DNA of 64,000 nucleotides, taken from assembly GCA_946410665.1 (NCBI GenBank), contig CAMKBC010000002.1, positions 11,926 to 75,925 of the forward strand, written 5' to 3'. The translations under genes and the position numbers were made by a program. The stretch comes from an uncultured Clostridia bacterium. GTDB lineage: Bacteria; Bacillota; Clostridia; TANB77; CAG-508. The number at the start of each line of letters is the position of its first letter. Positions within the stretch are counted from its first letter, which is position 1. Below are positions 1 through 64,000 of the stretch, in pieces. The notes under the pieces were generated by a model that was not told the DNA's origin, did not search any database, and saw only the letters and a program-made list of their open reading frames with translations.

Positions 1-2393
1 TTAAAAATACTGATATTTCGAATAAATATGATGTACAAGGTGATGAAAAATATGGCAATGTCGGAGGATTAATTTCAACTAATAATGCGGAAACTGAATT
101 GATTAATTGTAAAGTTGAAGATATGGCCATTACTACAAGAGGACATATAGCAGCGGGTGGAATTGCAATATCTAATGGAATGGATAATACAGTAATTAAT
201 TGTGAGATAAAAAATGTAGCAATTAGCGATGAATGGCAAGAACCAGAATCATTAGAAGAAGTAGCCGATGCAATGCATAACGAAAGAATTTTTGCTGGAT
301 TTATAGGTGTACAAAACACAACACCAAGCATAAAATTTGACAGTGTTAAAATTTCAAACGTTGATATAGATGCTAAATATGCAAGCATAGGTGGTATCTA
401 TGGAAGCGCAAAGAGAGTTAGACAATTAAAAGATTGTGTAGTTGAAAATTGTAAGTTTACTTCAAAAAAATCAATAAGTGGAGTTAAAGGTTCATGTGCA
501 GGTATTGGAGCAGTAACTGAATCTATGAACTGTGTACCAACAAACAATAAAGTTTCAAATATTGAAATCACAACAGATTATCATATTAACGCAGGAATGT
601 TTGGATATATAAAAGATAGTAGCGCAGATACTATAACGATTAATGATTCAACAGTTGAGAATGTGACATTAACTCATGAAAATGAAGACTTAGAATACAA
701 TGTTGATCATGATGAAAATAATCCAAATATATTAATTAACTACAACCCACTAGTAGCAGGAGTAGTTGCTATAACAGAAAATGATGTTACAATAAACAAT
801 GCGACAGTTAAGAATAGCACAATGAATGTTAAGAATGGTGGTTCATCAGGATACACACATGTAGGTGGTATTATTGCATTATCAGGATCAAACATTAATA
901 TTGATAATTCTAAAGTTATAAATACATCAATAATAAATAATACTAATTTCTCAATCACGGGTGGATTAGTAGGATTAAATACAAAACTAATGACTCAACC
1001 AGAACAAGAGAGAACAACGACAATAACAAATTCTTCAATTGAGCAAAACAGTTCTATTGATGCAAACAATCAAATTGGTGGTTTAGTAGGATTTGCAAAA
1101 GTTCAATTGAACAATGACAAAGTTTTAAATCTAATAGTTAGACCTATACAAATGGGATACGTTGGTGGCGCAGTAGCATTAACTACAACTGGTGCAAGTA
1201 CAATATCAAATGTAACAATAAAAGATTTAACTGTACCTGATGGAGAGATAGTACCTACTAACGTAGGTGGAATAGCAGCACAATTTAGTGGAACGTTGAA
1301 AAATTCAACAGTAACAGATTCAACATTAGTTGCAAATCAATGTGCCGCAGGTGTTGTTGCAATTTCTCAAAATCCAACATCAGGACAACCATCTGAAATT
1401 AGCGATGTAACAGTAACAAATGTAACAGTAACATCAAAAGGAAATATTGCAGCAGGTGTAGTAGCAGTTACACCTGGAAAAATTGTAAATGCAAAAGTTT
1501 ATAGTTCGGAAATTGAAACAAAAGGAACAAACATGGCTGGTGGTATTGTTGGTACTTCAAACAACACAATAAGTGATGTAATAGTTGAAGGAACAGATAT
1601 CACATCAAATGTTGCATCATCTAGCTCAAGTGCAGGCGGTATTGGTGCATGTTTGTATGGTGCAGTATCGAATGCAAAAGTTAAAGACTCAAACATAAAA
1701 GCACAATGGCATGCGGGAGGTATTGCAGCAACAACAATGTCATCAATAACAGAAGCAGAAATTGACAATGTAGATATAAGCACAGTAATTCAAAGTGCAG
1801 GTGGCGTTGTATCATGTACAAATGGAACAGTAACAAATGCTAGTGTAAAAGATTCAACAGTAAAAGGAAATTTAATGGCAGGTGGTGTTGCAGGATTTGG
1901 AATATCATCAATTAGCGGAGTTGAGGTGAACAACACAAGTGTATATGCAGTAGAAGACGCAGGAGGCGTCGTAGGAGTAACGAGTGGAAGCATAAACGGT
2001 GCAGAAGTAACCGAATCAACAATTGTATGTAAAAAATTAGCAGGTGGTATTGCAGGAACTATGGAAACTGAAATTAAGAATGCAACTGTAGATGGAAGTA
2101 CAATTACATCAGAAGAAATGCACGTTGGTGGTATTGTAGCTTGTACTAGAGCAACAATAGATAACTGCACAACTAAAAATTCAACAATCAAAACATTAAA
2201 AGGATCATTCGGCACAAGTAATCCAAACCCAACATGCTTAGGAGGATTAGTTGGAGCAGGATCAGGTGATAGCCCATCAATAATTAATTCAACAGTTGAA
2301 AACAACACATTAACAGGAGCAACAGGAACATTAATAGGAAAATACATAGGAGCTCCTACAGAAATTAATGAGCAACTTGTAGCCGGAGAATAA
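1..2393 (+). CDS. C-terminal fragment (at least 797 aa) of a giant GLUG-repeat surface protein. The N-terminus lies upstream of the window.
   Basis: The reading frame is open from nt 3 to the stop at 2391-2393, so the ATG at 99 is internal. About 22-aa periodic repeats carry (A/V)GG(I/V)(A/V)G, i.e. GLUG-like, motifs. The C-terminal cap PTCLGGLVGAG...NNTLTGATGT.IGKYIGAP...QLVAGE is nearly identical to residues in the 2768-aa protein. Confidence 0.8.
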   Translation, partial: KNTDISNKYDVQGDEKYGNVGGLISTNNAETELINCKVEDMAITTRGHIAAGGIAISNGMDNTVINCEIKNVAISDEWQEPESLEEVADAMHNERIFAGFIGVQNTTPSIKFDSVKISNVDIDAKYASIGGIYGSAKRVRQLKDCVVENCKFTSKKSISGVKGSCAGIGAVTESMNCVPTNNKVSNIEITTDYHINAGMFGYIKDSSADTITINDSTVENVTLTHENEDLEYNVDHDENNPNILINYNPLVAGVVAITENDVTINNATVKNSTMNVKNGGSSGYTHVGGIIALSGSNINIDNSKVINTSIINNTNFSITGGLVGLNTKLMTQPEQERTTTITNSSIEQNSSIDANNQIGGLVGFAKVQLNNDKVLNLIVRPIQMGYVGGAVALTTTGASTISNVTIKDLTVPDGEIVPTNVGGIAAQFSGTLKNSTVTDSTLVANQCAAGVVAISQNPTSGQPSEISDVTVTNVTVTSKGNIAAGVVAVTPGKIVNAKVYSSEIETKGTNMAGGIVGTSNNTISDVIVEGTDITSNVASSSSSAGGIGACLYGAVSNAKVKDSNIKAQWHAGGIAATTMSSITEAEIDNVDISTVIQSAGGVVSCTNGTVTNASVKDSTVKGNLMAGGVAGFGISSISGVEVNNTSVYAVEDAGGVVGVTSGSINGAEVTESTIVCKKLAGGIAGTMETEIKNATVDGSTITSEEMHVGGIVACTRATIDNCTTKNSTIKTLKGSFGTSNPNPTCLGGLVGAGSGDSPSIINSTVENNTLTGATGTLIGKYIGAPTEINEQLVAGE
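1149..2199 (+). repeat. Intragenic tandem repeats of about 22 aa (GLUG-type solenoid repeats) in the giant-protein fragment
   Basis: The pattern ..AGG(I/V)A(G/A)T....I.....V...T(I/V).S.. recurs more than 15 times. Confidence 0.6.
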
Positions 2394-2425
2394 TACTACA
2401 TGATTGTGTAAAATAATAAATTAAA

Positions 2426-2458
2426 AAGGAAATAGAAAAATCTATTTCCTTTTTTTTA
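2426..2458 (+). terminator. Rho-independent terminator
   Basis: The stem ggaaatag/ctatttcc has a 6-nt loop and is followed by T8. Confidence 0.6.
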
Positions 2459-2679
2459 CATTTTTTAACATATAAAATTGGTAATTGTTTTACATGACGC
2501 AGCATTACGAACTCAAGGGGTTGAAGGATATTTTTGATGCAAGTTTTTAGTGAAGAAAAATAAAATGTAATGTAATAATACTAAAAATTACCATATATAT
2601 TATTTATTATATACGCGTGAGAAAAGTTTTATAGATTTCTTAAAAAAATCTAAATTTTAAACAAAAGAAGGAAAAGAAA

Positions 2680-4095
2680 ATGTTAAATCAAAAGACAAAA
2701 ACAAAAAGAGATATTGCGGTTATATCAATTGCGACAATGATTATTGTTACATCTTTAGTAATGATTGTTAGCATGATAAGAAGTAATTCAACAGCATCAT
2801 TCTCGTTAGTATCTAAAAGTTATTTAGAATCTAACACAGAGAAAACAGGAAAAGTTACAGTTAATTACTTAGACACATTTGGAAATGAAATTTCTGATTC
2901 AACAGAAGTTAGTGGAAAAGTTGGAGAAGAATACAGCGTTGAAGCGAAGAAAATCGAAAGTTATATTTTACGCACAAACCCTTTTAACAGAAAAGGTAAT
3001 TTTGATGTGGCTACACAAAATGTAGATTTTGTTTATGAGAAAGACACAACAACAGTTGATGAAAATTCTGATGGACAAAATGTCGTAGTTACTATTTATA
3101 AAAACAAGGATGCAAAAGTTGATGATTATAAGTTAGTTATCAAAACAATCGATGAAGAAGGAAATGCACTACCAGGAACAGGATATAAAACTGTAAATGC
3201 AAACAATGCTGTTGTAAGAAGCACAACTGACTACACAGGAAATTATGTTGTTGGCTGTATCACACTAGATGGTGTTGGAACAGAAAAATACACAACAACA
3301 GAATTAAAATGTGTTGAAGGTTACATTGCTTTAAATGGATCAATTAATTTAACAGTTAACAAAACACAAGATGGTGATGCTTATAAACTTGATGCATCAA
3401 TTGAAGAAAAGGAAAATGTTTCTTTAAATGTTGATCATCAAAACAAAGAAGTAGTTATCACAGTTGTTAAGAAATTAGTTCCTGCGCCAAATCCTCCAGA
3501 AACAGGAGAAAAGATTTTTGATTTAACAATTGATAAAAATATAAAGACAGTAAAAATTAAAAACTCAGCAGAAGAAAAAACAATAACAAAAAACAATAAA
3601 GATGAATTAGTAAAAATTGATTTACCAAAAAGTAAATTAGCAGAAACAGAGCTAACAGTTACTTATGAAATAGTTGTTAAGAATGTAGGAGAACTTGCAG
3701 GATATGCAACATCAGTAATTGATGACCTACCAGCAAGAATGAACTTAACAGAAAACAATGTTGATTGGACTCAAAATGATGCACATGCAATCTCAACAAA
3801 ATTTGCATCAACTTTATTAAATCCAGGAGATAGTGTAAGTCAAGAAATCGTAGTTAAAATTAATTTAACAAATGACGATGTAGGAACAAAAATAAATAAA
3901 GCAAACATTAGCACATATTACAATGATGAAGGAATTAAAGATAAAACTCCAGATAACAATACAGAAGAGCCATTATTAATTACAGTTAAAACTGGACATG
4001 ATGCATTAATTCCACTAGCAGCTTTAATGATGATTGGAGCAGCTACATTATTAGTTTATGTGGTTAAAAAGAGAAACACAAACTCAAATGAGTAA
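2680..4095 (+). CDS. DUF11-type surface protein (471 aa) with an N-terminal signal anchor and a C-terminal hydrophobic anchor plus KKR tail
   Basis: RBS agaaggaaaag precedes the start. The N-terminus has a TM segment. There is a DUF11-like segment, and DKTPDNNTEE resembles the D.DS.P.N...EDD signature. The C-terminus VKTGHDALIPLAALMMIGAATLLVYVVKKRN looks like a sorting signal but has no canonical LPXTG. Confidence 0.65.
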   Translation: MLNQKTKTKRDIAVISIATMIIVTSLVMIVSMIRSNSTASFSLVSKSYLESNTEKTGKVTVNYLDTFGNEISDSTEVSGKVGEEYSVEAKKIESYILRTNPFNRKGNFDVATQNVDFVYEKDTTTVDENSDGQNVVVTIYKNKDAKVDDYKLVIKTIDEEGNALPGTGYKTVNANNAVVRSTTDYTGNYVVGCITLDGVGTEKYTTTELKCVEGYIALNGSINLTVNKTQDGDAYKLDASIEEKENVSLNVDHQNKEVVITVVKKLVPAPNPPETGEKIFDLTIDKNIKTVKIKNSAEEKTITKNNKDELVKIDLPKSKLAETELTVTYEIVVKNVGELAGYATSVIDDLPARMNLTENNVDWTQNDAHAISTKFASTLLNPGDSVSQEIVVKINLTNDDVGTKINKANISTYYNDEGIKDKTPDNNTEEPLLITVKTGHDALIPLAALMMIGAATLLVYVVKKRNTNSNE

Positions 4096-4162
4096 GTACG
4101 AAAGATAAAAATGCAACATGTAAAGCACAAAGAAAAAAATTGAGAGAAACGGATGATAAAAA

Positions 4163-7100
4163 ATGAAAAGAAAAGTTTTTATTTTAAGTTCAATAATTTT
4201 CATATTGGTTGCAGCATTAGGAGCTATGTTCTTAGTGCCTAATAAAGTTGAAGCGGATGTAGCAACAGATGAAAATTCAATAACATGGAACTTCACAGTA
4301 AGTGGAGGAAATTTAATTAACTTAACATATAATTCAGGAACTATTCCTGCTGATGGAAAAGTTGTTATACCATCTAAATTAAATTTAAATGGAGTTGAAT
4401 ACACAGTAAGATCTTTAGGAAATACAACTTCTACTTATAGATCAATATTCTATAATGCATCATCAGCTAATAGAAATAGAATTAAAGAAGTAGTTATACC
4501 AGATACAGTTACAGAAGTTAAAAATTATGCTTTTTATAACGTACCTAATTTGACAAATATCGTATTCGGAGATGGAGTAACATCTCTTGGATATTACATA
4601 TTCGCAAACACATCAGTATCAGAGGTTGTATTACCTAAAAATATAACATACTTAAATTCTACTACATTTGCTGGTTATAATGGTAATAAAAATAATACAA
4701 TAAGAAAAATTTATATTAATGACAAACTAAATCTAAGCTACTTAAGTAGTGTTGTTTCATACACACCATACGTAACAGCGTGGGGAGTAAGAGAAGATAG
4801 CGAAAAATATGTTGAAGTAGACGGAGAATTATATAGTGTAGATGGCAAAACTTTATGTTTGATAAGACCTCAATACACAGAAGCAACATACACAGTTGGA
4901 GAAGAAGTTACAGACATAGGAGACTATGCTTTCTATAATAATAGAAATATAAGTACTGTTGTTTTGAACGATAACATCAAAACAATAGGAAATTACGCTT
5001 TTGGTTATTGTAGTAATTTAAACACTATAGATTTACCAGATTCATTAGTTTCGATTGGAAACGATGCGTTTATTAGTAGTGCATTAACGGGAGAATTAAA
5101 ACTACCAGAAAATCTTACTAATATAGGAAGAGAAGCCTTTTATAACTGCTCAAGACTTACAGGAGATTTAGTGATTCCTGATTCTGTAACGACAATGGGT
5201 GCATATGCGTTCAGAAGTTGCTCAGGATTTAATGGTAATTTAATAATAGGCAACGGATTAACAACTATAGAAAACTATGCTTTTTATGGTTCAGAGAATT
5301 TTAAGAGAATTACGATTGGATCTGGAGTTGAAAGAATTAAAGACAACGCTTTCAGCAATTTAAAAGATTTCTGGATTAATAGATTTGAAGGAGAAGTTTA
5401 TTTTGAAAGTAATTTCGGTGGATCAAACAGTAAACCATTCCCACATTATTTAAATGGAACACATAGAGTTACAATAGGTACTTCTGAAGGAATTAAAGTA
5501 GTAAATGCAGAAACAGGACTAGAAGTAGTAAGCGGAAATTACGAATGTGAAACATCATTCAGATATAAAGTAGTAATTGAACCAGGTTATAATTATCCTG
5601 ATTTGAAAATAGTTGAAATTAATAATGGAGAAATTGATAATGCAGTAAGTTATAACTATGTAGAAGGACAAGAATATGAATTTTCTACATTATTAAGAGA
5701 CAGAAGAATTTATATTGAATCAATTAAAGAAGGAAACGATTTATCATTAAGAACATTTGTAACAGATGTAAACTACACAACAATTTCTAAACCAAGAATT
5801 CCTATGGCAGAATTGACTAAAGGTGAATTCAAATATGTACACACAAAAAATCCAGTAAGAGTTGAAAACAATGATGACGTTACATTCAAGGTAAGAGTAT
5901 ATAACGAATCATTATCAAAAGTTTCAGCAGATGAAATAACAGTATATATTCCAGAAGGAATGTCATTTGATGAAGAAAACATAATTAACCAAAAAAATGG
6001 TTGGACTCTATCAAGTGAGGGAGTTGTTAAATCAACGAAGTTAGCAGAAAATTTAATTCCAGGATATTATGGAAATGGAATAATTTCTTATAGAGATTTA
6101 GAGTTATTATTAAAGGTTACAGATTCAACTTCTGAAGAAGATTTATACAAAACAGTATTTGCAGAAATAACAAGAGAAAGTGCAACAGATACTGATTCTA
6201 CACCAGGAAATGTCACTGTTTCTCAAAATTACATGATTAATGAAATTTTAAGTTCGAATGCAAATTCTGCTATTGTTTCACAAGAAGATGATGACGACTT
6301 TGATACAGTGGTATTAAATGCTAAGTTTAGAGTTGAATATGCAATTAGAATTAATAAAATTGATTCGAAGACAGATGAAGTTTTAAAAGGTGCAAAATTT
6401 AAACTAACTTCATTTGGAACAAATGAATTAGAAATTACAGAGAACAATACAAGAGTATTAAAGAGATACAATGATGGCGAGACAATTGCAACTGCAACTT
6501 CAGATGAGAATGGAGCTGTAGATTTCGGTGGCCTTGTATCATATGGTGAGGGTGAAAACGAATACTTAATTGAAGAAATTGATGCTCCATCAGGCTACTT
6601 AACAAACATCGGTAAAAAGATGAAAGTAAGAGTAGAAAAAATTATCATTGATAAAGAAAAAGGAACATACGGAGTAAAAGTATTCTGTGGTTCTACAGAC
6701 TATGCAATTGACACATCAACATATAATTTCACACCAGTAAAGACAGCTGAACAATTAGCTAAAATCGGTAGTGGTGAAGTAGTAAATGTTGATGGAGTAG
6801 ATTACGAATATAATATAGATACAAATTATAAATTAATCGATGATATTGATTTATCAGGAATTAATTGGACACCAATCAAGAATGAAATTAAAGGTGTGTT
6901 TGATGGTAATGGACATAAAATTAAGAATCTAACAATTACTTCAGATGATATATTAACATATTCAGAGGTTGGATTGATTTCTACATTCTCTGGAATTGTA
7001 GAAAACTTAACTTTCGAAGATCCTAATATTCACATTAGAACATTTGCTGAGAATGCAGTTTCTAATTCTGGATATACAGGAGTTGGATGTTTTGCAGGTG

Positions 7101-10100
7101 TAATGAGACAAGGTGGAATCTATAATTGTAAGACAACAGTAACAGAAGGTACATCAGCAAGCATTACTGCAGTAGCAGATAACTTAGGAGGTATGGTAGG
7201 ACATACTACTCCTGATGGATTAGTTACAGTAATTGATTGCGAAAACAATATTGAAATTATCGGACAAGAAGAAGAGATAGCTGGAGAACTTTTAAAGAAT
7301 AAAAATGTTGGTGGATTAATTGGATGTGCACTAGGCTCAATTAGCGTTCAAGACTCAGTAAATAACGGACATTTAATAGCAAAAGAATATAATGCCGGTG
7401 GATTAGTAGGTTTTGTAAACCCATCAGATTATAGAGAAATGTTATTATCAGCAGGTTATGATGAAGATAATAAACGTATTGATTTATTAGTAGAAAATGA
7501 AGCTGCAGAAGGTCAATACAACTTAACTCTTGAAATAAGAGACAGAAAAACACAAGCTTTAATCGGTGGAGCAACATACGAAATCGATAAAGTAGAAGAT
7601 ATGGTTATGACACAATTACTTGATACTGGATCATTAAAATTATTTGATAAAGTAATCGAGTATACAGGTAGAGATGTTTACTTCTTAACAGAAGATGAAA
7701 CAATCGAGGGTTATAGCAGATTAAATGGCATTATTAAAGTAGTTATCGAAAGATATTGGGATACTACTGCTCAAGAGTACAAAGTAAGAGCGGAAGCAAC
7801 AATCGTTTCACATAAAGAATACGAAGAGTTTGCAGAGCAAAGAGAAACAAACAATGCTGATGTAAAAGGTCAAGAATTTGACAGAGGTTCAGTATTCACA
7901 GATGCAAATATAGTAAATGCAAACTGGTATGGTAAGAAAGCTGATTTTATAAACAATACAAACAATGGATTAGTACAATCAAATTATATGAATGCAGCAG
8001 GTATACTTGGAACATCATACGGATTAGTAGAATTTGAAAACAATACAAACAATGGAACAATAGTATCTAACACAAAAGCAGCTGGTATGATTGCAGAATT
8101 AAGAACTGTTAATGGAAGAGATGGCTGGGACGATGTGCAGTACAATACTCAAGATACTACTGCAAATTCAAAATTCACAGAATGTACAAACAATGGTGAA
8201 ATTTACACTATAGGTCAAAGTTGGCAAGATTTAGGAAACGCTGGTGGATTGGTTTCAGAGATAAGAGGCTATGCGATTATTGAGAAAGCAACTAACAACG
8301 GAAAAATAACATCAAGTGGAAAAAGACAAGTTGGTGGTATTCTAGGACAAGCTTCTGGTGGAATTGAAATAAAGGAATCTGTAAATAAAGGCGAAATAAT
8401 AGCAGTATCGAGCGAATCTGATGTAGATAATCTTGCTGGTGGTATTATGGGACAACTTAGATGCGTTTCTGATTATTGCGAAAAAACACCATTCAAAAAT
8501 AATTATATTAGAATTAGTAAATGTAAGAACTATGCTAATGTAATGTCTTCTGGTGCAACATCTGGAATTTTAAGTGAAGCTTCAGGAAACGAAGTAACAA
8601 TCACAGACTGTGAAGTTAAAGGAACAGAAGAAAATAAATTAAATATAAGTATGACTCAAGATGGCGCTTGTGCTGGTGTACTTGCACTTGAAGGATGTAA
8701 ATATACGAATATTAAAAATAACATAGTAGAGAATTGTAAAATTGAAGTATTGAGTTTTGCAGGCTACGATACTTATGATTCATGTGCTGGAATTTTAGCA
8801 AATGTTGACTATAATTCAAATGTAGCAGGATTAACTCCAAAGAGCGGAGAAAACACATCAATTGAATCAATTATTGTTAATAACAATATTGTAAGAAATT
8901 GTTCAATAATAGATAGAAATAAAGAGTGTGGTGGTATCGTTGCTACTACTAACGTATATGATACAAATTGTTTAACATCAATTAACAATTGTTTAGTAAA
9001 AGACACAGAAATACTAAATTATAACTATCAAAATAGTACATATAACATTTCTGGTGGTATTTTCGCAGGTGGTGGATATGGAAATGGTAAAGTAGAGATT
9101 AACTACTGTCTTGTTGATAATACTAGAATCATCAAGAGCAATCCTGGCGGAGGTCCTGGTCCTGGACAATCAACAATTGGTGGTATCTTCGGTAGAGGAA
9201 ACCGCATAAAAGGAATCAAGATTGAAAATTGCGATTTCAAAGATTCATATATATATGATAATGCTCTAGATTCTACATCAGGTAGCCCTGGCGGAATCTT
9301 TGGAACATGTTATAGCATGTATGGAGATCTTGTTATAAGAGGATGTAATTTAATAAATTCAACAATTAGAGAATATGGACAAAATGTTGGTGGATTTATC
9401 GGCGGTGTCGAAGACGTTAATGGAACAGTTATAGTAGAAGACTGTGAAGCAATAGAGACTAATATTAGTAGAGAAATTTTGGGTGACTACAGAACAGTTT
9501 ATAACGATGTCGGATATGTAGTAGGTTTCATTATGGATGCCGATGCTATACGATTCAAAAATATAAATATTATAGGAAAAGATTTACCAAAAGGATCAGA
9601 AGGAAGAACAACAATTTATTCTGATGGTGCTAATATAGGTGCCGTTCTTGGTTGTGTAATGATTACTCCAAAATTCGAAGCAGAAAATATTACTGTAAAA
9701 AATATTGACATAGTAAACACAGTAGGCGAACATGGTTTTCCTGATCTAGATGCTGCACAAATTGGTGGTTTCGCTGGACTTATGATGTGTACCACACATT
9801 CAATTGATGGATTCACATTAGATAATTGCGATGTAAGAGGAAACAAAGTATTTAATGCTGGTGGTATTACATCTACAATGTTTGGTAGCAACAATGTAAT
9901 CAAAAACATAAATATAAAAGATTCATATATTACAACTAACTTAAATCTAGATGATGGAGTTAGTACATATGGACATGCAGCAGGTTTAATAGGAGAACAA
10001 ATTTATTCAGCATCATATGAAAACTGCAACGTTGAAAACTGTAAGATTTCGTCTGGCTGCGTTGGAGCATCAGGAATGATTTCATGTAACCACGGAAATA

Positions 10101-12469
10101 CAACAGTAAAGAATTGTACAATCAAAAATATCGAATTAGTTGATACATGGGAAAATCCACAAGGTGAAGTACCTGTTGGAAATGGATATCAACATTACAG
10201 ACCATTTGGTGGAGTTATATCTGTAGGAAACGGTATTGAAATAGACAATGTTTCAGTAGATGGATTTAAATGCTATGGAAAATATGCTCATATAGGTGCG
10301 ATAGCAGGATATGCTAGTAATGCTTCAATAACGAATTGTACTGTTAAAAATGCAGATATATATAGTGAAAGAAATATTTCAGGATCAAATGGAGCTGTAG
10401 GTGGAATAATAGCAGATGGTTGCTATTTAAAAGAATTTAACAACAACAAGATTAGTGATTCAAAAATTGTTACAACTACACACTTATTAGGCGGAATGAT
10501 AGGTACATTAAGTCCATATGGAAATCTAACTTTAAGTGATTGTGAAGTTGATAATGTAGAGCTTATTCATAAGAATATGAGCCATTTTGTAGAACAGGGA
10601 TATACTGCAAGTGCACCATCAATGGGTGGATTCGTATCTCAAACAAGTTCAAATTGTGAATTTAAGAATATAACAGTTAAGAATAGTACATTGAAAGCAG
10701 AAAATCCATCTGGAATTCCTCTACAAGTAGGTGGTATTTTAGGACATGGCAATTCAACATTAGATAATGTAAATGTAATCAATACAGAAATTGAAAACTT
10801 ATCAGCTAGCTCATGTACTGGTGGACTTGTAGGAATGGGCTTTGGCTTAACAATCAAAGATTCAGCAGTAAAACAAAACAGTAAAGTAAAAGGTAACTGG
10901 CATACAGCTGGTCTAGTTGGATTAGGTGTTATAACAGTTAACGATTCAAAAGTATTAAATACTAATATCGAAACATTAAGTGAAAATGGTGCGTTAGCAG
11001 CTGGTGTTCTAGCTATTGGAAATGAAAGAGATTCACAAGGCGTATTTAGACCATCAACAATTAATGGAGTAGAAATTAAAAACACAAATATCAGTGCACC
11101 AACAGTAAGCAATGCATATTCAAACCATGTAGGTGGTATTGCAGGAACTTACGCAGGAACAATTGAAGATGTTACAATGACAAATGTAGATATTACAACA
11201 GGAGCTCTTGCAGCAGGTGTTGTAGCTGTTCAAGAAAATGTTGGTAGCATTTCAGATGTAGAATTAAATGATGTAAACACAACATCAGCAAATGCTTTAG
11301 CAGGTGGTATTGCAGCTGTATCAAATTCAAATATTTCAGATGCAAAAATATTAAATTCTGAAGTAAAAGGTAAAGATATGACAGGTGGTATTGCAGCAAC
11401 AAATAATGGATCAACAATTGATGAAGTTGAGATAAATAATGTAAAAGTTACTTCTCAAGCATCGCATGCAGGTGGTGTTATAGCTTGCACAACTACAAAA
11501 GTATCAAATGCAATTGTAAAGAATTCAAATATTAAAGCAAATGCTTTAGCAGGTGGTATTACCGGAACAAGTTATTCAAATATTGAATCTGTAGAAATTA
11601 ATGGTACAACAATTAAGTCAACAGTATCACATGCAGGCGGCGTTGCTGGAACATCATATGTATTAATTAAAGATGCAACCGTAAAAGGTTCAACAATTAC
11701 AGGCAATCAATTAGTTGGTGGTATTGTAGGTACTTCAAATGCTGAAATTAATAATGCAAAAGTAGAGGGGTCAACAATTAAATCTGAAGCACTACATGCA
11801 GGTGGTATTGCTGCTTGTACAGTATTCCCTGTAACAGGATCAAAAGTAAAAGATTCAACAATTATTACTTTAAGTGGAACATTTGAATCAGTATCTAACA
11901 TACTTCCTACATGTCTAGGTGGATTAGTTGGAGCTGGAGATACAGATTCAACAACTGGTGAACTAAAACCAGACCTAGCAACATCAACTGTTGAAAATAA
12001 CACATTAACAGGAGCAACAGGAACAGTAGTAGGAAAATATATCGGAGCACCTAAAGCACTTAATGATCAATTAGTAGCAGGTGAAACAACAACTAATCCA
12101 GATACAAATAACACATCTGGAGCACCATTAAATTCAATGGCGCCAACATCATCAAATACACAAGCTTCACCTAAAACAATGTCATTAAATGCACAACCAA
12201 AATCAAGTGAAGATCAAGTAGATGATTCTGATAAAACAACTAATACTGAAACAACTAGTGGCACAAAAGAGGATAAAACAGAAACTGAATCAAATAAAGA
12301 AACAGAAATTGAAAAAGAATCTGAATCTAAAACAGAAGACACTCAAACAAAAGGTGAGAGTGAATCTGATAAAGAAGAAACAACAAGCACAAAAGAAGAT
12401 GACAAAACAGAAGATAAGACAGATTCAACAGACAAAACAGAAGAAAGTGCTACTAAAGGAAATGAATAA
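4163..12469 (+). CDS. Giant secreted surface protein (2768 aa): signal peptide, BspA-type LRR, DUF11, Cna-B-like domain, GLUG-like repeat solenoid, and an acidic K/E/T/S-rich tail
   Basis: Signal peptide MKRKVFILSSIIFILVAALGAMFLVPNKVEA. LRR_5/BspA-type repeats read (I/V)PDSVT.IG..AF..C..L. DUF11 carries DTDSTPGN...QEDDDDF. Cna-B-like segments read TDENGAVDF...EEIDAPSGY. Dozens of GGL(V/I)G GLUG-like units follow. There is no TM or LPXTG at the C-terminus. Confidence 0.85.
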   Translation: MKRKVFILSSIIFILVAALGAMFLVPNKVEADVATDENSITWNFTVSGGNLINLTYNSGTIPADGKVVIPSKLNLNGVEYTVRSLGNTTSTYRSIFYNASSANRNRIKEVVIPDTVTEVKNYAFYNVPNLTNIVFGDGVTSLGYYIFANTSVSEVVLPKNITYLNSTTFAGYNGNKNNTIRKIYINDKLNLSYLSSVVSYTPYVTAWGVREDSEKYVEVDGELYSVDGKTLCLIRPQYTEATYTVGEEVTDIGDYAFYNNRNISTVVLNDNIKTIGNYAFGYCSNLNTIDLPDSLVSIGNDAFISSALTGELKLPENLTNIGREAFYNCSRLTGDLVIPDSVTTMGAYAFRSCSGFNGNLIIGNGLTTIENYAFYGSENFKRITIGSGVERIKDNAFSNLKDFWINRFEGEVYFESNFGGSNSKPFPHYLNGTHRVTIGTSEGIKVVNAETGLEVVSGNYECETSFRYKVVIEPGYNYPDLKIVEINNGEIDNAVSYNYVEGQEYEFSTLLRDRRIYIESIKEGNDLSLRTFVTDVNYTTISKPRIPMAELTKGEFKYVHTKNPVRVENNDDVTFKVRVYNESLSKVSADEITVYIPEGMSFDEENIINQKNGWTLSSEGVVKSTKLAENLIPGYYGNGIISYRDLELLLKVTDSTSEEDLYKTVFAEITRESATDTDSTPGNVTVSQNYMINEILSSNANSAIVSQEDDDDFDTVVLNAKFRVEYAIRINKIDSKTDEVLKGAKFKLTSFGTNELEITENNTRVLKRYNDGETIATATSDENGAVDFGGLVSYGEGENEYLIEEIDAPSGYLTNIGKKMKVRVEKIIIDKEKGTYGVKVFCGSTDYAIDTSTYNFTPVKTAEQLAKIGSGEVVNVDGVDYEYNIDTNYKLIDDIDLSGINWTPIKNEIKGVFDGNGHKIKNLTITSDDILTYSEVGLISTFSGIVENLTFEDPNIHIRTFAENAVSNSGYTGVGCFAGVMRQGGIYNCKTTVTEGTSASITAVADNLGGMVGHTTPDGLVTVIDCENNIEIIGQEEEIAGELLKNKNVGGLIGCALGSISVQDSVNNGHLIAKEYNAGGLVGFVNPSDYREMLLSAGYDEDNKRIDLLVENEAAEGQYNLTLEIRDRKTQALIGGATYEIDKVEDMVMTQLLDTGSLKLFDKVIEYTGRDVYFLTEDETIEGYSRLNGIIKVVIERYWDTTAQEYKVRAEATIVSHKEYEEFAEQRETNNADVKGQEFDRGSVFTDANIVNANWYGKKADFINNTNNGLVQSNYMNAAGILGTSYGLVEFENNTNNGTIVSNTKAAGMIAELRTVNGRDGWDDVQYNTQDTTANSKFTECTNNGEIYTIGQSWQDLGNAGGLVSEIRGYAIIEKATNNGKITSSGKRQVGGILGQASGGIEIKESVNKGEIIAVSSESDVDNLAGGIMGQLRCVSDYCEKTPFKNNYIRISKCKNYANVMSSGATSGILSEASGNEVTITDCEVKGTEENKLNISMTQDGACAGVLALEGCKYTNIKNNIVENCKIEVLSFAGYDTYDSCAGILANVDYNSNVAGLTPKSGENTSIESIIVNNNIVRNCSIIDRNKECGGIVATTNVYDTNCLTSINNCLVKDTEILNYNYQNSTYNISGGIFAGGGYGNGKVEINYCLVDNTRIIKSNPGGGPGPGQSTIGGIFGRGNRIKGIKIENCDFKDSYIYDNALDSTSGSPGGIFGTCYSMYGDLVIRGCNLINSTIREYGQNVGGFIGGVEDVNGTVIVEDCEAIETNISREILGDYRTVYNDVGYVVGFIMDADAIRFKNINIIGKDLPKGSEGRTTIYSDGANIGAVLGCVMITPKFEAENITVKNIDIVNTVGEHGFPDLDAAQIGGFAGLMMCTTHSIDGFTLDNCDVRGNKVFNAGGITSTMFGSNNVIKNINIKDSYITTNLNLDDGVSTYGHAAGLIGEQIYSASYENCNVENCKISSGCVGASGMISCNHGNTTVKNCTIKNIELVDTWENPQGEVPVGNGYQHYRPFGGVISVGNGIEIDNVSVDGFKCYGKYAHIGAIAGYASNASITNCTVKNADIYSERNISGSNGAVGGIIADGCYLKEFNNNKISDSKIVTTTHLLGGMIGTLSPYGNLTLSDCEVDNVELIHKNMSHFVEQGYTASAPSMGGFVSQTSSNCEFKNITVKNSTLKAENPSGIPLQVGGILGHGNSTLDNVNVINTEIENLSASSCTGGLVGMGFGLTIKDSAVKQNSKVKGNWHTAGLVGLGVITVNDSKVLNTNIETLSENGALAAGVLAIGNERDSQGVFRPSTINGVEIKNTNISAPTVSNAYSNHVGGIAGTYAGTIEDVTMTNVDITTGALAAGVVAVQENVGSISDVELNDVNTTSANALAGGIAAVSNSNISDAKILNSEVKGKDMTGGIAATNNGSTIDEVEINNVKVTSQASHAGGVIACTTTKVSNAIVKNSNIKANALAGGITGTSYSNIESVEINGTTIKSTVSHAGGVAGTSYVLIKDATVKGSTITGNQLVGGIVGTSNAEINNAKVEGSTIKSEALHAGGIAACTVFPVTGSKVKDSTIITLSGTFESVSNILPTCLGGLVGAGDTDSTTGELKPDLATSTVENNTLTGATGTVVGKYIGAPKALNDQLVAGETTTNPDTNNTSGAPLNSMAPTSSNTQASPKTMSLNAQPKSSEDQVDDSDKTTNTETTSGTKEDKTETESNKETEIEKESESKTEDTQTKGESESDKEETTSTKEDDKTEDKTDSTDKTEESATKGNE
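4380..5400 (+). repeat. BspA-type leucine-rich repeat block (about 12 repeats)
   Basis: Repeating units include VVIPDTVTEVKNYAFYNVPNLTNIVF, IDLPDSLVSIGNDAFISSALTGELKLP and LVIPDSVTTMGAYAFRSC. Confidence 0.7.
5830..6310 (+). other. DUF11 (conserved repeat domain) within the 2768-aa protein
   Basis: FKVRVYNES...VYIPEGM...DTDSTPGN....SQEDDDDFDTV matches the D.DS.P.N / EDD signature typical of DUF11. Confidence 0.55.
7290..12070 (+). repeat. GLUG-like motif region, including Cna-B-like inserts
   Basis: Recurrent NVGGLIGCA, AGGLVGFV, AGGLVSEIRG, VGGILGQASGG, AGGIMGQL, IGGIFGRGN and similar units occur at roughly 25-30 aa spacing. Confidence 0.65.
11100..11840 (+). repeat. Tandem periodic repeats of about 22 aa, the same family as at 1149..2199
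   Basis: TGALAAGVVAVQENVGSISDVELNDVN / TSANALAGGIAAVSNSNISDAKILNSEVKGKD / MTGGIAATNNGSTIDEVEINNVKVTSQAS / HAGGVIACTTTKVSNAIVKNSNIKA and further copies. Confidence 0.65.
11906..12085 (+). repeat. DNA-level duplicate of 2228..2393, the C-terminal cap module shared by two giant genes
   Basis: gttgaaaa(t/c)aacacattaacaggagcaacaggaaca matches at 35 of 36 nt between copies, and the flanks are also similar. Confidence 0.7.
12080..12469 (+). other. Low-complexity acidic, Lys- and Thr-rich C-terminal tail. It contains no hydrophobic anchor.
   Basis: The tail reads TTTNPDTNNTSG...KTETESNKETEIEKESESKTEDTQTKGESESDKEETTSTKEDDKTEDKTDSTDKTEESATKGNE*. Confidence 0.7.
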
Positions 12470-12492
12470 TTAGACGTTTAATATAATAAATG

Positions 12493-12523
12493 AAGCGGAG
12501 AGTAAAATCTCCGCTTTATTTTT
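12493..12523 (+). terminator. Rho-independent terminator
   Basis: The stem gcggaga/tctccgc has loop gtaaaa and is followed by tttattttt. Confidence 0.65.
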
Positions 12524-12585
12524 GTGATGCGATTTTTTATCAATAAAATGTTTAAAATTAAAAGTCGTTATATTATAATAAGCAC

Positions 12586-13287
12586 ATGATGAAAACAAAG
12601 CGAGAAAAAAATAAAAAATCTAAGAGATTTATATCGTTTATATTCATCATCTTATTACTCACGACAATAGTCGTAGCGGCGATTTTTATAGGTGATAATA
12701 TGAATATAGTGGGACTAAATAAAGAAGCCTCAGATTATCTAGAAGAACTAGAAAGATTGAACGTAAGTTTAGATGATGAAGATAATAATAGTATTAATAC
12801 TCTCGAAATAAACGCTTCTGCGGAGGCAAATGAGATTGTTGAAGAAAAGGAATCTCCACGAGGAATAGCCTCAGAAAGTAGAGTATACAAAGGCTATACA
12901 GTAGCGGGAAAGATTGAAATGCCTTCAGTAAATTTAAGATACCCAGTATTAGATACAATGACTAATGCAAATGCACTTGAGGTTTCAGTATGTATTCAAT
13001 ATGGAGTACCATTAAATACTGTAGGAAACACAGTCATCATAGGTCACAATTATAAAAATGGATTGTTCTTTGGAAGCAACAAGAACATGAAAAACGGAGA
13101 TCAAATTCACATTACAAACTATGCAACAGGTGTAAAAAAGACATACAGTATTTACAGCATTTATCAAACAGAAGAATCTGATACATCTTTTTACAACCGT
13201 GACACGGGTGGAAAGAGCGAGATTACATTAATAACCTGTCAAAACAATAATAAATACAGATTAGTAATTAAAGCTAAAGAAATATAA
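12586..13287 (+). CDS. Sortase (233 aa). Its size and the NPQTN-like substrates nearby suggest class B.
   Basis: A basic N-terminal stretch precedes a TM anchor. Catalytic His sits in VIIGHNY, catalytic Cys in ITLITCQ, and the conserved Arg in YRLV. Confidence 0.85.
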   Translation: MMKTKREKNKKSKRFISFIFIILLLTTIVVAAIFIGDNMNIVGLNKEASDYLEELERLNVSLDDEDNNSINTLEINASAEANEIVEEKESPRGIASESRVYKGYTVAGKIEMPSVNLRYPVLDTMTNANALEVSVCIQYGVPLNTVGNTVIIGHNYKNGLFFGSNKNMKNGDQIHITNYATGVKKTYSIYSIYQTEESDTSFYNRDTGGKSEITLITCQNNNKYRLVIKAKEI

Positions 13288-13312
13288 AAAACGCAAAAGA
13301 ATAGAGGAAAAA

Positions 13313-14953
13313 ATGAAATTTTTAAAAGAATTGTTATACTCATTTACAATAATACTTACAATTGCTTACATAGTGTTTAGAATTGGCTTCACACTACCAG
13401 TAACAATTGGTCCAGTAGCAGTTATATTTTCAGTAATAGTACTACTCTTGGAAATTTGGGATGCAATTGATTTTACAGTATATTATATGAATATCTTAGG
13501 AGTAGATCGCAAAAACAAAGCCCTACCTAAGATTAAAGACGAAGACTATCCAGATGTAGATGTTTTTGTAGCAACAATTAACGAGAACGAAAAAGTTTTA
13601 GCAACAACAATTGAAGCTTGCAAAAATATGAAATATCCAGATAAAAAGAAAGTTCATATTTATATTTGTGATGATGGAAACAGAAAGAACATCAAAGAAC
13701 TTACAGAAAAATTAGAAGTAAATTATATTACTAGATTATCAAACAAAGATGCAAAAGCAGGAAACTACAATAACGCATTAAAAAAGACCAAGTCACCATA
13801 TATTGCAACATTTGATGCAGACATGATTCCTACTGAAGACTTCTTAATGAAAACAATTCCTTATTTCTTAGGAGAAGATAAAAAGGTTGGATTTGTACAA
13901 CTTCCACAGAGTTTCAAAAATCCAGATATCTTCCAATTACGTTTCAAATTGGCTGATAAAATTCCTTTCGAGCAAGATTATTTTTATCGTCAAATTCAAT
14001 TATCAAAAAATGATATTAACACAGCAATAAATTGCGGAACTAACTTAGTTCTTTCAAGAGAAGCATTAAATAGCATTGATGGTTTCGCAAGAAATACAAT
14101 AACAGAAGATATTGCAACTGGTATGTTAATGGAAAATGCAGGATATACAGGTATTGCAATTGACGAAGTTGGAGCTCATGGAAACAATGTTAACGATGTA
14201 ACATCATTCATTAAACAACGTTCAAGATGGGCAAGAGGATGTATCCAAGTTGCAAAGAACTATAAGATTTCAAAGCAAAGAGGATTATCATTTAGACAAA
14301 AGTTGGAATACAAATCATGTATTTCATATTGGTTTTACGGAATTAGAAGAATGCTTTATATGTTGGCACCATTACTATTCACAGTATTCGGAGTAATTAT
14401 CATCGACTGTGATTTAAGAATATTCTTAGCAGTATGGCTTCCAGCATATTTAATAAAGAGATTCTTAATTGACTTAACAGAAGGACATCATCGTTCATCT
14501 ACATGGAACAAAATTTACGAAACAATATTAACACCAGTACTTTGCAAGGAAGTATTAAAAGAACTATTAGGCTTCGGAAGCACAAAATTCGAAGTTACAC
14601 CAAAGTATTCAGTAAATAAAAAGATGACAAGAACACATAAGAAATTATTTGTTTCACATTTTATTTTATTAGCAATCAGTATTGCAGCTTTGGTATACAG
14701 TATAATTCGTGGACAAGGTGCATTCTACTTTGATTCATACTTCAATAGCATGACGTTCAACTTATCATTGATTTGGTTAGCATCAAATATATTCTACTTA
14801 ACATGTGCTGTAATATTTGATTTAAGTAATAGAACAAAGATACCAGAAGACTTTGTTCCTAACAAATTAGAAAAATACAAAAGATCTTCTATACCATTTA
14901 TCTTTATAAATATTTTTAGAAGAGATAAAAAAGAAGCAAAAGAAACTAAATAA
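13313..14953 (+). CDS. Processive family-2 glycosyltransferase, cellulose-synthase-like (BcsA/CcsA-like core with no PilZ domain)
   Basis: Motifs present are DVFVATINE, ICDDG, KDAKAGNYNNAL (HAKAGN-like), FDADM, QLPQSF (QTP-like), TED and QRSRWARG (Q.xRW). Multiple TM segments are present. Confidence 0.85.
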   Translation: MKFLKELLYSFTIILTIAYIVFRIGFTLPVTIGPVAVIFSVIVLLLEIWDAIDFTVYYMNILGVDRKNKALPKIKDEDYPDVDVFVATINENEKVLATTIEACKNMKYPDKKKVHIYICDDGNRKNIKELTEKLEVNYITRLSNKDAKAGNYNNALKKTKSPYIATFDADMIPTEDFLMKTIPYFLGEDKKVGFVQLPQSFKNPDIFQLRFKLADKIPFEQDYFYRQIQLSKNDINTAINCGTNLVLSREALNSIDGFARNTITEDIATGMLMENAGYTGIAIDEVGAHGNNVNDVTSFIKQRSRWARGCIQVAKNYKISKQRGLSFRQKLEYKSCISYWFYGIRRMLYMLAPLLFTVFGVIIIDCDLRIFLAVWLPAYLIKRFLIDLTEGHHRSSTWNKIYETILTPVLCKEVLKELLGFGSTKFEVTPKYSVNKKMTRTHKKLFVSHFILLAISIAALVYSIIRGQGAFYFDSYFNSMTFNLSLIWLASNIFYLTCAVIFDLSNRTKIPEDFVPNKLEKYKRSSIPFIFINIFRRDKKEAKETK

Positions 14954-14960
14954 AAAGGGA

Positions 14961-16286
14961 GTGATTAAAATAAGAAACAAGATTTTGGCACTTGTAATTG
15001 TTGCATTCATCATTACATTAGTTACAGCAGTAGCAATAAAAATGAATAATGACAACAATAAGCAAGCAAATGTAAATGAAACAAACGAAACAAATACAAT
15101 CGAGCAACCAACAGAGAACAATACTAACTGGCTTAGAGTTAATGGTTCAAAAATTGAAGACTACAAAGGCAATGTAGTTCAATTAAAAGGTTTAAGTAGC
15201 CATTCTGTTATAGATTTTTCAGAAGTAGTAACATATGAAAATCTTAAGAAACTTAAAGAAGGCTGGGGCATAAACTGTTTTAGAATCGCAATGTATACAG
15301 ATCCAAATGTTAATGGATATGTTTTAACAAAAGACAAGAACAAGGAAAACGCAATCAAGATAATTGACATGTGCGAACAACTTGGAATATATGCTGTTAT
15401 GGATTGGCATACATTAAATGATGGAAATCCTCAAACATATCAAACAGAAGCAATCGAGTTCTTTAATGAAATATCAGAAAAGTACAAAGAGAATCCTTTC
15501 TTAATATATGAAATTTGCAACGAACCCAATAATTGCGCATGGGGAGAAAATGTAAAACCATATGCAGAAGAAGTGATAAAAACAATTAGAAAGAATTCGC
15601 CCAAAGCAATGATTTGGGTAGGCGTACCAGGATGGGGTAAAAGCATCGGAGATGCAAAAGAAAGCCCTATAGAAGTTGAAAACATAGCATATACATTCCA
15701 TTTTTATGCCGGATCAATGGCAGATGATTATAGAAGAGCTGTAGATAAGTGCTTAGAAGCTAATCTTCCAATAGTTGTTTCAGAGTGTGGAATAACTGAC
15801 CTAACAGGAAATGGAGATATATACAAAGAAGAATTTGCAAAATGGGTAGATTACCTAAATTCACACAGTATTAGCTGGATATTCTGGCAATTTAGTAACA
15901 AGGAAGAAAGTTCATCTATTCTAACAAAAGAATACGAAGTTAGAAAGAAAGTGTTCGGAGTACCTGCAAATACAGAAGAAAATAGCACTGAAGATAATGC
16001 GGCAGAGCCTCAAGAAGTATGGATTGAAACAAATTATGACATCAATAACTTCCTAACAGAGACAGGAAAATATGTTAAGGAGATGCTATCAAGAGAAGCA
16101 CCACTAACACCAATAACAATACCAGATACAAACGAGACTAATATAACGAATACAACAGAAAATATAGTAAATGGAGTTGATGCAAACAGCACTAGTAACG
16201 TAATAAATAGTGTAAACGCTGAAAACACAGCAAATTCGGTAGAAAGTGACCTATTTAAACAACTTCAAGACTTATTAAATCAATAA
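14961..16286 (+). CDS. Glycoside hydrolase family 5 endo-beta-glucanase with an N-terminal signal anchor and a C-terminal Asn/Thr-rich tail
   Basis: The GH5 NEP acid/base motif is IYEICNEPNN and the nucleophile region is IVVSECGI. The start is GTG, lying 7 nt after the GT2 stop. Confidence 0.85.
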   Translation: MIKIRNKILALVIVAFIITLVTAVAIKMNNDNNKQANVNETNETNTIEQPTENNTNWLRVNGSKIEDYKGNVVQLKGLSSHSVIDFSEVVTYENLKKLKEGWGINCFRIAMYTDPNVNGYVLTKDKNKENAIKIIDMCEQLGIYAVMDWHTLNDGNPQTYQTEAIEFFNEISEKYKENPFLIYEICNEPNNCAWGENVKPYAEEVIKTIRKNSPKAMIWVGVPGWGKSIGDAKESPIEVENIAYTFHFYAGSMADDYRRAVDKCLEANLPIVVSECGITDLTGNGDIYKEEFAKWVDYLNSHSISWIFWQFSNKEESSSILTKEYEVRKKVFGVPANTEENSTEDNAAEPQEVWIETNYDINNFLTETGKYVKEMLSREAPLTPITIPDTNETNITNTTENIVNGVDANSTSNVINSVNAENTANSVESDLFKQLQDLLNQ

Positions 16287-16293
16287 AAATTAA

Positions 16294-16335
16294 AACAGCA
16301 AAACGATTTTATGTAAATCTTTTGCTGTTTTTTAT
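16294..16335 (+). terminator. Rho-independent terminator ending the sortase-GT2-GH5 operon
   Basis: The stem aacagcaaaa/ttttgctgtt has a 16-nt loop and is followed by tttt. Confidence 0.6.
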
Positions 16336-16419
16336 TATTTTGGTTGTGTTTAGGGTAAAAATTTGATAGAATAGGGGCACGATAATAGACTGTTATAGAT
16401 TATTTTTAGGGGTAGATGG

Positions 16420-18666
16420 ATGAAAAGATTCGATAACAGTACTAATGATAAATTAGATTTTGAAGAGGTTTCAAAATCTACCGAAGATAGAAGTTTAATT
16501 AAAAGATTATTCTCATTGAAGAATATTATTATATATGTTGTCGCTTTTTTGATATCAATGATATCTATAAAAAGAGGCAATTTTATTGCGCCTTTTGGAA
16601 TAGCCGTTGTTGCTGCATCTATGAGCAATGGTATTCCAATTATTTTTGTGCTTTTAGCATCATTGATAGGAACAACAATTAAGTTTGGATGGGGCGAAAC
16701 ATTATCGCAAGCAATAATTCATGCAGTATTTTTTATAACTGTATTATTCATAAAACCAAAGCGTGATGAATATGACAAATTAAAAGTAGGAAAACAATTT
16801 ATATTTGCAATATTAGCGCAATTCATAATAATGGGCATTGCAAATGGCTTTTCATGGGAAAGCGTATATGCAACAGCTTGCACGGTTTTCTTAGGGTATG
16901 TTCTTTATTTGATATTTGCAAATGCAATAGTAGCAATCGATTCATTACTACAAAAACTGATCTGTACTAACGAAGAAATTGTTAGTATAGCAATACTATT
17001 TACAATTGCTTTCCAATCATTTGATTTTGTAACGTTTGGACCAGTACCATTAAGTATAGTATTTGATTTTGTTGTATTAGCTGTACTTGCATGGAAGAAT
17101 GGACTATATCCAGCATTTATTACATCACTGGTAGTATCTTTATTGATCTGCTGCTTAACACCGATGAGTGATGAATTAATAACAACATTGATGATATTAA
17201 GTCCAATCATAATCTTAATTGGATTAATCAGATCATTTAGATTTAAGGGTGAAGAAGTGTTGAAAGTAACACCTCTATTACCAGAAAGAACAGGTGTTAT
17301 CGAAGAATATGATTCTGGATTTGCACCAGTAAATATTAGTGTTGAAACAGATAAAGAAGATCCTGCAGAACTAGAAAAGAAGAAAGAAAAGTTCAAGAAA
17401 TCTTTAAGTAAAGAAGTAGATACAATTCAAGATAATCTTCTATATTCATACGTAAAAGTAGGTGATGAGAAGTTAATTGATGGGTTGTTTGCAAAATTAG
17501 TTGTAAACAAAAAACTTACAAAACCAGAAATGACAAGTATCTTCGAGAGCAATAATATTTATCTAATACATACAGGTGATGACGAAATTGATAAAGAAAA
17601 CGACAAACAACTTGAAGCAATGCTTAATGTTATTAATAAGTCATTTGAAAAAACAAACAAGAAGAAAGAAGAAAAAGTTGAAACAAAACCAGTAAAAACA
17701 AAAGACTTCACTGACCAAGAATTTAAGTTGATTGAAAACTTGAGCTTTACTGGAGTAGTTGTAAAAAAAGCAGAGATTAATCAACTTAGAAGCGGACGCA
17801 AAGTTATAAGAGTTGTTTTCAATAAATGTGGAGATGCAAACGGAACATATTGCCCAATAAAAGGTATTGCACAAGAATTGTTCAAGATGTTTAATGAAAC
17901 ATTTGCCCTACAAGTTCAAAAGTGTGGAATTAGAGAAGACAGACCTGATTGTGAATTAATATTTATATCAAAAGATAAACACAATTTTGACATCTCATAT
18001 AATTCTCAAAAAATATATGGATCCACAATTAGTAGTGAAACTGTGGAAACAATAAGACTAGATAACGGAAATTATGTAATAACTGCTAGCGGCAGAGATA
18101 CTGCAGGTGCAAAAGCTCAAAAGATGAGCAAGCGTACAATTAAATTGTTCGAAGACATAATTAGTAAGCAAGCTCAAAATAATTTGTTATATGATGATTA
18201 TGATTCGGAAAAGCAAAACATATTCTTAAAGAAAACAATTAGCGAATTTGAAAAATATGCACTTGGTGATGACGAGATAAATAATAATTTGGATTCATTA
18301 ATACTTAATATGTATGACTGCTCAGGAAGATTTATTAAGTTTAACGCGACGCCAACATATTTAAAAAGAGGTAGAAAAGTTTCAATTATAAAACCTGAAA
18401 ATGCAATATCTGACTTAAGTACAGACAATACAAAATTTATTGATATTAAATTTAAACCGGGTGATTTAATTGTAATGCCTAATATTGGAGTACTTGAATC
18501 AAACCTTGAATATGTTGATATTACTTACTGGGTTCAAGAATTATTAGAAAACTTAAACTCAGATATTCCAGAGAGTGTAGCTAATATTATCATGAAAGAA
18601 TCAATTGAAAACACACAAGGAATTGTTGATAGTAATTTAAGGGTAATTGTAATAAGAATCAACTAA
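16420..18666 (+). CDS. SpoIIE-like polytopic membrane protein (748 aa) with a C-terminal PP2C-like domain whose catalytic motifs appear degenerate
   Basis: About 8-10 N-terminal TM segments resemble SpoIIE. The C-terminal RFIKFNATPTYLKRGRKVSIIK, KPGDLIVMPNIGVLESN and NLRVIVIRIN parallel the SpoIIE FLKIGS.PSFIKRG, GDLLIMMSDGV and DDMTVVVAKI blocks, but Asp is replaced by Asn/Pro in the SDG block. Confidence 0.55.
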   Translation: MKRFDNSTNDKLDFEEVSKSTEDRSLIKRLFSLKNIIIYVVAFLISMISIKRGNFIAPFGIAVVAASMSNGIPIIFVLLASLIGTTIKFGWGETLSQAIIHAVFFITVLFIKPKRDEYDKLKVGKQFIFAILAQFIIMGIANGFSWESVYATACTVFLGYVLYLIFANAIVAIDSLLQKLICTNEEIVSIAILFTIAFQSFDFVTFGPVPLSIVFDFVVLAVLAWKNGLYPAFITSLVVSLLICCLTPMSDELITTLMILSPIIILIGLIRSFRFKGEEVLKVTPLLPERTGVIEEYDSGFAPVNISVETDKEDPAELEKKKEKFKKSLSKEVDTIQDNLLYSYVKVGDEKLIDGLFAKLVVNKKLTKPEMTSIFESNNIYLIHTGDDEIDKENDKQLEAMLNVINKSFEKTNKKKEEKVETKPVKTKDFTDQEFKLIENLSFTGVVVKKAEINQLRSGRKVIRVVFNKCGDANGTYCPIKGIAQELFKMFNETFALQVQKCGIREDRPDCELIFISKDKHNFDISYNSQKIYGSTISSETVETIRLDNGNYVITASGRDTAGAKAQKMSKRTIKLFEDIISKQAQNNLLYDDYDSEKQNIFLKKTISEFEKYALGDDEINNNLDSLILNMYDCSGRFIKFNATPTYLKRGRKVSIIKPENAISDLSTDNTKFIDIKFKPGDLIVMPNIGVLESNLEYVDITYWVQELLENLNSDIPESVANIIMKESIENTQGIVDSNLRVIVIRIN

Positions 18667-18745
18667 TAATTTAATTAAAATAATCAATAATTACATATAT
18701 GTTTTTATTATTAAATAGCACGTTTTTCTATTGAAAAATAAAGCC

Positions 18746-18820
18746 AAAACTGATATATTTAATGTGAATTTTTGTAACAACAGAAAGGAGCATAATATAT
18801 CAGTTTTTTGTTGATATATT
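18746..18820 (+). promoter_or_regulatory. Perfect 14-bp inverted repeat (aaaactgatatatt ... aatatatcagtttt) followed by a T-run and a third direct copy of tgatatatt
   Basis: The arms lie at 18746-18759 and 18794-18807 with a 34-nt loop containing aaaggag. tttttt follows, and tgatatatt recurs at 18812-18820. Confidence 0.35.
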
Positions 18821-18830
18821 AAGGTTTTTA

Positions 18831-20357
18831 ATGAGTAGAGGAAAAAGATATAATTACGAAGGACAACAACTAAATATTAAAAAAGTAGCAGCATTAGTTT
18901 TAGCACTAGCCATCATAATTACTATTTTGGTTACAATTATTAAAGGGATTGTTTCAAACAGTCAAAACAAGGTAGATGAAAAAGCAGTAACTAATGGATA
19001 TTTTACTGTTTTTACAGGAAATAAATGGGGTGTAATAAACTCTAAAGGAAACAAAGTCATTGATCCGATTTACGATTCAATGGTAATTGTTCCTGATTAT
19101 ACAAAGCCTTTATTCTTTGTTCAAACAAATGTTGATCAAGAAAAAGAAACATTTGAAGCAAAGGCAATTAATGAAAAGAGCGAACAACAATTCACAGAAT
19201 ATTCAAAAGTTGAATTGTTTCAAAACAAAAATGCAGATGGATCAATTTATTTCGATTCATCAGCAATTAAGGTAATGAAAGACGGAAAATATGGAATGAT
19301 TAATTTCGAAGGAAAAGTCTTATTACCTTGCGAATATGAAGATGTAAGACCTGTTAGCAGAATCAAAAACAGTTTCATCACAGTAAAAGATGGAAAGTTG
19401 GGATTGGTTGATCAAAGTGGAAACACAATAGTAGAAAACAAGTATAAAGAAATTTCTGCTTTAACAAACAAATACGAAGATGGATACATTTTAAAAGATG
19501 ATTCTGAAAAGTATGGTGTTGTGAACTATAGCAAAAAGATGATTTTGGAATGCAAATACAATGAAATTAAGCACGTAACAGGTTCAGGATACTATGTAGT
19601 AAAAGACAATGATGGATTAGCAATCATTGATGCAAATGGAAAAGTTACAACACGTGATTTTGATGCAGTACAATCAATAAATAGTGGAAATGCAATTATT
19701 GAAAAAGGCGGAAAGCTTGGGGTCATCACTGTTAACGGAGATAAAAAAGTTGATGCAAAATATAATGCAATGACTTATTTATTTGAAGGAAATTATTCAG
19801 CAACACTTGATGGAAAAACAAGTATTATAGATGCAAATGATAAAACAAAATTAAGTGGATACAAATCAGTTACATACTTCAGTGATGAAGGTTTTATCAA
19901 AGCAGAAAAAGAAGATGGAACAGCAGATTTAATTGGAACAGATTTTGAAGTTAAAGTTAATGGACTTGTTTCTGAAATCAACACAAAGAAGAGTTATATT
20001 AAAGTTAGAAAAGATGATACATACAAATACTACAACTTTAAGTTAGAAGAAAAAACAATTCAAGAAGTACTTCCAGCAAACACACTATTCTTAAAGAAAG
20101 AAAATGGAAAGTATGGATACGTTAATAAAAACGGCAAAGTAGCAGTTGAAATTCAATTTGAAGATGCAAAAGAACAAAACGATTTCGGATATTCAGCTGT
20201 AAAGAAAAATGGCAAATGGGGTGTAATTGATTCAACAGGAAAGATGGTTGTTGATTTCAAATACACATTAGAAAACAACACAGTAATTGATTTTATTGGA
20301 AACTATCACTTAGCACCTGACTTAAATGCATACTATTACACAGATGTTGAAGAATAA
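18831..20357 (+). CDS. WG-repeat (KWG) protein with an N-terminal membrane anchor (508 aa)
   Basis: More than 8 repeats of the form (K/N)G(K/N)(W/Y/L)G(V/Y/L)(I/V)(N/D)..G..V(I/V)...(Y/F). occur, for example TGNKWGVINSKGNKVIDPIYD and KNGKWGVIDSTGKMVVDFKY. Confidence 0.75.
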   Translation: MSRGKRYNYEGQQLNIKKVAALVLALAIIITILVTIIKGIVSNSQNKVDEKAVTNGYFTVFTGNKWGVINSKGNKVIDPIYDSMVIVPDYTKPLFFVQTNVDQEKETFEAKAINEKSEQQFTEYSKVELFQNKNADGSIYFDSSAIKVMKDGKYGMINFEGKVLLPCEYEDVRPVSRIKNSFITVKDGKLGLVDQSGNTIVENKYKEISALTNKYEDGYILKDDSEKYGVVNYSKKMILECKYNEIKHVTGSGYYVVKDNDGLAIIDANGKVTTRDFDAVQSINSGNAIIEKGGKLGVITVNGDKKVDAKYNAMTYLFEGNYSATLDGKTSIIDANDKTKLSGYKSVTYFSDEGFIKAEKEDGTADLIGTDFEVKVNGLVSEINTKKSYIKVRKDDTYKYYNFKLEEKTIQEVLPANTLFLKKENGKYGYVNKNGKVAVEIQFEDAKEQNDFGYSAVKKNGKWGVIDSTGKMVVDFKYTLENNTVIDFIGNYHLAPDLNAYYYTDVEE

Positions 20358-20400
20358 ACATCAAGCACAAAAGATTTGAAAACACACGGAGGAAAACTAT

Positions 20401-21168
20401 ATGGAAAAGAGAATTTATCCATATTTAATTAAATCAAAAAGTATGGCGGGTTATTACGAATTACTTTTTGATGAAGGGTTTGAATTAAAAATTTTTGATA
20501 AAAAGAAAGATAAAAAATTATATGATTTCTTTTTACCAACCGTAAACAATTACATGTTTTGGACTTTTAATTTAACAGATATAAAAGGGTTCAATCAAAT
20601 GCAAAATGATTTAAAAGCACCTGTTTGTAGCGATTATGATTGCAATATATTTGTTAAAGGTGAAGACGAAGTTATATGTTTTAGAACCGGTGTATGTCTT
20701 GCGTTAACTGAAGATCCACATGTTTTAGAAAAATTAAAAACATATGAGGCGCGTCAAGACATGGCAGACATCAATATTAGAGACACAGATTCATATCCGA
20801 TTTTAGATAATGATATTGATAAATACATGTATATCATTCAATTGCATAAAATGATTTATTTAAATAAATTATTACATTACATGAAGAAAGAAAGCATGTT
20901 AGACAAAGCAAGAAATTCATTCGTTGAATTCACAACAAAGTTTTACGATGTAAAAATTACTGATGACAAAGAAGCAGAGAATAAACTAAAAAGATGGGCT
21001 GATGATTTTGAAATCGAAGATAAATATTTAAAAGCAGATAATCAATTTGATTTAATTTACAAAAACAGCAGAATCAACGATTATAAAGCAAAGCAAAATC
21101 TTTTAATTGGAGCAAGTGTAGTACTTCTTATTGTTTCAATTGTTTTATTAGCACTTCATATAAACTAA
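20401..21168 (+). CDS. Hypothetical protein (255 aa) with a C-terminal TM tail anchor
   Basis: A good RBS ggaggaaaactat precedes the start. No recognisable motifs. The C-terminus LLIGASVVLLIVSIVLLALHIN is hydrophobic. Confidence 0.55.
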   Translation: MEKRIYPYLIKSKSMAGYYELLFDEGFELKIFDKKKDKKLYDFFLPTVNNYMFWTFNLTDIKGFNQMQNDLKAPVCSDYDCNIFVKGEDEVICFRTGVCLALTEDPHVLEKLKTYEARQDMADINIRDTDSYPILDNDIDKYMYIIQLHKMIYLNKLLHYMKKESMLDKARNSFVEFTTKFYDVKITDDKEAENKLKRWADDFEIEDKYLKADNQFDLIYKNSRINDYKAKQNLLIGASVVLLIVSIVLLALHIN

Positions 21169-21190
21169 ATCAAAAAATGAAAGGTGAACA

Positions 21191-21592
21191 ATGAGAGTTT
21201 TTACAGGTACCGACATCATTGAAGTTAATAGAATTCAAAAAGCAATGCAAGATGAAAACTTTAGAAAAAGAGTTTTTACAAATGCTGAGATTGAATATTG
21301 CGAAAAATTTGGTGACAGAAAGTATGAACACTATGCTGCAAGATTTGCTGGTAAAGAGGCAATATTCAAAGCAATTTCACCTGAATTAACAAAAAAATAT
21401 GATATAGGTTGGAAGAACATTGAGATTCAAAGATCAGAAGACGGAAGACCTGTTGTTTCAATAATAGCTGATGCTGAAGGAAAGCTAACAGCTATTGTAG
21501 AAAAAATAAAAGAAGAAAATATGGTTATAGATGTAAGTCTATCACATCTTGAATCATACGCTATAGCTACAGCAACTGTAGTAGTAAAGTAG
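21191..21592 (+). CDS. acpS: Holo-[acyl-carrier-protein] synthase (4'-phosphopantetheinyl transferase)
   Basis: GTDIIEVNRI...RVFTNAEIEYC...AARFAGKEAIFKA is the canonical AcpS signature. The protein is 133 aa. Confidence 0.9.
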   Translation: MRVFTGTDIIEVNRIQKAMQDENFRKRVFTNAEIEYCEKFGDRKYEHYAARFAGKEAIFKAISPELTKKYDIGWKNIEIQRSEDGRPVVSIIADAEGKLTAIVEKIKEENMVIDVSLSHLESYAIATATVVVK

Positions 21593-21600
21593 GAGCAAAG

Positions 21601-22365
21601 ATGGAATATTTTGATGCACATGCACATTATGATGATGAACAATTTGATGAAGACAGAGACGAACTGATTAAAGCAATGCACGATTTTGGAGTTACCAGAA
21701 TTGTATGTAATGGATATAGTTTAAAAGGATCATTTGATGCATATGAATTAACAAAAAAATATGATTTTATTTATTCAACTGCTGGAATTTCACCTAATGA
21801 TTTAGATGAAAAATGGGAGGAGAACATTAATAAAATTGAAGAGTTACTAGACAAGCCTAAGGTTTTAGCTGTAGGCGAAATAGGACTCGATTATCATTAT
21901 GATACAGATAAAGAAATACAAAAGCAGGCTTTTATAAAACAAATTGAGCTTGCAAACAAGTATAATTTACCGATTACAATTCACACAAGAGATGCAGTAA
22001 TGGATACAATTCAAATACTAAAGGATCATCCCGTAAATCAAAAAGGAGTGTTCCACTGCTGTCCATTTAATCGCGAGCTAGTAAAAGAAGCACTAAAACT
22101 AGGGTTTTACATATCATTTTCTGGAGTTTGCACATTTAAGAACTCAAATGCGGAAGAAATCGCAAAAATGGTTCCAAATGACAAATTTACTATTGAGACT
22201 GATAGTCCTTACCTTTCTCCAGTGCCTAATAGAGGCAAGAGAAACGACTCTCGAAACCTACAATACATAGTAGACAAGCTTTCTGAGTTTAAGGGTCTTT
22301 CAAAAGAAGAAATCGCAAGGCTTTCATACAACAACACTATAAATCTTTACAAAATTGACATTTAA
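21601..22365 (+). CDS. tatD: TatD-family metal-dependent hydrolase/DNase
   Basis: Motifs present are HAHYDD, AVGEIGLDYHY, ITIHTRDA and IETDSPYLSPVPNRGKRN. Confidence 0.9.
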   Translation: MEYFDAHAHYDDEQFDEDRDELIKAMHDFGVTRIVCNGYSLKGSFDAYELTKKYDFIYSTAGISPNDLDEKWEENINKIEELLDKPKVLAVGEIGLDYHYDTDKEIQKQAFIKQIELANKYNLPITIHTRDAVMDTIQILKDHPVNQKGVFHCCPFNRELVKEALKLGFYISFSGVCTFKNSNAEEIAKMVPNDKFTIETDSPYLSPVPNRGKRNDSRNLQYIVDKLSEFKGLSKEEIARLSYNNTINLYKIDI

Positions 22366-22428
22366 TTGTAATAATGCTATAATATTTTTGTTACGCTTAA
22401 AGCATGAGAATGCTTGCAAGGAGGTTTT

Positions 22429-23442
22429 ATGAGGATACACGTAGCTGAAGCCGCTAAGCCTAGAGCAAGTTTTTCCTTTAAGAAAGTGTTAGCCATTACA
22501 ATAATATTCATGATGATGATGGGTATGATGGGTGTTTTAGCATCAAATGATCAAGTAAAGAGCGTTAAAATCACATTATCTAGTGGATACGAAATGAAAG
22601 TAATGACTACATCAACAAGGGTTTCAAAAATACTTAAGGAAAACAATGTTACTATATTAGATGGTGAAACAGTTACTCCTGATTTAAATTCTGACATCGA
22701 CGACAAAAATCGTCAAATCACTATTACTAAAGAAAAAAATGAGGAGAAACAAGAAACTAAACCTGAGGATTATTTCTCAGAGGAAGATATTCTTAAGAGT
22801 TACTCTCAAATAGTTGAAAAAATTGTTAAAGTTGAAGAAGAAATTCCATTTGAAACAATCACAAAAGATGTTTCAGGCGGATCATCTACAACTACAGACA
22901 GAGTCGTTACTGCAGGAGTTAATGGACTAAAAGAAGTAACATATAAAATTAAATATCAAAACGGTACTGAAATAGAGAAAACAGTTTTATCAGAAACAAT
23001 TATAAGAGAAAAAGTTGATAAAGTTGTTGAAGTTAGAACAATGATAACTTCAAGAGGATCTGTTGTTAGAACAGGTGCAGGAACTTGGTCTTATAGTGAA
23101 GAAGATATGAACTTATTATATGCAATAACAAGACAAGAAGCTGGTTCAAGTTATGAAGCTTCATTAGCAGTTATTACATGTGCTTGCAATAGAGCAGAGA
23201 GTGCTAGATGGAGAAGAAATGGATCAGACCCATTAAGCCAATATTGTGCAAAGAACCAATTCTGTTATTCAATAGACAGACACTGGGTTAAATACTTAGG
23301 TGGAAATGTTCCAGAACACGTAAAGAGAGCAGTTAAAGATGCTTTAAACGGAAAACGTAACCACAACTACTTATCATTCAGAGGTTATTACACAAATGGC
23401 TCAGTAAACATCGGCGGAAACTATTATTTCAGCCCAATGTAA
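22429..23442 (+). CDS. Cell-wall hydrolase: membrane anchor, DUF348-like, G5, and a C-terminal SleB-type (Hydrolase_2) domain
   Basis: The ATG at 22429 has RBS aggagg. The TTG at 22414 used by the ORF track lacks an RBS. The G5-like segment is VTAGVNGLKEVTYKIKYQNGTEIEKTV. The SleB-like segment is LLYAITRQEAGSSYEASLAVITCACNRAES...NQFCYS. Confidence 0.75.
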   Translation: MRIHVAEAAKPRASFSFKKVLAITIIFMMMMGMMGVLASNDQVKSVKITLSSGYEMKVMTTSTRVSKILKENNVTILDGETVTPDLNSDIDDKNRQITITKEKNEEKQETKPEDYFSEEDILKSYSQIVEKIVKVEEEIPFETITKDVSGGSSTTTDRVVTAGVNGLKEVTYKIKYQNGTEIEKTVLSETIIREKVDKVVEVRTMITSRGSVVRTGAGTWSYSEEDMNLLYAITRQEAGSSYEASLAVITCACNRAESARWRRNGSDPLSQYCAKNQFCYSIDRHWVKYLGGNVPEHVKRAVKDALNGKRNHNYLSFRGYYTNGSVNIGGNYYFSPM

Positions 23443-23468
23443 ATCAGAAGTAAATAAGAATTATCAAG

Positions 23469-23499
23469 GGAAATTACGTAAGTAATTTCTCTTTTTTTA
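23469..23499 (+). terminator. Rho-independent terminator
   Basis: The stem gaaattac/gtaatttc has loop gtaa and is followed by tcttttttta. Confidence 0.65.
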
Positions 23500-23591
23500 T
23501 GTACTAAAACAAATAGATGTAATGAGCGCAAACACTACGAAAATAAGGCGTAGAGCATTGTTTTTGTTGATAAAAAACAAAAAGGTTAATA

Positions 23592-23683
23592 ACTGTAACA
23601 TAAAAATTCTCAAAAAAGCCCTAATATATCTATATATTAGAAGCATCAAAAATATTAAGAAATATTTTCAAAGGAGAAGTTTT
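23592..23683 (+). promoter_or_regulatory. Conserved promoter/leader block, copy A, shared with 35353..35430
   Basis: tgtaacaNaaaaNttctcaaaaaa ... (c/g)tatatta(g/t)a(a/g)gcatc.aaa..tattttcaaaggagaa is conserved upstream of both giant genes. Confidence 0.5.
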
Positions 23684-26600
23684 ATGAAAGTAAATCTAAG
23701 AAAGTCGACAAAAACAATTTTAAAAGTTGCAAGTCTTATGATTGTATTGATAACAACAATAGTTGCTATCTGCTTAAACAACACAACTTTTAAAAGCTCT
23801 TTAACAGAAGAGCAACTATTCGAGAACAGAGTAGCAAAGAATTACAACGAGTTAACAAACGATGATAAGGAGACTAATGTACCTAATGTTAAATTTGGTG
23901 CTTATTTTTTACGTGACATGGAAGGCAACAATGTAGCACATATGCTTGATGGAACATGTAAGAGAATAGGCAGTTCAGATGATTTGTATTTTGACATTCA
24001 AGTAAGCGGCGATTCATATATCGACAACGCGAAAATCAGAATTACAAACGCAAACTTTAAAGCGGAATTCAATTATTTGAAAGATGACTACCTAAAATAC
24101 AATTACCAAGGTGTTTATAGTTTAATTGAATTCAATAAAATTGACGGTGGTTCAGAAGAGCAAATCTATGGAAACATACAGTTTACTCCTTTAAGTAATT
24201 ACAATGACTATTCAAAGACAGCAGTTGTTACTTTTACTGCTGACTATCATGATATTTATACAGGAGAAACAGCTCAAGTTGAAAAACAAGTACCAATAAC
24301 TGTTGATTGGTATGGAGATTTAAATACAGTAGTGTTTTCACAAAATAGAGCATATAGTCCTGATGACATTGAGGGTAATACTGTAAATACTTTATTTGAG
24401 ATTAAAGAATATGTAGATGAAACTAAAAAAGATGAAACTTTACTTTTGAAAGATAGAACAATAGAAATTAAAATTCCTAATTTAAGACAATGGGAACCGG
24501 TAACTGCTAGATTAAGTGACGGAAATGCAACATATGATCCTGAAACAAAAACACTTACTTTAACTAAAGAATCTAGATTTGATGAGAGTGGAAATTTAAT
24601 AAGTTCGATAGCTAACAAAACATCATACACAGTGTATATAACTTATCCAGAAGAAGCATATCAATATACAACACTAGTTGGGGCTGATGATATATTTAAT
24701 GGAAAAGAGCAACTTAGCCTAAAAACAACAGTTACAACTCATGCATATAATAATCCTGGGGTAGAATTCGAGAATATTGTTACTTCGGAAAACATTGTAT
24801 ATCCAACAATTAAATTTACTCCACCTTCTGCACCACCAGCACCATTAGGAACAACAGTTGTTGTAACTTATGAACATGAGGATAGTGAAATTTCAATACA
24901 GAGAGTATTAGAAAACTACGACAAGGTAAAAGAAGAAGGTTTTGATGCAGGAACACTAAGTTCATATTTTGATACACATATAACAGTTCAAAGAGGAGCA
25001 ATTAGAGACTTTGGACTTTTGAAAATTGATGAGGAATACGTTAAATTTGGACAAAATGATGTAAGTAAATATCTAAAAGACACAAGCATAAGTTACTATG
25101 GAATCAGCGAGATATTAGAGGACGACGGAAAGATTTTAGTATACAATGCAGAGACTGATGAATTAATAAAAGAAATCGGTATGGATGTCATAAGAAAAAA
25201 TTCATCAATAACTGTTCCTGAAAATGTAGCAAGAGTTAGAATTGAATTGACAAACTTCAAAAAATGTGAAGGAACAACAATTAGAGGAAACCGCATATAT
25301 GCAGGAAATCTAGCTGATATATATGTACATAAAGCATTAGACATTAATGCTATAATTAATGATTTTGAATATTCTACACTAAAGAGTTTATCTAACTATT
25401 ATTCAAAGATAGCAGATAAACTATATCAAAAAGATTCAGGTACATTGGAATATACAACTTCAGCAAGTGATTCTTCGAAATTAAAATATAATAAAACTGA
25501 AGCTATGATAAGAGCATATCCAGCAGCTTTTGGAAATAATGGAGAAATTGATGAAGATGCTGAACAACCAGGAGAAGATATAACTCTTACAGTATCTTCA
25601 AAACATGAACAAGACAGAGCTTATTGGGGTAAAGGTGAATTTGTAGTAGAGTTGCCAGATGAATTCAATTACTTTAATTTAAATAGTGTTGAATCAAGTA
25701 CATGTACAATTAATGGATATGAATACTTTGAAGAAAATGGAAAGAAATTAATAAGAGTTTTTGCAGAAACAAACTATAACATCATAATTACAATTAAAGG
25801 ACGTGTAGTAATAGATCCATTAGCTTCAAACGGAAATAAAGCAATAAGACTTTATTACAAGAACGAAAGTTGCGCAGATTACTATAATGGAAAAGTAAGT
25901 GATAAATATGATGTTGATTTAAATGAGGATACAACAGAAGGAATTGGTTATGCATCAACATATGTAACAGTAACGTCACCTGCAACATTTATTGTTAAGC
26001 AAATGGTAACAAATTTCGATGAAAAAGAATCATTTGTTACAGCACCTAATGTTGCTGAAGTAGACAAAGAAACAAATCATGCAACAATTCAAATTGGTGT
26101 AAAGAATAATAATGCAAGTCCAGTTATAGATTGTTATTTAGTAGGAAAGATTCCATACGAAGGAAACACAAAAGTAAAAACCACAACAGATTTGAAATCA
26201 AAATTCACAGCACATATGACATCAGAAGGTATTATTGTTCCAGAAAACTTAAGAAATGTAACAGTTTACTATTCAGAAAATGATTCGGTTAACTTTAACA
26301 TAGATGATGCATCGAATGGATGGAAGTTAAAAGAAGAAATTACTGATTGGAATAAAGTAAGATCTTTCTTAATCGATTTAAGTAATATAACAATTAGATC
26401 TGGAGACGCCAATCAGGTATTTAAATACAATGTTACAGTTCCAAATGGATTATCATATAATGATGCTTCATACTCTACAGTAGCATCTAAATACAACTTA
26501 CAAACAAATTCAGGAATACTTTATAATAGGGGAACAGAATCACAAAAGACAGGTATAAGAATTGTTAGAAAATACAATCTTGATACAACTTTATACAAAG

Positions 26601-29600
26601 AGACAACAAGTAGAGTGGTGCCAAATGAAACTTACATTGTTGAAGAATTAGATGATGAAGGAAATATTGAAAAGTCAAAAATCGGTAAATCTAATGCAAA
26701 TGGAAAATTTGTAATTAAAAATCTATATGCGGAGAAGAATTATAGAATCCGTCAATTAGAAGCAAATATTAATTATGAAAAAGATGAAAATGTTAGATAT
26801 TTCAGAGCGGACGAAAATGCTGAAGGGAATTTGGTGTTCTCATATGCAAATGAAAATTCTGAATTGTTTAACAACACCCCAAACTTTACAAAGGACAGTG
26901 AAACAAATAAAGATATATTAAATGTTTCGATATGGGAAACACCAAAATATGAAATCATACTTAAGAAATTGGATAGAGCGACAGATGAACCAATTAGCGG
27001 AGTAAACTTCTTATGCTATGATGCCAATACAACTGCTTCTGGAAAAACAGATGACACTGGAAAATTAGTGATGAGTAAATTCTTTGAAGATGCGACTTAC
27101 GTTTTAGAAGAAGTTACAGCTAAAGGATATTACCTACAAGACAGCACAGTTAAATTAGTAAAGAATGCTCAATACAACTATTCAGTAGCAATTGGAAATA
27201 ATGAATTTATAACTTCAGCTAGTGCAACAAATGGTGGTGAAGAACAAGATTTAGCAAGAGTAGAATTAGTATTATACAATGACTCAGTTCCAACATACAC
27301 ATTAAATGTTGTTAAAGTAAAAGAAGGAGCGGAAGCTACTAGATTAGCTGGAGCAGAATTTGAAATTACAAAATACGATGATAGCGAAAAGGAAAAAATT
27401 ACTACAGATGAAAATGGTACAGTAACTGTACAAAATATGTACCAATACAAAGAAGGCTTTGATATCACTGGTAAATATGGTTTACAAGAAATAACAGCAC
27501 CACGTGGATATGTTTTAAATAAAGAATATATCGAGTTTGTTGTTTCAAAAGAAAATGACACACTAAAGATTGACTATAAAGATGAAGAAGGTCTAACTTC
27601 TATCAAAGATACAGTAATTGATGGAAATAATGTAACAATTTATATTCAAGATAAAACATTATTTAAATTGACTAAGACAGATGACGATCAAGCATTAATT
27701 CCAAATGTAGCATTTGTAATTTATGAACTCGATGCAGAAGGCAAACTTCTTGATTATGCAAAAGATGCGAATGGCGAATATGTTGGAACGCAAAATGCAA
27801 GAGGAGCATATGAAGTAAGAACAGATGCAAATGGAGAGATAACGATTCCATTAAGAGATGGCGATTATATGCTATTCGAGGTTGAAGCTCCAGAACAATA
27901 TGAGTACAGCACAACAGGAAGAAGATTTAAAGTAAAGAGCGAAGAGACAACAGGCGAAGCAGGAACAGGAAGTGGAGAAGGAACTGAAACAACAGAAGAA
28001 AAATATACATATGCAGTTCAATACTACTATAACGGACAACGCGATGATACAAAGACAGAAACATATGAGGTAGACAAAGATACAGAAGTTACAACATATG
28101 AAGATAAGGTAGAGGATGGATATGAATTCCAATACGTAACTAAGTTGCCTTATAAAATTAGTTGTGATGATTTAGTAATAGATGTTTATTATGCAACACC
28201 AAAGACACAAACACTAGAAATTAATTACATTGAAGATTTAATTGAATTACAAAGAGCAGTAGATAATGGTAACAATTATGAAGACACAAAGGTTGTTTTA
28301 AATAGGAGTTTAGATTTCAATGATGCGGATTCATATAGAGATGCCGAAGGAACCACATATGGCGACTATAATGAAGACGGTACAACAGAAGGCATTAAGA
28401 AGGAAGTTACTTCAGGCAAGGGATGGAAATCTATTGGTGTAAGAAGCACACAAATTGCTGAAACTGCAAATGGTGATTATGTGTTAGATGGAAATAATAT
28501 AAAACATAATCAATTTGAATATAGCAAATTAAAATACTTTGCAGGAACCTTTGATGGAAACAATAATTCGATAAGTAATATGTATGCTAACTATACAGAT
28601 GAGGCATATAGAGATGATGAATACAAATTTACAGCTTCTAATGGTAACGAATATTCAGATTATCATAGTGCAGCTTTATTTGGCTGGACACATAATGCAA
28701 GTATTATGAATTTGAAATTTAGTGCACATATTTCTGAAAACAGAGGTAATGAATACAACAATTTCAACATGGCAAAAGGTGCGGGTTTGATTGGAAATGC
28801 ATACGGATCAATAAATGTATTTAATGTTGAGAATAGTTTAACGGGTAATTATTCTTATGCTGGTATAATTGGTAGTATAGATCAAAGAATAAATTATTAT
28901 GATAGAGAAAATACAAACATTAATATTCAAGATGTAAAAAACGCGATTTGTATTAGCGAAGATGAAGGTGAAAGAGGTGCAGGGTCTTATTCTTATTTGG
29001 GAGTAATAGGATACATGAAAGCTGCTAGTGCACATGACCCTTCTATTGTAGAGACTACAGAAATAAATAATGTAACTAATGATATAACTAACGATATAAG
29101 CGAAGAAAATTCAAGTGGTAAGTCAGTATCATATATAGGAACAATAGGATTTACTGAAGCAACTACAGATCGTACAAATTATGTAAATGATACATGCGGA
29201 ATATATTCGATAAATAGTAATATTATTACTGATAAAACTTGGAGTTACGAAATTGGCGCCGCAATTGGTTATATTGGAAATAAAAACATATCAGAGTATA
29301 AGATTAATAATATGAAGGCAAAAGTTGATTTTGGCGAAGCTTATTATCTTTCAGGAGCCATAGGAATGGGGTATCCAGGGGAAAGCAGTGGAATATTAAT
29401 CGAAAATTTCGATGTTGAAATTACTCAGACAAAAGAAAATGGCAGTTCATGTCAAGTTGGAGGTGTAATAGGATATTTAGCTTATACGGCCAATTCATCG
29501 GATCAATATTCAATAGGAATTGTAAGTATAAAAAATGGAAAAGGTAAGGTAGACTTAAAAAGAAGTTATATGGCTGGTGGAATAGTTGGCGAAGTATATA

Positions 29601-32600
29601 ACTATAATTTGTCGATTTCAAATGCCATAGCGCAAGGAAAGATACAAAGTAGTGATCAATCTGCAGGAATCGCTGGTTATGTATATTCACCAAAAAATCA
29701 GCTAATTATTGAAAATGTAAAAAACTATGCGGACATAACAGAAAGAGAAAATTCAAGTTCGAGTTACAATGGAGGAATAGTAGGATATTTATGCCCTTCA
29801 TATGCATCAATTAAAAATGCAGTTAATTATGGAACAATATATGGAACATATGATAATGGTGGAATAGTAGGAGATTTATCATCGAGCACTGGAGCTCTTT
29901 TTATAGAAAATGTACATAATTATGGAGATATAATCAATAATGCAAGTTATGGAGATGGACAAGGTGGAATAATAGGATACAGCAGTGGATCATATGTTAA
30001 TATTAAAAACGCAAAAAATTACGGAAAGGTAACAGGATATTACTACGTAGGAGGAATTGTTGGTCGTCAGTCTGGAAATAGAATTGAGTTACTAAACTGT
30101 GAAAACATGGGCGAAATAAGCGGAGATAGGCTATATGAATATGCAGGAGGACTATTAGGAACTAGTTATGGCAGCACGCAAATTGAAAGTTCGTTCAACA
30201 AAGGAACTATTAATGTTGTTGGTGAAAATCAAAGCGAGTGTTATTATATTGGTGGTTTGATTGGTTATCAAGGTGGTAGTAACAACGCCTCTTTATATAT
30301 TAACAATAGTTATAACGAAGGAAATATCAATATTTTGAATAAAAGAATGGTATACGAGACAGGTGGATTAGTTGGATGGTATGGTTCAGGTGTAATTCAA
30401 AACAGCTATAACGCCGGAGATATTAATATTGATTACACTGGGCAAGAATATGGATATGCATATGCTATTGGAGGAATAGGATCTTCTAGTGCTTCATCTG
30501 GATTGGTTAATAATGTAATAAATAAAGGAAATATACATATTAATAGCAAGTATGAAAATTCAACATCTTCCAATATAGGAGGAATACTAGGAAATCAAGG
30601 ACAAATAAGTGTAATGAATGTTATAAACCAAGGAGAAATCGAAATATTTTCTAATGGAGTTGATTATTATAGCGTTGGAGGAATCATAGGTGGAAGTAAT
30701 CAGAATGCAAATATACAAAATGCATATAATACAGGGAATATAACATTGTTGGGTGGCAGATATGCAGAAAGTGATTATCCTGACGAACGTGGATTAGGTG
30801 GAATCGTCGGAACTAACGACGAAGGAGCAATAGTAAATAGATGTTATAATTCAGGAAAAATCGTTTCGATGATATTTACAGGAGGTATCGTAGGATATAA
30901 CAAAGGAACCGTAGTAGATTGTTATAATGAAGGAAAAATAACGTCTTATAAGAAGATGGTAGGCGGTATAGCAGGAAAAAATGAATATGTATTATCTAAT
31001 GTATACAATGTAGGAAATGTAACAGCTAAAAACGAGAATGTAAAAATTGGTCCTATTGTGGGTGAAAGCAGTGACGGAATAGATTACAATGGAAACATTG
31101 AATCACAAGATGTCATAGAGAATGCACATTATAGTGATAAGATAACTGTAATTGGAGGCGTTCAAAATCAAGATGGAATAAAACAAGAAGATAATTACAT
31201 GAAGTCGGAAGAGTTTTACAACACTTTAAATACGCATAATGCATGGACTTATATAGATGATCAATATCCAAAACTAATGATTAGTGCAGGAGAAACAATT
31301 CCAGAAACTACAGAATTAAATATTATAAATGATCATAAGATTTATAATATTTCTACAATGTTAAATAATTCAGAAGGCGGATCAATTACAGGATATGGAC
31401 AAGATGTTTTAGAAGAAGTAAGACATGGAGCAAGCAACACAAAAGCAATTGAAATGATTCCAAATGAAGGATATGAAATTGGAAGAGTTACAATAAATGG
31501 TGAGCAACAAGAGATTACTTTAAATGCAGATGGTTCATACAAGATTGATGTTGGAGAATTACAAAACATAAAAGATGATAAGTTAATATATGTAGAATTC
31601 TTAAAACAAGATCAAATCTTATTAATTGAAAAAGTAGATAAAGATACAGATGAAACACTATCGAATGCAACATTTGATATACAACAAATTGAGAATAGTC
31701 CTATAACAGATGAAATAAGTGAACTTAAAGAATCAAATGTACAAAATGAAAATGCAGCTGATGTTGAAAATCTTGTCGATGAAACAATAGGAAATCCAAC
31801 GATGTCAACAGGAAGCTATTCAAAAAACAATGGTGTTTATACTTTAAATTCAGCATACTATAGATATCAATCAGGCAGATATTGGTACGCGATAAATGGA
31901 CGAATTCCAATTAATTTGAGCGATAAAACAGGTAATTATATTGTTAGATTTGAAAGTGAATATTGGGATAGTGCGTCAATTAATAATTCAAATGGCGAAA
32001 GTGTTGGATATATGGAAAGTCGTGCTGTTGAAGGTAGTCAATATAGTTACACATATCTTTTAACAGGTGGAAAATCGTATTATATACAACTTTATAGAGA
32101 TCAATCAGGAAGTACTTTTAGTAGAAGGTTAGATAACTTCCACGTTTATCCAGTGACAGATAAAGCTTATAATATGACAACAACAGATGAAGGATACTAT
32201 GAAACAACAAATGCAAATGTTCCATGGGCAATATCAGCAGGAAATGTGGAAATTGATTTAACAAATCATCCAGAAGAACATACTATATCAGTTAAGCATA
32301 AGAGTGTAGAAAATTCTAACAGGGAGATAGAATTCGATATAATAGTTAAAAATAGCATCACAGATGCGAAAGTGTATGAAAAAACAGTTTATGCACAAGC
32401 AAATGAACAAACAGATACAATTAGTGTTCCGGGTGGTACAAAATATAATTTAGAATTTCGATATAAGAATCTAGCTGGAAACGCTGGAAAACTTCAAATA
32501 ACAGGAGTTTCAATTGAACTAGATGAATCTAAATTAACTAAAGTAACAAGAACTACAAGTGTTGAAGGTCAAATAAAAGTCCAACTTCCAGTAGGTAAAT

Positions 32601-35212
32601 ATAGGATTACAGAAACAAATGCACCAGAACATTATTTACTAAATACCGAATCTACAGAATATTATGTAGATATAAACAAGGAGAATAAAGTAACAATTCA
32701 AGACACACATAAACCAATAGTAAGAGTACATCATTACTTGATGGAAAACGGACAAGAGACAACAAAGAAAGTTGCTGCAGATGAAGAATACGAAGGCAAT
32801 CTTGATGAAGATTATTACTTCAATCCTAAAGATAAGTTAGTAGGATTATCACTAGCTAAAGATGATAATGGCGAGTTAATAATTCCATCTAATTACAAAG
32901 GAAAATACACTTTAGGAGTAACAGATGTTAACTTCTACTATGAGGCAGACAATATCAAATTGACAATTCATCATTATCAAGAAGGAACACAAACAAAAGT
33001 AGCAGAAGATGAAGTAATTGAGAAAGATGCTGTTGTTGAATTTAAGCAAGACGGTTCATATAAAGTATCAGCAACTGGTACATATAAAGTAGCCGACAAT
33101 GCTAAATATCAAGAATTAACAGCAAGCACATATAACTTAACAAGTTTATACTCATCAGTACATGCGGGATTAGAAATTAGAGACACATTAGAATATAGTT
33201 CGAATGCCGAACTAATTTATAATTACAGCACTAAGAAGTATAGAATTGTAACAAGAGTTATAGAACACGAAGAAGTAGTACCAGATGAGGAAGAAGATGA
33301 TGAAGAATCAGAGGAAACAAATCCAATGACAAACACAACATCTAATGAAATCGAAAATACTACAACAAACGAAACAACAGATGAGAATACAACAAATGAA
33401 ACAACTAACACAACTGAAAACACAACAACAACTAATACAGAAACAACACCAAAGACTAAAACTATTTCAGTAAAAGGTGGAACAATTTCTGGTTATGATC
33501 TTGAATACTATGAAGAATTAGCAAGCAATGCAAATAGTACAAAAGACATCATAGTAACACCAGACAAAGGCTACAAGATCAAAGAAATCAAATTAAATGA
33601 TAATGTTGTTTATGATGCGGATCATACAACGAATGATTTATACACAGTCGAAAATGGCGTTGTTACATTTAACAAATTTAACAATGTAGTTGAAGACAAA
33701 ACAATTACTGTTGAATTTGAAGGTGTAGGATCAATTGTAAAAGTTCATCATATTATAACTGAAGAAGGTAAAGAAGACGTAGAGTACAAGACCGTAGAAA
33801 TTAGAGGAAAAGTTGGTTCAAGATACACAACAGAAGAAATTGAAATTGAAGGATATACATTATATTCAACTTCATTAAATACAACAGGTGAAATTGCAGA
33901 AGAACAAATTGATGTATACTACAATTACAAAGCAAATCCAGAAACAACATATACAATCAGATATTTCTATGACAATACAGAAGATGTAGAACTTGCTGAA
34001 AGAATTGTTGGAAAAACAAAAACAACAGTAACAATGGAAGATATTAAAGCTAAGATTGATGGGCATAAGAAAGATGTTTATGAATTTGAAAGAGCAGAGA
34101 ATATACCATTAATGATTGTTAACGACGTAGATGAATATGTAGTTAAGATTTATTACATTTCTACATTTGGTAAAGTAGTTGAAAAACATATTGATGCAGG
34201 ACACAACACACTTCTATACACAGAGATACATAAAGGTTCTATTGGAACTGCATACAATATCAAATCAAGAAAAATTGATGGTTATACATTACTTGAGAAA
34301 GATATAAATGGTAAGAGTGTTCTACCAACAAATGCAGAAGGAACATATGCAAAAGATGTTATTGATACAGTAATTTATTACTATACAAGAAACACAACAG
34401 TTAAGGTTATATATCAAGATGAAAACGAAACTGAGTTAGATAAAGTAATTATTGAAGGACATGAAGGAGACGAATATACAACAGAAGAGAAGACAATCAA
34501 AGGTTATGAACTTGTTGAAACACCAAAGAATGCAGAAGGTGTAATGTTAGTTACAAAAGATTCAAACGGAAATGACAATACAGAAACTGTAGTAATCTAC
34601 AAATACAAGAAATTAATACCAGCTGATGTTGTAGAGAAATATGTTGATATCAACACAAATGAACCTGTTGAAGAAATAACACACAAAGGTGAAATTGATG
34701 AAGAATATGAAATTACTCCAAAGACAATCGAAGGATATACATTAATAACAAAAGATAAAGATGGAAATGATATTCTTCCAACAAATACAAAAGGAAAGTA
34801 TTCAACAACTAAAGTAGAAGTAATCTACTATGTAGCAATGAATGCAACTGTAAGAGTTCAACATATTAACTTAATAACAAGTGAAAAGATGGCAAAAGAT
34901 GTTGTAATTGAAGGTTATGAAGGTAAAGAGTACGAAACAGAACCAATGACATTCGAGGGATATGAATTAACAGGTACTCCTGAAAATGCAAAAGGAAGAA
35001 TGCAAGTTACTTTAGATGAAGATGGAAATAAAGTAACAGAATTAGTAGTTAAATACTATTATGCCGAAAAACTAGAAGGTAAATTACCACAAACAAGTGA
35101 AACAAACTCAAAACAAGCAATTTTAATAGCAATACCTTTTGTAGTACTAATTAACTTAGGATTAGCAACAATAGCATTTAAGAAGAACAAAAAAGAAGAT
35201 ATGAACAAATAA
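23684..35212 (+). CDS. Giant sortase-anchored adhesin (about 3842 aa): signal anchor, Cna-B-like domains, GLUG-like repeat block, Ig-like repeats, Thr/Asn-rich linker, about 6-8 MucBP repeats, LPQTSE sorting signal
   Basis: The ATG at 23684 has RBS aaggag. The upstream 54 codons in the ORF track have no RBS and overlap the conserved leader. Cna-B-like segments read TDDTGKLVM...EEVTAKGYY. The GLUG block reads VGGIVGRQSG, AGGLLGTSYG and IGGLIGYQGG. MucBP repeats include V.V.Y.D..G.......I.G.EG.EY.T.......GYEL....NA.G.....D..V.YYY. The C-terminus is LPQTSE, then a TM segment, then KKNKK. Confidence 0.85.
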   Translation: MKVNLRKSTKTILKVASLMIVLITTIVAICLNNTTFKSSLTEEQLFENRVAKNYNELTNDDKETNVPNVKFGAYFLRDMEGNNVAHMLDGTCKRIGSSDDLYFDIQVSGDSYIDNAKIRITNANFKAEFNYLKDDYLKYNYQGVYSLIEFNKIDGGSEEQIYGNIQFTPLSNYNDYSKTAVVTFTADYHDIYTGETAQVEKQVPITVDWYGDLNTVVFSQNRAYSPDDIEGNTVNTLFEIKEYVDETKKDETLLLKDRTIEIKIPNLRQWEPVTARLSDGNATYDPETKTLTLTKESRFDESGNLISSIANKTSYTVYITYPEEAYQYTTLVGADDIFNGKEQLSLKTTVTTHAYNNPGVEFENIVTSENIVYPTIKFTPPSAPPAPLGTTVVVTYEHEDSEISIQRVLENYDKVKEEGFDAGTLSSYFDTHITVQRGAIRDFGLLKIDEEYVKFGQNDVSKYLKDTSISYYGISEILEDDGKILVYNAETDELIKEIGMDVIRKNSSITVPENVARVRIELTNFKKCEGTTIRGNRIYAGNLADIYVHKALDINAIINDFEYSTLKSLSNYYSKIADKLYQKDSGTLEYTTSASDSSKLKYNKTEAMIRAYPAAFGNNGEIDEDAEQPGEDITLTVSSKHEQDRAYWGKGEFVVELPDEFNYFNLNSVESSTCTINGYEYFEENGKKLIRVFAETNYNIIITIKGRVVIDPLASNGNKAIRLYYKNESCADYYNGKVSDKYDVDLNEDTTEGIGYASTYVTVTSPATFIVKQMVTNFDEKESFVTAPNVAEVDKETNHATIQIGVKNNNASPVIDCYLVGKIPYEGNTKVKTTTDLKSKFTAHMTSEGIIVPENLRNVTVYYSENDSVNFNIDDASNGWKLKEEITDWNKVRSFLIDLSNITIRSGDANQVFKYNVTVPNGLSYNDASYSTVASKYNLQTNSGILYNRGTESQKTGIRIVRKYNLDTTLYKETTSRVVPNETYIVEELDDEGNIEKSKIGKSNANGKFVIKNLYAEKNYRIRQLEANINYEKDENVRYFRADENAEGNLVFSYANENSELFNNTPNFTKDSETNKDILNVSIWETPKYEIILKKLDRATDEPISGVNFLCYDANTTASGKTDDTGKLVMSKFFEDATYVLEEVTAKGYYLQDSTVKLVKNAQYNYSVAIGNNEFITSASATNGGEEQDLARVELVLYNDSVPTYTLNVVKVKEGAEATRLAGAEFEITKYDDSEKEKITTDENGTVTVQNMYQYKEGFDITGKYGLQEITAPRGYVLNKEYIEFVVSKENDTLKIDYKDEEGLTSIKDTVIDGNNVTIYIQDKTLFKLTKTDDDQALIPNVAFVIYELDAEGKLLDYAKDANGEYVGTQNARGAYEVRTDANGEITIPLRDGDYMLFEVEAPEQYEYSTTGRRFKVKSEETTGEAGTGSGEGTETTEEKYTYAVQYYYNGQRDDTKTETYEVDKDTEVTTYEDKVEDGYEFQYVTKLPYKISCDDLVIDVYYATPKTQTLEINYIEDLIELQRAVDNGNNYEDTKVVLNRSLDFNDADSYRDAEGTTYGDYNEDGTTEGIKKEVTSGKGWKSIGVRSTQIAETANGDYVLDGNNIKHNQFEYSKLKYFAGTFDGNNNSISNMYANYTDEAYRDDEYKFTASNGNEYSDYHSAALFGWTHNASIMNLKFSAHISENRGNEYNNFNMAKGAGLIGNAYGSINVFNVENSLTGNYSYAGIIGSIDQRINYYDRENTNINIQDVKNAICISEDEGERGAGSYSYLGVIGYMKAASAHDPSIVETTEINNVTNDITNDISEENSSGKSVSYIGTIGFTEATTDRTNYVNDTCGIYSINSNIITDKTWSYEIGAAIGYIGNKNISEYKINNMKAKVDFGEAYYLSGAIGMGYPGESSGILIENFDVEITQTKENGSSCQVGGVIGYLAYTANSSDQYSIGIVSIKNGKGKVDLKRSYMAGGIVGEVYNYNLSISNAIAQGKIQSSDQSAGIAGYVYSPKNQLIIENVKNYADITERENSSSSYNGGIVGYLCPSYASIKNAVNYGTIYGTYDNGGIVGDLSSSTGALFIENVHNYGDIINNASYGDGQGGIIGYSSGSYVNIKNAKNYGKVTGYYYVGGIVGRQSGNRIELLNCENMGEISGDRLYEYAGGLLGTSYGSTQIESSFNKGTINVVGENQSECYYIGGLIGYQGGSNNASLYINNSYNEGNINILNKRMVYETGGLVGWYGSGVIQNSYNAGDINIDYTGQEYGYAYAIGGIGSSSASSGLVNNVINKGNIHINSKYENSTSSNIGGILGNQGQISVMNVINQGEIEIFSNGVDYYSVGGIIGGSNQNANIQNAYNTGNITLLGGRYAESDYPDERGLGGIVGTNDEGAIVNRCYNSGKIVSMIFTGGIVGYNKGTVVDCYNEGKITSYKKMVGGIAGKNEYVLSNVYNVGNVTAKNENVKIGPIVGESSDGIDYNGNIESQDVIENAHYSDKITVIGGVQNQDGIKQEDNYMKSEEFYNTLNTHNAWTYIDDQYPKLMISAGETIPETTELNIINDHKIYNISTMLNNSEGGSITGYGQDVLEEVRHGASNTKAIEMIPNEGYEIGRVTINGEQQEITLNADGSYKIDVGELQNIKDDKLIYVEFLKQDQILLIEKVDKDTDETLSNATFDIQQIENSPITDEISELKESNVQNENAADVENLVDETIGNPTMSTGSYSKNNGVYTLNSAYYRYQSGRYWYAINGRIPINLSDKTGNYIVRFESEYWDSASINNSNGESVGYMESRAVEGSQYSYTYLLTGGKSYYIQLYRDQSGSTFSRRLDNFHVYPVTDKAYNMTTTDEGYYETTNANVPWAISAGNVEIDLTNHPEEHTISVKHKSVENSNREIEFDIIVKNSITDAKVYEKTVYAQANEQTDTISVPGGTKYNLEFRYKNLAGNAGKLQITGVSIELDESKLTKVTRTTSVEGQIKVQLPVGKYRITETNAPEHYLLNTESTEYYVDINKENKVTIQDTHKPIVRVHHYLMENGQETTKKVAADEEYEGNLDEDYYFNPKDKLVGLSLAKDDNGELIIPSNYKGKYTLGVTDVNFYYEADNIKLTIHHYQEGTQTKVAEDEVIEKDAVVEFKQDGSYKVSATGTYKVADNAKYQELTASTYNLTSLYSSVHAGLEIRDTLEYSSNAELIYNYSTKKYRIVTRVIEHEEVVPDEEEDDEESEETNPMTNTTSNEIENTTTNETTDENTTNETTNTTENTTTTNTETTPKTKTISVKGGTISGYDLEYYEELASNANSTKDIIVTPDKGYKIKEIKLNDNVVYDADHTTNDLYTVENGVVTFNKFNNVVEDKTITVEFEGVGSIVKVHHIITEEGKEDVEYKTVEIRGKVGSRYTTEEIEIEGYTLYSTSLNTTGEIAEEQIDVYYNYKANPETTYTIRYFYDNTEDVELAERIVGKTKTTVTMEDIKAKIDGHKKDVYEFERAENIPLMIVNDVDEYVVKIYYISTFGKVVEKHIDAGHNTLLYTEIHKGSIGTAYNIKSRKIDGYTLLEKDINGKSVLPTNAEGTYAKDVIDTVIYYYTRNTTVKVIYQDENETELDKVIIEGHEGDEYTTEEKTIKGYELVETPKNAEGVMLVTKDSNGNDNTETVVIYKYKKLIPADVVEKYVDINTNEPVEEITHKGEIDEEYEITPKTIEGYTLITKDKDGNDILPTNTKGKYSTTKVEVIYYVAMNATVRVQHINLITSEKMAKDVVIEGYEGKEYETEPMTFEGYELTGTPENAKGRMQVTLDEDGNKVTELVVKYYYAEKLEGKLPQTSETNSKQAILIAIPFVVLINLGLATIAFKKNKKEDMNK
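28700..31050 (+). repeat. GLUG-like repeat block (about 25 units) in the 3842-aa protein
   Basis: Recurrent N(Y/K)G.(I/V)....(Y/N)(V/A)GG(I/L)(V/I)G units occur every 25-30 aa. Confidence 0.65.
33722..35075 (+). repeat. MucBP-like repeat array (6 clear units; 2 more degenerate units lie at about 32718-33020)
   Basis: Examples are VKVHHIITEEGKEDVEYKTVEIRGKVGSRYTTEEIEIEGYTL...IDVYYNY, and ATVRVQHINLITSEKMAKDVVIEGYEGKEYETEPMTFEGYELTGTPENAKGRMQV....LVVKYYY. Confidence 0.7.
35084..35101 (+). other. Sortase sorting-signal motif LPQTSE, followed by a hydrophobic segment and a basic tail
   Basis: tta cca caa aca agt gaa encodes LPQTSE, followed by ...AILIAIPFVVLINLGLATIAFKKNKK. Confidence 0.7.
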
Positions 35213-35229
35213 GAATAACTAAATAAAAA

Positions 35230-35265
35230 GGAGGGAGATAGAGATAATCTATCTCCTCTTTTTTA
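35230..35265 (+). terminator. Rho-independent terminator
   Basis: The stem ggagatag/ctatctcc has a 7-nt loop and is followed by tcttttttat. Confidence 0.65.
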
Positions 35266-35352
35266 TGTTTGCAAAACCTTAAAGCACGAAATCTTTACGG
35301 GATTAAAGGTTTAAAGCTGATTTTGGTAGTTAATTATAACAATGTATTAGAG

Positions 35353-35430
35353 ATGTAACAGAAAATTTCTCAAAAAAACAGTAATAAACCTGTATATTAT
35401 AGGCATCGAAAGTATTTTCAAAGGAGAATA
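35353..35430 (+). promoter_or_regulatory. Conserved promoter/leader block, copy B, paralogous to 23592..23683
   Basis: About 75% nucleotide identity over about 80 nt, including tgtaaca, ttctcaaaaaa, gtatatta, gcatcgaaa and tattttcaaaggagaa. Confidence 0.5.
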
Positions 35431-35479
35431 CTATGATGTGAAAATATTCATATCAAGCAAAAGAAAAAAGGAGAAAACA

Positions 35480-38400
35480 ATGAAAACACTTAAACTTAAA
35501 AAAGTAATAACAATAGTTACAATGTTTTTATTAGCAATTGCTCTAATAATAGTTGGAGAAACTAAGAGAGTTGAACTATCAGAGATTACAAAACAAAAAT
35601 ATCTTGATAACAACAATCAAACAAAAATCACATGGGGTGATTTAACTGGAAATGGCTATGATGCAACAGCATACAATACTGGCTGGAACGATGCTAGTAC
35701 AGGTATGGTGTTTAATGGCACGAGCTCATATGCCCAAATCAAAGAAGTTAACTTAGAGCAGTTCACTTTAGAAGTTGCATTTAGAGCTTCTAACTTATCA
35801 AAAGAAGGAGAACAAACTTTATTAGCAAACTTCCAAGAAGGTGGATATGGTTTATTAATCAGAGATAAAAGATTAATAGGTCAAGCATATTTAGACGGAG
35901 AATGGAAAACTATTTCAACAGAAGATGGTGAAGGAACAGTTAGTGATGTTTTAGAAGAAAATATCATGTATGTTGCTCATCTTACTTTTGATGGAACAAA
36001 TCTATCTTTGTATCTAGATGGTGAGTTAATTGGAACTGTAACAGGTACGACATTAACATATCCAAAGAATAATACAATCATGATGCTTGGTGAAAATCCA
36101 GACGGAACAAATGCTGTAGAAGATAAATACTTAGAAGGAACAATTCATGAAGCAAAGATTTATAGTAAGAGTTTAAGTGATAATGAAATAGAAAACAATT
36201 TAGAAATTGTTGAACGTGTATATGCAGATGGTGTAAGTGGAAGATTAAACAACATCGAAGGCTATGTTCAAGATGGATTATTAATGGATCTTGAAGGTAG
36301 AAAAATCGAACGTACACAAGAAAGAATTGCAGATTTAAGTTTAAGAACATTCATAACAAAAATAAATGGTGAAGAATTATCAACATCTAGAGAACCAAAT
36401 GTGGAAATCGTAGATGGAAAATTTAATTACAAACATTCAAAGAATAAAGTTAATGTTGTAAAAGGTGATGTTATAACATACAAAATCAGAGTTTACAACG
36501 AAGGTAAAGAAGCAGCAAATGCAGAGAAGGTTGGAATTTATTTACCTGAAGAAATGAAGGTAATCGGATTAGATGATAGCGAGAGTGTAAATTCAAAATA
36601 CTTATGGACACAAGATGAAGGAAACGTATTCATCACAAAATATTTATCAAACCAAGAAATTAAAAAGAATGGTGTTAAGGTAATTGAAAACAGAAGTATA
36701 CCAGCGTATTCAGAAAATGCAGGAATACAATACAAGGACATTGAATTAGAAATATTAGTAAACGAAGATATAACAATTGCCGATGGTTACAGATTAGTTG
36801 TTGTAGCAGAGATTATGAAAGAGAGTCAAAATGATAGTGACTCAACACCACGTAATTTCAACATGACACAAGCAGATATTAAAACATACAAAAAAGCAGA
36901 AGCAGAACAATCATCAGCAGAAAGCTACATTGCTGGAAAAGAAGATGATGACGATTTTGAAAATGTATATGTAAATAAAACATACGATGCAAAAATTGAG
37001 TTAAACAAAATCAGTATAGCTAACGAAAAAAATATTGGTGGCGGAAAAATTAAGATTACAAACAATGTTTCTGACAGTGATATTAGATTAAAAATTTATA
37101 ATAAAGCAACAATGTCAGAATTAGAAAAAGACGAAAATGGATATGTTGTTCCACCACAAGAAGGTGTATTAATCGGACTTTCAAGATTACAAAAGAATGT
37201 TGAAAATGAAATTTTAATCGAAGAAGAATCTGCAGCAGAAGGATATGTAAAAGTAATTGATAGCACAAAATTAAAAGTTAAGATAAATGCAAATGAAGAA
37301 ATTGAAGCTATCATTACAAGTGTTGTAGAAAAGAAAATTAAAGAAGACGGAACTGTTGAGACACAAGAGTTATCAGGTTCAATCGAAAAAGATGCATTCT
37401 TAAGAGACGAAGATCAAAATGGCTTAGTTACAAAAGATGGAATCGCAACAGGTCAAAGAGTTGAATACAAGATTGGTGAAGATGGCGAATGGAAGAGATA
37501 CACAGGATCATTCAAACTACAAACAAATAAAACAATTTATGCAAGAAGTACAGACGGAACAAATTACAGTGGTACAGCAATCAAAGTTGTAGATAACATT
37601 GATAAGATTGCACCAACAATAGATACAATTGCAGACAAAGAAGAAACACTAGATATTGAAACTTCAATTGAATTCCATGTTACAGATACAAGCACAGAAG
37701 ATTATGGTGCTTCAGGAGTTTCTAAATTTGGAATCAGCGAAAACGATGTTGATGAACCAGAAGAATGGTTAGATGCGGACAAGACAACAGACTTTACAGG
37801 AACAGTAGAGCATATTGAAGATGAAGGTACATTCAGAATTTGGGTAAAAGACGTTGCAGGAAACATTGCAATCTCAAATGAATTTAGAATTGATTTACCA
37901 GATATCTCAGTTGCAAAAATTACAGCAATTGTAGATAGAGATGGAAATGAAATCACAAGTTTAATTAATACAGAGTACTACACATTAGAATCATGTTTCG
38001 CAACAATACCAGAAGGTGCTACTGCAACTGTTCAAGTAATTCATAGAATTTACAACGAAGCAAATGTTCTTGATGGAAACAAAACAGTAACACTAGATTT
38101 AAACGGATACACAATTGGAAACAGAAGCAGAAGAGAACCAACATTCACAATCGGAAGTGAAAACTCAGATGCAAGTTTAACAGTTATAAACAACAAAGGT
38201 AGGGGTGGTGTTTCTAGTAACAACACAGAAGCTATAGTTATAAATGACGGAAGCATCTTCACATTGGGCGAAGATAACAAGAGAGTTGTACAAAGCCAAC
38301 CAAAGATTACAGGTAAGACAACAGGTATCGATGTAAAGAATGGTGGTGTGTTTAATTTCTATGATGGAAACATCACAGCTGAAAAAGCTATTTATGGAAA

Positions 38401-41400
38401 TGTAAGTTCAACACCAATTGGATACAATGCATTCATCGAAGATTCAACAACAGATGAATTACAAACAGCAACATTACAAGTTATATCAAACGTTGAAGCA
38501 AGAATCGGTAGAAAGATGTACACATTACTAGAAGATGCTATCGCTGATTGCCAAACAAAATATGGAACAGATGGTTCACAAGTAGAAGTTGTTTTATTAA
38601 AGAACATTGCTAAAGATATGACAATCGAGATTGCAGAGAATCAAAATATCAAATTAGATTTAAACGGACATGATTTTACAACAGTAACAAATGGATACGT
38701 AGTTGATAATAAAGGTAAGTTTGAATTATTTGATAGTTCTGTAATGACAGGAAGTTATGATTATAAAGTTGAAGCTGAGGATACATCAAGAGTATCAAGA
38801 AATGGTGGAAGCAATATTTCTACAAATGGATTCACAGGTGTACAAAAATACAAAGAATTAGCTTTCAATTTCGACATTGAAGAATATGGTACATACATGT
38901 TCTCTATATCAGGTATTTACATGAGTAGAGAATCAGATATCTATTTAGATGATAGCGATACAAGTATGTACAACTTTGCAGAAAGAACATATGGTGCAGA
39001 GTACACAACAGTAAATGTTATATTAGATAACCTAGATCCAGGAACACATAGACTAAGAGTTGTTAACAATGCAGAAGGTGGAGAACAACCAATCATTGAC
39101 TACTTCGAAGTAAGTAACAACAAAGGATCAGGAAGAATTTATAGTACAACAAATCACGTAATTCACAACTGGAATTTTGATGAGAGAGTAACAGACATCA
39201 GCAAAATTGATACAGTTGATTATGAAGAATTAATTACAGATGAAAAAGTAAGTATACACAATGCTTATAGACATTCAAGAACATGGACAGATGATTTAAG
39301 TGTATATAGAGATGAAGACAATTCAATTGCATTAAATGAAACAACATGTGAAGATTGGTCAGCAGGATACATTGAAATTGATTTAACAGATAAAGAAGTA
39401 AAACCATATTTAATTCAATTTGACTATCATGCAAAATCAACTGGAAATAGAAGATTAGATATGTACTTCTCAGCTTATGAATTTGGTGCATATGATAGAG
39501 AAGGTAGAATTCTTTATAGAGATGGCGGAAATTTTGATCTTAATGAAACTTATAAGGCATATGTAACTGGTGGATCTAAACACTATATTCATTTAGCAAT
39601 GTATAAGAATAGATATTGCAATAACGAATTTGATTTTAGAGTAAAAAGCATTAAATTAGTTGAGGTTAATGATTTCAACATGGCGCAAATGACAATCACA
39701 TCAGGAATTATCGACACACAAAAAACAGGTACATATGAAGAAAGAACAGGTGGTATCTTTAATGAAGGTAACCTTATTGTAAAAGGTGGTAGATTTACAA
39801 CAGCACTTCAAACAGGAGACGATGGTAGAAAATGCGGTATTAGAAACTATGGCTTTGTAACAATACAAGATGCTCAGTTTGATGGAATGATTCATGGTAT
39901 CTATAATGGATGGTACAACAATTCAAAGTACGGAGTAATGACGCCAATAGTAAAAATAAATAATGTTAATATGAATTGTACTCATATAAATTATATGGGA
40001 GCTGGCCACTCAATTGCCGAAATCAAGAAGGGTAAATTTAATTCTAAATCTTCGTATGAAGTATGGCAAAACTACGAAGATTCAACTGTTATTATTAATC
40101 CTGAATCAGATGAAGATGTTCAATTTATGAATGGTGGCGACTGGGAAATCTATATGAGTAGAGATAACGGAAAGCAACTTTATATTAAAGGTGGAACATT
40201 CAGACATGCTGGAGGCATTATTTATTCATATGATGATTACTGGAGAGGTTCACAAAGATGGATGTATAACCAAATAACTATTGATGGCGGAGATTTTCAA
40301 TCAACTTCAGGTGAAATGATAGCAACATCTTACAGTGCAAAGATCATTGTTAACGGAGGAAAATTTGTAACATCAGGAGATAGAATATTTAGAATAAACA
40401 ACTTCATGGATGTTACAATTAATGATGGTGAATTCTATGCTACAAGAGGAACTGGTAATATTCTTTACTGTGATTATTATGACAACAGCTACAGTAAATT
40501 AACAATTAATGGAGGTTATTTCACTAACGTAACAGAAGCAAATAATAGCTATTGGACATTATTCCAATTCTATTATGGAGCACATGTAACAATTAATGGT
40601 GGCGAGTTACATGCTGGTAGTACAGTATTCCATGAAAACAGAGGCAATCTAGACTTAAAGATTTTAGGTGGAAACATAACATCAAATGTTGGACCACTAA
40701 CAAATACAGATAATCATGATGGTGGATGCAGTGTTGTAATTGGAACTAAAGATGGTAATGTAGAAATGCAACCAGAAATTAAAGTTTCTACTTCATATCC
40801 GTTAGTTACAAATAACAATGCAACAGTAAAATTCTATGATGGTGTGTTGTATGCACAAAAGAATCCATTCTTAAATTGTAATCTAGAAGAAATTGAAGAC
40901 AACACAAATGTTGTTTCAGAAGATTACGGAGAAAGAGGATTAAAGGTTTGGCTAGGAGATAATTCTTCACAAGAGAATGTAGAAATATATGAATGTCCAG
41001 ACAATCAAAGTTTAGTTGGAACAAAGTATTCAACAATTCAAAAAGCATTAGATCAATGCAGTACAGATGCAGGAGATAATGTAACAAAGATTAGATTATT
41101 AAAAGATTATTCTAATTTTGAAATTAACACGATTAAAAAAGGACAAAATGTAATTATCGATCAGGATGCATATATTTTATGGAATTATAGAAACAACGGA
41201 TTTGATAACTATGGAAAAGTAGAATTTATAAATACACAAAATAATTTATATAGTAGAGAAATAAAAAACACAGAATTAGTAAGCAATCACATATATCCAG
41301 AGAGAGATTACAATTTCACAGACTATAGAATTATAAAAGATAAGAGCGGAAGAAATAATGATTTAGAGTTGTTATGCGCAGGAAAAGATGCTGATACAAA

Positions 41401-44400
41401 CGGAATTGCTTGCAATACTTATACTACAGGCGTAATTAGAAATTGGAATATAACAGATGCAGAACAAAAAGCAATGGAAATTGTATTAAAGACAACAACT
41501 AGAGAAAACACGTGTATTTTCATGTCACCAAATGGACAACATATGGCATTTGGCGTATGGAACAATACTTTCTTACTATCATGCAAAAGTAACAACAATC
41601 AAACTTTTGTGATACCAGATGATTTCTATGATGGCACAATGAAAGATATTGTAATAAACTACAACAGTGAAACCAACCAATATACAGTTTACTATAACGG
41701 AAGAAAGTTAGAAACTAGAGGATCTGGTAACTGGTGGGGAAATGGTAATAGTTATGGAGCTTTCTTTGGAAGAAGACCAAATCAAGATAACTTCCATGGA
41801 ACAGTATTTGCATTAAGACAATATAGTGAAAACTTAACAGAAGAACAAATCGCAACAAATTATGAATCAGCACAAGAAAAATACGTAGATGGAGAAGATG
41901 AAGATAACTATACAACAGATAATCTTATATTAGATATAGATTCTTCAACAATTGATTGGGAAAAAGTTGCATTGGCAAGCCATAATGTTAATAACTACAC
42001 GACGAACTCATGGGGATATCAAAAAATTGACTTAAGAGATCAAGCGGGAAGATTCTTAATTACAGTAAATGCAGAAACTAGAATATCTAACATTAGTGGA
42101 CGTACATCATGGGCGCATGCAAGAATATTAACAGACACTTCGATAAGAGGTGAAAGTGATACAACAGGAAGATTTATTCATGTTACTGGTGATACAACTG
42201 CAACAGACTATACTTATGAAGTAGAAGGTGGCAAGATATATTACTTACATTATGGTTTCTATCACAATAGTCAAGCACTAGAAACATTTACTATTAACAG
42301 CATTAAGGTAACAACAATACAACAAGGAAAAATCTTTAGTAGAAATTGTAATCTATTAAAGAATGGTAGATTGGTAGAGGAAGAATCATGGAAAGACTTG
42401 AGTGGAAATAATAGACATGGTGTGTTAGTAGGACCAGTATGGGATGATGACAACAGAGGATTAGTATTTGATGGAAATGATTATGTAAGAATTGCTCAAA
42501 TGAATTATAGACAGTTCACATTTGAATCAACATTTGAATTGAGCAGTATACATAATGGATGGAATACAGTTATGTCTAACTACCATTCTGGTGGTTGGGG
42601 ATTATCTGTAAATGGATCAGATAAGAAATTATATGCCAGAGCTTATATTAATGGAGATTATAGAAATATACCATTAGAAATTCCAATTGAAGTAAATACC
42701 AAATACACAGCAGGTATAATGTATGATGGCCATATGATGTATCTATATGTAAATGGAATGGTAGTAAATACATGGAAATCAACAGATTATGACACATACA
42801 AACATTGGCCAGATAGTTCAACTTATGTTGTACTAGGAGGAGATGCTGCAGGAAGCGGTGCTGATGGAGAATGGCTAAATGGAAAAGTATATTCAGCAAG
42901 AGGATATAGTAGAAAATTAACAGATTTAGAAATCGCGCAAAATTATCAAAAAGATAGAGCGTTGTATTATGGAGATGATGCAGAGTACATTGAAAATATC
43001 ACAGGCTACGTAGAAAAAGATAGAATATTAGATTTCGAAGGAAGACATCATGCTGATAGTTTAGATAATTCTATGTATGCAAAATTAGGTGCTAATTTAT
43101 ACATAGAGGAAAGAGGTTTAAAAAATAGAGACGTTATAAAAAATGCTGGAACCTTAGATATCGATACATATAAATTTATAGTAGATGGAAGAAATACAAA
43201 AACTATTAGAAACGACAATGATGGTATAGTTAATATTTATGGTTGGGATTATGACTCAACTTCATATGAGAACACAGTTGTATTTGATAATCATAGAAGA
43301 GGTACAATTAATTACTATGATGGAAATACAGAAGCAACGACATCAGAAAGTTCTATCATTTTCAACAACCTAAACAATTCAACTGCTAATATATACGATG
43401 GTATTATTAGAAAAAATGGTAGATATGTAATGAACCAAAATGGTGGTTATAGTACTATGAATATTTATGGTGGTACTATTACATGTGAAGGTAGATGGGA
43501 TGGCGAGACAAGAATACTTTATAATTATGAAAATGGTACATTAAATATTTCTGGAGGAATTATTAACTATTATGCAACGTCAAACTATTCTACACGATAT
43601 GGTATTGATAATATAAATAGTGCAGAGTTCCATATTACTGGAGGAAAGATAAATTGGCAATCAACATACTGTAATTACTCGCGTGTAATCCGTAATGCTA
43701 GTCCAAAACATAGTTCGATAGAAAACTATGAGATATATGCTAGAGAATTAAATACGAGCACAGATTTAATACATTTCTTAAATGAAGGTACAAATTCAGA
43801 GATAACTATTAAGAATTCAAAATTCTGGCAAGATGCACATACTACTAGTTGGAACAACCATGCGGCTATCTATAACAACGCATCAAATGCGGTTGTTAAC
43901 GTAGAAAACTTCATATCAGATACTATTTGGATTGGAATTAACAATCCTAACGGAACAGTAAATGTAAAAAATTGTAACATCTTAAACTCTGTTACAGGTA
44001 TTAATATTAGTGCTGGAGCAGTAAATTGTGATGGTGTTAATGTAGAATCTACAACAACAGGATTAAATCAAACCGGAGGAACATTACATGTATATGGAAA
44101 TAGTAGAATTACAAGCACAACAAATGGTGCAAATGTAACAGGTGGAACATTCATATTAGGACAAGAAGGTGCTAATAGTGAAGATGAAAATGAACCAATT
44201 GTTGATATTAATAAGCCATATATTCAAGGTGTAAATTATGGTGTAAACAATACAGCAACATTCAAGTTCTATGATGGTAGAATAAAAGCAAATGATGGAA
44301 AATCAATAACAGGAAATATTACAGCAAAAGAGGCTGGATACCAAGTAAAAGTAATTAAATATACTGAAGGTGAATCAGGAAATGAAATTGCAAAAGAAGA

Positions 44401-47400
44401 TAGTATATTAGCACAACTTCCAATCATTGAAATTGTTGGTGTTGGTGAATATACAAATCTAAGAGATTTCCAAACAGCAGTAGACGGATTAGAAACAACA
44501 GAAGAAGTTGATGGTGAAACTATTACAAGGGAGTATAAAATCAACTTATTACAAAATATTTCTATGGATGCTTCAGAAGAAGGACTTACATTTAAGGAAG
44601 GATTAAAAGCAACTTTTGATATCAAGGGATATAGATTTACATCAGCTAACAAAGATGTAATAACAAATAATGGAGATATGACATTTATAGATAGTGTTGG
44701 AACAGGTGAATACTATAACAATTCAAACGGATCATATTTCATAAACAATGGAAAAATGAAAGTATCAAATGCTATAGTAAGAGTCCTTGGAGCTGGAAAT
44801 AGTGGTAATTGGAAAAAGATATTTAACAACATTGGTGATCTAGAATTTGACACAATTAATTTCACAAGTTCAGGTGGAAGTTATACTCATATGATCTATG
44901 ACGAAGGAGAAGGTACTTTTAAAGATACAAATTCTAAGATTATAGGAACATCTTCATTAGGAGAAACAGATAGAGAAAGAATTTATAACAATGCGACAGG
45001 AGATATGGAATTTAACGGAACAACAATGAGTTATATTTCATATATCCAAAACGTGAAAACAGGAAACATGACATTCAACGATATATATCAAGACAATGGA
45101 TGGGAAATAGTAAATCATAACGTAGGAAATATTACATATAATGGTACATCAAAGTCTTATACAACATATGGAATAAGAGCTGAAGGTGGAGCTGGAACTA
45201 GCACAATCACAATTAATGATGAAACATTAATAAGCGGTTATTATAGAGCATTTACAAACGACACAACAGCACAATTTATCATGAATGGTGGTTCTATTGA
45301 AACAAGATATAGCTATAGTCCTGAAACAATTAGACAAACAGGAAATGGTTTAATTCAAATTAATGGTGGTACGGTAGTAAACCACGTTAAGAGAATATAC
45401 GCTGGTAAATTTGTTGTTGATGGTGAAACGGCAGTAGTAAATGGTGAATACATTTACTTAAATAATACAGGTGGAATGTATGGTACATTTGAATTACGAA
45501 ATGGTAATGTAAATTGTAGAATACAATCACAAGTAGATAATGCAACTATCAATATTTTAGGTGGAAATCTAAATTGTGATGCTGCTTCGTGGTCAATAGA
45601 TGCCGGTAGTTATAAAACAAATATTACTATTGGAACTAAAGACGGAGAAGTAACAAATTCACCACATATTAGAGGATATATCTGGTCATACTATTATTCA
45701 AACACATGTTACTATGATGGAACAATTACTGTATCAAATTCAGCTGATTATTTAAGTACAGAAGTCGGTTTCTATGGATTAGTAAATGAATTTGAAGAAG
45801 GATATACACCAGAAAAGAATGTAAATAGTGAACATGAAGATTGGTACGACATTACATTAGTAGAACAAAAAGAAATAGCAGAAGTAGATGGCGTGAAATA
45901 TGATGATTTACAAGAGGCAATCGATGCATGTACAACATCAGGAAAAACAATCAAAATGTTAAAAGATTACATTGAAGTAAAAACATATACAGTACCAAGT
46001 GGCATTGATGAAGAAAGTGAAGAAGAGCAAGAACTTAAGAAGATTACACTTGACTTAAATGGACATATTATTGCACCAATCGGAAGAGATTGGGGTGGAG
46101 ATGAACTTTCAAGAGAGTTCTTACATAACTATGGTGATTTAACAATCACAGACAGCGTTGAAGCGGAAGAAGATGAAAATGGTGACCGATTAGTAAAGAA
46201 TAAACGTGGAAAGATTCATGGATATGCGCAAGGATATATAGACAACTATGGTAACTTGAAGTTTGATTCATCAAAGATGATGTTTAAAGCTCAAGCTTGG
46301 ACAAACACAATAAGGAATTACAATGATGGAAATGTTTCTTTTGATAATTTCTATATGTATGACAGAGCATTACCAGATGGAAGTCCACAACACAGAGTTG
46401 TATATAACTATAGTACAGGAAAAATTGAATTAAATGATTCAATAATTGATTTTTATGGTGAATATGTATGGCGTCGAGGTGAATCACAACAATACTTTGT
46501 TTACAACACATCAAACAATTCAGAGCAACATACAGAGTATAATATTAACAATTCAGTAATCAATGCATTAGGAAGTTCATCATATTACTTTGTATTAGAT
46601 GATGCTAATGGACAAATGGATACTGAAATTCATGATTCAAAACTAGTTTCATTTAATAATATTAAGAAAGAATTAAAAATATATGATTCAAGCATAAATG
46701 GATACATGTATGCAAATAATTATGAAGCTGAAATATTATTAAAGAACGTAAGACAAAACAGATATATTAATTGTCAAAATGCATGGTTCACAATAGAAGA
46801 TTGTAATTTAGGAACAGATAACGATTGGAATTACACTTACTTCTATGGAAAAGTAAGAAGCATTAAGAATTCTAATTTCTCAACTAATACTAGTGAAGGA
46901 GCTCACATATATGGCACTGATGGCGCTGGCGTTATTGAAAATTCAAGATTCTACAGATTTAAAACATATAATGGATCAAACCTAGAATTAAAAGATGTAA
47001 CAATTCAGGATTATATTGAAAATGGTGCATCAAATCACCAAAATTGTAGAATAACAATTAATGGTGGTACATACGACAAGATTTATAGTAATACATTAAA
47101 CGATGTAATTACTTTAAACTCAGGAAACTTTAGATATATAGAAAATAGAGCAAATTCTAAACTATATATTTATGGTGGTAACTATAACAACACATCAGGC
47201 GAATGTGTAAACAATGCAGGTATATTCACATTAGGTGCTGATGATGGAGAAGTAAGTATCGAAGAACCAGCAATAACAGGTTCAACATATGGTGTAACAA
47301 ACACAGGAACATTCAATTTCTATGATGGTATTATCCAAGGTGGTAACAAAGCCATCAATGGTAGTGTAACAGCAAAACCTGTAAGTTATAGAGTAAGCTA

Positions 47401-50400
47401 CTTACAAAATAATACAGTAGCAATCTTAGACTATGTAACACAAGTTGAAAATGCAGTTACAATGAATGGCGTTTACTACAACACATTAGATGCAGCAATT
47501 AAAGTTGCTCCATCAAATCAAGAAATCTATTTATATATTAATAATGAGATTGGATTAACAGATACATTTGTAATACCAGAAGATAAAAACATTGTAATCA
47601 ACTTACAAGGAAACAGTATTACATATTCAAGTACAGAACCAGCAATCATAAATAACGGAATACTAAGAATTTATGATTACTTTGAGAATGAAGAGGGAAT
47701 ACATGAAACAACCTATGGTGCAGTAAGAAACGACAGAGGTTTAGCAATTGACAACAGAGGAACATTAACATTAGGTGAAAACGACGGAACAGTCGATACA
47801 ACAACTCCAAGCGTTGTAGGTTTGGGCGAAGCACTAAGAAATTCTGGCACATTCGCATTCTACGATGGTAGATGTGTTGTATTAGATAACAATGGAAATG
47901 AAACCGTTACAGTTGCAGATGAATCTGTACAAACTGCAGATGTTAAAGAATTATCAACACTAAGAAAATTGGGTGATAATACTCAAATTTCTATAGACGA
48001 TGAAGGAAGAGTAATCAGTAGATTATCAAGTCCTGAAATCGCAGTTACTCCATCTTATTGGACAAATCAAGATGTCGAAGTAACAATGAATGCAACAGAT
48101 AGAGTAATAATGAATATTGGTGATAGACAACAAGGTATGGACTTAAGCTTAAAGCAATATGTAAGCAAAGTTGGAAATACAGCAATAGATAGAAAACCAG
48201 TAATAACAGAAGAAACAGAACAAGCAATACTAAGAACACAAAATGGTGTATATGGAAGATCAGAAGACGAAGTTTACGCAAATGTAGAAGATGGCGACGA
48301 TGAAGTAACATATACTATTAGCATTTATAATGAAGGAACAGAAACTGGATATGCAGCTGAAATTATCGAATTCATTCCAGAAAACTTAGAGTTTGTTTCA
48401 GATAATGAAGTAAACATAGCAAATGGATGGGAAGTTGCAAGTACAGATTCTACAACAGGTAGAGTAACAGCAGTTAAGACAAACAACTTAGCTAATGTTG
48501 CAGCGCTAGCTGATTTAGATGGTGATAGCATAATGAAATTACTAAGAGGCGAAATCGAAACAGTACCAAGTGTAGATTTAGTATTAAAAGTACATGTAAC
48601 ACCAACAAGAGAAAAAGTATATCATACAGTAAATGGAGAAATTACAGCTGCAAAAGATAGCAGTGGTAATACATATGGAGCATATTTCACAGAAGGAAAC
48701 GGAGTAAATAGCGACTTAGACTCAACTCCTGCAAACTATCCAGCAAAATCAGAAGATGATAATGATGGAGATACATTCTACACATTAATGAAGAAAGGTA
48801 AAGTAAATATTAAATATGTAGATCAAAAAACAAATCAAGAGATTTCTGATTCAACAGTAATCGAAGGATTTGAAGGAGACCCATACAATGCTTTATCATA
48901 CGGCAAGATAATTGAAAACTATAGATTAATGAGAGAACCAGAAGAACCAACAGGAACATTTACAAAGGATACACAAGAAAAAGTATTCTACTATGCACAC
49001 ATTTCAGCAGGTGTCGTAGTAAATCATATTGATGTAAATACAGATAGAGTAATCAAAACAGAAACTCTAACAGGTATTGAAGATCAAGATTATACAACTT
49101 CAAGTGAAGAATTCGAAGGATATGACTTAGTAGAATCAAGATTACCAGATGCAAATATAGCAAACGGTAAAATGACAATTGACGCAATTACAGTAAATTA
49201 CTACTATGAGAGACAAACAACTGTAAGGGTTAAACATTTAGATAAATACTTAACAGGCGACAATGCAAAATTATGCGATGATATCGTAATCGAAGGTCAT
49301 GAAAAAGATGAATATACAACAGAAGCAAAAACATTTGATGGTTATAAATTAGATGAAACATCTTTACCACAAAACGCTTCTGGAACAATGGAAGTTGTTG
49401 ATAGAGGAAACGGAAACGTTCAAACAGAAACAACAGTAATCTATTATTATATATCAGAATCAGAAGGTGTAGATATCTTATACAAAGATACATATTCAGA
49501 TAAAGAGATCGCTGAAAAGACATCTATAACTGGATATGAAGGAGATCAATACACATCAGAAGCTAAGACATTTATGCTATATGATTTAGATGAAAGTAGA
49601 TTACCAACTAATGCATCAGGAACACTTGGAAAAGACAAGAAAACAGTTACATATTATTACAAACATGCAGCAAGCATAAGAGTAGAATATGTAGACAAGA
49701 ATGCAAATACAAAGATTGTGGATGACGATATAATTGAAGGTCATGAAAACGACGTAAAAGAAGTTAGACCAAAAGATATCGATGATTATGTATTAGATTC
49801 TGAAAGTCAAAAAGACGACTACAACGTAACAATGGTTGTTACAAGAGATGCAGACAAAAATGTTATATCATTTACAACTGTAGTAACATTCTACTATAAC
49901 AAAGTTTCTGCAGGTGTAATAGAGAAACACATTGATATTTATGATGATACACTAATGGAAGAACCAACAGTACATGAAGGAAGCGAAGGACAATACTATA
50001 AGATTAATCCAAAGACATTTGCAGGATTTGATCTAGTAGAAACAAGCTTACCAGATAATGCAGAAGGCCATATGTCAGTATCAGCAATAGAGGTTAAATA
50101 TTATTATGCAAGAAAGACTCAATTAATAATCAAACATATTGATGTTCAAACAAATACAGAAATACCAAATTCAAGAATAACAATTAACAATCACAGAAAA
50201 GATAACTATACAACCTCAGGAAAAGCTATAGCAGGATACAAATTACAAGAAGATAGATTACCAGATAATGCTTCAGGAGTAATGGAAATCACAGAAAATG
50301 AAGGTAATATTGATATAACTACAACAGTTACATACTACTATGAATCAACAAGTTCAGCAGGTGTAACAGTACACTTCAGAGACATTAAGACTAACAAAGA

Positions 50401-52345
50401 TATTAAGGTTAATGGAGAAACAACTACATATGTAATTAGGGGCGAAAGATATCAAACTTACGAAACAACTCCAAAAGAAATCGAAGGCTATACATTAGTA
50501 AGTACAGTTGAAGAAGAAATTGAAGTTGATGGCGAGACAATTACTCACCAAGTAAGTAAATTACCTGCAAATGCAAACGGACAATTATTAGAAGAAGCAC
50601 AAGATGTAATTTATTACTATATAAAACAAGCAACTGTAAAAGTTGAATACTATGATACTGCTACAGATGAAAAGATTGATGAAGATACAACATTAAATGG
50701 CGTTGAAGGTGAGAATTATACAACATCTCCAAAAGCTATAACAGGATTTGTAGTTGATGAAGATAAAACACCAACAAACGCAAATGGAGTTTATAAAGTA
50801 GAAAGAGATGAAAACTTTGAACCAACAAACACAGAAGTAATTGTTAAATACTATTACAAGGCAATCTCTAAAGGTGTAGTAGTACATCATATTGATGATA
50901 AGCACGATACAATTCTAGAAACAGAAACTCTAGAAGGTATTGAAGGCGATAATTACGAAACAGCAAGTAAGACATTCGAAGGATTTGATTTAGTTGAAAC
51001 AAAATTACCTACAAACAAGAATGGTAAGTTTGCGAAAGAATCAATAACAGTAAATTACTATTATGTACGAAAAACAAAAGTTATTGCAAGCTATATCGAT
51101 ATAGAAGGTGGAAAACTAGCTGAAGACGTAATTATAGAAAATCACGAAGGTGATGAGTATGAGACAGAAGCTAAGACATTCACAAATTACAAATTAGTAG
51201 AAACACCAGAAAATCATAAAGGAACAACTAAGGTTAAAGTTAACGAGGATGATTCAATTGATGTAGTTACACATGTAACTTATGAATATGAATCAACAGT
51301 TAGTGCAGGATTAGTTGTACATCATAAAGACTTAAAGACAAAAACAGAGTTAAAGACTGACACTTATAATGGTGAAAGACACTCTATTGTTAAGATAAGT
51401 TCTAAAGATATTCCATTGTATGATTTAGCTAGATCAGAGCTTGTAGATGGTAAAGAGGTAAGTCTATTACCAGAAAGCGAAGATATAGAACTACTAAAAG
51501 ATTTACAAGAAGTTACATACTACTATAGAAGAAAAGCTAAGGTAATTGTAGAATACAGAGACACATTAACAAATGAAACAGTAATGGAAACAGAAACAAT
51601 AGAAGGACACGAAGATGAGAATTACGAAGTATCTGCAAAAGATATTAAAGGTTATGTGTTAGATCAAAAGAGATTACCAAGCAATACAAAAGGAACAATG
51701 AAAGTAAATGGAACAGAAGACACAACAATTGTTACATTCTACTATAAATTGATTCCAGCAGATGTTATTGAAAGATATGTTGATATCAATACACAAAAAG
51801 TTATTGAAGAAGTGGTACATAAAGGCGAGTTTGGTGAAGAGTACACAATTACTCCAAAAACAATACCTGGATTCACATTAATGACAAAAGATAAAGACGG
51901 AAATGATATTGTTCAAACAGCTAAAGGTAAATACACAACAACAAAGATTGAGATTGTTTACTATGTAGCACTAAATACTACAGTAAGAGTTCAATATATT
52001 AACTTAATAACAGACGAAAAGATGTCAGATGATCTTGTAATTAGAGGCTATGAAGGAAAAGAATACACAACAAGTCCTGATGAATTCGAAGGATACGAAT
52101 TAACAAACGATCCTGAAGAAGCACATGGAAGAATGAAAGCTGAAGAAATAGTTGTTAAATATTACTATGCTAAGAAACTAGATGGATTATTACCTCAAAC
52201 AAATGAAACAAACACAAAACAAATGGTATTAATTGCAATTCCAATCATAGTATTAGTTAACCTAGCTTTAGGTGTAAAAGCATTCAAGAGAACTAAAAAA
52301 GAAGAAGCAAAAGTAGAGAATGTAAAACAAACCGAAAGTAAATAA
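35480..52345 (+). CDS. Giant sortase-anchored adhesin (about 5621 aa): signal anchor, LamG, DUF11, beta-helix-like repeats, LamG x2, more beta-helix-like repeats, DUF11, about 15 MucBP repeats, LPQTNE sorting signal
   Basis: The ATG at 35480 has RBS aaaaggag. The ORF track's GTG at 35438 is a possible alternative start. LamG/ConA-like domains show the F.G.......L...(F/T).(E/L)..F...........L......GGYGL..........W........Y.....DG....LY..G pattern. Beta-helix-like units are INGG.F/ILGGN. DUF11 signatures are DSDSTPRN...KEDDDDF and DLDSTPAN...SEDDNDGD. Confidence 0.85.
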   Translation: MKTLKLKKVITIVTMFLLAIALIIVGETKRVELSEITKQKYLDNNNQTKITWGDLTGNGYDATAYNTGWNDASTGMVFNGTSSYAQIKEVNLEQFTLEVAFRASNLSKEGEQTLLANFQEGGYGLLIRDKRLIGQAYLDGEWKTISTEDGEGTVSDVLEENIMYVAHLTFDGTNLSLYLDGELIGTVTGTTLTYPKNNTIMMLGENPDGTNAVEDKYLEGTIHEAKIYSKSLSDNEIENNLEIVERVYADGVSGRLNNIEGYVQDGLLMDLEGRKIERTQERIADLSLRTFITKINGEELSTSREPNVEIVDGKFNYKHSKNKVNVVKGDVITYKIRVYNEGKEAANAEKVGIYLPEEMKVIGLDDSESVNSKYLWTQDEGNVFITKYLSNQEIKKNGVKVIENRSIPAYSENAGIQYKDIELEILVNEDITIADGYRLVVVAEIMKESQNDSDSTPRNFNMTQADIKTYKKAEAEQSSAESYIAGKEDDDDFENVYVNKTYDAKIELNKISIANEKNIGGGKIKITNNVSDSDIRLKIYNKATMSELEKDENGYVVPPQEGVLIGLSRLQKNVENEILIEEESAAEGYVKVIDSTKLKVKINANEEIEAIITSVVEKKIKEDGTVETQELSGSIEKDAFLRDEDQNGLVTKDGIATGQRVEYKIGEDGEWKRYTGSFKLQTNKTIYARSTDGTNYSGTAIKVVDNIDKIAPTIDTIADKEETLDIETSIEFHVTDTSTEDYGASGVSKFGISENDVDEPEEWLDADKTTDFTGTVEHIEDEGTFRIWVKDVAGNIAISNEFRIDLPDISVAKITAIVDRDGNEITSLINTEYYTLESCFATIPEGATATVQVIHRIYNEANVLDGNKTVTLDLNGYTIGNRSRREPTFTIGSENSDASLTVINNKGRGGVSSNNTEAIVINDGSIFTLGEDNKRVVQSQPKITGKTTGIDVKNGGVFNFYDGNITAEKAIYGNVSSTPIGYNAFIEDSTTDELQTATLQVISNVEARIGRKMYTLLEDAIADCQTKYGTDGSQVEVVLLKNIAKDMTIEIAENQNIKLDLNGHDFTTVTNGYVVDNKGKFELFDSSVMTGSYDYKVEAEDTSRVSRNGGSNISTNGFTGVQKYKELAFNFDIEEYGTYMFSISGIYMSRESDIYLDDSDTSMYNFAERTYGAEYTTVNVILDNLDPGTHRLRVVNNAEGGEQPIIDYFEVSNNKGSGRIYSTTNHVIHNWNFDERVTDISKIDTVDYEELITDEKVSIHNAYRHSRTWTDDLSVYRDEDNSIALNETTCEDWSAGYIEIDLTDKEVKPYLIQFDYHAKSTGNRRLDMYFSAYEFGAYDREGRILYRDGGNFDLNETYKAYVTGGSKHYIHLAMYKNRYCNNEFDFRVKSIKLVEVNDFNMAQMTITSGIIDTQKTGTYEERTGGIFNEGNLIVKGGRFTTALQTGDDGRKCGIRNYGFVTIQDAQFDGMIHGIYNGWYNNSKYGVMTPIVKINNVNMNCTHINYMGAGHSIAEIKKGKFNSKSSYEVWQNYEDSTVIINPESDEDVQFMNGGDWEIYMSRDNGKQLYIKGGTFRHAGGIIYSYDDYWRGSQRWMYNQITIDGGDFQSTSGEMIATSYSAKIIVNGGKFVTSGDRIFRINNFMDVTINDGEFYATRGTGNILYCDYYDNSYSKLTINGGYFTNVTEANNSYWTLFQFYYGAHVTINGGELHAGSTVFHENRGNLDLKILGGNITSNVGPLTNTDNHDGGCSVVIGTKDGNVEMQPEIKVSTSYPLVTNNNATVKFYDGVLYAQKNPFLNCNLEEIEDNTNVVSEDYGERGLKVWLGDNSSQENVEIYECPDNQSLVGTKYSTIQKALDQCSTDAGDNVTKIRLLKDYSNFEINTIKKGQNVIIDQDAYILWNYRNNGFDNYGKVEFINTQNNLYSREIKNTELVSNHIYPERDYNFTDYRIIKDKSGRNNDLELLCAGKDADTNGIACNTYTTGVIRNWNITDAEQKAMEIVLKTTTRENTCIFMSPNGQHMAFGVWNNTFLLSCKSNNNQTFVIPDDFYDGTMKDIVINYNSETNQYTVYYNGRKLETRGSGNWWGNGNSYGAFFGRRPNQDNFHGTVFALRQYSENLTEEQIATNYESAQEKYVDGEDEDNYTTDNLILDIDSSTIDWEKVALASHNVNNYTTNSWGYQKIDLRDQAGRFLITVNAETRISNISGRTSWAHARILTDTSIRGESDTTGRFIHVTGDTTATDYTYEVEGGKIYYLHYGFYHNSQALETFTINSIKVTTIQQGKIFSRNCNLLKNGRLVEEESWKDLSGNNRHGVLVGPVWDDDNRGLVFDGNDYVRIAQMNYRQFTFESTFELSSIHNGWNTVMSNYHSGGWGLSVNGSDKKLYARAYINGDYRNIPLEIPIEVNTKYTAGIMYDGHMMYLYVNGMVVNTWKSTDYDTYKHWPDSSTYVVLGGDAAGSGADGEWLNGKVYSARGYSRKLTDLEIAQNYQKDRALYYGDDAEYIENITGYVEKDRILDFEGRHHADSLDNSMYAKLGANLYIEERGLKNRDVIKNAGTLDIDTYKFIVDGRNTKTIRNDNDGIVNIYGWDYDSTSYENTVVFDNHRRGTINYYDGNTEATTSESSIIFNNLNNSTANIYDGIIRKNGRYVMNQNGGYSTMNIYGGTITCEGRWDGETRILYNYENGTLNISGGIINYYATSNYSTRYGIDNINSAEFHITGGKINWQSTYCNYSRVIRNASPKHSSIENYEIYARELNTSTDLIHFLNEGTNSEITIKNSKFWQDAHTTSWNNHAAIYNNASNAVVNVENFISDTIWIGINNPNGTVNVKNCNILNSVTGINISAGAVNCDGVNVESTTTGLNQTGGTLHVYGNSRITSTTNGANVTGGTFILGQEGANSEDENEPIVDINKPYIQGVNYGVNNTATFKFYDGRIKANDGKSITGNITAKEAGYQVKVIKYTEGESGNEIAKEDSILAQLPIIEIVGVGEYTNLRDFQTAVDGLETTEEVDGETITREYKINLLQNISMDASEEGLTFKEGLKATFDIKGYRFTSANKDVITNNGDMTFIDSVGTGEYYNNSNGSYFINNGKMKVSNAIVRVLGAGNSGNWKKIFNNIGDLEFDTINFTSSGGSYTHMIYDEGEGTFKDTNSKIIGTSSLGETDRERIYNNATGDMEFNGTTMSYISYIQNVKTGNMTFNDIYQDNGWEIVNHNVGNITYNGTSKSYTTYGIRAEGGAGTSTITINDETLISGYYRAFTNDTTAQFIMNGGSIETRYSYSPETIRQTGNGLIQINGGTVVNHVKRIYAGKFVVDGETAVVNGEYIYLNNTGGMYGTFELRNGNVNCRIQSQVDNATINILGGNLNCDAASWSIDAGSYKTNITIGTKDGEVTNSPHIRGYIWSYYYSNTCYYDGTITVSNSADYLSTEVGFYGLVNEFEEGYTPEKNVNSEHEDWYDITLVEQKEIAEVDGVKYDDLQEAIDACTTSGKTIKMLKDYIEVKTYTVPSGIDEESEEEQELKKITLDLNGHIIAPIGRDWGGDELSREFLHNYGDLTITDSVEAEEDENGDRLVKNKRGKIHGYAQGYIDNYGNLKFDSSKMMFKAQAWTNTIRNYNDGNVSFDNFYMYDRALPDGSPQHRVVYNYSTGKIELNDSIIDFYGEYVWRRGESQQYFVYNTSNNSEQHTEYNINNSVINALGSSSYYFVLDDANGQMDTEIHDSKLVSFNNIKKELKIYDSSINGYMYANNYEAEILLKNVRQNRYINCQNAWFTIEDCNLGTDNDWNYTYFYGKVRSIKNSNFSTNTSEGAHIYGTDGAGVIENSRFYRFKTYNGSNLELKDVTIQDYIENGASNHQNCRITINGGTYDKIYSNTLNDVITLNSGNFRYIENRANSKLYIYGGNYNNTSGECVNNAGIFTLGADDGEVSIEEPAITGSTYGVTNTGTFNFYDGIIQGGNKAINGSVTAKPVSYRVSYLQNNTVAILDYVTQVENAVTMNGVYYNTLDAAIKVAPSNQEIYLYINNEIGLTDTFVIPEDKNIVINLQGNSITYSSTEPAIINNGILRIYDYFENEEGIHETTYGAVRNDRGLAIDNRGTLTLGENDGTVDTTTPSVVGLGEALRNSGTFAFYDGRCVVLDNNGNETVTVADESVQTADVKELSTLRKLGDNTQISIDDEGRVISRLSSPEIAVTPSYWTNQDVEVTMNATDRVIMNIGDRQQGMDLSLKQYVSKVGNTAIDRKPVITEETEQAILRTQNGVYGRSEDEVYANVEDGDDEVTYTISIYNEGTETGYAAEIIEFIPENLEFVSDNEVNIANGWEVASTDSTTGRVTAVKTNNLANVAALADLDGDSIMKLLRGEIETVPSVDLVLKVHVTPTREKVYHTVNGEITAAKDSSGNTYGAYFTEGNGVNSDLDSTPANYPAKSEDDNDGDTFYTLMKKGKVNIKYVDQKTNQEISDSTVIEGFEGDPYNALSYGKIIENYRLMREPEEPTGTFTKDTQEKVFYYAHISAGVVVNHIDVNTDRVIKTETLTGIEDQDYTTSSEEFEGYDLVESRLPDANIANGKMTIDAITVNYYYERQTTVRVKHLDKYLTGDNAKLCDDIVIEGHEKDEYTTEAKTFDGYKLDETSLPQNASGTMEVVDRGNGNVQTETTVIYYYISESEGVDILYKDTYSDKEIAEKTSITGYEGDQYTSEAKTFMLYDLDESRLPTNASGTLGKDKKTVTYYYKHAASIRVEYVDKNANTKIVDDDIIEGHENDVKEVRPKDIDDYVLDSESQKDDYNVTMVVTRDADKNVISFTTVVTFYYNKVSAGVIEKHIDIYDDTLMEEPTVHEGSEGQYYKINPKTFAGFDLVETSLPDNAEGHMSVSAIEVKYYYARKTQLIIKHIDVQTNTEIPNSRITINNHRKDNYTTSGKAIAGYKLQEDRLPDNASGVMEITENEGNIDITTTVTYYYESTSSAGVTVHFRDIKTNKDIKVNGETTTYVIRGERYQTYETTPKEIEGYTLVSTVEEEIEVDGETITHQVSKLPANANGQLLEEAQDVIYYYIKQATVKVEYYDTATDEKIDEDTTLNGVEGENYTTSPKAITGFVVDEDKTPTNANGVYKVERDENFEPTNTEVIVKYYYKAISKGVVVHHIDDKHDTILETETLEGIEGDNYETASKTFEGFDLVETKLPTNKNGKFAKESITVNYYYVRKTKVIASYIDIEGGKLAEDVIIENHEGDEYETEAKTFTNYKLVETPENHKGTTKVKVNEDDSIDVVTHVTYEYESTVSAGLVVHHKDLKTKTELKTDTYNGERHSIVKISSKDIPLYDLARSELVDGKEVSLLPESEDIELLKDLQEVTYYYRRKAKVIVEYRDTLTNETVMETETIEGHEDENYEVSAKDIKGYVLDQKRLPSNTKGTMKVNGTEDTTIVTFYYKLIPADVIERYVDINTQKVIEEVVHKGEFGEEYTITPKTIPGFTLMTKDKDGNDIVQTAKGKYTTTKIEIVYYVALNTTVRVQYINLITDEKMSDDLVIRGYEGKEYTTSPDEFEGYELTNDPEEAHGRMKAEEIVVKYYYAKKLDGLLPQTNETNTKQMVLIAIPIIVLVNLALGVKAFKRTKKEEAKVENVKQTESK
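35630..36215 (+). other. LamG/concanavalin-A-like lectin domain 1
   Basis: LTGNGYDATAYNTGWNDASTGMVFNGTSSYAQIKEV...FTLEVAFRASN...TLLANFQEGGYGLLI...YLDGEWKTI...YVAHLTFDGTNLSLYLDGELIGT...LGENPDG...LEGTIHEAKIYSKSLSDNEIENN. Confidence 0.7.
41343..41875 (+). other. LamG/concanavalin-A-like lectin domain 2
   Basis: SGRNNDLELLCAGKDAD...AMEIVLKTTTRENTCIFMSPNGQHMAFGVWNNTFLLS...YDGTMKDIVINYNSETNQYTVYYNGRKLETRG...FFGRRPNQDNFHGTVFALRQYSENLTEEQIATNY. Confidence 0.65.
42395..42950 (+). other. LamG/concanavalin-A-like lectin domain 3
   Basis: LSGNNRHGVLVGPVWDDDNRGLVFDGNDYVRIAQMNYRQFTFESTFEL....NTVMSNYHSGGWGLSVNGSDKKLYARAYINGDYRNIPLEIPIEVNTKYTAGIMYDGHMMYLYVNGMVVNTW...LGGDAAG...WLNGKVYSARGYSRKLTDLEIAQNY. Confidence 0.7.
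48793..52185 (+). repeat. MucBP-like repeat array (about 15 tandem units of 65-85 aa)
   Basis: Each unit starts at a V.V.(Y/H)(I/V)D block, contains I(E/T)G.EG(D/E).Y.T......GY(K/D)L.E..LP.NA.G, and ends in (V/I).YYY. The last two units are about 70% identical to the last two MucBP units of the 3842-aa protein. Confidence 0.75.
52201..52218 (+). other. Sortase sorting-signal motif LPQTNE, followed by a hydrophobic segment and a basic tail
   Basis: tta cct caa aca aat gaa encodes LPQTNE, followed by ...MVLIAIPIIVLVNLALGVKAFKRTKK. Confidence 0.7.
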
Positions 52346-52355
52346 AAGCAAGTAA

Positions 52356-52390
52356 GTAGAGACTATAAGAAATTATAGTCTCTATTTTTT
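52356..52390 (+). terminator. Rho-independent terminator
   Basis: The stem tagagactataa/ttatagtctcta has loop gaaat and is followed by ttttttg. Confidence 0.7.
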
Positions 52391-52461
52391 GTGACAACTT
52401 GACTTTTTATTATATATATAATAGAAGAAATATATAGATTTAGTTTAAACGAGGTATAAAA

Positions 52462-53250
52462 ATGAAATTAATTTCATGGAATGTTAATGGCTTAAGAGCT
52501 TGCATGACAAAAGGATTTAAGAATTTTTTTGAAGAGATTGATGCAGATGCATTTTGTATTCAAGAAACAAAAATGCAAGAAGAACAAATTGATATAGATA
52601 TAATGAGTTTAGGTACACAGTATTTCAATAGTGCAGAGAAAAAAGGATATTCAGGAACCGCTGTGTTTGTTAAAAATGAACCAATAAAAGTTACAAGAGG
52701 CATTGTAGATGAGTTTAAAAACAACAAAGAAGTAAAAGTTTTAGCGGAAGATAACGAAGGAAGAATTATCACAGTTGAATACGAAAAATTCTATTTGGTT
52801 AATTGCTATGTACCAAATGCACAAAGAGAACTTACAAGACTTGATTATAGAATGACTTGGGAAGATGGAATGAGAAACTACTTAAAACTTTTAGATAGCA
52901 AAAAGCCAATTGTTTATTGTGGAGATTTAAATGTTGCACATGAAGAAATTGACTTAAAGAATCCAAAAACAAATCGTGGTAATGCGGGTTTTACTGATGA
53001 AGAAAGAGAAAAAATGACAAAGCTTTTAGATAGTGATTTCATCGATACTTTCAGATACAAATATCCAGACACAACTGATGCATATACTTGGTGGAGTTAT
53101 ATGAGAAACGTAAGAGAAAAGAATATAGGATGGAGAATAGATTATTTTATCGTTTCAGATAGAATCAAAGATAAAGTAATTGATGCAAAAATCCATTCAA
53201 ACATTTATGGAAGTGACCATTGCCCAATCGAGCTAGATTTGGATATTTAG
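52462..53250 (+). CDS. xthA: Exodeoxyribonuclease III (AP endonuclease, ExoA/Xth family)
   Basis: MKLISWNVNGLRA...QETK...GDLNVAH...SDHCPI is the classic ExoIII pattern. The protein is 262 aa. Confidence 0.9.
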   Translation: MKLISWNVNGLRACMTKGFKNFFEEIDADAFCIQETKMQEEQIDIDIMSLGTQYFNSAEKKGYSGTAVFVKNEPIKVTRGIVDEFKNNKEVKVLAEDNEGRIITVEYEKFYLVNCYVPNAQRELTRLDYRMTWEDGMRNYLKLLDSKKPIVYCGDLNVAHEEIDLKNPKTNRGNAGFTDEEREKMTKLLDSDFIDTFRYKYPDTTDAYTWWSYMRNVREKNIGWRIDYFIVSDRIKDKVIDAKIHSNIYGSDHCPIELDLDI

Positions 53251-53355
53251 AACGCATTGTTTACATAAAAACAAATTTAATAATTACAAAAATTACAGTT
53301 TGGTTTTCTAGTTTACATATAGATAATTAGACTGTAATTTTTTTGTCTTTTTTTA

Positions 53356-53384
53356 TTGATAAATGAGGACCTATATGATATAAA
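53356..53384 (+). promoter_or_regulatory. Sigma-A-type promoter, TTGATA-17-TGaTATAAA, for the two-component operon
   Basis: The -35 is ttgata at 53356-61, the spacer is 17 nt, and the extended -10 tgatataaa ends at 53384. Confidence 0.5.
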
Positions 53385-53442
53385 TAAGAAGTATTTAAGA
53401 GCATTTTTTTCAAAATAAAATAAACGAAAGGAAAGCGTAAAA

Positions 53443-54192
53443 ATGGAGAACGAAAATATTGTCCCAAATGAAGTTACAAATGAAGAAGAGAAAAAATTAA
53501 TTCTTGCTGTAGATGATGAAGAATCAATATTAGATTTATTAAAATTCAATATTGAAAAAGAAGGTTATAGCGTTGAAACAGCAACAAATGGTGAAGACGG
53601 ATTTAAGAAGGCAATGGAGTTAAAACCAGACGTTATTATTCTTGATGTAATGTTACCAAAACAAGATGGTTTAACAGTTTGTAGAAGACTAAGACAAGAA
53701 AATATCAACACACCTATTATTATGCTTTCTGCAAGAAGTGAAGAAATTGATAAAATCTTAGGATTAGAAATTGGTGCAGATGATTACATGACTAAGCCAT
53801 TTAGTACAAGAGAATTAACTGCAAGAATTAAAGCTAATCTTAGAAAAGCTGATCAAGCTGCAAATATCATGGCTTCAAGAAGAGACAATAAAATCGATGT
53901 CGGAAGTATGACATTAGATTTAGATAAATTTGAAGTTAATGTTAGAGGAGAAATTATCTCTGACTTAACAAGAAGAGAATTCGAAGTATTAAAATACTTA
54001 GCTCAAAAACCAGGACAAGTAGTTACAAGAGAAGACTTACTTGAAAAGGTTTGGGGATATGAATACTATGGAGACATCAGAACAGTTGATGTTACTGTAA
54101 GAAGAATTAGAGAAAAAATTGAAAAGAATACTGCAAACCCTAAAATCTTAATTACAAAAAGAGGAGTAGGATATTATATTGCTAATAAATAG
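53443..54192 (+). CDS. OmpR-family response regulator, WalR/YycF-like
   Basis: The receiver domain reads LAVDDEESILDLL...DVIILDVMLP. GLEIGADDYMTKPFSTRELTARIKANLRK is near-identical to WalR. A winged-helix domain sits at the C-terminus. Confidence 0.9.
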   Translation: MENENIVPNEVTNEEEKKLILAVDDEESILDLLKFNIEKEGYSVETATNGEDGFKKAMELKPDVIILDVMLPKQDGLTVCRRLRQENINTPIIMLSARSEEIDKILGLEIGADDYMTKPFSTRELTARIKANLRKADQAANIMASRRDNKIDVGSMTLDLDKFEVNVRGEIISDLTRREFEVLKYLAQKPGQVVTREDLLEKVWGYEYYGDIRTVDVTVRRIREKIEKNTANPKILITKRGVGYYIANK

Positions 54193-54235
54193 TTAATATA
54201 AAACAAAACCATTAATTAGATTAAGAGGCATTATT

Positions 54236-55606
54236 ATGAAAAATTATCATTTTAGATATATTCTTTTGTCTGATCTAATTTGTACTTTAGTAATTTTAGT
54301 AATGTGGTTTACTATATCAATTGTAATAGGTAATATAACAGGCAACGAAGCAATAATTACCAAGATTGGTATTATTGCTTTTATTGCATTATGTGCTTGT
54401 TCATTCTTATTTATAGTTATAGCAATTTACACACAATTGAAAGTAATTGTTCCAACATCAAGAATGTTAAAGAGTGCAAACTTAACACCAATTGATAAGA
54501 TGCCTAAAAATGAGTCAGAATTAAATGCACTTGTTAGCGAATTACAGTACAGACTAAGAGATACAGACAAACAAAGAACAGAGATTAGTACAATATTAAA
54601 CAATTTAAATGATGGAGTTATTTCGTTTGATATGGACGGAACAGTAAATTACATCAACCCTACAGCTAAGTATTTACTAGAACTTAGGGACACTGATGAT
54701 ACATTTACAAAAATCTTTTCTAAATTTGGTGGAAGTGAAGACGACAACTACAATATGGAAAAGATTATTTACCTAGATAACTTAACTTCATCTGATAACA
54801 CAATAACAAACAATGTTGGAACAATGAATATAGCATTTGTTCCATTCAAAGATGAAATAAACAGACCTACAGGTCTTATGACAATAATTCATGACATTAC
54901 AAACAGTGTAAAGAATGACGAAATGAGAAAACGTTTCGTAGCTGACGTATCACATGAATTAAAGACCCCATTAACATCAATTAAAGGATTTTCAGAAACT
55001 TTACTTGATGGCGTTCAAGATGCAGAAACAATAAATCACTTTATTAAAGTTATTTATGAAAATGCTGAACGTATGGAAAAATTAGTTCAAGATTTATTAA
55101 CGCTTTCAAAATATGATAGAAAAACTGAAATTAAATTCACAACATTTGATCTTGGAAAATTAACTAAGAGTTGTGTTGAAAAATTTGAAATTGAAGTTCA
55201 AAGAAAAGGACAAAAGCTTAATAGTTATGTAACATCTAATATTCCTGACATTGAGGGAGATTATGATGGCTTAGAAAGAGTTATAATTAACATTATTAGC
55301 AATAGTGTTAAATATACTCCAGAAGGTGGCTCAATTGATGTTTATGTTGGATCATTCAGAAATATAGCATACATCAAGATTAAAGACACAGGTATCGGAA
55401 TTTCAAGAAAAGACTTAGACAGAGTATTCGATAGATTCTATAGAGTAGACAAAGCTCGTTCAAGAGAAATGGGTGGAACTGGACTTGGTCTTTCTATAGC
55501 TAAGCAAATTGTTGAGCAAAATGGCGGAAATATTGAAATTAAGAGTGAGCCAGGAAAAGGTACAGAAGTAATCATTCAAGTACCAATTAAGAATGATAAA
55601 GAATAA
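54236..55606 (+). CDS. Sensor histidine kinase with 2 TM segments, a PAS-like domain, HisKA and HATPase (456 aa)
   Basis: The H-box is FVADVSHELKTPLTSIKGF, the N-box is IISNSVKYTPEGG, and the G-boxes are DTGIGI and GGTGLGLSIAKQIVEQNGG. Confidence 0.9.
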   Translation: MKNYHFRYILLSDLICTLVILVMWFTISIVIGNITGNEAIITKIGIIAFIALCACSFLFIVIAIYTQLKVIVPTSRMLKSANLTPIDKMPKNESELNALVSELQYRLRDTDKQRTEISTILNNLNDGVISFDMDGTVNYINPTAKYLLELRDTDDTFTKIFSKFGGSEDDNYNMEKIIYLDNLTSSDNTITNNVGTMNIAFVPFKDEINRPTGLMTIIHDITNSVKNDEMRKRFVADVSHELKTPLTSIKGFSETLLDGVQDAETINHFIKVIYENAERMEKLVQDLLTLSKYDRKTEIKFTTFDLGKLTKSCVEKFEIEVQRKGQKLNSYVTSNIPDIEGDYDGLERVIINIISNSVKYTPEGGSIDVYVGSFRNIAYIKIKDTGIGISRKDLDRVFDRFYRVDKARSREMGGTGLGLSIAKQIVEQNGGNIEIKSEPGKGTEVIIQVPIKNDKE

Positions 55607-55617
55607 GGAAGAAGAAC

Positions 55618-56547
55618 ATGAGAAAAAGTAATTTAGATGAAGAAAATAATGAAGTAGTTAATCAAAAAGAAGAAACAGCTCAAGTTGAACCCAAAGTAGA
55701 ACAAGCAGCTGAGCAACCTAAAGAAGTTTCAACTGAAGAAGTTAAGGCGGGAGTTAAAGAAGATTTAAACAAAGATAACACACCATTTAATAATCCTATT
55801 TATGATGAGGTTAATCCATCTAGATTACAACATGACAATCATAACGATAATAGAATCGACAAGTTTGGAAACATTGAAGAAGAATCTGAAGAAAGACCAG
55901 AACCAAAAAAGAGAATGAATCCAAAGCTTAAAGCTGTTCTTGAATGGGTATATTGCATAATAATTGCAGTAGTAATTGCAATTGTTATTAAATATTTCAT
56001 TGGTGCACCTACAGTAGTTAGACAAGAATCAATGGACCCAACATTAAAACCTGGTGATAGATTAATTCTAAATAGAATATGCAGAACATTCCATCAAGAA
56101 TACGAAAAAGGCGATATTATTACTTTTACAGCACCTTCAAATGATTCAATACAACAAACAAATATTGATCAAAAGAATCCAGTAGCTAAATACGAAAATG
56201 AACCAACAAATCCATTTGAATCATTTGTTTATTATGTTTTAGAAATTGGAAAAACAAGTTTTATTAAGAGAATTGTAGCAACAGCAGGTGATCACGTAGT
56301 AATAAAAGATGGTAAAGTATTTGTAAATGGACATCAATTAGTAGAAGATTATTTACCAGCAGGAACAGAGACATTTTCAGAGAATTACAATGATTTTGTT
56401 GTTCCTGATGGATATGTATTTGCAGTAGGTGATAACAGATCTGTATCACTTGATTGCAGAGCGTTTGGATGTATTCCAATCGACAAGATTGAAGGAAAAG
56501 TTGTTTTAAGATTCTTCCCATTTGATAAATTTGGCGGAGTTGATTAA
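55618..56547 (+). CDS. lepB: Signal peptidase I with an unusually long (about 105 aa) acidic N-terminal cytoplasmic extension
   Basis: The catalytic Ser lies in RQESMDPTLKPGD, the Lys box is FIKRIVATAGD, and GDNRSVSLDCRAFG follows. One TM segment sits before the catalytic domain. Confidence 0.85.
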   Translation: MRKSNLDEENNEVVNQKEETAQVEPKVEQAAEQPKEVSTEEVKAGVKEDLNKDNTPFNNPIYDEVNPSRLQHDNHNDNRIDKFGNIEEESEERPEPKKRMNPKLKAVLEWVYCIIIAVVIAIVIKYFIGAPTVVRQESMDPTLKPGDRLILNRICRTFHQEYEKGDIITFTAPSNDSIQQTNIDQKNPVAKYENEPTNPFESFVYYVLEIGKTSFIKRIVATAGDHVVIKDGKVFVNGHQLVEDYLPAGTETFSENYNDFVVPDGYVFAVGDNRSVSLDCRAFGCIPIDKIEGKVVLRFFPFDKFGGVD

Positions 56548-56568
56548 TAATATTTATGGAGGAGAAAA

Positions 56569-57423
56569 TTGTTTAACGATTTAGTTGGAAATGCTGAAGT
56601 AAAAAAATATTTAGAAAAAACAATTGAGTTAGACAATGCTTCTCATAGTTATATGTTTGTTGGAAAATCAGGCATTGGCAAGAGATTGTTTGCTAGAGAA
56701 TTTGCAAAGAAATTATTATGCTTAGACAAAAACTGCGATGGAACTTGCGATTCTTGTATCAAGTTTGATGCAGGAACACATACTGATTTTTACGAACTCG
56801 AGCCAGATGGCAACATGATCAAGATTTCACAAATCAGATCATTATTAGAAAAGATATCGGTTAAACCGGTTACTTCAAGTAAAAAGGTTTACATTATAAA
56901 TGATGCTGACAAGATGAATCAAGAAAGCCAAAATAGCTTATTGAAAACATTAGAAGAGCCAGCAGAATATGTTACTATAATATTAATAGTAGAAAATGAA
57001 AATATTATCTTACCTACAATCAAATCAAGATGTATTAAGGTAAGCTTCAACAAATTAAAACAAGAAGATATAAAGAAGATTAATCCAGAAATCTCAGATG
57101 AATTAATTGAGATTTTAGATGGAAGTATGAGTAATGTTTCCACAATTTCTGCAAATATTGTGGATTACGAAGCAATAAAAACTCTAATTGGAGAAATTAA
57201 AAGTAAGCCATTACAAGAATTTTTGAAAGATGCAGATGTTTTATACAATGGCAAAGACAATATTAATTCTTTCCTAGAGTATATGAATATTTTGTTTTTT
57301 AAAAATGGCATGATTGATGCAGTTGAACATGTTGAAAAAACAAAACAAAAATTATTGATGAATAATAATTATGAAATGTGTATTGATTATTTATTAATGA
57401 ACGCATGGAAATCAGTACATTAA
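56569..57423 (+). CDS. holB: DNA polymerase III delta-prime subunit
   Basis: The start is TTG. SHSYMFVGKSGIGK, the zinc-module-like segment C.DK.C.GTCDSC, and YIINDADKMNQESQNSLLKTLEEP are present. Confidence 0.85.
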   Translation: MFNDLVGNAEVKKYLEKTIELDNASHSYMFVGKSGIGKRLFAREFAKKLLCLDKNCDGTCDSCIKFDAGTHTDFYELEPDGNMIKISQIRSLLEKISVKPVTSSKKVYIINDADKMNQESQNSLLKTLEEPAEYVTIILIVENENIILPTIKSRCIKVSFNKLKQEDIKKINPEISDELIEILDGSMSNVSTISANIVDYEAIKTLIGEIKSKPLQEFLKDADVLYNGKDNINSFLEYMNILFFKNGMIDAVEHVEKTKQKLLMNNNYEMCIDYLLMNAWKSVH

Positions 57424-57502
57424 AATGAAGTGGTTACGAAAGAAAATGTTTAATAGCGACAAGAACTATTAAATAAGTATATATAATAAGAAAGGAAATT
57501 AA

Positions 57503-58432
57503 ATGGTTAAAGCAGCAGGCGTTAGATTTAGTGAGAATGGTAGAATTTATTACTTTAATCCAAACGACATAGAATTAAAAGTAGGTGATCAAGTTATCAC
57601 TGAAACAAGAATGGGACCTGAATTTGGTACTGTTGTTTCTCTAGGAAAACTAGTTGATGAAACAAAGGGTGCCGAACCATTAAAGAAAGTATTAAAACTT
57701 GCTGATGAAAAAGATAAAAAACATCAAGCAGAGAACGAAAAGAAAAATGCTGAAGCATTTGAAACATGCAAGCAAAAGATTAAAGAACACAATCTAGATA
57801 TGACATTAACAGATGCTAAGTATTTGTTTGATAATTCAAAATTGATATTCTCTTTTACAGCAGATAATAGAATAGACTTCAGAGATTTAGTAAAAGATTT
57901 AGCTAGTATATTTAGAACAAGAATTGAACTTAGACAAATCAGTACAAGAGACGAAGTTAAGAAAATTGGCGGATACGGAATGTGCGGTAGAGAATTATGT
58001 TGTTGTTCATTCTTAAAGCAATTTGATGGTGTTTCTATCAAGATGGCTAAAGAGCAAAGTTTATCTTTAGATGCTTCAAAGATTACTGGAGCATGCGGAA
58101 GATTAATGTGTTGTTTAAAATATGAACAAGATGTTTATACAGATATTTTAAAAACATTACCTCATCCAGGCGCATTAGTAAGAACAGAAGAAGATGGAGA
58201 GGGAACAGTTGAAAGTGTTGAAGCTCTAAGACAAGTGGTTAGAGTAAAATTAAAAGACGAAGACGGAAACAATTACTTCAAAAAATACAAAGTTGATGAA
58301 GTAAAAGTTTTAAAAGATACAAAAAAGAGCATTTCACAAGACTTTGCAAGTAAGGAAGAGATGCAAGAATTAAAGAAACTAGAAGCAATGGATAAAGCAG
58401 AAAAGAAGAATTCATCAGGTGATGAGATTTAA
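57503..58432 (+). CDS. ricT: PSP1-domain protein YaaT/RicT (regulatory iron-sulfur protein, stage-0 sporulation/competence)
   Basis: The PSP1 C-terminal domain reads GGYGMCGRELCCCSFL....ITGACGRLMCCLKYE. The conserved holB-yaaT gene order is present. Confidence 0.85.
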   Translation: MVKAAGVRFSENGRIYYFNPNDIELKVGDQVITETRMGPEFGTVVSLGKLVDETKGAEPLKKVLKLADEKDKKHQAENEKKNAEAFETCKQKIKEHNLDMTLTDAKYLFDNSKLIFSFTADNRIDFRDLVKDLASIFRTRIELRQISTRDEVKKIGGYGMCGRELCCCSFLKQFDGVSIKMAKEQSLSLDASKITGACGRLMCCLKYEQDVYTDILKTLPHPGALVRTEEDGEGTVESVEALRQVVRVKLKDEDGNNYFKKYKVDEVKVLKDTKKSISQDFASKEEMQELKKLEAMDKAEKKNSSGDEI

Positions 58433-58452
58433 TTAATTCTGGGAGAATTCGA

Positions 58453-59061
58453 ATGAGAAGAGAAGTTTTAGAAATAATTGAAAGAGAAAAAGAAAAGTAT
58501 AAAACTATAGATATGCACGACGAAAAAGTTTATGATTGTGGTTTTATCACAGTTGATGAAGCGGAATACGACTTAAACAATGGTGAAACAATCAGTAGAC
58601 AAATCATAAAGAAGCAAGGTAAAGATGGAAGCGGAACAATAATATTCCCAATTACTAAAGAAGGAAATGTGGTTATAATTGTAGAACCAAGAGTTGCAGT
58701 TAAAGGTGGAGTATCTGTTGAAGTACCAGCCGGACTTGTAGAAGAAGGCGAAGATGCAGAAGAAGTAGCCAAGAGAGAATTAGTAGAAGAGACAGGCTAC
58801 ATTGGCGAAAAATTCACCAAATTAGTAGATTATTATCCAGATGAGGCATCTAGTAAATCAATAAATTATATTTATTTGGCAGAAGGTTGTGAAAAAAAGA
58901 GTGAACAAGACTTAGATGATGATGAGTATATCTCAACATTAGAAATCACAATTGAAGAATTTGCAGAATTAATTAGATTAGGTTATATTAGAGGTGGAAT
59001 TTCAATAACAGCATATTTAGCAGTTAAAGAATACTTGAATAATAATGAGACAATTAATTAG
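58453..59061 (+). CDS. NUDIX hydrolase (ADP-ribose pyrophosphatase-like)
   Basis: The Nudix box is PAGLVEEGEDAEEVAKRELVEETGY, matching G.5E.7REU.EE.GU. Confidence 0.8.
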   Translation: MRREVLEIIEREKEKYKTIDMHDEKVYDCGFITVDEAEYDLNNGETISRQIIKKQGKDGSGTIIFPITKEGNVVIIVEPRVAVKGGVSVEVPAGLVEEGEDAEEVAKRELVEETGYIGEKFTKLVDYYPDEASSKSINYIYLAEGCEKKSEQDLDDDEYISTLEITIEEFAELIRLGYIRGGISITAYLAVKEYLNNNETIN

Positions 59062-59091
59062 TAAAAGCTAATAATATATAGGAGGTACACA

Positions 59092-60369
59092 ATGAGCGAA
59101 GAGAAGAAAGAAAAGAAAGCTCCAGCTAAGAAGGCAACAACAGCAAAGAAGACTGCAACAAAAGCAACAGCAAATAAAACAGCTACTAAGACAGCAGCAA
59201 AGAAACCAGCAACAAAAGTTGCAAAGACTGCTACAAAAGCTGCAACAAAAACTGCTGCTAAGAAAACAGCTACAAAGGCTGCAACAAAGACAACAGCTAA
59301 GAAGACAGCTGCTAAAAAAACAGCAACAAAAACTACAACAAAGAAAGCAACAACAAAAGCGGCAGCAAAGAAAACTACTGCTAAAACAACTAAGAAAACT
59401 ACAACAAAAAAAGCTCCAGCTAAGAAAACTACTAGAGCAAAGAAAGTTGAAGAAGTAGTTGCTGACGATGCAAAATTAATTCAAGATTTAGAAATGGAAG
59501 AAGCAACACTTAACACAGAGCCAGTAGTAGAAACTCCTGTTGAAGTTCCTGTTGAATCAACTTCAACAAACGAATTTGGAACAACTACAATTAGTGCTGA
59601 AGTAAGCAAAGCTTATGTTCAACAACCAGTAGAAGAACAACCTTTTACTACAACTGTTTCTCAAGAAGAAAAGAAAGCAAGAAAAGGTGGAAGAAAAGTC
59701 ATAATTACTATGGTTATAGTAATTGTGTTAGCAATTGCAGCATTCCTAGGATTATGGTATTTCTCAAAGATTACTGCACACAATAAGATTGTTGATACAT
59801 TAGATAAGTTAAAAGCAGGTGATCAAGCTACAGAAGTTGAATTAATTGATTTAACTAATACACTAGGACTAGATGTACCTACTGAAACTAATACAGAAAA
59901 TGTTTCTGATTTGTTAATTACAAATAATGAAACAAATACAGATACAACTACAAGTTTAACAAACGAAATTATTCAACAAAGCAAGAAAGACGAAAAAGAT
60001 TACATCGATTTCTTTAAGAAGATGGAATACGAAATCGTTGAAGAAAAAGCTGATTTTGTTGATGGATATGTAAAAGTTAAAATTGTTAACAAAAACATTG
60101 GAAAGATTATTAAAAAATACTATGTTAGAGCATTTGCATTATCAATAAGAACTGCTTTCTCAACACAAGAATCTTCTCAAGTTCAAGAAAACCTTGACTC
60201 ATATTTAAAACAACTATTAACAAGTGATGAAATTGAAAGAGTTTCTACAGAAGTTACATTTAAATTAAAGAGAGAAGGATTTGAATGGAAGTTAGACGTT
60301 AACAAAGAAGAATTATGTGACGCTATCTTACCAGGATTAAGAGAACAATTAAAAGATTTTGAGTTCTAA
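59092..60369 (+). CDS. Single-pass membrane protein with an N-terminal histone-H1-like Lys/Ala/Thr repeat tail (about 130 aa) and a C-terminal extracytoplasmic domain
   Basis: The N-terminus carries more than 20 units of (A/T)KK(T/P)A(T/A)K(A/T). The TM segment is KVIITMVIVIVLAIAAFLGLWYF. The C-terminal roughly 200 aa have no recognisable motif. Confidence 0.7.
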   Translation: MSEEKKEKKAPAKKATTAKKTATKATANKTATKTAAKKPATKVAKTATKAATKTAAKKTATKAATKTTAKKTAAKKTATKTTTKKATTKAAAKKTTAKTTKKTTTKKAPAKKTTRAKKVEEVVADDAKLIQDLEMEEATLNTEPVVETPVEVPVESTSTNEFGTTTISAEVSKAYVQQPVEEQPFTTTVSQEEKKARKGGRKVIITMVIVIVLAIAAFLGLWYFSKITAHNKIVDTLDKLKAGDQATEVELIDLTNTLGLDVPTETNTENVSDLLITNNETNTDTTTSLTNEIIQQSKKDEKDYIDFFKKMEYEIVEEKADFVDGYVKVKIVNKNIGKIIKKYYVRAFALSIRTAFSTQESSQVQENLDSYLKQLLTSDEIERVSTEVTFKLKREGFEWKLDVNKEELCDAILPGLREQLKDFEF

Positions 60370-60384
60370 AATAGAATAAATTAA

Positions 60385-60427
60385 GAGACTTTTGAAAGGC
60401 ATTTAGCCTACCAAAAGTCTCTTTTTG
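60385..60427 (+). terminator. Rho-independent terminator
   Basis: The stem agagacttttg/caaaagtctct has a 16-nt loop and is followed by ttttg. Confidence 0.6.
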
Positions 60428-60452
60428 TAACTCACTTGTAAAATGGTTTTTA

Positions 60453-60481
60453 TTGACTTTATATATGCGTAAATATATAAT
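60453..60481 (+). promoter_or_regulatory. Near-consensus sigma-A promoter, TTGACT-17-TATAAT, for the por operon
   Basis: ttgact at 60453-58, a 17-nt spacer, and tataat at 60476-81. Confidence 0.55.
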
Positions 60482-60531
60482 TTTTAGTGAAAAATACTAT
60501 ATAAATAGTGTTTTATTATATGGAGGCTCAC

Positions 60532-61113
60532 ATGAAAGATTTAATTGAAATTAGATGGCATGGAAGAGGTGGCCAAGGTGCAAAAACAGCTTCACTTTTA
60601 TTAGCTGATGCTGCATTCAACACAGGTAAATTTATTCAAGGTTTCCCTGAATATGGACCTGAAAGAATGGGTGCGCCAATTACTGCTTATAATCGTATAA
60701 GCGTAAACCCAATTAGAATTCATAGTAACATCTATGAACCTGATTTTGTTGTAGTTGTAGATGACACTTTATTAAGCTCTGTAGATGTAACAGCAGGACT
60801 TAAGAAAGAAGGAGCAATTGTTATTAATACTACAAAAACAATTGATGAATTAAAACCTTTATTAAAAGGTTATGAAGGAAGAGTTTTTGCAATTGATGCA
60901 AGAGCTGTTTCTGAAGAAGCGCTAGGAAAGTATTTTCCTAATACTCCAATGCTTGCATCTATTGTTAAAGTTTCAGAAGTTATGTCTGAAGAAGATTTTA
61001 TTAAAGATATGGAAGGATCTTTCAAACACAAATTTGCAAAGAAACCAGAAGTTATCGAAGGAAACATGAAAGCGTTAACTTTAGCATTAGAACAAGTTAA
61101 GCAATTACAATAA
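60532..61113 (+). CDS. porG: 2-oxoacid (pyruvate/ketoisovalerate):ferredoxin oxidoreductase, gamma subunit
   Basis: WHGRGGQGAKTASLLLADAA....GFPEYGPERMGAPI is present. The ATG at 60532 has RBS ggagg. The upstream GTG and ATG alternatives lack an RBS. Confidence 0.85.
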   Translation: MKDLIEIRWHGRGGQGAKTASLLLADAAFNTGKFIQGFPEYGPERMGAPITAYNRISVNPIRIHSNIYEPDFVVVVDDTLLSSVDVTAGLKKEGAIVINTTKTIDELKPLLKGYEGRVFAIDARAVSEEALGKYFPNTPMLASIVKVSEVMSEEDFIKDMEGSFKHKFAKKPEVIEGNMKALTLALEQVKQLQ

Positions 61114-61126
61114 GAAGGAGGAAGAG

Positions 61127-61420
61127 ATGGATATAAATAAAGATTCAACTTGGGAAGAATTAACCCCAGGCGGAACAATATATGAAGCAGGAAACGCTAG
61201 AGAATTCAAAACTGGTGACTGGAGAAGTATGACACCAGTATGGATTCCTGAGAAGTGCAAACAATGTGGTCTTTGTTACCCAGTTTGCCCAGATGATGCT
61301 ATTCCTGTAGGAAAAGATTTATGTAGAGGCGAGTTCAATTATGAATATTGCAAAGGTTGCGGAATCTGCGCAAAGGCTTGCCCATTCAAAGCAATAGAGA
61401 TGAGAGAGGAGGGCAAATAA
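61127..61420 (+). CDS. porD: 2-oxoacid:ferredoxin oxidoreductase delta subunit (2 x [4Fe-4S] ferredoxin)
   Basis: The cluster motifs are CKQCGLCYPVCP and CKGCGICAKACP. Confidence 0.9.
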   Translation: MDINKDSTWEELTPGGTIYEAGNAREFKTGDWRSMTPVWIPEKCKQCGLCYPVCPDDAIPVGKDLCRGEFNYEYCKGCGICAKACPFKAIEMREEGK

Positions 61421-61421
61421 T

Positions 61422-62600
61422 ATGAGTATTAGAGAACGTTTAAGTGGTAACGAAGCTACAGCTTATGCCATGAAACAAATTAATCCTGATGTTGTTGCTG
61501 CTTTCCCAATTACTCCATCAACAGAAATTCCACAATACTTCTCAACATATGTAGCAAACGGACAAGTTGATACAGAGTTTGTTGCAGTTGAAAGTGAGCA
61601 TAGTGCAATGAGTGCATGTATCGGTGCTGAAGCAGCAGGAGCTAGAGCTATGACAGCAACTTCTGCAAACGGACTTGAATATATGTGGGAGATGGTTCAA
61701 ATTGCTTCATCTTCAAGATTACCTATAGTTATGGGACTTGTAAACAGAGCTATTTCAGGACCATTAAATATCCATTGTGATCATACTGATGCAATGAGTG
61801 TTAGAGACGCAGGATGGATAATGTTATTTAGTGAAAACAACCAAGAAGCATATGATAACATGCTTATGGCTCACAGAATTGCAGAGCACAAAGATGTTAT
61901 GCTTCCATTAATGGTATGCCAAGACGGTTTCATTACATCACATGCTATTGAAGCAATTCAACTTGAAGAAGATGAAAAAGTAAAAGCATTTGTTGGTGAA
62001 TATCATCCAGAACATTACTTATTAGATAGAGATAATCCTATTGCAGTAGGTCCTATGGATTTACAACCATACCTAACTGAACATAAGAAACAACAAGCAG
62101 TTGCTATGGCAAATGCAAAACAGGTAATCCTAGATGTAGCAAAAGAATTCGAAGATATGACAGGAAGACATTATGAATTCTTTGAAAGATATCAAATGGA
62201 TGATGCTGAATTTGTAATCGTATGTATGAACTCTACAGCAGGAACAGTAAAAACAGTTGTAGATGAATTAAGAGAACAAGGCATCAAAGCTGGATTATTA
62301 AAAATTAGAGTATTTAGACCTTTCCCAGGTGAAGAAATTGCAGACGCATTGAGAAATGCAAAAGCAGTTGCAGTACTTGATAAAGTTCCATTAGTATCAA
62401 ATGTTGGTGGACCACTTTATGAAGATATTACTTCATCAATGTTTAATAGAGGTGTTCATGTAAACACAATCAACTACACATATGGTGTAGGTGGAAGAGA
62501 CGTTACAGCTGATCAAATTAAGAGTGTTTATCACGACTTACAATACACAACAGATATGAGCGTTCCTTATAGATTTTTAGGATTAAAGGAGGGTAAATAG
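61422..62600 (+). CDS. porA: 2-oxoacid:ferredoxin oxidoreductase alpha subunit
   Basis: The typical N-terminus LSGNEATAYAMKQINPDVVAAFPITPSTEI is present. The protein is 392 aa, and its start overlaps the porD stop. Confidence 0.9.
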   Translation: MSIRERLSGNEATAYAMKQINPDVVAAFPITPSTEIPQYFSTYVANGQVDTEFVAVESEHSAMSACIGAEAAGARAMTATSANGLEYMWEMVQIASSSRLPIVMGLVNRAISGPLNIHCDHTDAMSVRDAGWIMLFSENNQEAYDNMLMAHRIAEHKDVMLPLMVCQDGFITSHAIEAIQLEEDEKVKAFVGEYHPEHYLLDRDNPIAVGPMDLQPYLTEHKKQQAVAMANAKQVILDVAKEFEDMTGRHYEFFERYQMDDAEFVIVCMNSTAGTVKTVVDELREQGIKAGLLKIRVFRPFPGEEIADALRNAKAVAVLDKVPLVSNVGGPLYEDITSSMFNRGVHVNTINYTYGVGGRDVTADQIKSVYHDLQYTTDMSVPYRFLGLKEGK

Positions 62601-62603
62601 TCT

Positions 62604-63563
62604 ATGTATAATGTTAAAGAAATAGTAGCAAATAAGCCATCAAGATTTACAGCAGGACATAGAATGTGTGCAGGTTGTGGTGCTCCAGCTTTAGCTAGAA
62701 TGATTTTAAGAGCAGTTAAGCCAGAAGATCATGTTGTTGTTTCAAATGCAACAGGATGTATGGAAGTTTCAACTTGTATTTATCCATACACAGCATGGTC
62801 AGATTCTTATATTCACACAGCTTTTGAGTGTGCATCAGCAACAGCTTCAGGAGTTGAAGCAGCATACAAATCAATGAAGAAACAAGGTAAATTACCTGCA
62901 GATAAAGATACAAAATTCATCGTATTCGGTGGAGACGGTGGAACATATGATATCGGTATCCAATCACTTTCTGGAGCAATGGAAAGAGGACATAACTTAA
63001 CTTATGTTTGCTATGATAATGGTGCTTATATGAATACAGGTATCCAAAGATCATCAGCAACACCACGTTTTGCAGATACAACAACATCACCAGCAGGAAA
63101 TGTTATTCCTGGAAAGATGCAATCAAGAAAAGATTTAACAGAGATTATGGTACAACACCATATTCCATATGTATGTCAAACAGCTGCAATTGGTGTATTC
63201 CAAGATTTATATGAAAAAGCTGAGAAGGCTATTTACACAGATGGACCAGCATTTATTAATGCATTAGCTCCTTGTCCTAGAGGATGGGGATATTCAACGG
63301 AAGACTTAATGGAAATTAACAAGCTTGCTGTAGAAACATGCTATTGGCCATTATATGAGGTTGTAGATGGCGTATATCACGTAAACTATAAACCAGCAAA
63401 CAAATTACCTGTAAGCGAATGGTTAAAGAAACAAAAGAGATTTAAGCATATGTTTAAACCAGGTAATGAGTGGATGATTGAAGAATTCCAAAAAGAAGTA
63501 GATAAGAGATGGAATGAACTTCTTGCAAAAGAAGAAATGACAAATAAGTCTCAAGAAGCCTAA
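62604..63563 (+). CDS. porB: 2-oxoacid:ferredoxin oxidoreductase beta subunit (TPP-binding)
   Basis: CAGCG is present. The TPP motif is GGDGGTYDIGIQSL.....N..Y.NTG. Confidence 0.9.
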   Translation: MYNVKEIVANKPSRFTAGHRMCAGCGAPALARMILRAVKPEDHVVVSNATGCMEVSTCIYPYTAWSDSYIHTAFECASATASGVEAAYKSMKKQGKLPADKDTKFIVFGGDGGTYDIGIQSLSGAMERGHNLTYVCYDNGAYMNTGIQRSSATPRFADTTTSPAGNVIPGKMQSRKDLTEIMVQHHIPYVCQTAAIGVFQDLYEKAEKAIYTDGPAFINALAPCPRGWGYSTEDLMEINKLAVETCYWPLYEVVDGVYHVNYKPANKLPVSEWLKKQKRFKHMFKPGNEWMIEEFQKEVDKRWNELLAKEEMTNKSQEA

Positions 63564-63608
63564 TTTAAAAGAAAATAAACGTTAGGCAAATAACTAAAAA
63601 ACATAAAA

Positions 63609-63646
63609 CTCTAGTAACTGTAAGTAATGGTTGCTAGAGTTTTTTA
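63609..63646 (+). terminator. Rho-independent terminator of the por operon
   Basis: The stem ctctagtaac/gttgctagag has one mismatch and an 11-nt loop, and is followed by tttttt. Confidence 0.65.
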
Positions 63647-63654
63647 TTCGTGTG

Positions 63655-63683
63655 TTGTAAAAGCCCCAGAAACGTGCTATAAT
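63655..63683 (+). promoter_or_regulatory. Near-consensus sigma-A promoter with extended -10, TTGTAA-17-TGcTATAAT
   Basis: ttgtaa at 63655-60, a 17-nt spacer, and tgctataat at 63675-83. Confidence 0.55.
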
Positions 63684-63755
63684 GGTGGAGATGTTATTTT
63701 TATAACAGGGCGCAATAGGTTAAAGTATTTTTAAATGGTTTTACAGGAGGTTAAC

Positions 63756-64000
63756 ATGAAAAGAATTATTTCACCAGAAACCATTACCGTTAACTTTGTT
63801 CCGGAAGATGTAGAAGATATTTATCCGGAACGGTATCATCAGTTGCCTTACTACCAGGATGAAGGCTACGAGACTGAAGACTATGGTGAATACACCAAAG
63901 TTATCAGAAAAGCAGCTATCAAGGTATGTATCGATGAGACTACTGAGGTTGAGAATGTAGTGTTCAAACTCAAGACTTGGTATGGTCCTAAGAATGCAGA
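63756..64000 (+). CDS. Hypothetical protein, 5' partial (81 codons visible), with atypical GC-richer codon usage
   Basis: RBS acaggagg precedes the ATG at 63756. Codons ccg, cgg, ctg and cag are frequent here and rare in the rest of the window. Confidence 0.55.
   Translation, partial: MKRIISPETITVNFVPEDVEDIYPERYHQLPYYQDEGYETEDYGEYTKVIRKAAIKVCIDETTEVENVVFKLKTWYGPKNA

Follow-up and report, generated by a model that had tools for sequence, protein, structure and literature searches.

In Lactiplantibacillus plantarum, LPQTxE is a functional sortase motif: LPQTSE serves as a working anchor, as in Lp_2578, and LPQTSEQ is processed in vitro by the organism's sortase, SrtLp (PMC3619620, PMC7295990, PMC9060782). 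Position 5 of this motif varies, position 6 is a conserved Glu, and a hydrophobic segment and basic tail follow. MucBP proteins of other Lactobacillaceae carry LPQTNE or LPQTDE (P0070 from Secundilactobacillus, P0113 from Dellaglioa). In Firmicutes LPXTG proteins such as Listeria InlJ and lmo0835, Lactococcus YwfG and Pediococcus PEPE_0118, tandem MucBP (PF06458) beta-grasp units form an array between an N-terminal functional region and a C-terminal sorting signal. Lactobacillus reuteri MUB, for which mucus binding has itself been shown, is a repetitive stalk-like adhesin with a sortase anchor at its C-terminus, and its Mub repeats of ~184–200 aa contain B1 and B2 subdomains. In rigid Gram-positive stalks (SHIRT of SGO_0707, SraP, Rib/CnaB-type), a tandem beta-rich rod projects an N-terminal binding region outward from the wall.

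We analysed a 64-kb stretch of DNA (the window) from an uncultured Clostridia bacterium, in which two adjacent genes on the same strand, P1 and P2, encode surface proteins that combine these features. The identical LPQTSE/LPQTNE hexapeptide occurs here in a Clostridia lineage rather than in Lactobacillaceae. Unlike the Firmicutes MucBP LPXTG proteins, P1 and P2 are far larger (3842 and 5621 aa; up to 15 units), show a strict A-B di-domain periodicity and lack both an LRR internalin domain and the motif glycine. Their MucBP units, at 67–91 aa, differ from the longer Mub repeats despite a related fold, and belong to another domain family than the SHIRT, SraP and Rib/CnaB-type stalks, rod behaviour being predicted here from a continuous inter-domain strand in an AF2 model. 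We consider it probable that P1 and P2 are wall-anchored giant adhesins with a common end, made of a MucBP pair and a sorting signal, from which a stalk projects unrelated passengers, and that this end goes back to one old sharing event.

Two tandem genes and their shared C-terminal cassette

23684..35212, + strand: P1 gene, 3842-aa surface protein (ORF and start codon with ribosome-binding site)
35480..52345, + strand: P2 gene, 5621-aa surface protein (ORF, start and domain matches)
35233..35266, + strand: terminator-like stem-loop, then a T run, 3' of P1 (consensus scan; the stem has 10 pairs, and shuffles give 0.1 expected sites)
32717..32953, 33734..33940, 34172..34396 and 34397..34615, + strand: P1 MucBP units u1, u2, u3 and u4
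34616..35074, + strand: P1 cassette MucBP pair (A-type u5, 34625..34846; B-type u6, 34847..35074)
48800..51760, + strand: P2 MucBP units u1–u13, one leading unit and then six alternating A-B di-domain periods
51761..52180, + strand: P2 cassette MucBP pair (A-type u14, 51761..51979; B-type u15, 51980..52180)

The open reading frames span 23522..35212 (P1) and 35438..52345 (P2), with likely starts at ATG 23684 and ATG 35480, both behind a AAAGGAGA-type ribosome-binding site; the protein lengths given in the original prediction match these starts exactly. Because a terminator-like stem-loop follows P1, the arrangement suggests that the two genes are separate transcription units. The order G5 gene, P1, P2 is kept in three other loci (L001, L082, L083), each with a P2 N-terminal orthologue downstream of the P1 orthologue, and a full-length P1 orthologue (P0012) is present in the syntenic loci L082 and L083. 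P1 carries, at its N-terminus, a signal-like segment and a module widespread among Clostridia MAG proteins; it also has four SpaA/prealbumin-like domains, a beta-helix region of GLUG type, MucBP units and the LPQTSE motif (Pfam: SpaA 5.1e-33, MucBP 7.9e-24, Glug 8e-09). P2 combines a signal-like N-terminus with three Laminin_G_3/ConA-like domains, repeats of DUF11-like and beta-helix-like type, and 15 MucBP units ahead of LPQTNE.

Pairwise alignment of the last 198 aa of P1 with the last 197 aa of P2 gave 68% identity over 188 positions, in agreement with the ~70% over some 200 aa that had been predicted (BLASTP over the final 336 aa: E = 1e-106). Identity between the proteins jumps from 0.45–0.57 to ~0.72 at a 'LIPADV' boundary near ORF residue 3697. 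After its two MucBP units, the cassette proper (34616..35212 in P1, 51752..52345 in P2) continues with ~6 linker residues, LPQTSE or LPQTNE, a hydrophobic segment of 21 residues and a basic, Lys/Arg-rich tail; the interval first proposed, 33722..35212, is wider, taking in P1 units 2–6 as well as the anchor. A passenger-plus-anchor organization is real. The two passengers gave no BLASTP match at E < 1e-3, and with phmmer --max the best domain E was only ~0.02. The earlier statement that everything upstream is unrelated holds for the passengers but not for the stretch between passenger and cassette, a MucBP array that is 30–55% identical between the proteins.

Scored alone, each of the four cassette units exceeded the Pfam MucBP gathering threshold of 23 bits (P1 u5 and u6, 41.9 and 32.1; P2 u14 and u15, 38.8 and 44.4), while the Listeria-Bacteroides repeat (Flg_new), named beforehand as the competing fold, had no match even at E ≤ 1. 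The AF2 model of the P1 cassette, with pLDDT >90 over residues 1–155 and a continuous strand (67–85) bridging both units, likewise bears out the MucBP identification: its best structural matches are the MucBP/Mub structures YwfG, Mub-RV (4mt5), Mub-R5 (3i57) and lmo0835, the two Mub structures at Foldseek probability 1.00 and E-values of 4e-06 to 6e-05. PEPE_0118, SHIRT (7avh) and SraP (4m00) are also among the matches, and the NCBIfam InlJ model matches the arrays.

With our own HMM built from the repeats, P1 u1–u4 had domain E-values of 1e-17 to 1e-21 and P2 u1–u13 of 1e-19 to 1e-28; Pfam MucBP matched P2 at 1.5e-117 in 13 stretches, and MucBP_2 (PF17965) stayed below its threshold. The 15 units expected for P2 were recovered, but the 'about 8' for P1 was an overcount, because the two or three MucBP-like segments between u1 and u4 reach no threshold and have no Pfam MucBP match, leaving six scoring units (five stretches by Pfam). 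A and B types alternate, with mean identity of 37–40% inside a class and 33% across (none of 2,000 label permutations was as strong), and no linker residue separates A from B. The cassette is exactly one period of this array, directly adjoining the sorting motif. Its units are reciprocal best matches between the proteins (P1 u5 and u6 with P2 u14 and u15, 68% and 73%), every other unit pair being at most 57% identical.

Age and distribution of the cassette

Between P1 and P2 the cassette has dN 0.22 and dS 0.80 (dN/dS ~0.27), the longest DNA word in common is 17 nt and no 20-mer is shared. Across 5.8 + 1.8 billion searched proteins, a single scan of metagenome DNA and a profile of the tail, the cassette turned up on no proteins other than orthologues of P1 and P2, where it forms two old paralogous clades, 79–97% identical inside a clade and 63–72% across. 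The P1-type and P2-type clades predate the sampled lineages. By these measures, the sharing is old and the cassette is under purifying selection.

How the cassette came to be shared can be read in several ways. A whole-gene tandem duplication without recombination, after which the passengers were replaced or diverged while constraint kept the terminal units similar, would fit two adjacent genes of common architecture, the purifying selection on the cassette and the relatedness that persists in the upstream MucBP units. We regard it as rather unlikely. Comparison of P1 orthologues gives 80% and 82% identity for the terminal units and 71–89% for the upstream ones, so the terminal pair is not better conserved, and the extra similarity between the P1 and P2 cassettes reflects more recent shared ancestry instead of stronger constraint. 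The identity profile also steps at a unit boundary, with no gradient, and the cassette has the lower dS (0.8, compared with 1.2), a contrast that is only suggestive as both values are near saturation. The opposite extreme, an actively exchanged module spread among many surface proteins by recent gene conversion or shuffling, could draw on the mosaic make-up of the locus, in which P2 shares a 360-aa module, and P1 GLUG-type repeats, with the protein at 4163..12469; it is scarcely credible given the divergence at synonymous sites, the short common words, the separate clades and the confinement to P1 and P2 orthologues. That confinement argues for one event of exchange or duplication in the distant past, involving the two tandem genes, and not for a mobile cassette. 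The domain shuffling originally proposed is supported in part: the two old clades and a dS of ~0.8 fit a single duplication or recombination long ago that kept the di-domain register, not a module under active shuffling. On the account that we favour, the cassette would have been shared once, long ago, by such an event and kept since by purifying selection.

Sorting signal, candidate sortase and proposed stalk

35084..35101, + strand: P1 sorting motif LPQTSE (TTA CCA CAA ACA AGT GAA, read directly)
52190..52207, + strand: P2 sorting motif LPQTNE (TTA CCT CAA ACA AAT GAA, read directly)
35117..35179, + strand: P1 hydrophobic segment AILIAIPFVVLINLGLATIAF, followed by the basic tail KKNKKEDMNK at 35180..35209 (translation)
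52223..52285, + strand: P2 hydrophobic segment MVLIAIPIIVLVNLALGVKAF, followed by the basic tail KRTKKEEAKVENVKQTESK at 52286..52342 (translation, alignment)
12586..13287, + strand: candidate processing sortase, 233 aa, with an N-terminal membrane segment, the His in IIGHNY, a TLITC catalytic Cys motif and a downstream Arg

In eight cassettes (orthologues and paralogues) that are elsewhere 63–84% identical, LPQT-x-ETN-x-KQ is invariant; position 5 is S or N, with switches in both paralogue lineages, and G never occurs there. In the P1 cassette, AF2 models residues 176–196 as a helix. Since the nearest outgroups (37–45% identical) have 'YYAKKATG-(L/I)PQTG' at the homologous junction, the glycine-less motif appears to be derived: an (L/I)PQTG ancestor would have given rise to it within the lineage. 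These Clostridia MAG proteins with (L/I)PQTG are the closest relatives of the cassette, so LPQTxE in P1 and P2 probably arose independently of that in Lactobacillaceae. The motif, a signal variant hitherto reported from L. plantarum and its relatives, is the only unusual point of an otherwise ordinary stalk-and-anchor design. Just one further anchored protein is encoded in the window (2680..4095), and it ends in a different tail, '...ITVKTGH'.

The gene for the candidate sortase belongs to the same cluster as P1 and P2 and is situated 10 kb upstream. Its product matched Pfam Sortase (2.6e-19) and TIGR01076 (42.4 bits, cut-off 39.35), and no class-specific sortase model reached its own cut-off. 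The closest solved chain is 2kw8 (E = 1.4e-10) and the next two were deposited as 'Class A sortase', the match to solved class A sortases being weak; homologues at ~50% identity are found in housekeeping-like contexts. This enzyme would be the one to act on P1 and P2. In the proposed sequence, an N-terminal signal would direct Sec export, the hydrophobic segment and charged tail would hold the proteins in the membrane, and the sortase would cut after Thr, tolerating Ser or Asn for Gly at position 5 and reading the invariant Glu at position 6, a step modelled on the handling of LPQTxE by the L. plantarum sortase; P1 and P2 would then be covalently joined to peptidoglycan. With the sortase motif only ~6 residues away, and no Pro/Gly-rich spacer before it, the terminal MucBP pair is expected to lie inside the cell wall as the embedded base of a rigid stalk of six (P1) or 15 (P2) units.

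The closest housekeeping relatives are MAGs of human, rabbit and ruminant gut samples, and same-species contigs carry sample labels resembling ruminant-gut studies; together they point to guts of herbivores and ruminants. The animal-gut origin suggested by the original prediction is therefore plausible, and the source is a low-GC Clostridia bacterium of an animal, probably ruminant, gut. The rumen wall is not known as a classic mucus surface; were the host habitat ruminal, a mucus layer would not be an obvious target.

Wall anchoring and the part played by the MucBP pair each have to be set against another reading. P1 and P2 could stay tail-anchored in the membrane at their C-termini, with LPQT(S/N)E a relic: the canonical Gly is missing, no LPXTG-anchor model matches the tail (PF00746 at E ≤ 1, NCBIfam at E ≤ 0.1; the sole NCBIfam match is far under its cut-off) and the pairing with a sortase is one that we infer. 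A relic would decay, yet the motif is invariant across paralogues separated by a dS of ~0.8 and across orthologues; the same glycine-less motif is a proven signal in L. plantarum, and both the complete tripartite architecture and a sortase gene are found here, which makes this reading very unlikely. Somewhat less improbable, though still unlikely, is that the arrays, cassette included, are the mucin-binding part of the adhesins and mark a mucus-associated gut lifestyle, as originally proposed. The units are true MucBP domains, structurally like L. reuteri Mub repeats, and the relatives come from animal guts; some MucBP/Mub domains, these repeats among them, have been reported to bind mucus or mucin glycans or immunoglobulins, as mentioned in the study of YwfG (PMC9815576). 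In YwfG, the nearest match of known structure, sugar binding was confined to the N-terminal lectin domain, the MucBP and Mub-repeat (MubR4) constructs binding none of the sugars tested (PMC9815576). The domain name is no proof of function, the arrays sit at the wall-proximal end, the large passengers contain candidate binding domains, lectin-like ones (Laminin_G_3) among them, and the contig labels look ruminal. We infer that the MucBP pair, with its sortase signal, forms the end of a rigid stalk nearest the wall, and do not take it as evidence of mucin binding. Given the reports of binding by some MucBP/Mub domains, the array as a whole may have a binding role; on the stalk-and-anchor reading, it would project the passengers, and binding or enzymatic specificity would be carried by these and not by the cassette.

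Two giant proteins with a common C-terminal cassette

The 64-kb window has a G+C content of ~31%, and all 24 plausible genes lie on the + strand; the three minus-strand ORFs of at least 150 aa each fall inside a larger + strand gene. GC skew was positive in every 2-kb window of the 64 kb, and the strand bias and skew would fit a long stretch of leading strand in a Firmicutes chromosome. Two giant ORFs stand head to tail. With the first ATG preceded by a good ribosome-binding site taken as the start (23684 and 35480), they encode P1 (3842 aa) and P2 (5621 aa), in agreement with the original prediction.

23466..23493, terminator-like hairpin 5' of P1
23522..35212, + strand, giant ORF of P1
35084..35101, LPQTSE motif of P1
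35233..35257, terminator-like hairpin 3' of P1
35438..52345, + strand, giant ORF of P2
52190..52207, LPQTNE motif of P2

Since hairpins lie both before and after P1, P1 and P2 look like separate transcription units. An inverted repeat with a T run is also visible after P2 (~52352-52390), but it was not flagged by the terminator scan and was left unannotated. The gene order G5-domain gene-P1-P2 was kept in three metagenome contigs. Judged by eye, both N-termini are signal-like, with a basic n-region followed by a hydrophobic stretch (MKVNLRKSTKTILKVASLMIVLITTIVAI in P1, MKTLKLKKVITIVTMFLLAIALIIVG in P2).

The two proteins had been predicted to share a C-terminal cassette of about 70% identity attached to unrelated passengers (the parts N-terminal of the MucBP arrays), and both halves of this claim held. 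The last 336 aa matched at E = 1e-106 (BLASTP), and pairwise alignment of the last 198 aa of P1 with the last 197 aa of P2 gave 68% identity over 188 aligned positions. In a sliding window, identity stepped from 0.45-0.57 to ~0.72 at the sequence LIPADV (approximately ORF residue 3697) and stayed there to the end. The cassette consists, in order, of two MucBP units, LPQT(S/N)E, five polar residues, 21 hydrophobic residues and a Lys/Arg-rich tail. Upstream, the passengers (P1 residues 1-3060, P2 residues 1-4450) had no BLASTP match to each other at 1e-3. A module common to both was sought with phmmer --max and rejected, as this gave borderline traces only (best domain E 0.0034, P1 ~2763-2900 versus P2 ~2187-2272).

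The P1 passenger combines an N-terminal module widespread in Clostridia MAG proteins with SpaA-like domains and a GLUG beta-helix; that of P2 carries three ConA-like Laminin_G_3 domains and beta-helix-like repeats. Compared with its full-length orthologue P0012, the central GLUG/beta-helix region of P1 (28200..32700) had 54% identity and 170 gap positions. Identity in the N-terminal module, the MucBP units and the anchor was 71-89%, so the central region may be hypervariable and exposed.

MucBP arrays and a putative stalk

The repeats are MucBP domains, as predicted. The Pfam MucBP model (PF06458) had E-values of 7.9e-24 for P1 and 1.5e-117 for the C-terminal part of P2, with whole-protein scores of 84.6 and 384.9 bits, respectively. 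The four cassette units scanned singly scored 41.9, 32.1, 38.8 and 44.4 bits (gathering cut-off 23 bits), with no competing family. The Listeria-Bacteroides repeat (Flg_new, PF09479), the unrelated fold against which the MucBP assignment had been set, had no Pfam match in the whole proteins at E <= 0.01 or in the cassettes at E <= 1. The units also differ from the Lactobacillus Mub repeat (B1+B2, about 184-200 aa): they are 67-91 aa long and contiguous, and the B1 subdomain model (MucBP_2, PF17965) gave 14.6-19.3 bits against a cut-off of 23.4.

Using an HMM built from the repeats, we counted 15 contiguous units in P2 (nt 48800..52180), the number predicted. The 'about 8' proposed for P1 was generous: six units scored, two isolated and four in a terminal block, and two to three further MucBP-like segments lay below any threshold. 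The units fall into two alternating classes, A (shorter) and B (longer), with a mean identity of 37-40% within classes and 33% between them (0 of 2,000 label permutations as strong). No linker residues occur at A-to-B junctions and one or two at B-to-A junctions. The P2 array thus reads as one leading unit followed by seven alternating A-B di-domain periods, and the MucBP pair of the cassette is exactly one such period.

An AlphaFold2 model of the P1 cassette had pLDDT >90 over residues 1-155, spanning both units, with a long strand (67-85) continuous from the A unit into the B unit. In Foldseek searches of the PDB, YwfG was the best-scored match given (E = 2.9e-09); others were Mub-RV, Mub-R5, an R. 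gnavus Ig-binding protein and the small MucBP structures lmo0835, PEPE_0118, LBA1460 and Spr1345, and the chains returned include 2kt7, 3lyy, 3q69 and 3nz3. From this model, the cassette units are predicted to adopt the beta-grasp-like MucBP fold of solved examples.

Between the last strand (VVKYYYA) and LPQT lie only ~6 residues, and the last MucBP unit is joined to the motif without a Pro/Gly-rich wall spacer. As the terminal pair abuts the motif, it is expected to lie inside the wall, where it would form the base of a rigid MucBP rod holding the passenger off the cell. The mucin binding originally suggested for the arrays, the property after which the family is named, is possible but finds no support here; ligand binding or enzymatic activity more likely resides in the passengers. 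In YwfG, the tip lectin alone bound sugars, whereas the MucBP domain and Mub repeat (MubR4) did not (PMC9815576). The label 'MucBP', above all on units adjoining an anchor, is no evidence of mucus binding.

Gram-positive adhesins typically combine a variable passenger with a conserved repeat stalk and a sorting signal, a textbook design. P1 and P2 leave current understanding in place as modular, predicted sortase-anchored adhesins of this well-known type. The one feature worth noting is their putative sorting signal, which lacks glycine and occurs in Clostridia.

A putative glycine-less sorting signal and its candidate sortase

Canonical LPXTG with Gly at position 5 is absent from both tails, which read LPQTS (P1) and LPQTN (P2). 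In all 13 cassettes read, the window's included, the motif was LPQTSE or LPQTNE, with Glu invariant at position 6 and never a Gly, so that P1 and P2 conform to a hexapeptide L-P-Q-T-x-E, variable at position 5 and conserved at Glu 6. In an alignment of eight cassettes, LPQT-x-ETN-x-KQ varied only at its two x positions, and much of the hydrophobic segment was invariant as well. The 21 hydrophobic residues are followed at the extreme C-terminus by KKNKK... in P1 and KRTKK... in P2. The tails had no match to PF00746 at E <= 1 or to LPXTG-anchor models such as TIGR01167 at E <= 0.1; their sole match was EF0750_LPXTG, below threshold (13.8 and 18.4 bits, cut-off 47). Standard anchor models are therefore blind to these tails, and automatic annotation would miss them.

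Position 5 is encoded by AGT (Ser) in P1 and AAT (Asn) in P2. The Ser/Asn switch is found in both paralogue lineages: one P1-type cassette carries LPQTNE (P0285) and one P2-type cassette LPQTSE (P0007). The nearest outgroups, Clostridia MAG proteins 37-45% identical, have the homologous junction YYAKKATG-(L/I)PQTG(I/E), which argues that glycine loss is derived in the P1/P2 lineage. In the series GGT to AGT to AAT, each step is a single transition. LPQTxE is the consensus sortase motif of Lactiplantibacillus plantarum (PMC3619620, PMC7295990), a species in which LPQTSE is used as a functional anchor and the sortase processes LPQTSEQ in vitro (PMC3619620, PMC7295990, PMC9060782). All literature mentions found of LPQTSE/LPQTNE-type hexapeptides concerned L. 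plantarum or sortase-ligation technology. Among our matches, two Lactobacillaceae MucBP proteins likewise carry LPQTNE or LPQTDE. By sequence comparison, the Clostridia motif is apparently convergent with that of Lactobacillaceae.

P0006, a 345-aa protein from an ENA metagenome, has a distantly related MucBP array (32-34% identity to the cassette). Its C-terminus reads 'IPQTSDKN...', then a hydrophobic stretch and 'KKKRDDENK'; this further glycine-less variant belongs to a different lineage. A tail-pattern search of 80 yaaT-syntenic loci returned nothing relevant with a pattern too strict to recover P1 and P2 themselves, and is given no weight.

The same gene cluster encodes a sortase.

12586..13287, sortase, 233 aa (PF04203, 2.6e-19)
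13313..16286, + strand, directly 3' of the sortase, GT2 glycosyltransferase (546 aa) and GH5 cellulase-family protein (441 aa)

The sortase has a membrane segment, a His in IIGHNY, a TLITC motif and a downstream Arg. It passed general sortase models and scored above the TIGR01076 cut-off; none of the class-specific NCBIfam sortase models reached its cut-off. The nearest solved chain was 2kw8 ('LPXTG-site transpeptidase family protein', E = 1.4e-10), which we take to be Bacillus anthracis sortase A, followed by chains with a class A sortase label (class A matches, E = 1e-10 to 1e-8). Near-identical copies with the same neighbours occur on long contigs of the same species. Homologues of ~50% identity on ruminant-gut MAG contigs (loci L089-L095) immediately follow a HIT-family gene in a neighbourhood of tRNA-synthetase genes, and no substrate gene adjoins them. 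Such a context without an adjoining substrate gene is the usual arrangement of housekeeping sortases.

Unlike these homologues, the window sortase has been relocated into a cluster of surface-protein, glycosyltransferase and GH5 genes. The homologous loci also contain a second sortase gene at a distance of a few kb; it encodes 277 aa in L089-L093 and is cut off by the end of the locus in L094-L095. The sortase-GT2-GH5 arrangement is kept in contigs of the same species, and the GT2 and GH5 genes may be tied to cell-surface or exopolysaccharide biology.

We infer that the window sortase processes P1 and P2. Both proteins would be exported via their N-terminal signal, retained in the membrane by the hydrophobic segment and charged tail, cleaved after Thr by a sortase tolerating Ser or Asn at position 5, and attached to peptidoglycan. 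It is possible, if somewhat doubtful, that this ruminant-gut Clostridia lineage evolved LPQT(S/N)E from (L/I)PQTG independently, while its housekeeping-type sortase, outside every established class model, co-evolved to read Glu 6 instead of Gly 5. If so, it would be a second, phylogenetically independent case of re-specified sortase recognition and supply a candidate orthogonal enzyme for sortase-mediated ligation; processing of the glycine-less motif would itself be an independent example of sortase specificity changed at the positions that follow the cleavage site. For annotation, giant adhesins of uncultured gut Clostridia can probably be wall-anchored through a motif unseen by standard LPXTG models, so surface-proteome predictions for such MAGs would undercount sortase substrates.

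Age, spread and host of the shared cassette

The terminal units of P1 and P2 are reciprocal best matches (68% and 73% identity), and every other unit pair reached 57% at most. Cassette divergence was dN 0.22 and dS 0.80, compared with 0.72 and 1.2 in the upstream aligned units. Recent gene conversion is ruled out by the DNA: the longest identical word between the cassettes was 17 nt, and the two genes had no 20-mer in common. Stronger constraint on the terminal units is likewise at odds with the orthologues, as the six MucBP units of window P1 were 80, 87, 71, 89, 80 and 82% identical to those of P0012, and the sorting signal 84%. The terminal units being no more constrained than the others, the excess similarity of the P1 and P2 cassettes is best read as reflecting more recent common ancestry. 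P1-type cassettes were 79-84% identical to that of window P1 (bar one near-identical fragment at 95%) and P2-type cassettes 85-97% identical to that of window P2, whereas identity between types was 63-72%, so the split between types is older than the sampled lineages.

A cassette moving among proteins was not what the searches returned. In 5.8 billion proteins (sequence search) and 1.84 billion cluster representatives (profile search), every cassette at least 60% identical sat on a P1 or P2 orthologue, either complete or in fragments. Three more cassettes came from a profile of the tail alone and from a degenerate DNA scan, all joined to a MucBP B unit: the profile found two more fragments in the 5.8 billion proteins, each preceded by the end of a B unit, and the scan of metagenome contigs for LPQT(S/N)ETN gave 24 matches, of which one was genuine, a P2-type cassette (L118), and 23 were chance matches in unrelated high-GC DNA. 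Scanning species-representative genome contigs with the 198-aa cassette gave 598 pattern matches and no confirmed case, and none of the species representatives carried it. We conclude from these comparisons that the sharing probably goes back to one ancient recombination, or to a duplication after which the upstream array turned over, in register with the di-domain repeat. The 'domain shuffling' of the original prediction survives as that single ancient event, not as a mobile cassette, given its restriction to P1 and P2 orthologues.

Two candidates were discarded along the way. A 1011-aa protein with a 95% identical cassette (P0010) resembled a third, shorter passenger but is part of a P1 orthologue cut off at a contig edge, with 96% identity to residues 2885-3896 of P1. 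A frameshift splitting the P1 orthologue of locus L001 at the cassette boundary was only apparent, caused by a run of N in the scaffold.

The window's YaaT/PSP1 protein had at most 61% identity to any of 185,579 species genomes; its best matches were MAGs of uncultured Clostridia from the guts of humans (Hadza, CAG:440), rabbits and ruminants. Labels on contigs of the same or a sister species include SHIW14, LIJU20, TONG22, XIEF21 and run SRR873606, which we take to denote digestive-tract studies of sheep, cattle and buffalo, SRR873606 and SHIW14 presumably belonging to sheep-rumen project PRJNA202380. An animal-gut origin is likely, and a ruminant origin plausible.

Other ORFs of the window were noted as well.

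3..2393, + strand, truncated ORF of a large repeat protein
2680..4095, + strand, 471-aa MucBP + SpaA protein
4163..12469, + strand, 2768-aa large repeat protein
20401..21168, + strand, 255-aa ORF with no Pfam match at E <= 0.001
59092..60369, + strand, 425-aa ORF with no Pfam match at E <= 0.001

The 471-aa protein ends (about 3970..4092) in '...PLLITVKTGHDALIPLAALMMIGAATLLVYVVKKRNTNSNE', a '[VI]x[VI]xTG' motif with a hydrophobic segment and a basic tail behind it. Similar tails occur on dozens of giant MucBP proteins from Clostridia MAGs ('SVSTG', 'AVGTG', 'SIATGLDRNDR'), and the organism may thus possess a second class of sorting signal, distinct from LPXTG. The two large repeat proteins are rich in GGI/AGG-type repeats and have similarity to the GLUG region of P1, and neither has a C-terminal hydrophobic anchor. 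The 2768-aa protein has a long acidic, low-complexity C-terminal tail, and it has a 360-aa module in common with the N-terminal part of P2 (35% identity).

Follow-up and report, generated by a model that had tools for sequence, protein, structure and literature searches.

What does a protein of 5,621 amino acids do for the bacterium that makes it, and is the gene that encodes it intact? The question arises from a 64,000-nucleotide stretch of DNA (hereafter, the window) in which this giant gene lies among genes for other giant surface proteins. Giant sortase-anchored adhesins decide where gut Firmicutes attach, be it mucus, food particles, or other microbes. We consider it probable that the product of the gene is a giant fibrillar adhesin anchored by a sortase. 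The bacterium is an uncultured gut Firmicute of low GC content that probably forms spores, and its lineage has been seen in several metagenomes. With a sortase anchor, 15 MucBP units, six beta-helix modules, and several lectin-like domains, the protein would be a large but ordinary bacterial adhesin, and the current understanding of adhesins is unchanged by these findings.

An intact gene and its variation between strains

The reading frame contained no internal stop codons. Its longest form in the ORF listing starts at a GTG (35438..52345; 5,635 aa); the ATG at 35480 yields MKTLKLKK followed by a hydrophobic segment, and public gene calls agree on the length of 5,621 aa. The terminator-like hairpin upstream (Table 1) suggests that the giant gene is transcribed as a unit of its own; 2 terminator-like sites were observed versus 0.0 expected in shuffles, and no consensus sigma-70 site was found upstream of the gene on the + strand. 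The first-pass annotation had ranked the frame as one of the largest bacterial ORFs, which was overstated: 8 of the 143 best family representatives, most of them contig-truncated, were at least 5,000 aa long (up to 6,386 aa), and bacterial proteins as long as 85,804 aa have been described (bioRxiv 10.1101/2023.11.21.568195).

In a public collection, the identical protein and two cluster mates of 5,621 and 5,614 aa, all of them full-length, were encoded on three different contigs (79, 25, and 297 kb); the ORF is unsplit in other assemblies. The nucleotide sequence was 98.4% identical, without gaps over 13 kb, to that of an independent assembly (called product, 5,621 aa) and 99.7% identical to a fourth contig from another sample, which spans only the 3' 2,932 codons. 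Synonymous codon differences between strains outnumbered nonsynonymous ones 3 to 1 (141 versus 47). These data bear on the reading of the gene as an assembly artefact, a chimeric ORF, or a decaying pseudogene resulting from repeat collapse in metagenome assembly, in favor of which stand the metagenomic origin of the genome, the 15-unit repeat array within the gene, and the short fragments that were its nearest relatives in the first protein searches. The MucBP units are, moreover, too divergent to collapse, because comparison with the neighboring MucBP protein gave only HSPs of less than 45% identity. The artefact reading is effectively refuted; the ORF is real, intact, and conserved, and the gene is under selection.

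Identity to the 5,614-aa orthologue differed along the protein, amounting to 98.6% in the MucBP array, 99 to 100% in modules 1 and 6, 85.6% in the jelly roll, 76.5% in the body of module 3, and approximately 89% in the other module bodies. This pattern is consistent with an exposed, variable surface that is predicted to bind ligands, and the concentration of between-strain variation in the helix bodies would mark where ligand, immune, or phage pressure acts.

Table 1. Features of the giant gene, its predicted product, and its surroundings (coordinates in the window; aa, residues of the 5,621-aa protein)
Feature	Residues (aa)	Position	Strand	Basis
Sortase gene		12586..13287	+	Pfam Sortase, 69.6 bits
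Terminator-like hairpin and T-run		35233..35257	+	3' of upstream 3,896-aa gene; 10-bp stem
Ribosome-binding site AAGGAG		35468..35473	+	6 nt 5' of ATG 35480; direct sequence reading
Giant gene, complete coding sequence	1-5621	35480..52345	+	ATG to stop; 5,621 aa + stop
Putative N-terminal signal or anchor peptide	1-27	35480..35560	+	MKTLKLKK + hydrophobic stretch
LamG1 (Laminin_G_3)	79-237	35714..36190	+	55.8 bits, E 7.6e-15
DUF11-like and SpaA/prealbumin-like Ig-type domains	285-634	36332..37381	+	Sequence similarity
Module 1 (minimal, ~190 aa)	810-1000	37907..38479	+	C-cap FNFYDG at aa 960
Module 2	1005-1830	38492..40969	+	Model 1; C-cap KFYDG at aa 1785
Two predicted jelly-roll (CBM or galactose-binding-like) domains	1095-1400	38762..39679	+	Inserted in module 2
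Module 3	1840-2975	40997..44404	+	Caps placed by phmmer versus homologues and itself; C-cap KFYDG at aa 2930
LamG2 (Laminin_G_3)	2006-2125 (whole domain ~1935-2135)	41495..41854	+	34.7 bits, E 2.4e-8
Third accessory domain, putatively jelly-roll-like	2167-2296	41978..42367	+	Between LamG2 and LamG3
LamG3 (Laminin_G_3)	2331-2486	42470..42937	+	35.5 bits, E 1.3e-8
Module 4	2985-3455	44432..45844	+	C-cap variant CYYDG at ~aa 3410; model 2 residues 1-480
Module 5	3465-3985	45872..47434	+	Model 2; C-cap FNFYDG at aa 3947
Module 6 (minimal)	3990-4145	47447..47914	+	C-cap FAFYDG at aa 4127
DUF11 no. 2	4272-4342 (whole domain ~4265-4435)	48293..48505	+	26.1 bits
MucBP array, 15 units	4440-5566	48797..52177	+	Pfam E 4e-117, 13 stretches; 15 end motifs
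Predicted cell-wall sorting signal, LPQTN	5571-5575 (LPQTN)	52190..52297	+	LPQTN, hydrophobic segment, KRTKKEE

Architecture of the predicted protein

At the N terminus, the basic n-region and hydrophobic h-region of a putative Sec signal peptide were visible on direct reading of the sequence. The three LamG domains of the first-pass annotation (35630-36215, 41343-41875, and 42395-42950) were borne out, with each Pfam match falling within its interval and all exceeding the gathering score of Laminin_G_3 (PF13385; 27.6 bits), LamG2 only when its segment was scanned alone (no match within a 700-aa piece). Common to all three was the motif G.v...R.Ys..Lt..EI..NY at the C-terminal end. In searches of PDB sequences, LamG1 had a weak match (4qvs, an S-layer domain protein), the best match of LamG2 reached an E value of 0.2, and LamG3 was without match. 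No sequence relatives of LamG2 beyond its orthologues were found; two LamG copies similar to LamG3 (E 1e-21) were present in homologue P0014. The Ig-type segment that follows LamG1 was 35.6% identical over 360 aa to aa 526-844 of the neighboring 2,768-aa protein, of which aa 728-825 are a Pfam SpaA match; the first DUF11 copy in this segment (aa 322-377) scored 19 bits, below the gathering score (PF01345; 24.6 bits).

The middle of the protein (aa ~810-4145) had been described as two long beta-helix-like repeat regions. The beta-helix folds were recovered in structural models, and the two uniform tracts gave way to six capped modules with jelly-roll inserts. Each module has an N-cap helix (Y.TL..AI and LDLNG) and a C-cap (TLG...P.I.G...F.FYDG); the C-caps, that of module 2 included, were mutually but weakly similar in a phmmer comparison of the protein with itself, and a BLASTP self-comparison detected no repeats other than those of MucBP. 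The motif h.h.[GN]G occurred 15 times in aa 806-4170 versus 2.1 times in composition shuffles (maximum, 7 of 500). Hydrophobic autocorrelation gave no fixed rung period above that of shuffles, and the middle therefore does not consist of tandem repeats in the strict sense. Pfam matched nothing besides LamG in aa 830-4170, NCBIfam nothing in the beta-helix region, and module profiles no PDB sequence.

AlphaFold2 models were obtained for aa 805-1835 (model 1; pLDDT 74.5) and aa 2980-4170 (model 2; pLDDT 69.8). Both were all-beta with one short helix per N-cap, and between them they displayed beta-helix as well as jelly-roll folds. At this medium confidence, and with the inserts poorly resolved, the models show a right-handed beta-helix fold in the middle region. 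The top 50 Foldseek matches of model 2 in the PDB were all right-handed beta-helices, with weak E values (best, 0.02), and included the adhesins Hap, Ag43, Awp1, and Lactobacillus reuteri SRRP; the top structural matches also took in enzymes (PL6 and GH55). The general fold is all that ties the beta-helices to pectate lyases. In BFVD, model 1 matched a right-handed beta-helix phage protein (E 1.6e-5, 971 columns) and a tailspike (7.5e-5).

Module 1 (model 1, residues 1-200) had short regular strands at pLDDT ~85-94, and its junction unit was the most recurrent element among homologues; module 6 (model 2, residues 1010-1165; pLDDT ~80-94) resembled modules 1 and 5. In module 4, a helix at residues 15-23 was followed by regular short strands (pLDDT ~60-90), this module being predicted from a single sequence because all alignment rows were stacked on modules 5 and 6. 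Module 3 has LamG2 and LamG3 within it and would consist of an N-cap (aa 1846-1925), a nested insert of ~570 aa, and a body (aa 2500-2930), a geometry that rests on sequence collinearity, since the models cover aa 805-1835 and 2980-4170: the homologues L001, from water-deer rectum Clostridia, and P0003 are collinear across this region and are without LamG2 or LamG3. Relatives of the segment aa 1835-2990 numbered just 2 to 4.

In module 2, the inserts are predicted to lie between the N-cap (aa 1005-1094) and the body (aa 1401-1790). Tandem jelly rolls (GH2 accessory, malectin-like ANXUR, and CBM22 tandem domains) were the top Foldseek PDB matches of model 1 (E 4e-5 to 1e-3), and a CenC-like CBM was matched in BFVD (E 2e-6), the inserts themselves having low pLDDT (30-77). 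CBM_35 scored below threshold at aa 1124-1196 (16.7 bits versus a gathering score of 28; E 0.009). The resemblance of the modeled inserts to CBM6/CBM35-type domains is one of fold only (tandem CBM or malectin-like). Among homologues, zero to two jelly-roll copies were present at the same site. The third accessory domain was similar to P0003 aa 1435-1563 (phmmer E 1.7e-18) and P0016 (E 1.5e-18) and weakly similar to the second insert of module 2, from which a jelly-roll fold may be expected for it.

A second DUF11 domain was indeed followed by a MucBP array, as the first-pass annotation had stated, with about 15 units: 15 by count of the V.YYY-type end motif and 13 by stretches in one Pfam scan (PF06458; 383.5 bits versus a gathering score of 23 bits). 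The array was similar to the MucBP region of InlJ (NCBIfam) and to Ruminococcus bromii Amy12 (PDB 9qfa; E 1e-6). MucBP is also found in R. bromii pullulanases such as the surface enzyme Amy12 (PMC12663171), so that the name MucBP is no proof of mucin binding. The array may serve as a stalk, since the wall-proximal position is occupied by Cna_B domains in L001 and L004, both of them collinear homologues.

The terminal LPQTN motif is noncanonical relative to LPXTG, Asn replacing Gly, and its position and context fit a sorting signal: it is followed by the hydrophobic segment MVLIAIPIIVLVNLALGV and the positively charged tail KAFKRTKKEE. The C terminus of the neighboring 3,896-aa protein is paralogous (LPQTS, a hydrophobic segment, and KKNKKE). 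A polymorphic toxin or contact-dependent effector was rejected, the C terminus being a predicted sorting signal and not a toxin domain. The sortase gene lies 22 kb upstream of the giant gene, among other giant surface proteins, and is likely to encode the anchoring enzyme for the locus; it scored 42.4 for NCBIfam sortase_fam (cut-off, 39.35) and below all class-specific cut-offs. Also encoded in the locus are three other proteins with MucBP, SpaA, LRR, or GLUG domains and a GT2-GH5 gene pair.

Adhesin, enzyme, or self-association factor

In the arrangement that we propose, the protein is predicted to be exported by Sec and joined to peptidoglycan via the LPQTN signal. A stalk formed by the 15 MucBP units next to the wall and by the DUF11 domain would keep the six right-handed beta-helix modules, capped in series and ~3,300 residues long in total, off the cell. 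Jelly-roll inserts would project laterally from these modules (two CBM-like domains in module 2; LamG2, a jelly roll, and LamG3 in module 3), and LamG1 with the Ig-like domains would form the tip. The likely ligands, bound multivalently, would be glycans from the mucus of the host, from the diet, or from other microbes. We infer this geometry and all ligand binding; that glycans are bound is suggested by the domain families by themselves. The earlier description of the protein as a fibre gains from the sortase-type C-terminal signal, the sortase gene in the locus, and the homologues in which Cna_B stalk arrays replace MucBP.

No catalytic Pfam or NCBIfam family was matched at any threshold tried, and the module profiles matched no PDB sequence, both of which argue against a cell-surface carbohydrate-active enzyme, in which at least one beta-helix module would be a polysaccharide lyase or glycosidase belonging to the pectate-lyase-like superfamily, with LamG and CBM-like domains to target the substrate and with MucBP as a spacer, on the pattern of R. 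bromii amylosome enzymes. In the PDB, model 2 was closest in fold to PL6 alginate lyases and GH55 glucanases, as such an enzyme would predict, but with E values of at least 0.02 and with adhesin beta-helices ranking among the same matches. Insertion of CBM-like jelly rolls in the helix, the MucBP of the surface pullulanase Amy12 (PMC12663171), and the GT2-GH5 gene pair at the same locus would likewise fit an enzyme. However, the nearly invariant columns of alignment A1 were Gly, Pro, Asp, Tyr, Ala, Ile, and Asn; except for G414, these columns lay in the cap junction (aa 909-1077), with zero in the helix body. The bodies were, unlike catalytic cores, the most strain-variable parts (76 to 89%), and an arrangement of six modules in tandem is a typical feature of repeats in stalks or adhesins. 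We regard a carbohydrate-active enzyme as quite unlikely. A factor for self-association or coaggregation, in which the beta-helices would mediate cell-cell contact or biofilm formation in the way of Ag43-type beta-helices, or protein-protein attachment to other microbes or particles, and not glycan recognition, seems to us less likely still. It accords with the presence of Ag43, a "bacterial self-associating protein" (4kh3), and Hap among the fold matches of model 2, with several other giant surface proteins in the locus, and with the link of SRRP beta-solenoids to biofilm formation (PMC9210967). Both being adhesin roles, this explanation overlaps the adhesin proposed here, and the ligand alone differs. 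Carbohydrate binding is the role mostly associated with the families of the three LamG and three CBM-like jelly-roll domains, which speaks against self-association.

A bolder reading than that of an ordinary adhesin, and on balance an unlikely one, is that the capped "FYDG" module represents an undescribed, very widespread domain family that serves gut Firmicutes as a modular display scaffold, with a fixed insertion site after the N-cap for none to three lectin-type domains and with rapidly diversifying helix bodies; alternatively, some modules would be a new polysaccharide-lyase or hydrolase family. If the display scaffold were true, the modules would constitute a programmable, hypervariable glycan-recognition system and not an inert stalk.

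Homologues and known systems

The capped-module family comprises ~4,300 representative clusters, mostly of 2,000 to 6,000 aa, and has no Pfam or NCBIfam model. The module accounts for ~60% of the giant protein, and with a definition of it, thousands of giant proteins now called "hypothetical" would gain an annotation. In a genome scan, relatives of at most 34% identity were found in Clostridia and Bacilli MAGs from deer, rabbit, human, and sheep gut. Pfam-less giant homologues from gut and rumen MAGs contain the same module, in as many as 18 copies per protein, with the N-cap Y.TL..AI...LDLNG and the C-cap TLG..P.I.G..F.FYDG. Over aa 490-1920 and 2680-4417 of the giant protein, L001 (at least 4,688 aa) aligns collinearly at 30 to 35% identity; unlike the giant protein, L001 and L004 (Hadza gut Clostridia; 5,778 aa) have Cna_B arrays (7 and 15 copies, respectively), no MucBP, and no LamG. 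Domain shuffling is evident in the locus: one helix cassette is joined to a MucBP stalk or to a Cna_B stalk, and LamG or CBM-like inserts may or may not be nested in it.

The layout of the giant protein, with 15 MucBP units and DUF11 near the predicted anchor and a putative adhesive lectin-like and beta-helix region distal to them, is that of fibrillar adhesins as defined by Monzon and Bateman (PMC8286594, PMC9210967), and beta-solenoid N-terminal regions have already been described in Firmicutes fibrillar adhesins (clusters 1, 10, and 12; PMC9210967). Like those proteins and L. reuteri SRRP, it would be a Gram-positive wall-anchored gut protein with a right-handed beta-solenoid distal to a repetitive stalk. 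The SRRP binding region (PDB 5NY0 and 5NXK) was matched by model 2 at ranks 47 and 49 (Foldseek E ~3), and a profile search of PDB sequences detected no sequence similarity to it. In contrast to SRRP, the giant protein has no serine-rich repeats (Ser 6.1% overall; maximum, 13 per 100 aa), and no accessory Sec genes (SecA2/SecY2) were seen among the scanned ORFs of the window; in place of a single binding region it has six capped modules in tandem, and lectin-like domains are nested in the helix.

With the MucBP proteins (Listeria InlJ, Lactobacillus Mub-type proteins, and R. bromii Amy12), the giant protein shares a C-terminal MucBP array, which in its case lies beside a predicted wall anchor. 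Its match to the NCBIfam InlJ region had an E value of 1.4e-68, yet only 232 bits versus a cut-off of 1,700, and it therefore falls outside the InlJ family. The N-terminal part, LRR in InlJ and GH13 in Amy12, is neither in the giant protein, whose 15 units follow ~4,400 residues of unrelated domains.

The autotransporter passengers Hap (3syj), Ag43 (7ko9, 4kh3), and UpaB (6bea) have a similarly long right-handed beta-helix as an adhesive or self-associating stalk, a resemblance of fold class only because E values were 0.09 to 1.3. In contrast to these, the giant protein has no beta-barrel translocator, is predicted to be exported via the Gram-positive Sec and sortase route, and has its helix split into separately capped modules. 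Beta-helix domains are also used for attachment by gut and plant-biomass microbes, as in the adhesin-like proteins of gut methanogens and the tapirins of Caldicellulosiruptor. The tapirin C-domains (4wa0 and 6n2b) were matched by model 2 at ranks 46 and 48; these proteins belong to other lineages and have other anchors and sizes, and what they appear to share with the modeled giant protein is the fold.

An intact giant gene and its domains

The longest ORF in the window (35438-52345) opens with GTG and encodes 5,635 aa. An ATG at 35480, 6 nt 3' of AAGGAG, gives a translation of 5,621 aa that starts with MKTLKLKK and a hydrophobic stretch and contains no internal stops; a terminator-like hairpin (35233-35257) lies between this gene and the upstream one. 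A public protein collection contains the exact sequence (from a 79,477-bp contig), and two further copies share its 90% cluster, one of 5,621 aa (24,976-bp contig) and one of 5,614 aa (297,130-bp contig). Over its 3' 9.9 kb, the gene in the public assembly ERZ14210018 aligned to the window without gaps (98.4% identity); another assembly, ERZ12289777, aligned at 99.7%. Codon differences (141 synonymous versus 47 non-synonymous) point to purifying selection. Given these copies, alignments and codon differences, the ORF is intact and conserved and is not split in other assemblies. Its description in the first-pass annotation as one of the largest bacterial ORFs was overstated, since relatives reach 6,386 aa and bacterial proteins as long as 85,804 aa have been described (bioRxiv 10.1101/2023.11.21.568195).

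All three LamG domains proposed in that annotation were recovered within their intervals as Laminin_G_3 matches (Pfam gathering score, 27.6 bits). The second DUF11 before the MucBP array was likewise found; the first copy is sub-threshold. Pfam placed MucBP in 13 stretches (383.5 bits in total), and counting by the end motif V.YYY gave 15 units, in line with the predicted number of about 15.

Features of the 5,621-aa protein and neighboring genes (identity is to the 5,614-aa orthologue)
Feature	Window	aa	Strand	Details	Identity
GLUG-motif ORF	99-2393		+	764 aa; TTG start, without signal peptide	
MucBP/SpaA protein	2680-4095		+	471 aa; ends ...ITVKTGHD, hydrophobic segment, KKR	
BspA-type LRR + SpaA protein	4163-12469		+	2,768 aa; sortase gene immediately 3'	
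Sortase gene	12586-13287		+		
Family 2 glycosyltransferase, then GH5 cellulase-family protein	13313-16286		+	Glyco_tranf_2_3, 546 aa; 441 aa; adjoins sortase	
Upstream giant surface protein	23522-35212		+	3,896 aa; SpaA x4, GLUG motif, MucBP x5	
5,621-aa protein	35480-52345		+		
LamG1		79-237		55.8 bits	92.3%
DUF11 copy 1		322-377		19 bits (threshold 24.6)	
DUF11-1 + SpaA-like					99.7%
Module 1				minimal, about 160-190 aa	99.0%
Module 2 N-cap					100%
Module 2 insert		1095-1400		about 300 aa; between N-cap and body	
Bodies of modules 2, 4, 5				400-500 aa	about 89%
Module 3 insert		1930-2500		about 570 aa; site equivalent to module 2 insert	
LamG2		2006-2125		34.7 bits, matched only when segment scanned alone	90.5%
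Jelly roll in module 3		2167-2296			85.6%
LamG3		2331-2486		35.5 bits	94.4%
Module 3 body	42965-44419	2496-2980		400-500 aa; comparison with P0204	76.5%
Module 6				minimal, about 160-190 aa	100%
DUF11 copy 2		4272-4342		26.1 bits (threshold 24.6)	
MucBP array		4440-5566		15 units	98.6%

Capped beta-helix modules

The Pfam-less middle of the protein (aa ~810-4145) had been read as two long beta-helix regions of INGG.F-type repeats. Such repeats do occur (15 h.h.[GN]G motifs in aa 806-4170 versus 2.1 in shuffles), with no fixed period found in that span. Judging from motif positions and phmmer self-comparison, the true unit is a capped module, present six times: C-caps with the pattern TLG...P.I.G...F.FYDG lie at aa ~960, 1785, 2930, 3410, 3947 and 4127, and each leads into the next module's N-cap (Y.TL..AI..., LDLNG). 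The supposed two regions thus correspond to the stretches flanking the insert in module 3, which carries LamG2, another jelly-roll-like domain and LamG3. Homologues have 0, 1 or 2 inserts at the module 2 site, and two collinear homologues (P0003 and L001, the latter from water-deer rectum Clostridia) span module 3 without LamG2 or LamG3.

The predicted folds agreed with the beta-helix and jelly-roll assignments. An AlphaFold2 model of aa 805-1835 (alignment of 14 rows) was all-beta (pLDDT, 74.5; pTM, 0.66), with local confidence of ~90 in module 1 and the junction, 70 to 90 in the module 2 body and 30 to 77 in the inserts. In Foldseek searches of the PDB the inserts resembled tandem jelly rolls (GH2 accessory domains, malectin-like ANXUR ectodomains and CBM22 tandems; E from 4e-5), and the model's matches in BFVD included a CenC-like CBM (E 2e-6), a crAss-like phage "Right handed beta helix domain-containing protein" (E 1.6e-5, 971 columns) and a tailspike (E 7.5e-5). 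A second model, of aa 2980-4170 (25 rows, stacked on modules 5-6 only; pLDDT, 69.8), was all-beta with one short helix per N-cap. Its best 50 PDB matches were all right-handed parallel beta-helix proteins, the best E being only 0.02, and included PL6 lyases, GH55, polygalacturonases and phage tailspikes as well as the adhesins Hap, Ag43, UpaB, Awp1, L. reuteri SRRP and tapirins.

A profile of aa 805-1835 matched 4,328 representative proteins at E <= 1e-3 among 1.84 billion (514 at E <= 1e-30), mostly of 2,000 to 6,000 aa and with up to 18 matched stretches per protein. At genome level, the protein's nearest relatives come from Clostridia and Bacilli MAGs (identity, <= 34%), with deer rectum, rabbit, Hadza human gut and sheep rumen as their sources. 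L001 (at least 4,688 aa) and the Hadza gut homologue L004 (5,778 aa) carry 7 and 15 Cna_B domains, respectively, in place of MucBP and are without LamG; the helix cassette is thus combined with differing stalks and inserts, and MucBP here sits in the stalk position. Word-indexed searches missed the protein's own cluster, of which its exact sequence is the representative; since the index misses even identical sequences for so giant and low-complexity-like a protein, its hit counts understate the family. What has wider value here is this capped beta-helix module, both unannotated and very abundant, together with its hot-spot for insertions.

Sorting signals and the surface-protein locus

The protein ends with LPQTN (aa 5571), an 18-residue hydrophobic segment and KAFKRTKKEE, an anchor-type signal paralogous to that of the 3,896-aa protein (LPQTS, hydrophobic segment, KKNKKE), and a sortase gene is present in the locus. 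The annotated N terminus of the 3,896-aa protein (MSANTTKIRRRALF...) is unlike a signal peptide, so its true start may be downstream. In the 2,768-aa protein, which shares 35.6% identity with the giant protein (aa 526-844 versus 285-634, respectively), no recognizable sorting motif was found; its tail is acidic and Thr/Glu/Lys/Asp-rich. L004 (714-18050) ends with LTVKTGS and a hydrophobic segment and, together with the end of the 471-aa protein, suggests that (I/L)TVKTG is a second sorting-motif type besides LPQT[NS], with two sortase specificities in these lineages.

The glycosyltransferase and GH5 genes look like a synthase paired with a glucanase, serving an exopolysaccharide that would be a beta-glucan or cellulose-like. 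Lying at the window edge, the 764-aa ORF may belong to a larger surface-protein gene as its tail, or may be a fragment of a pseudogene. The window (GC, ~31%) is chromosomal DNA from a low-GC Firmicute that probably forms spores, and the surface-protein genes stand among housekeeping genes (tatD, a SpoIIE-like gene, holB and PSP1/yaaT). All ORFs of at least 200 aa run in the + direction, and the GC skew stays positive across the window, its cumulative value rising monotonically, which with the tatD, holB and yaaT synteny fits a leading-strand, origin-proximal region into which surface-protein genes were inserted.

Proposed role and known systems

The protein is probably a sortase-anchored adhesin. 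After Sec export and sortase linkage to the cell wall, a stalk of MucBP and DUF11 would project the six beta-helix modules as a semi-rigid rod, with lectin-type domains displayed laterally and a tip of LamG1 and Ig-like domains at its end, allowing multivalent attachment to ligands that are most likely glycans.

Compared with the 5,614-aa orthologue, variation is concentrated in helix bodies and inserts, which fits exposed interaction surfaces; a 9-residue indel lies at aa 3009-3017. The mosaic (module 3 body at 76.5% versus 98.6 to 100% for MucBP and modules 1 and 6) suggests recombination or diversifying selection. This distribution argues against conserved catalytic cores and bears on the reading of the protein as a surface CAZyme, which we consider unlikely: no catalytic signature was found in the protein, and conserved residues sit in the caps while the helix bodies vary. 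Slightly less likely again is a factor for self-association or co-aggregation, which would still be an adhesin, differing in its ligand. That the gene is an artefact or pseudogene is scarcely credible, being refuted by the independent assemblies.

The adhesin reading can be set beside described systems. The protein is not an SRRP, since it has no serine-rich repeats, and InlJ family membership was rejected because its score of 232 bits fell far short of the 1,700 cut-off. The nearest described counterparts are the SRRP binding region of L. reuteri and, in Firmicutes fibrillar adhesins, the beta-solenoid regions (PMC9210967); also close are MucBP-array surface proteins, namely InlJ-like proteins and R. 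bromii Amy12 (PDB 9qfa).
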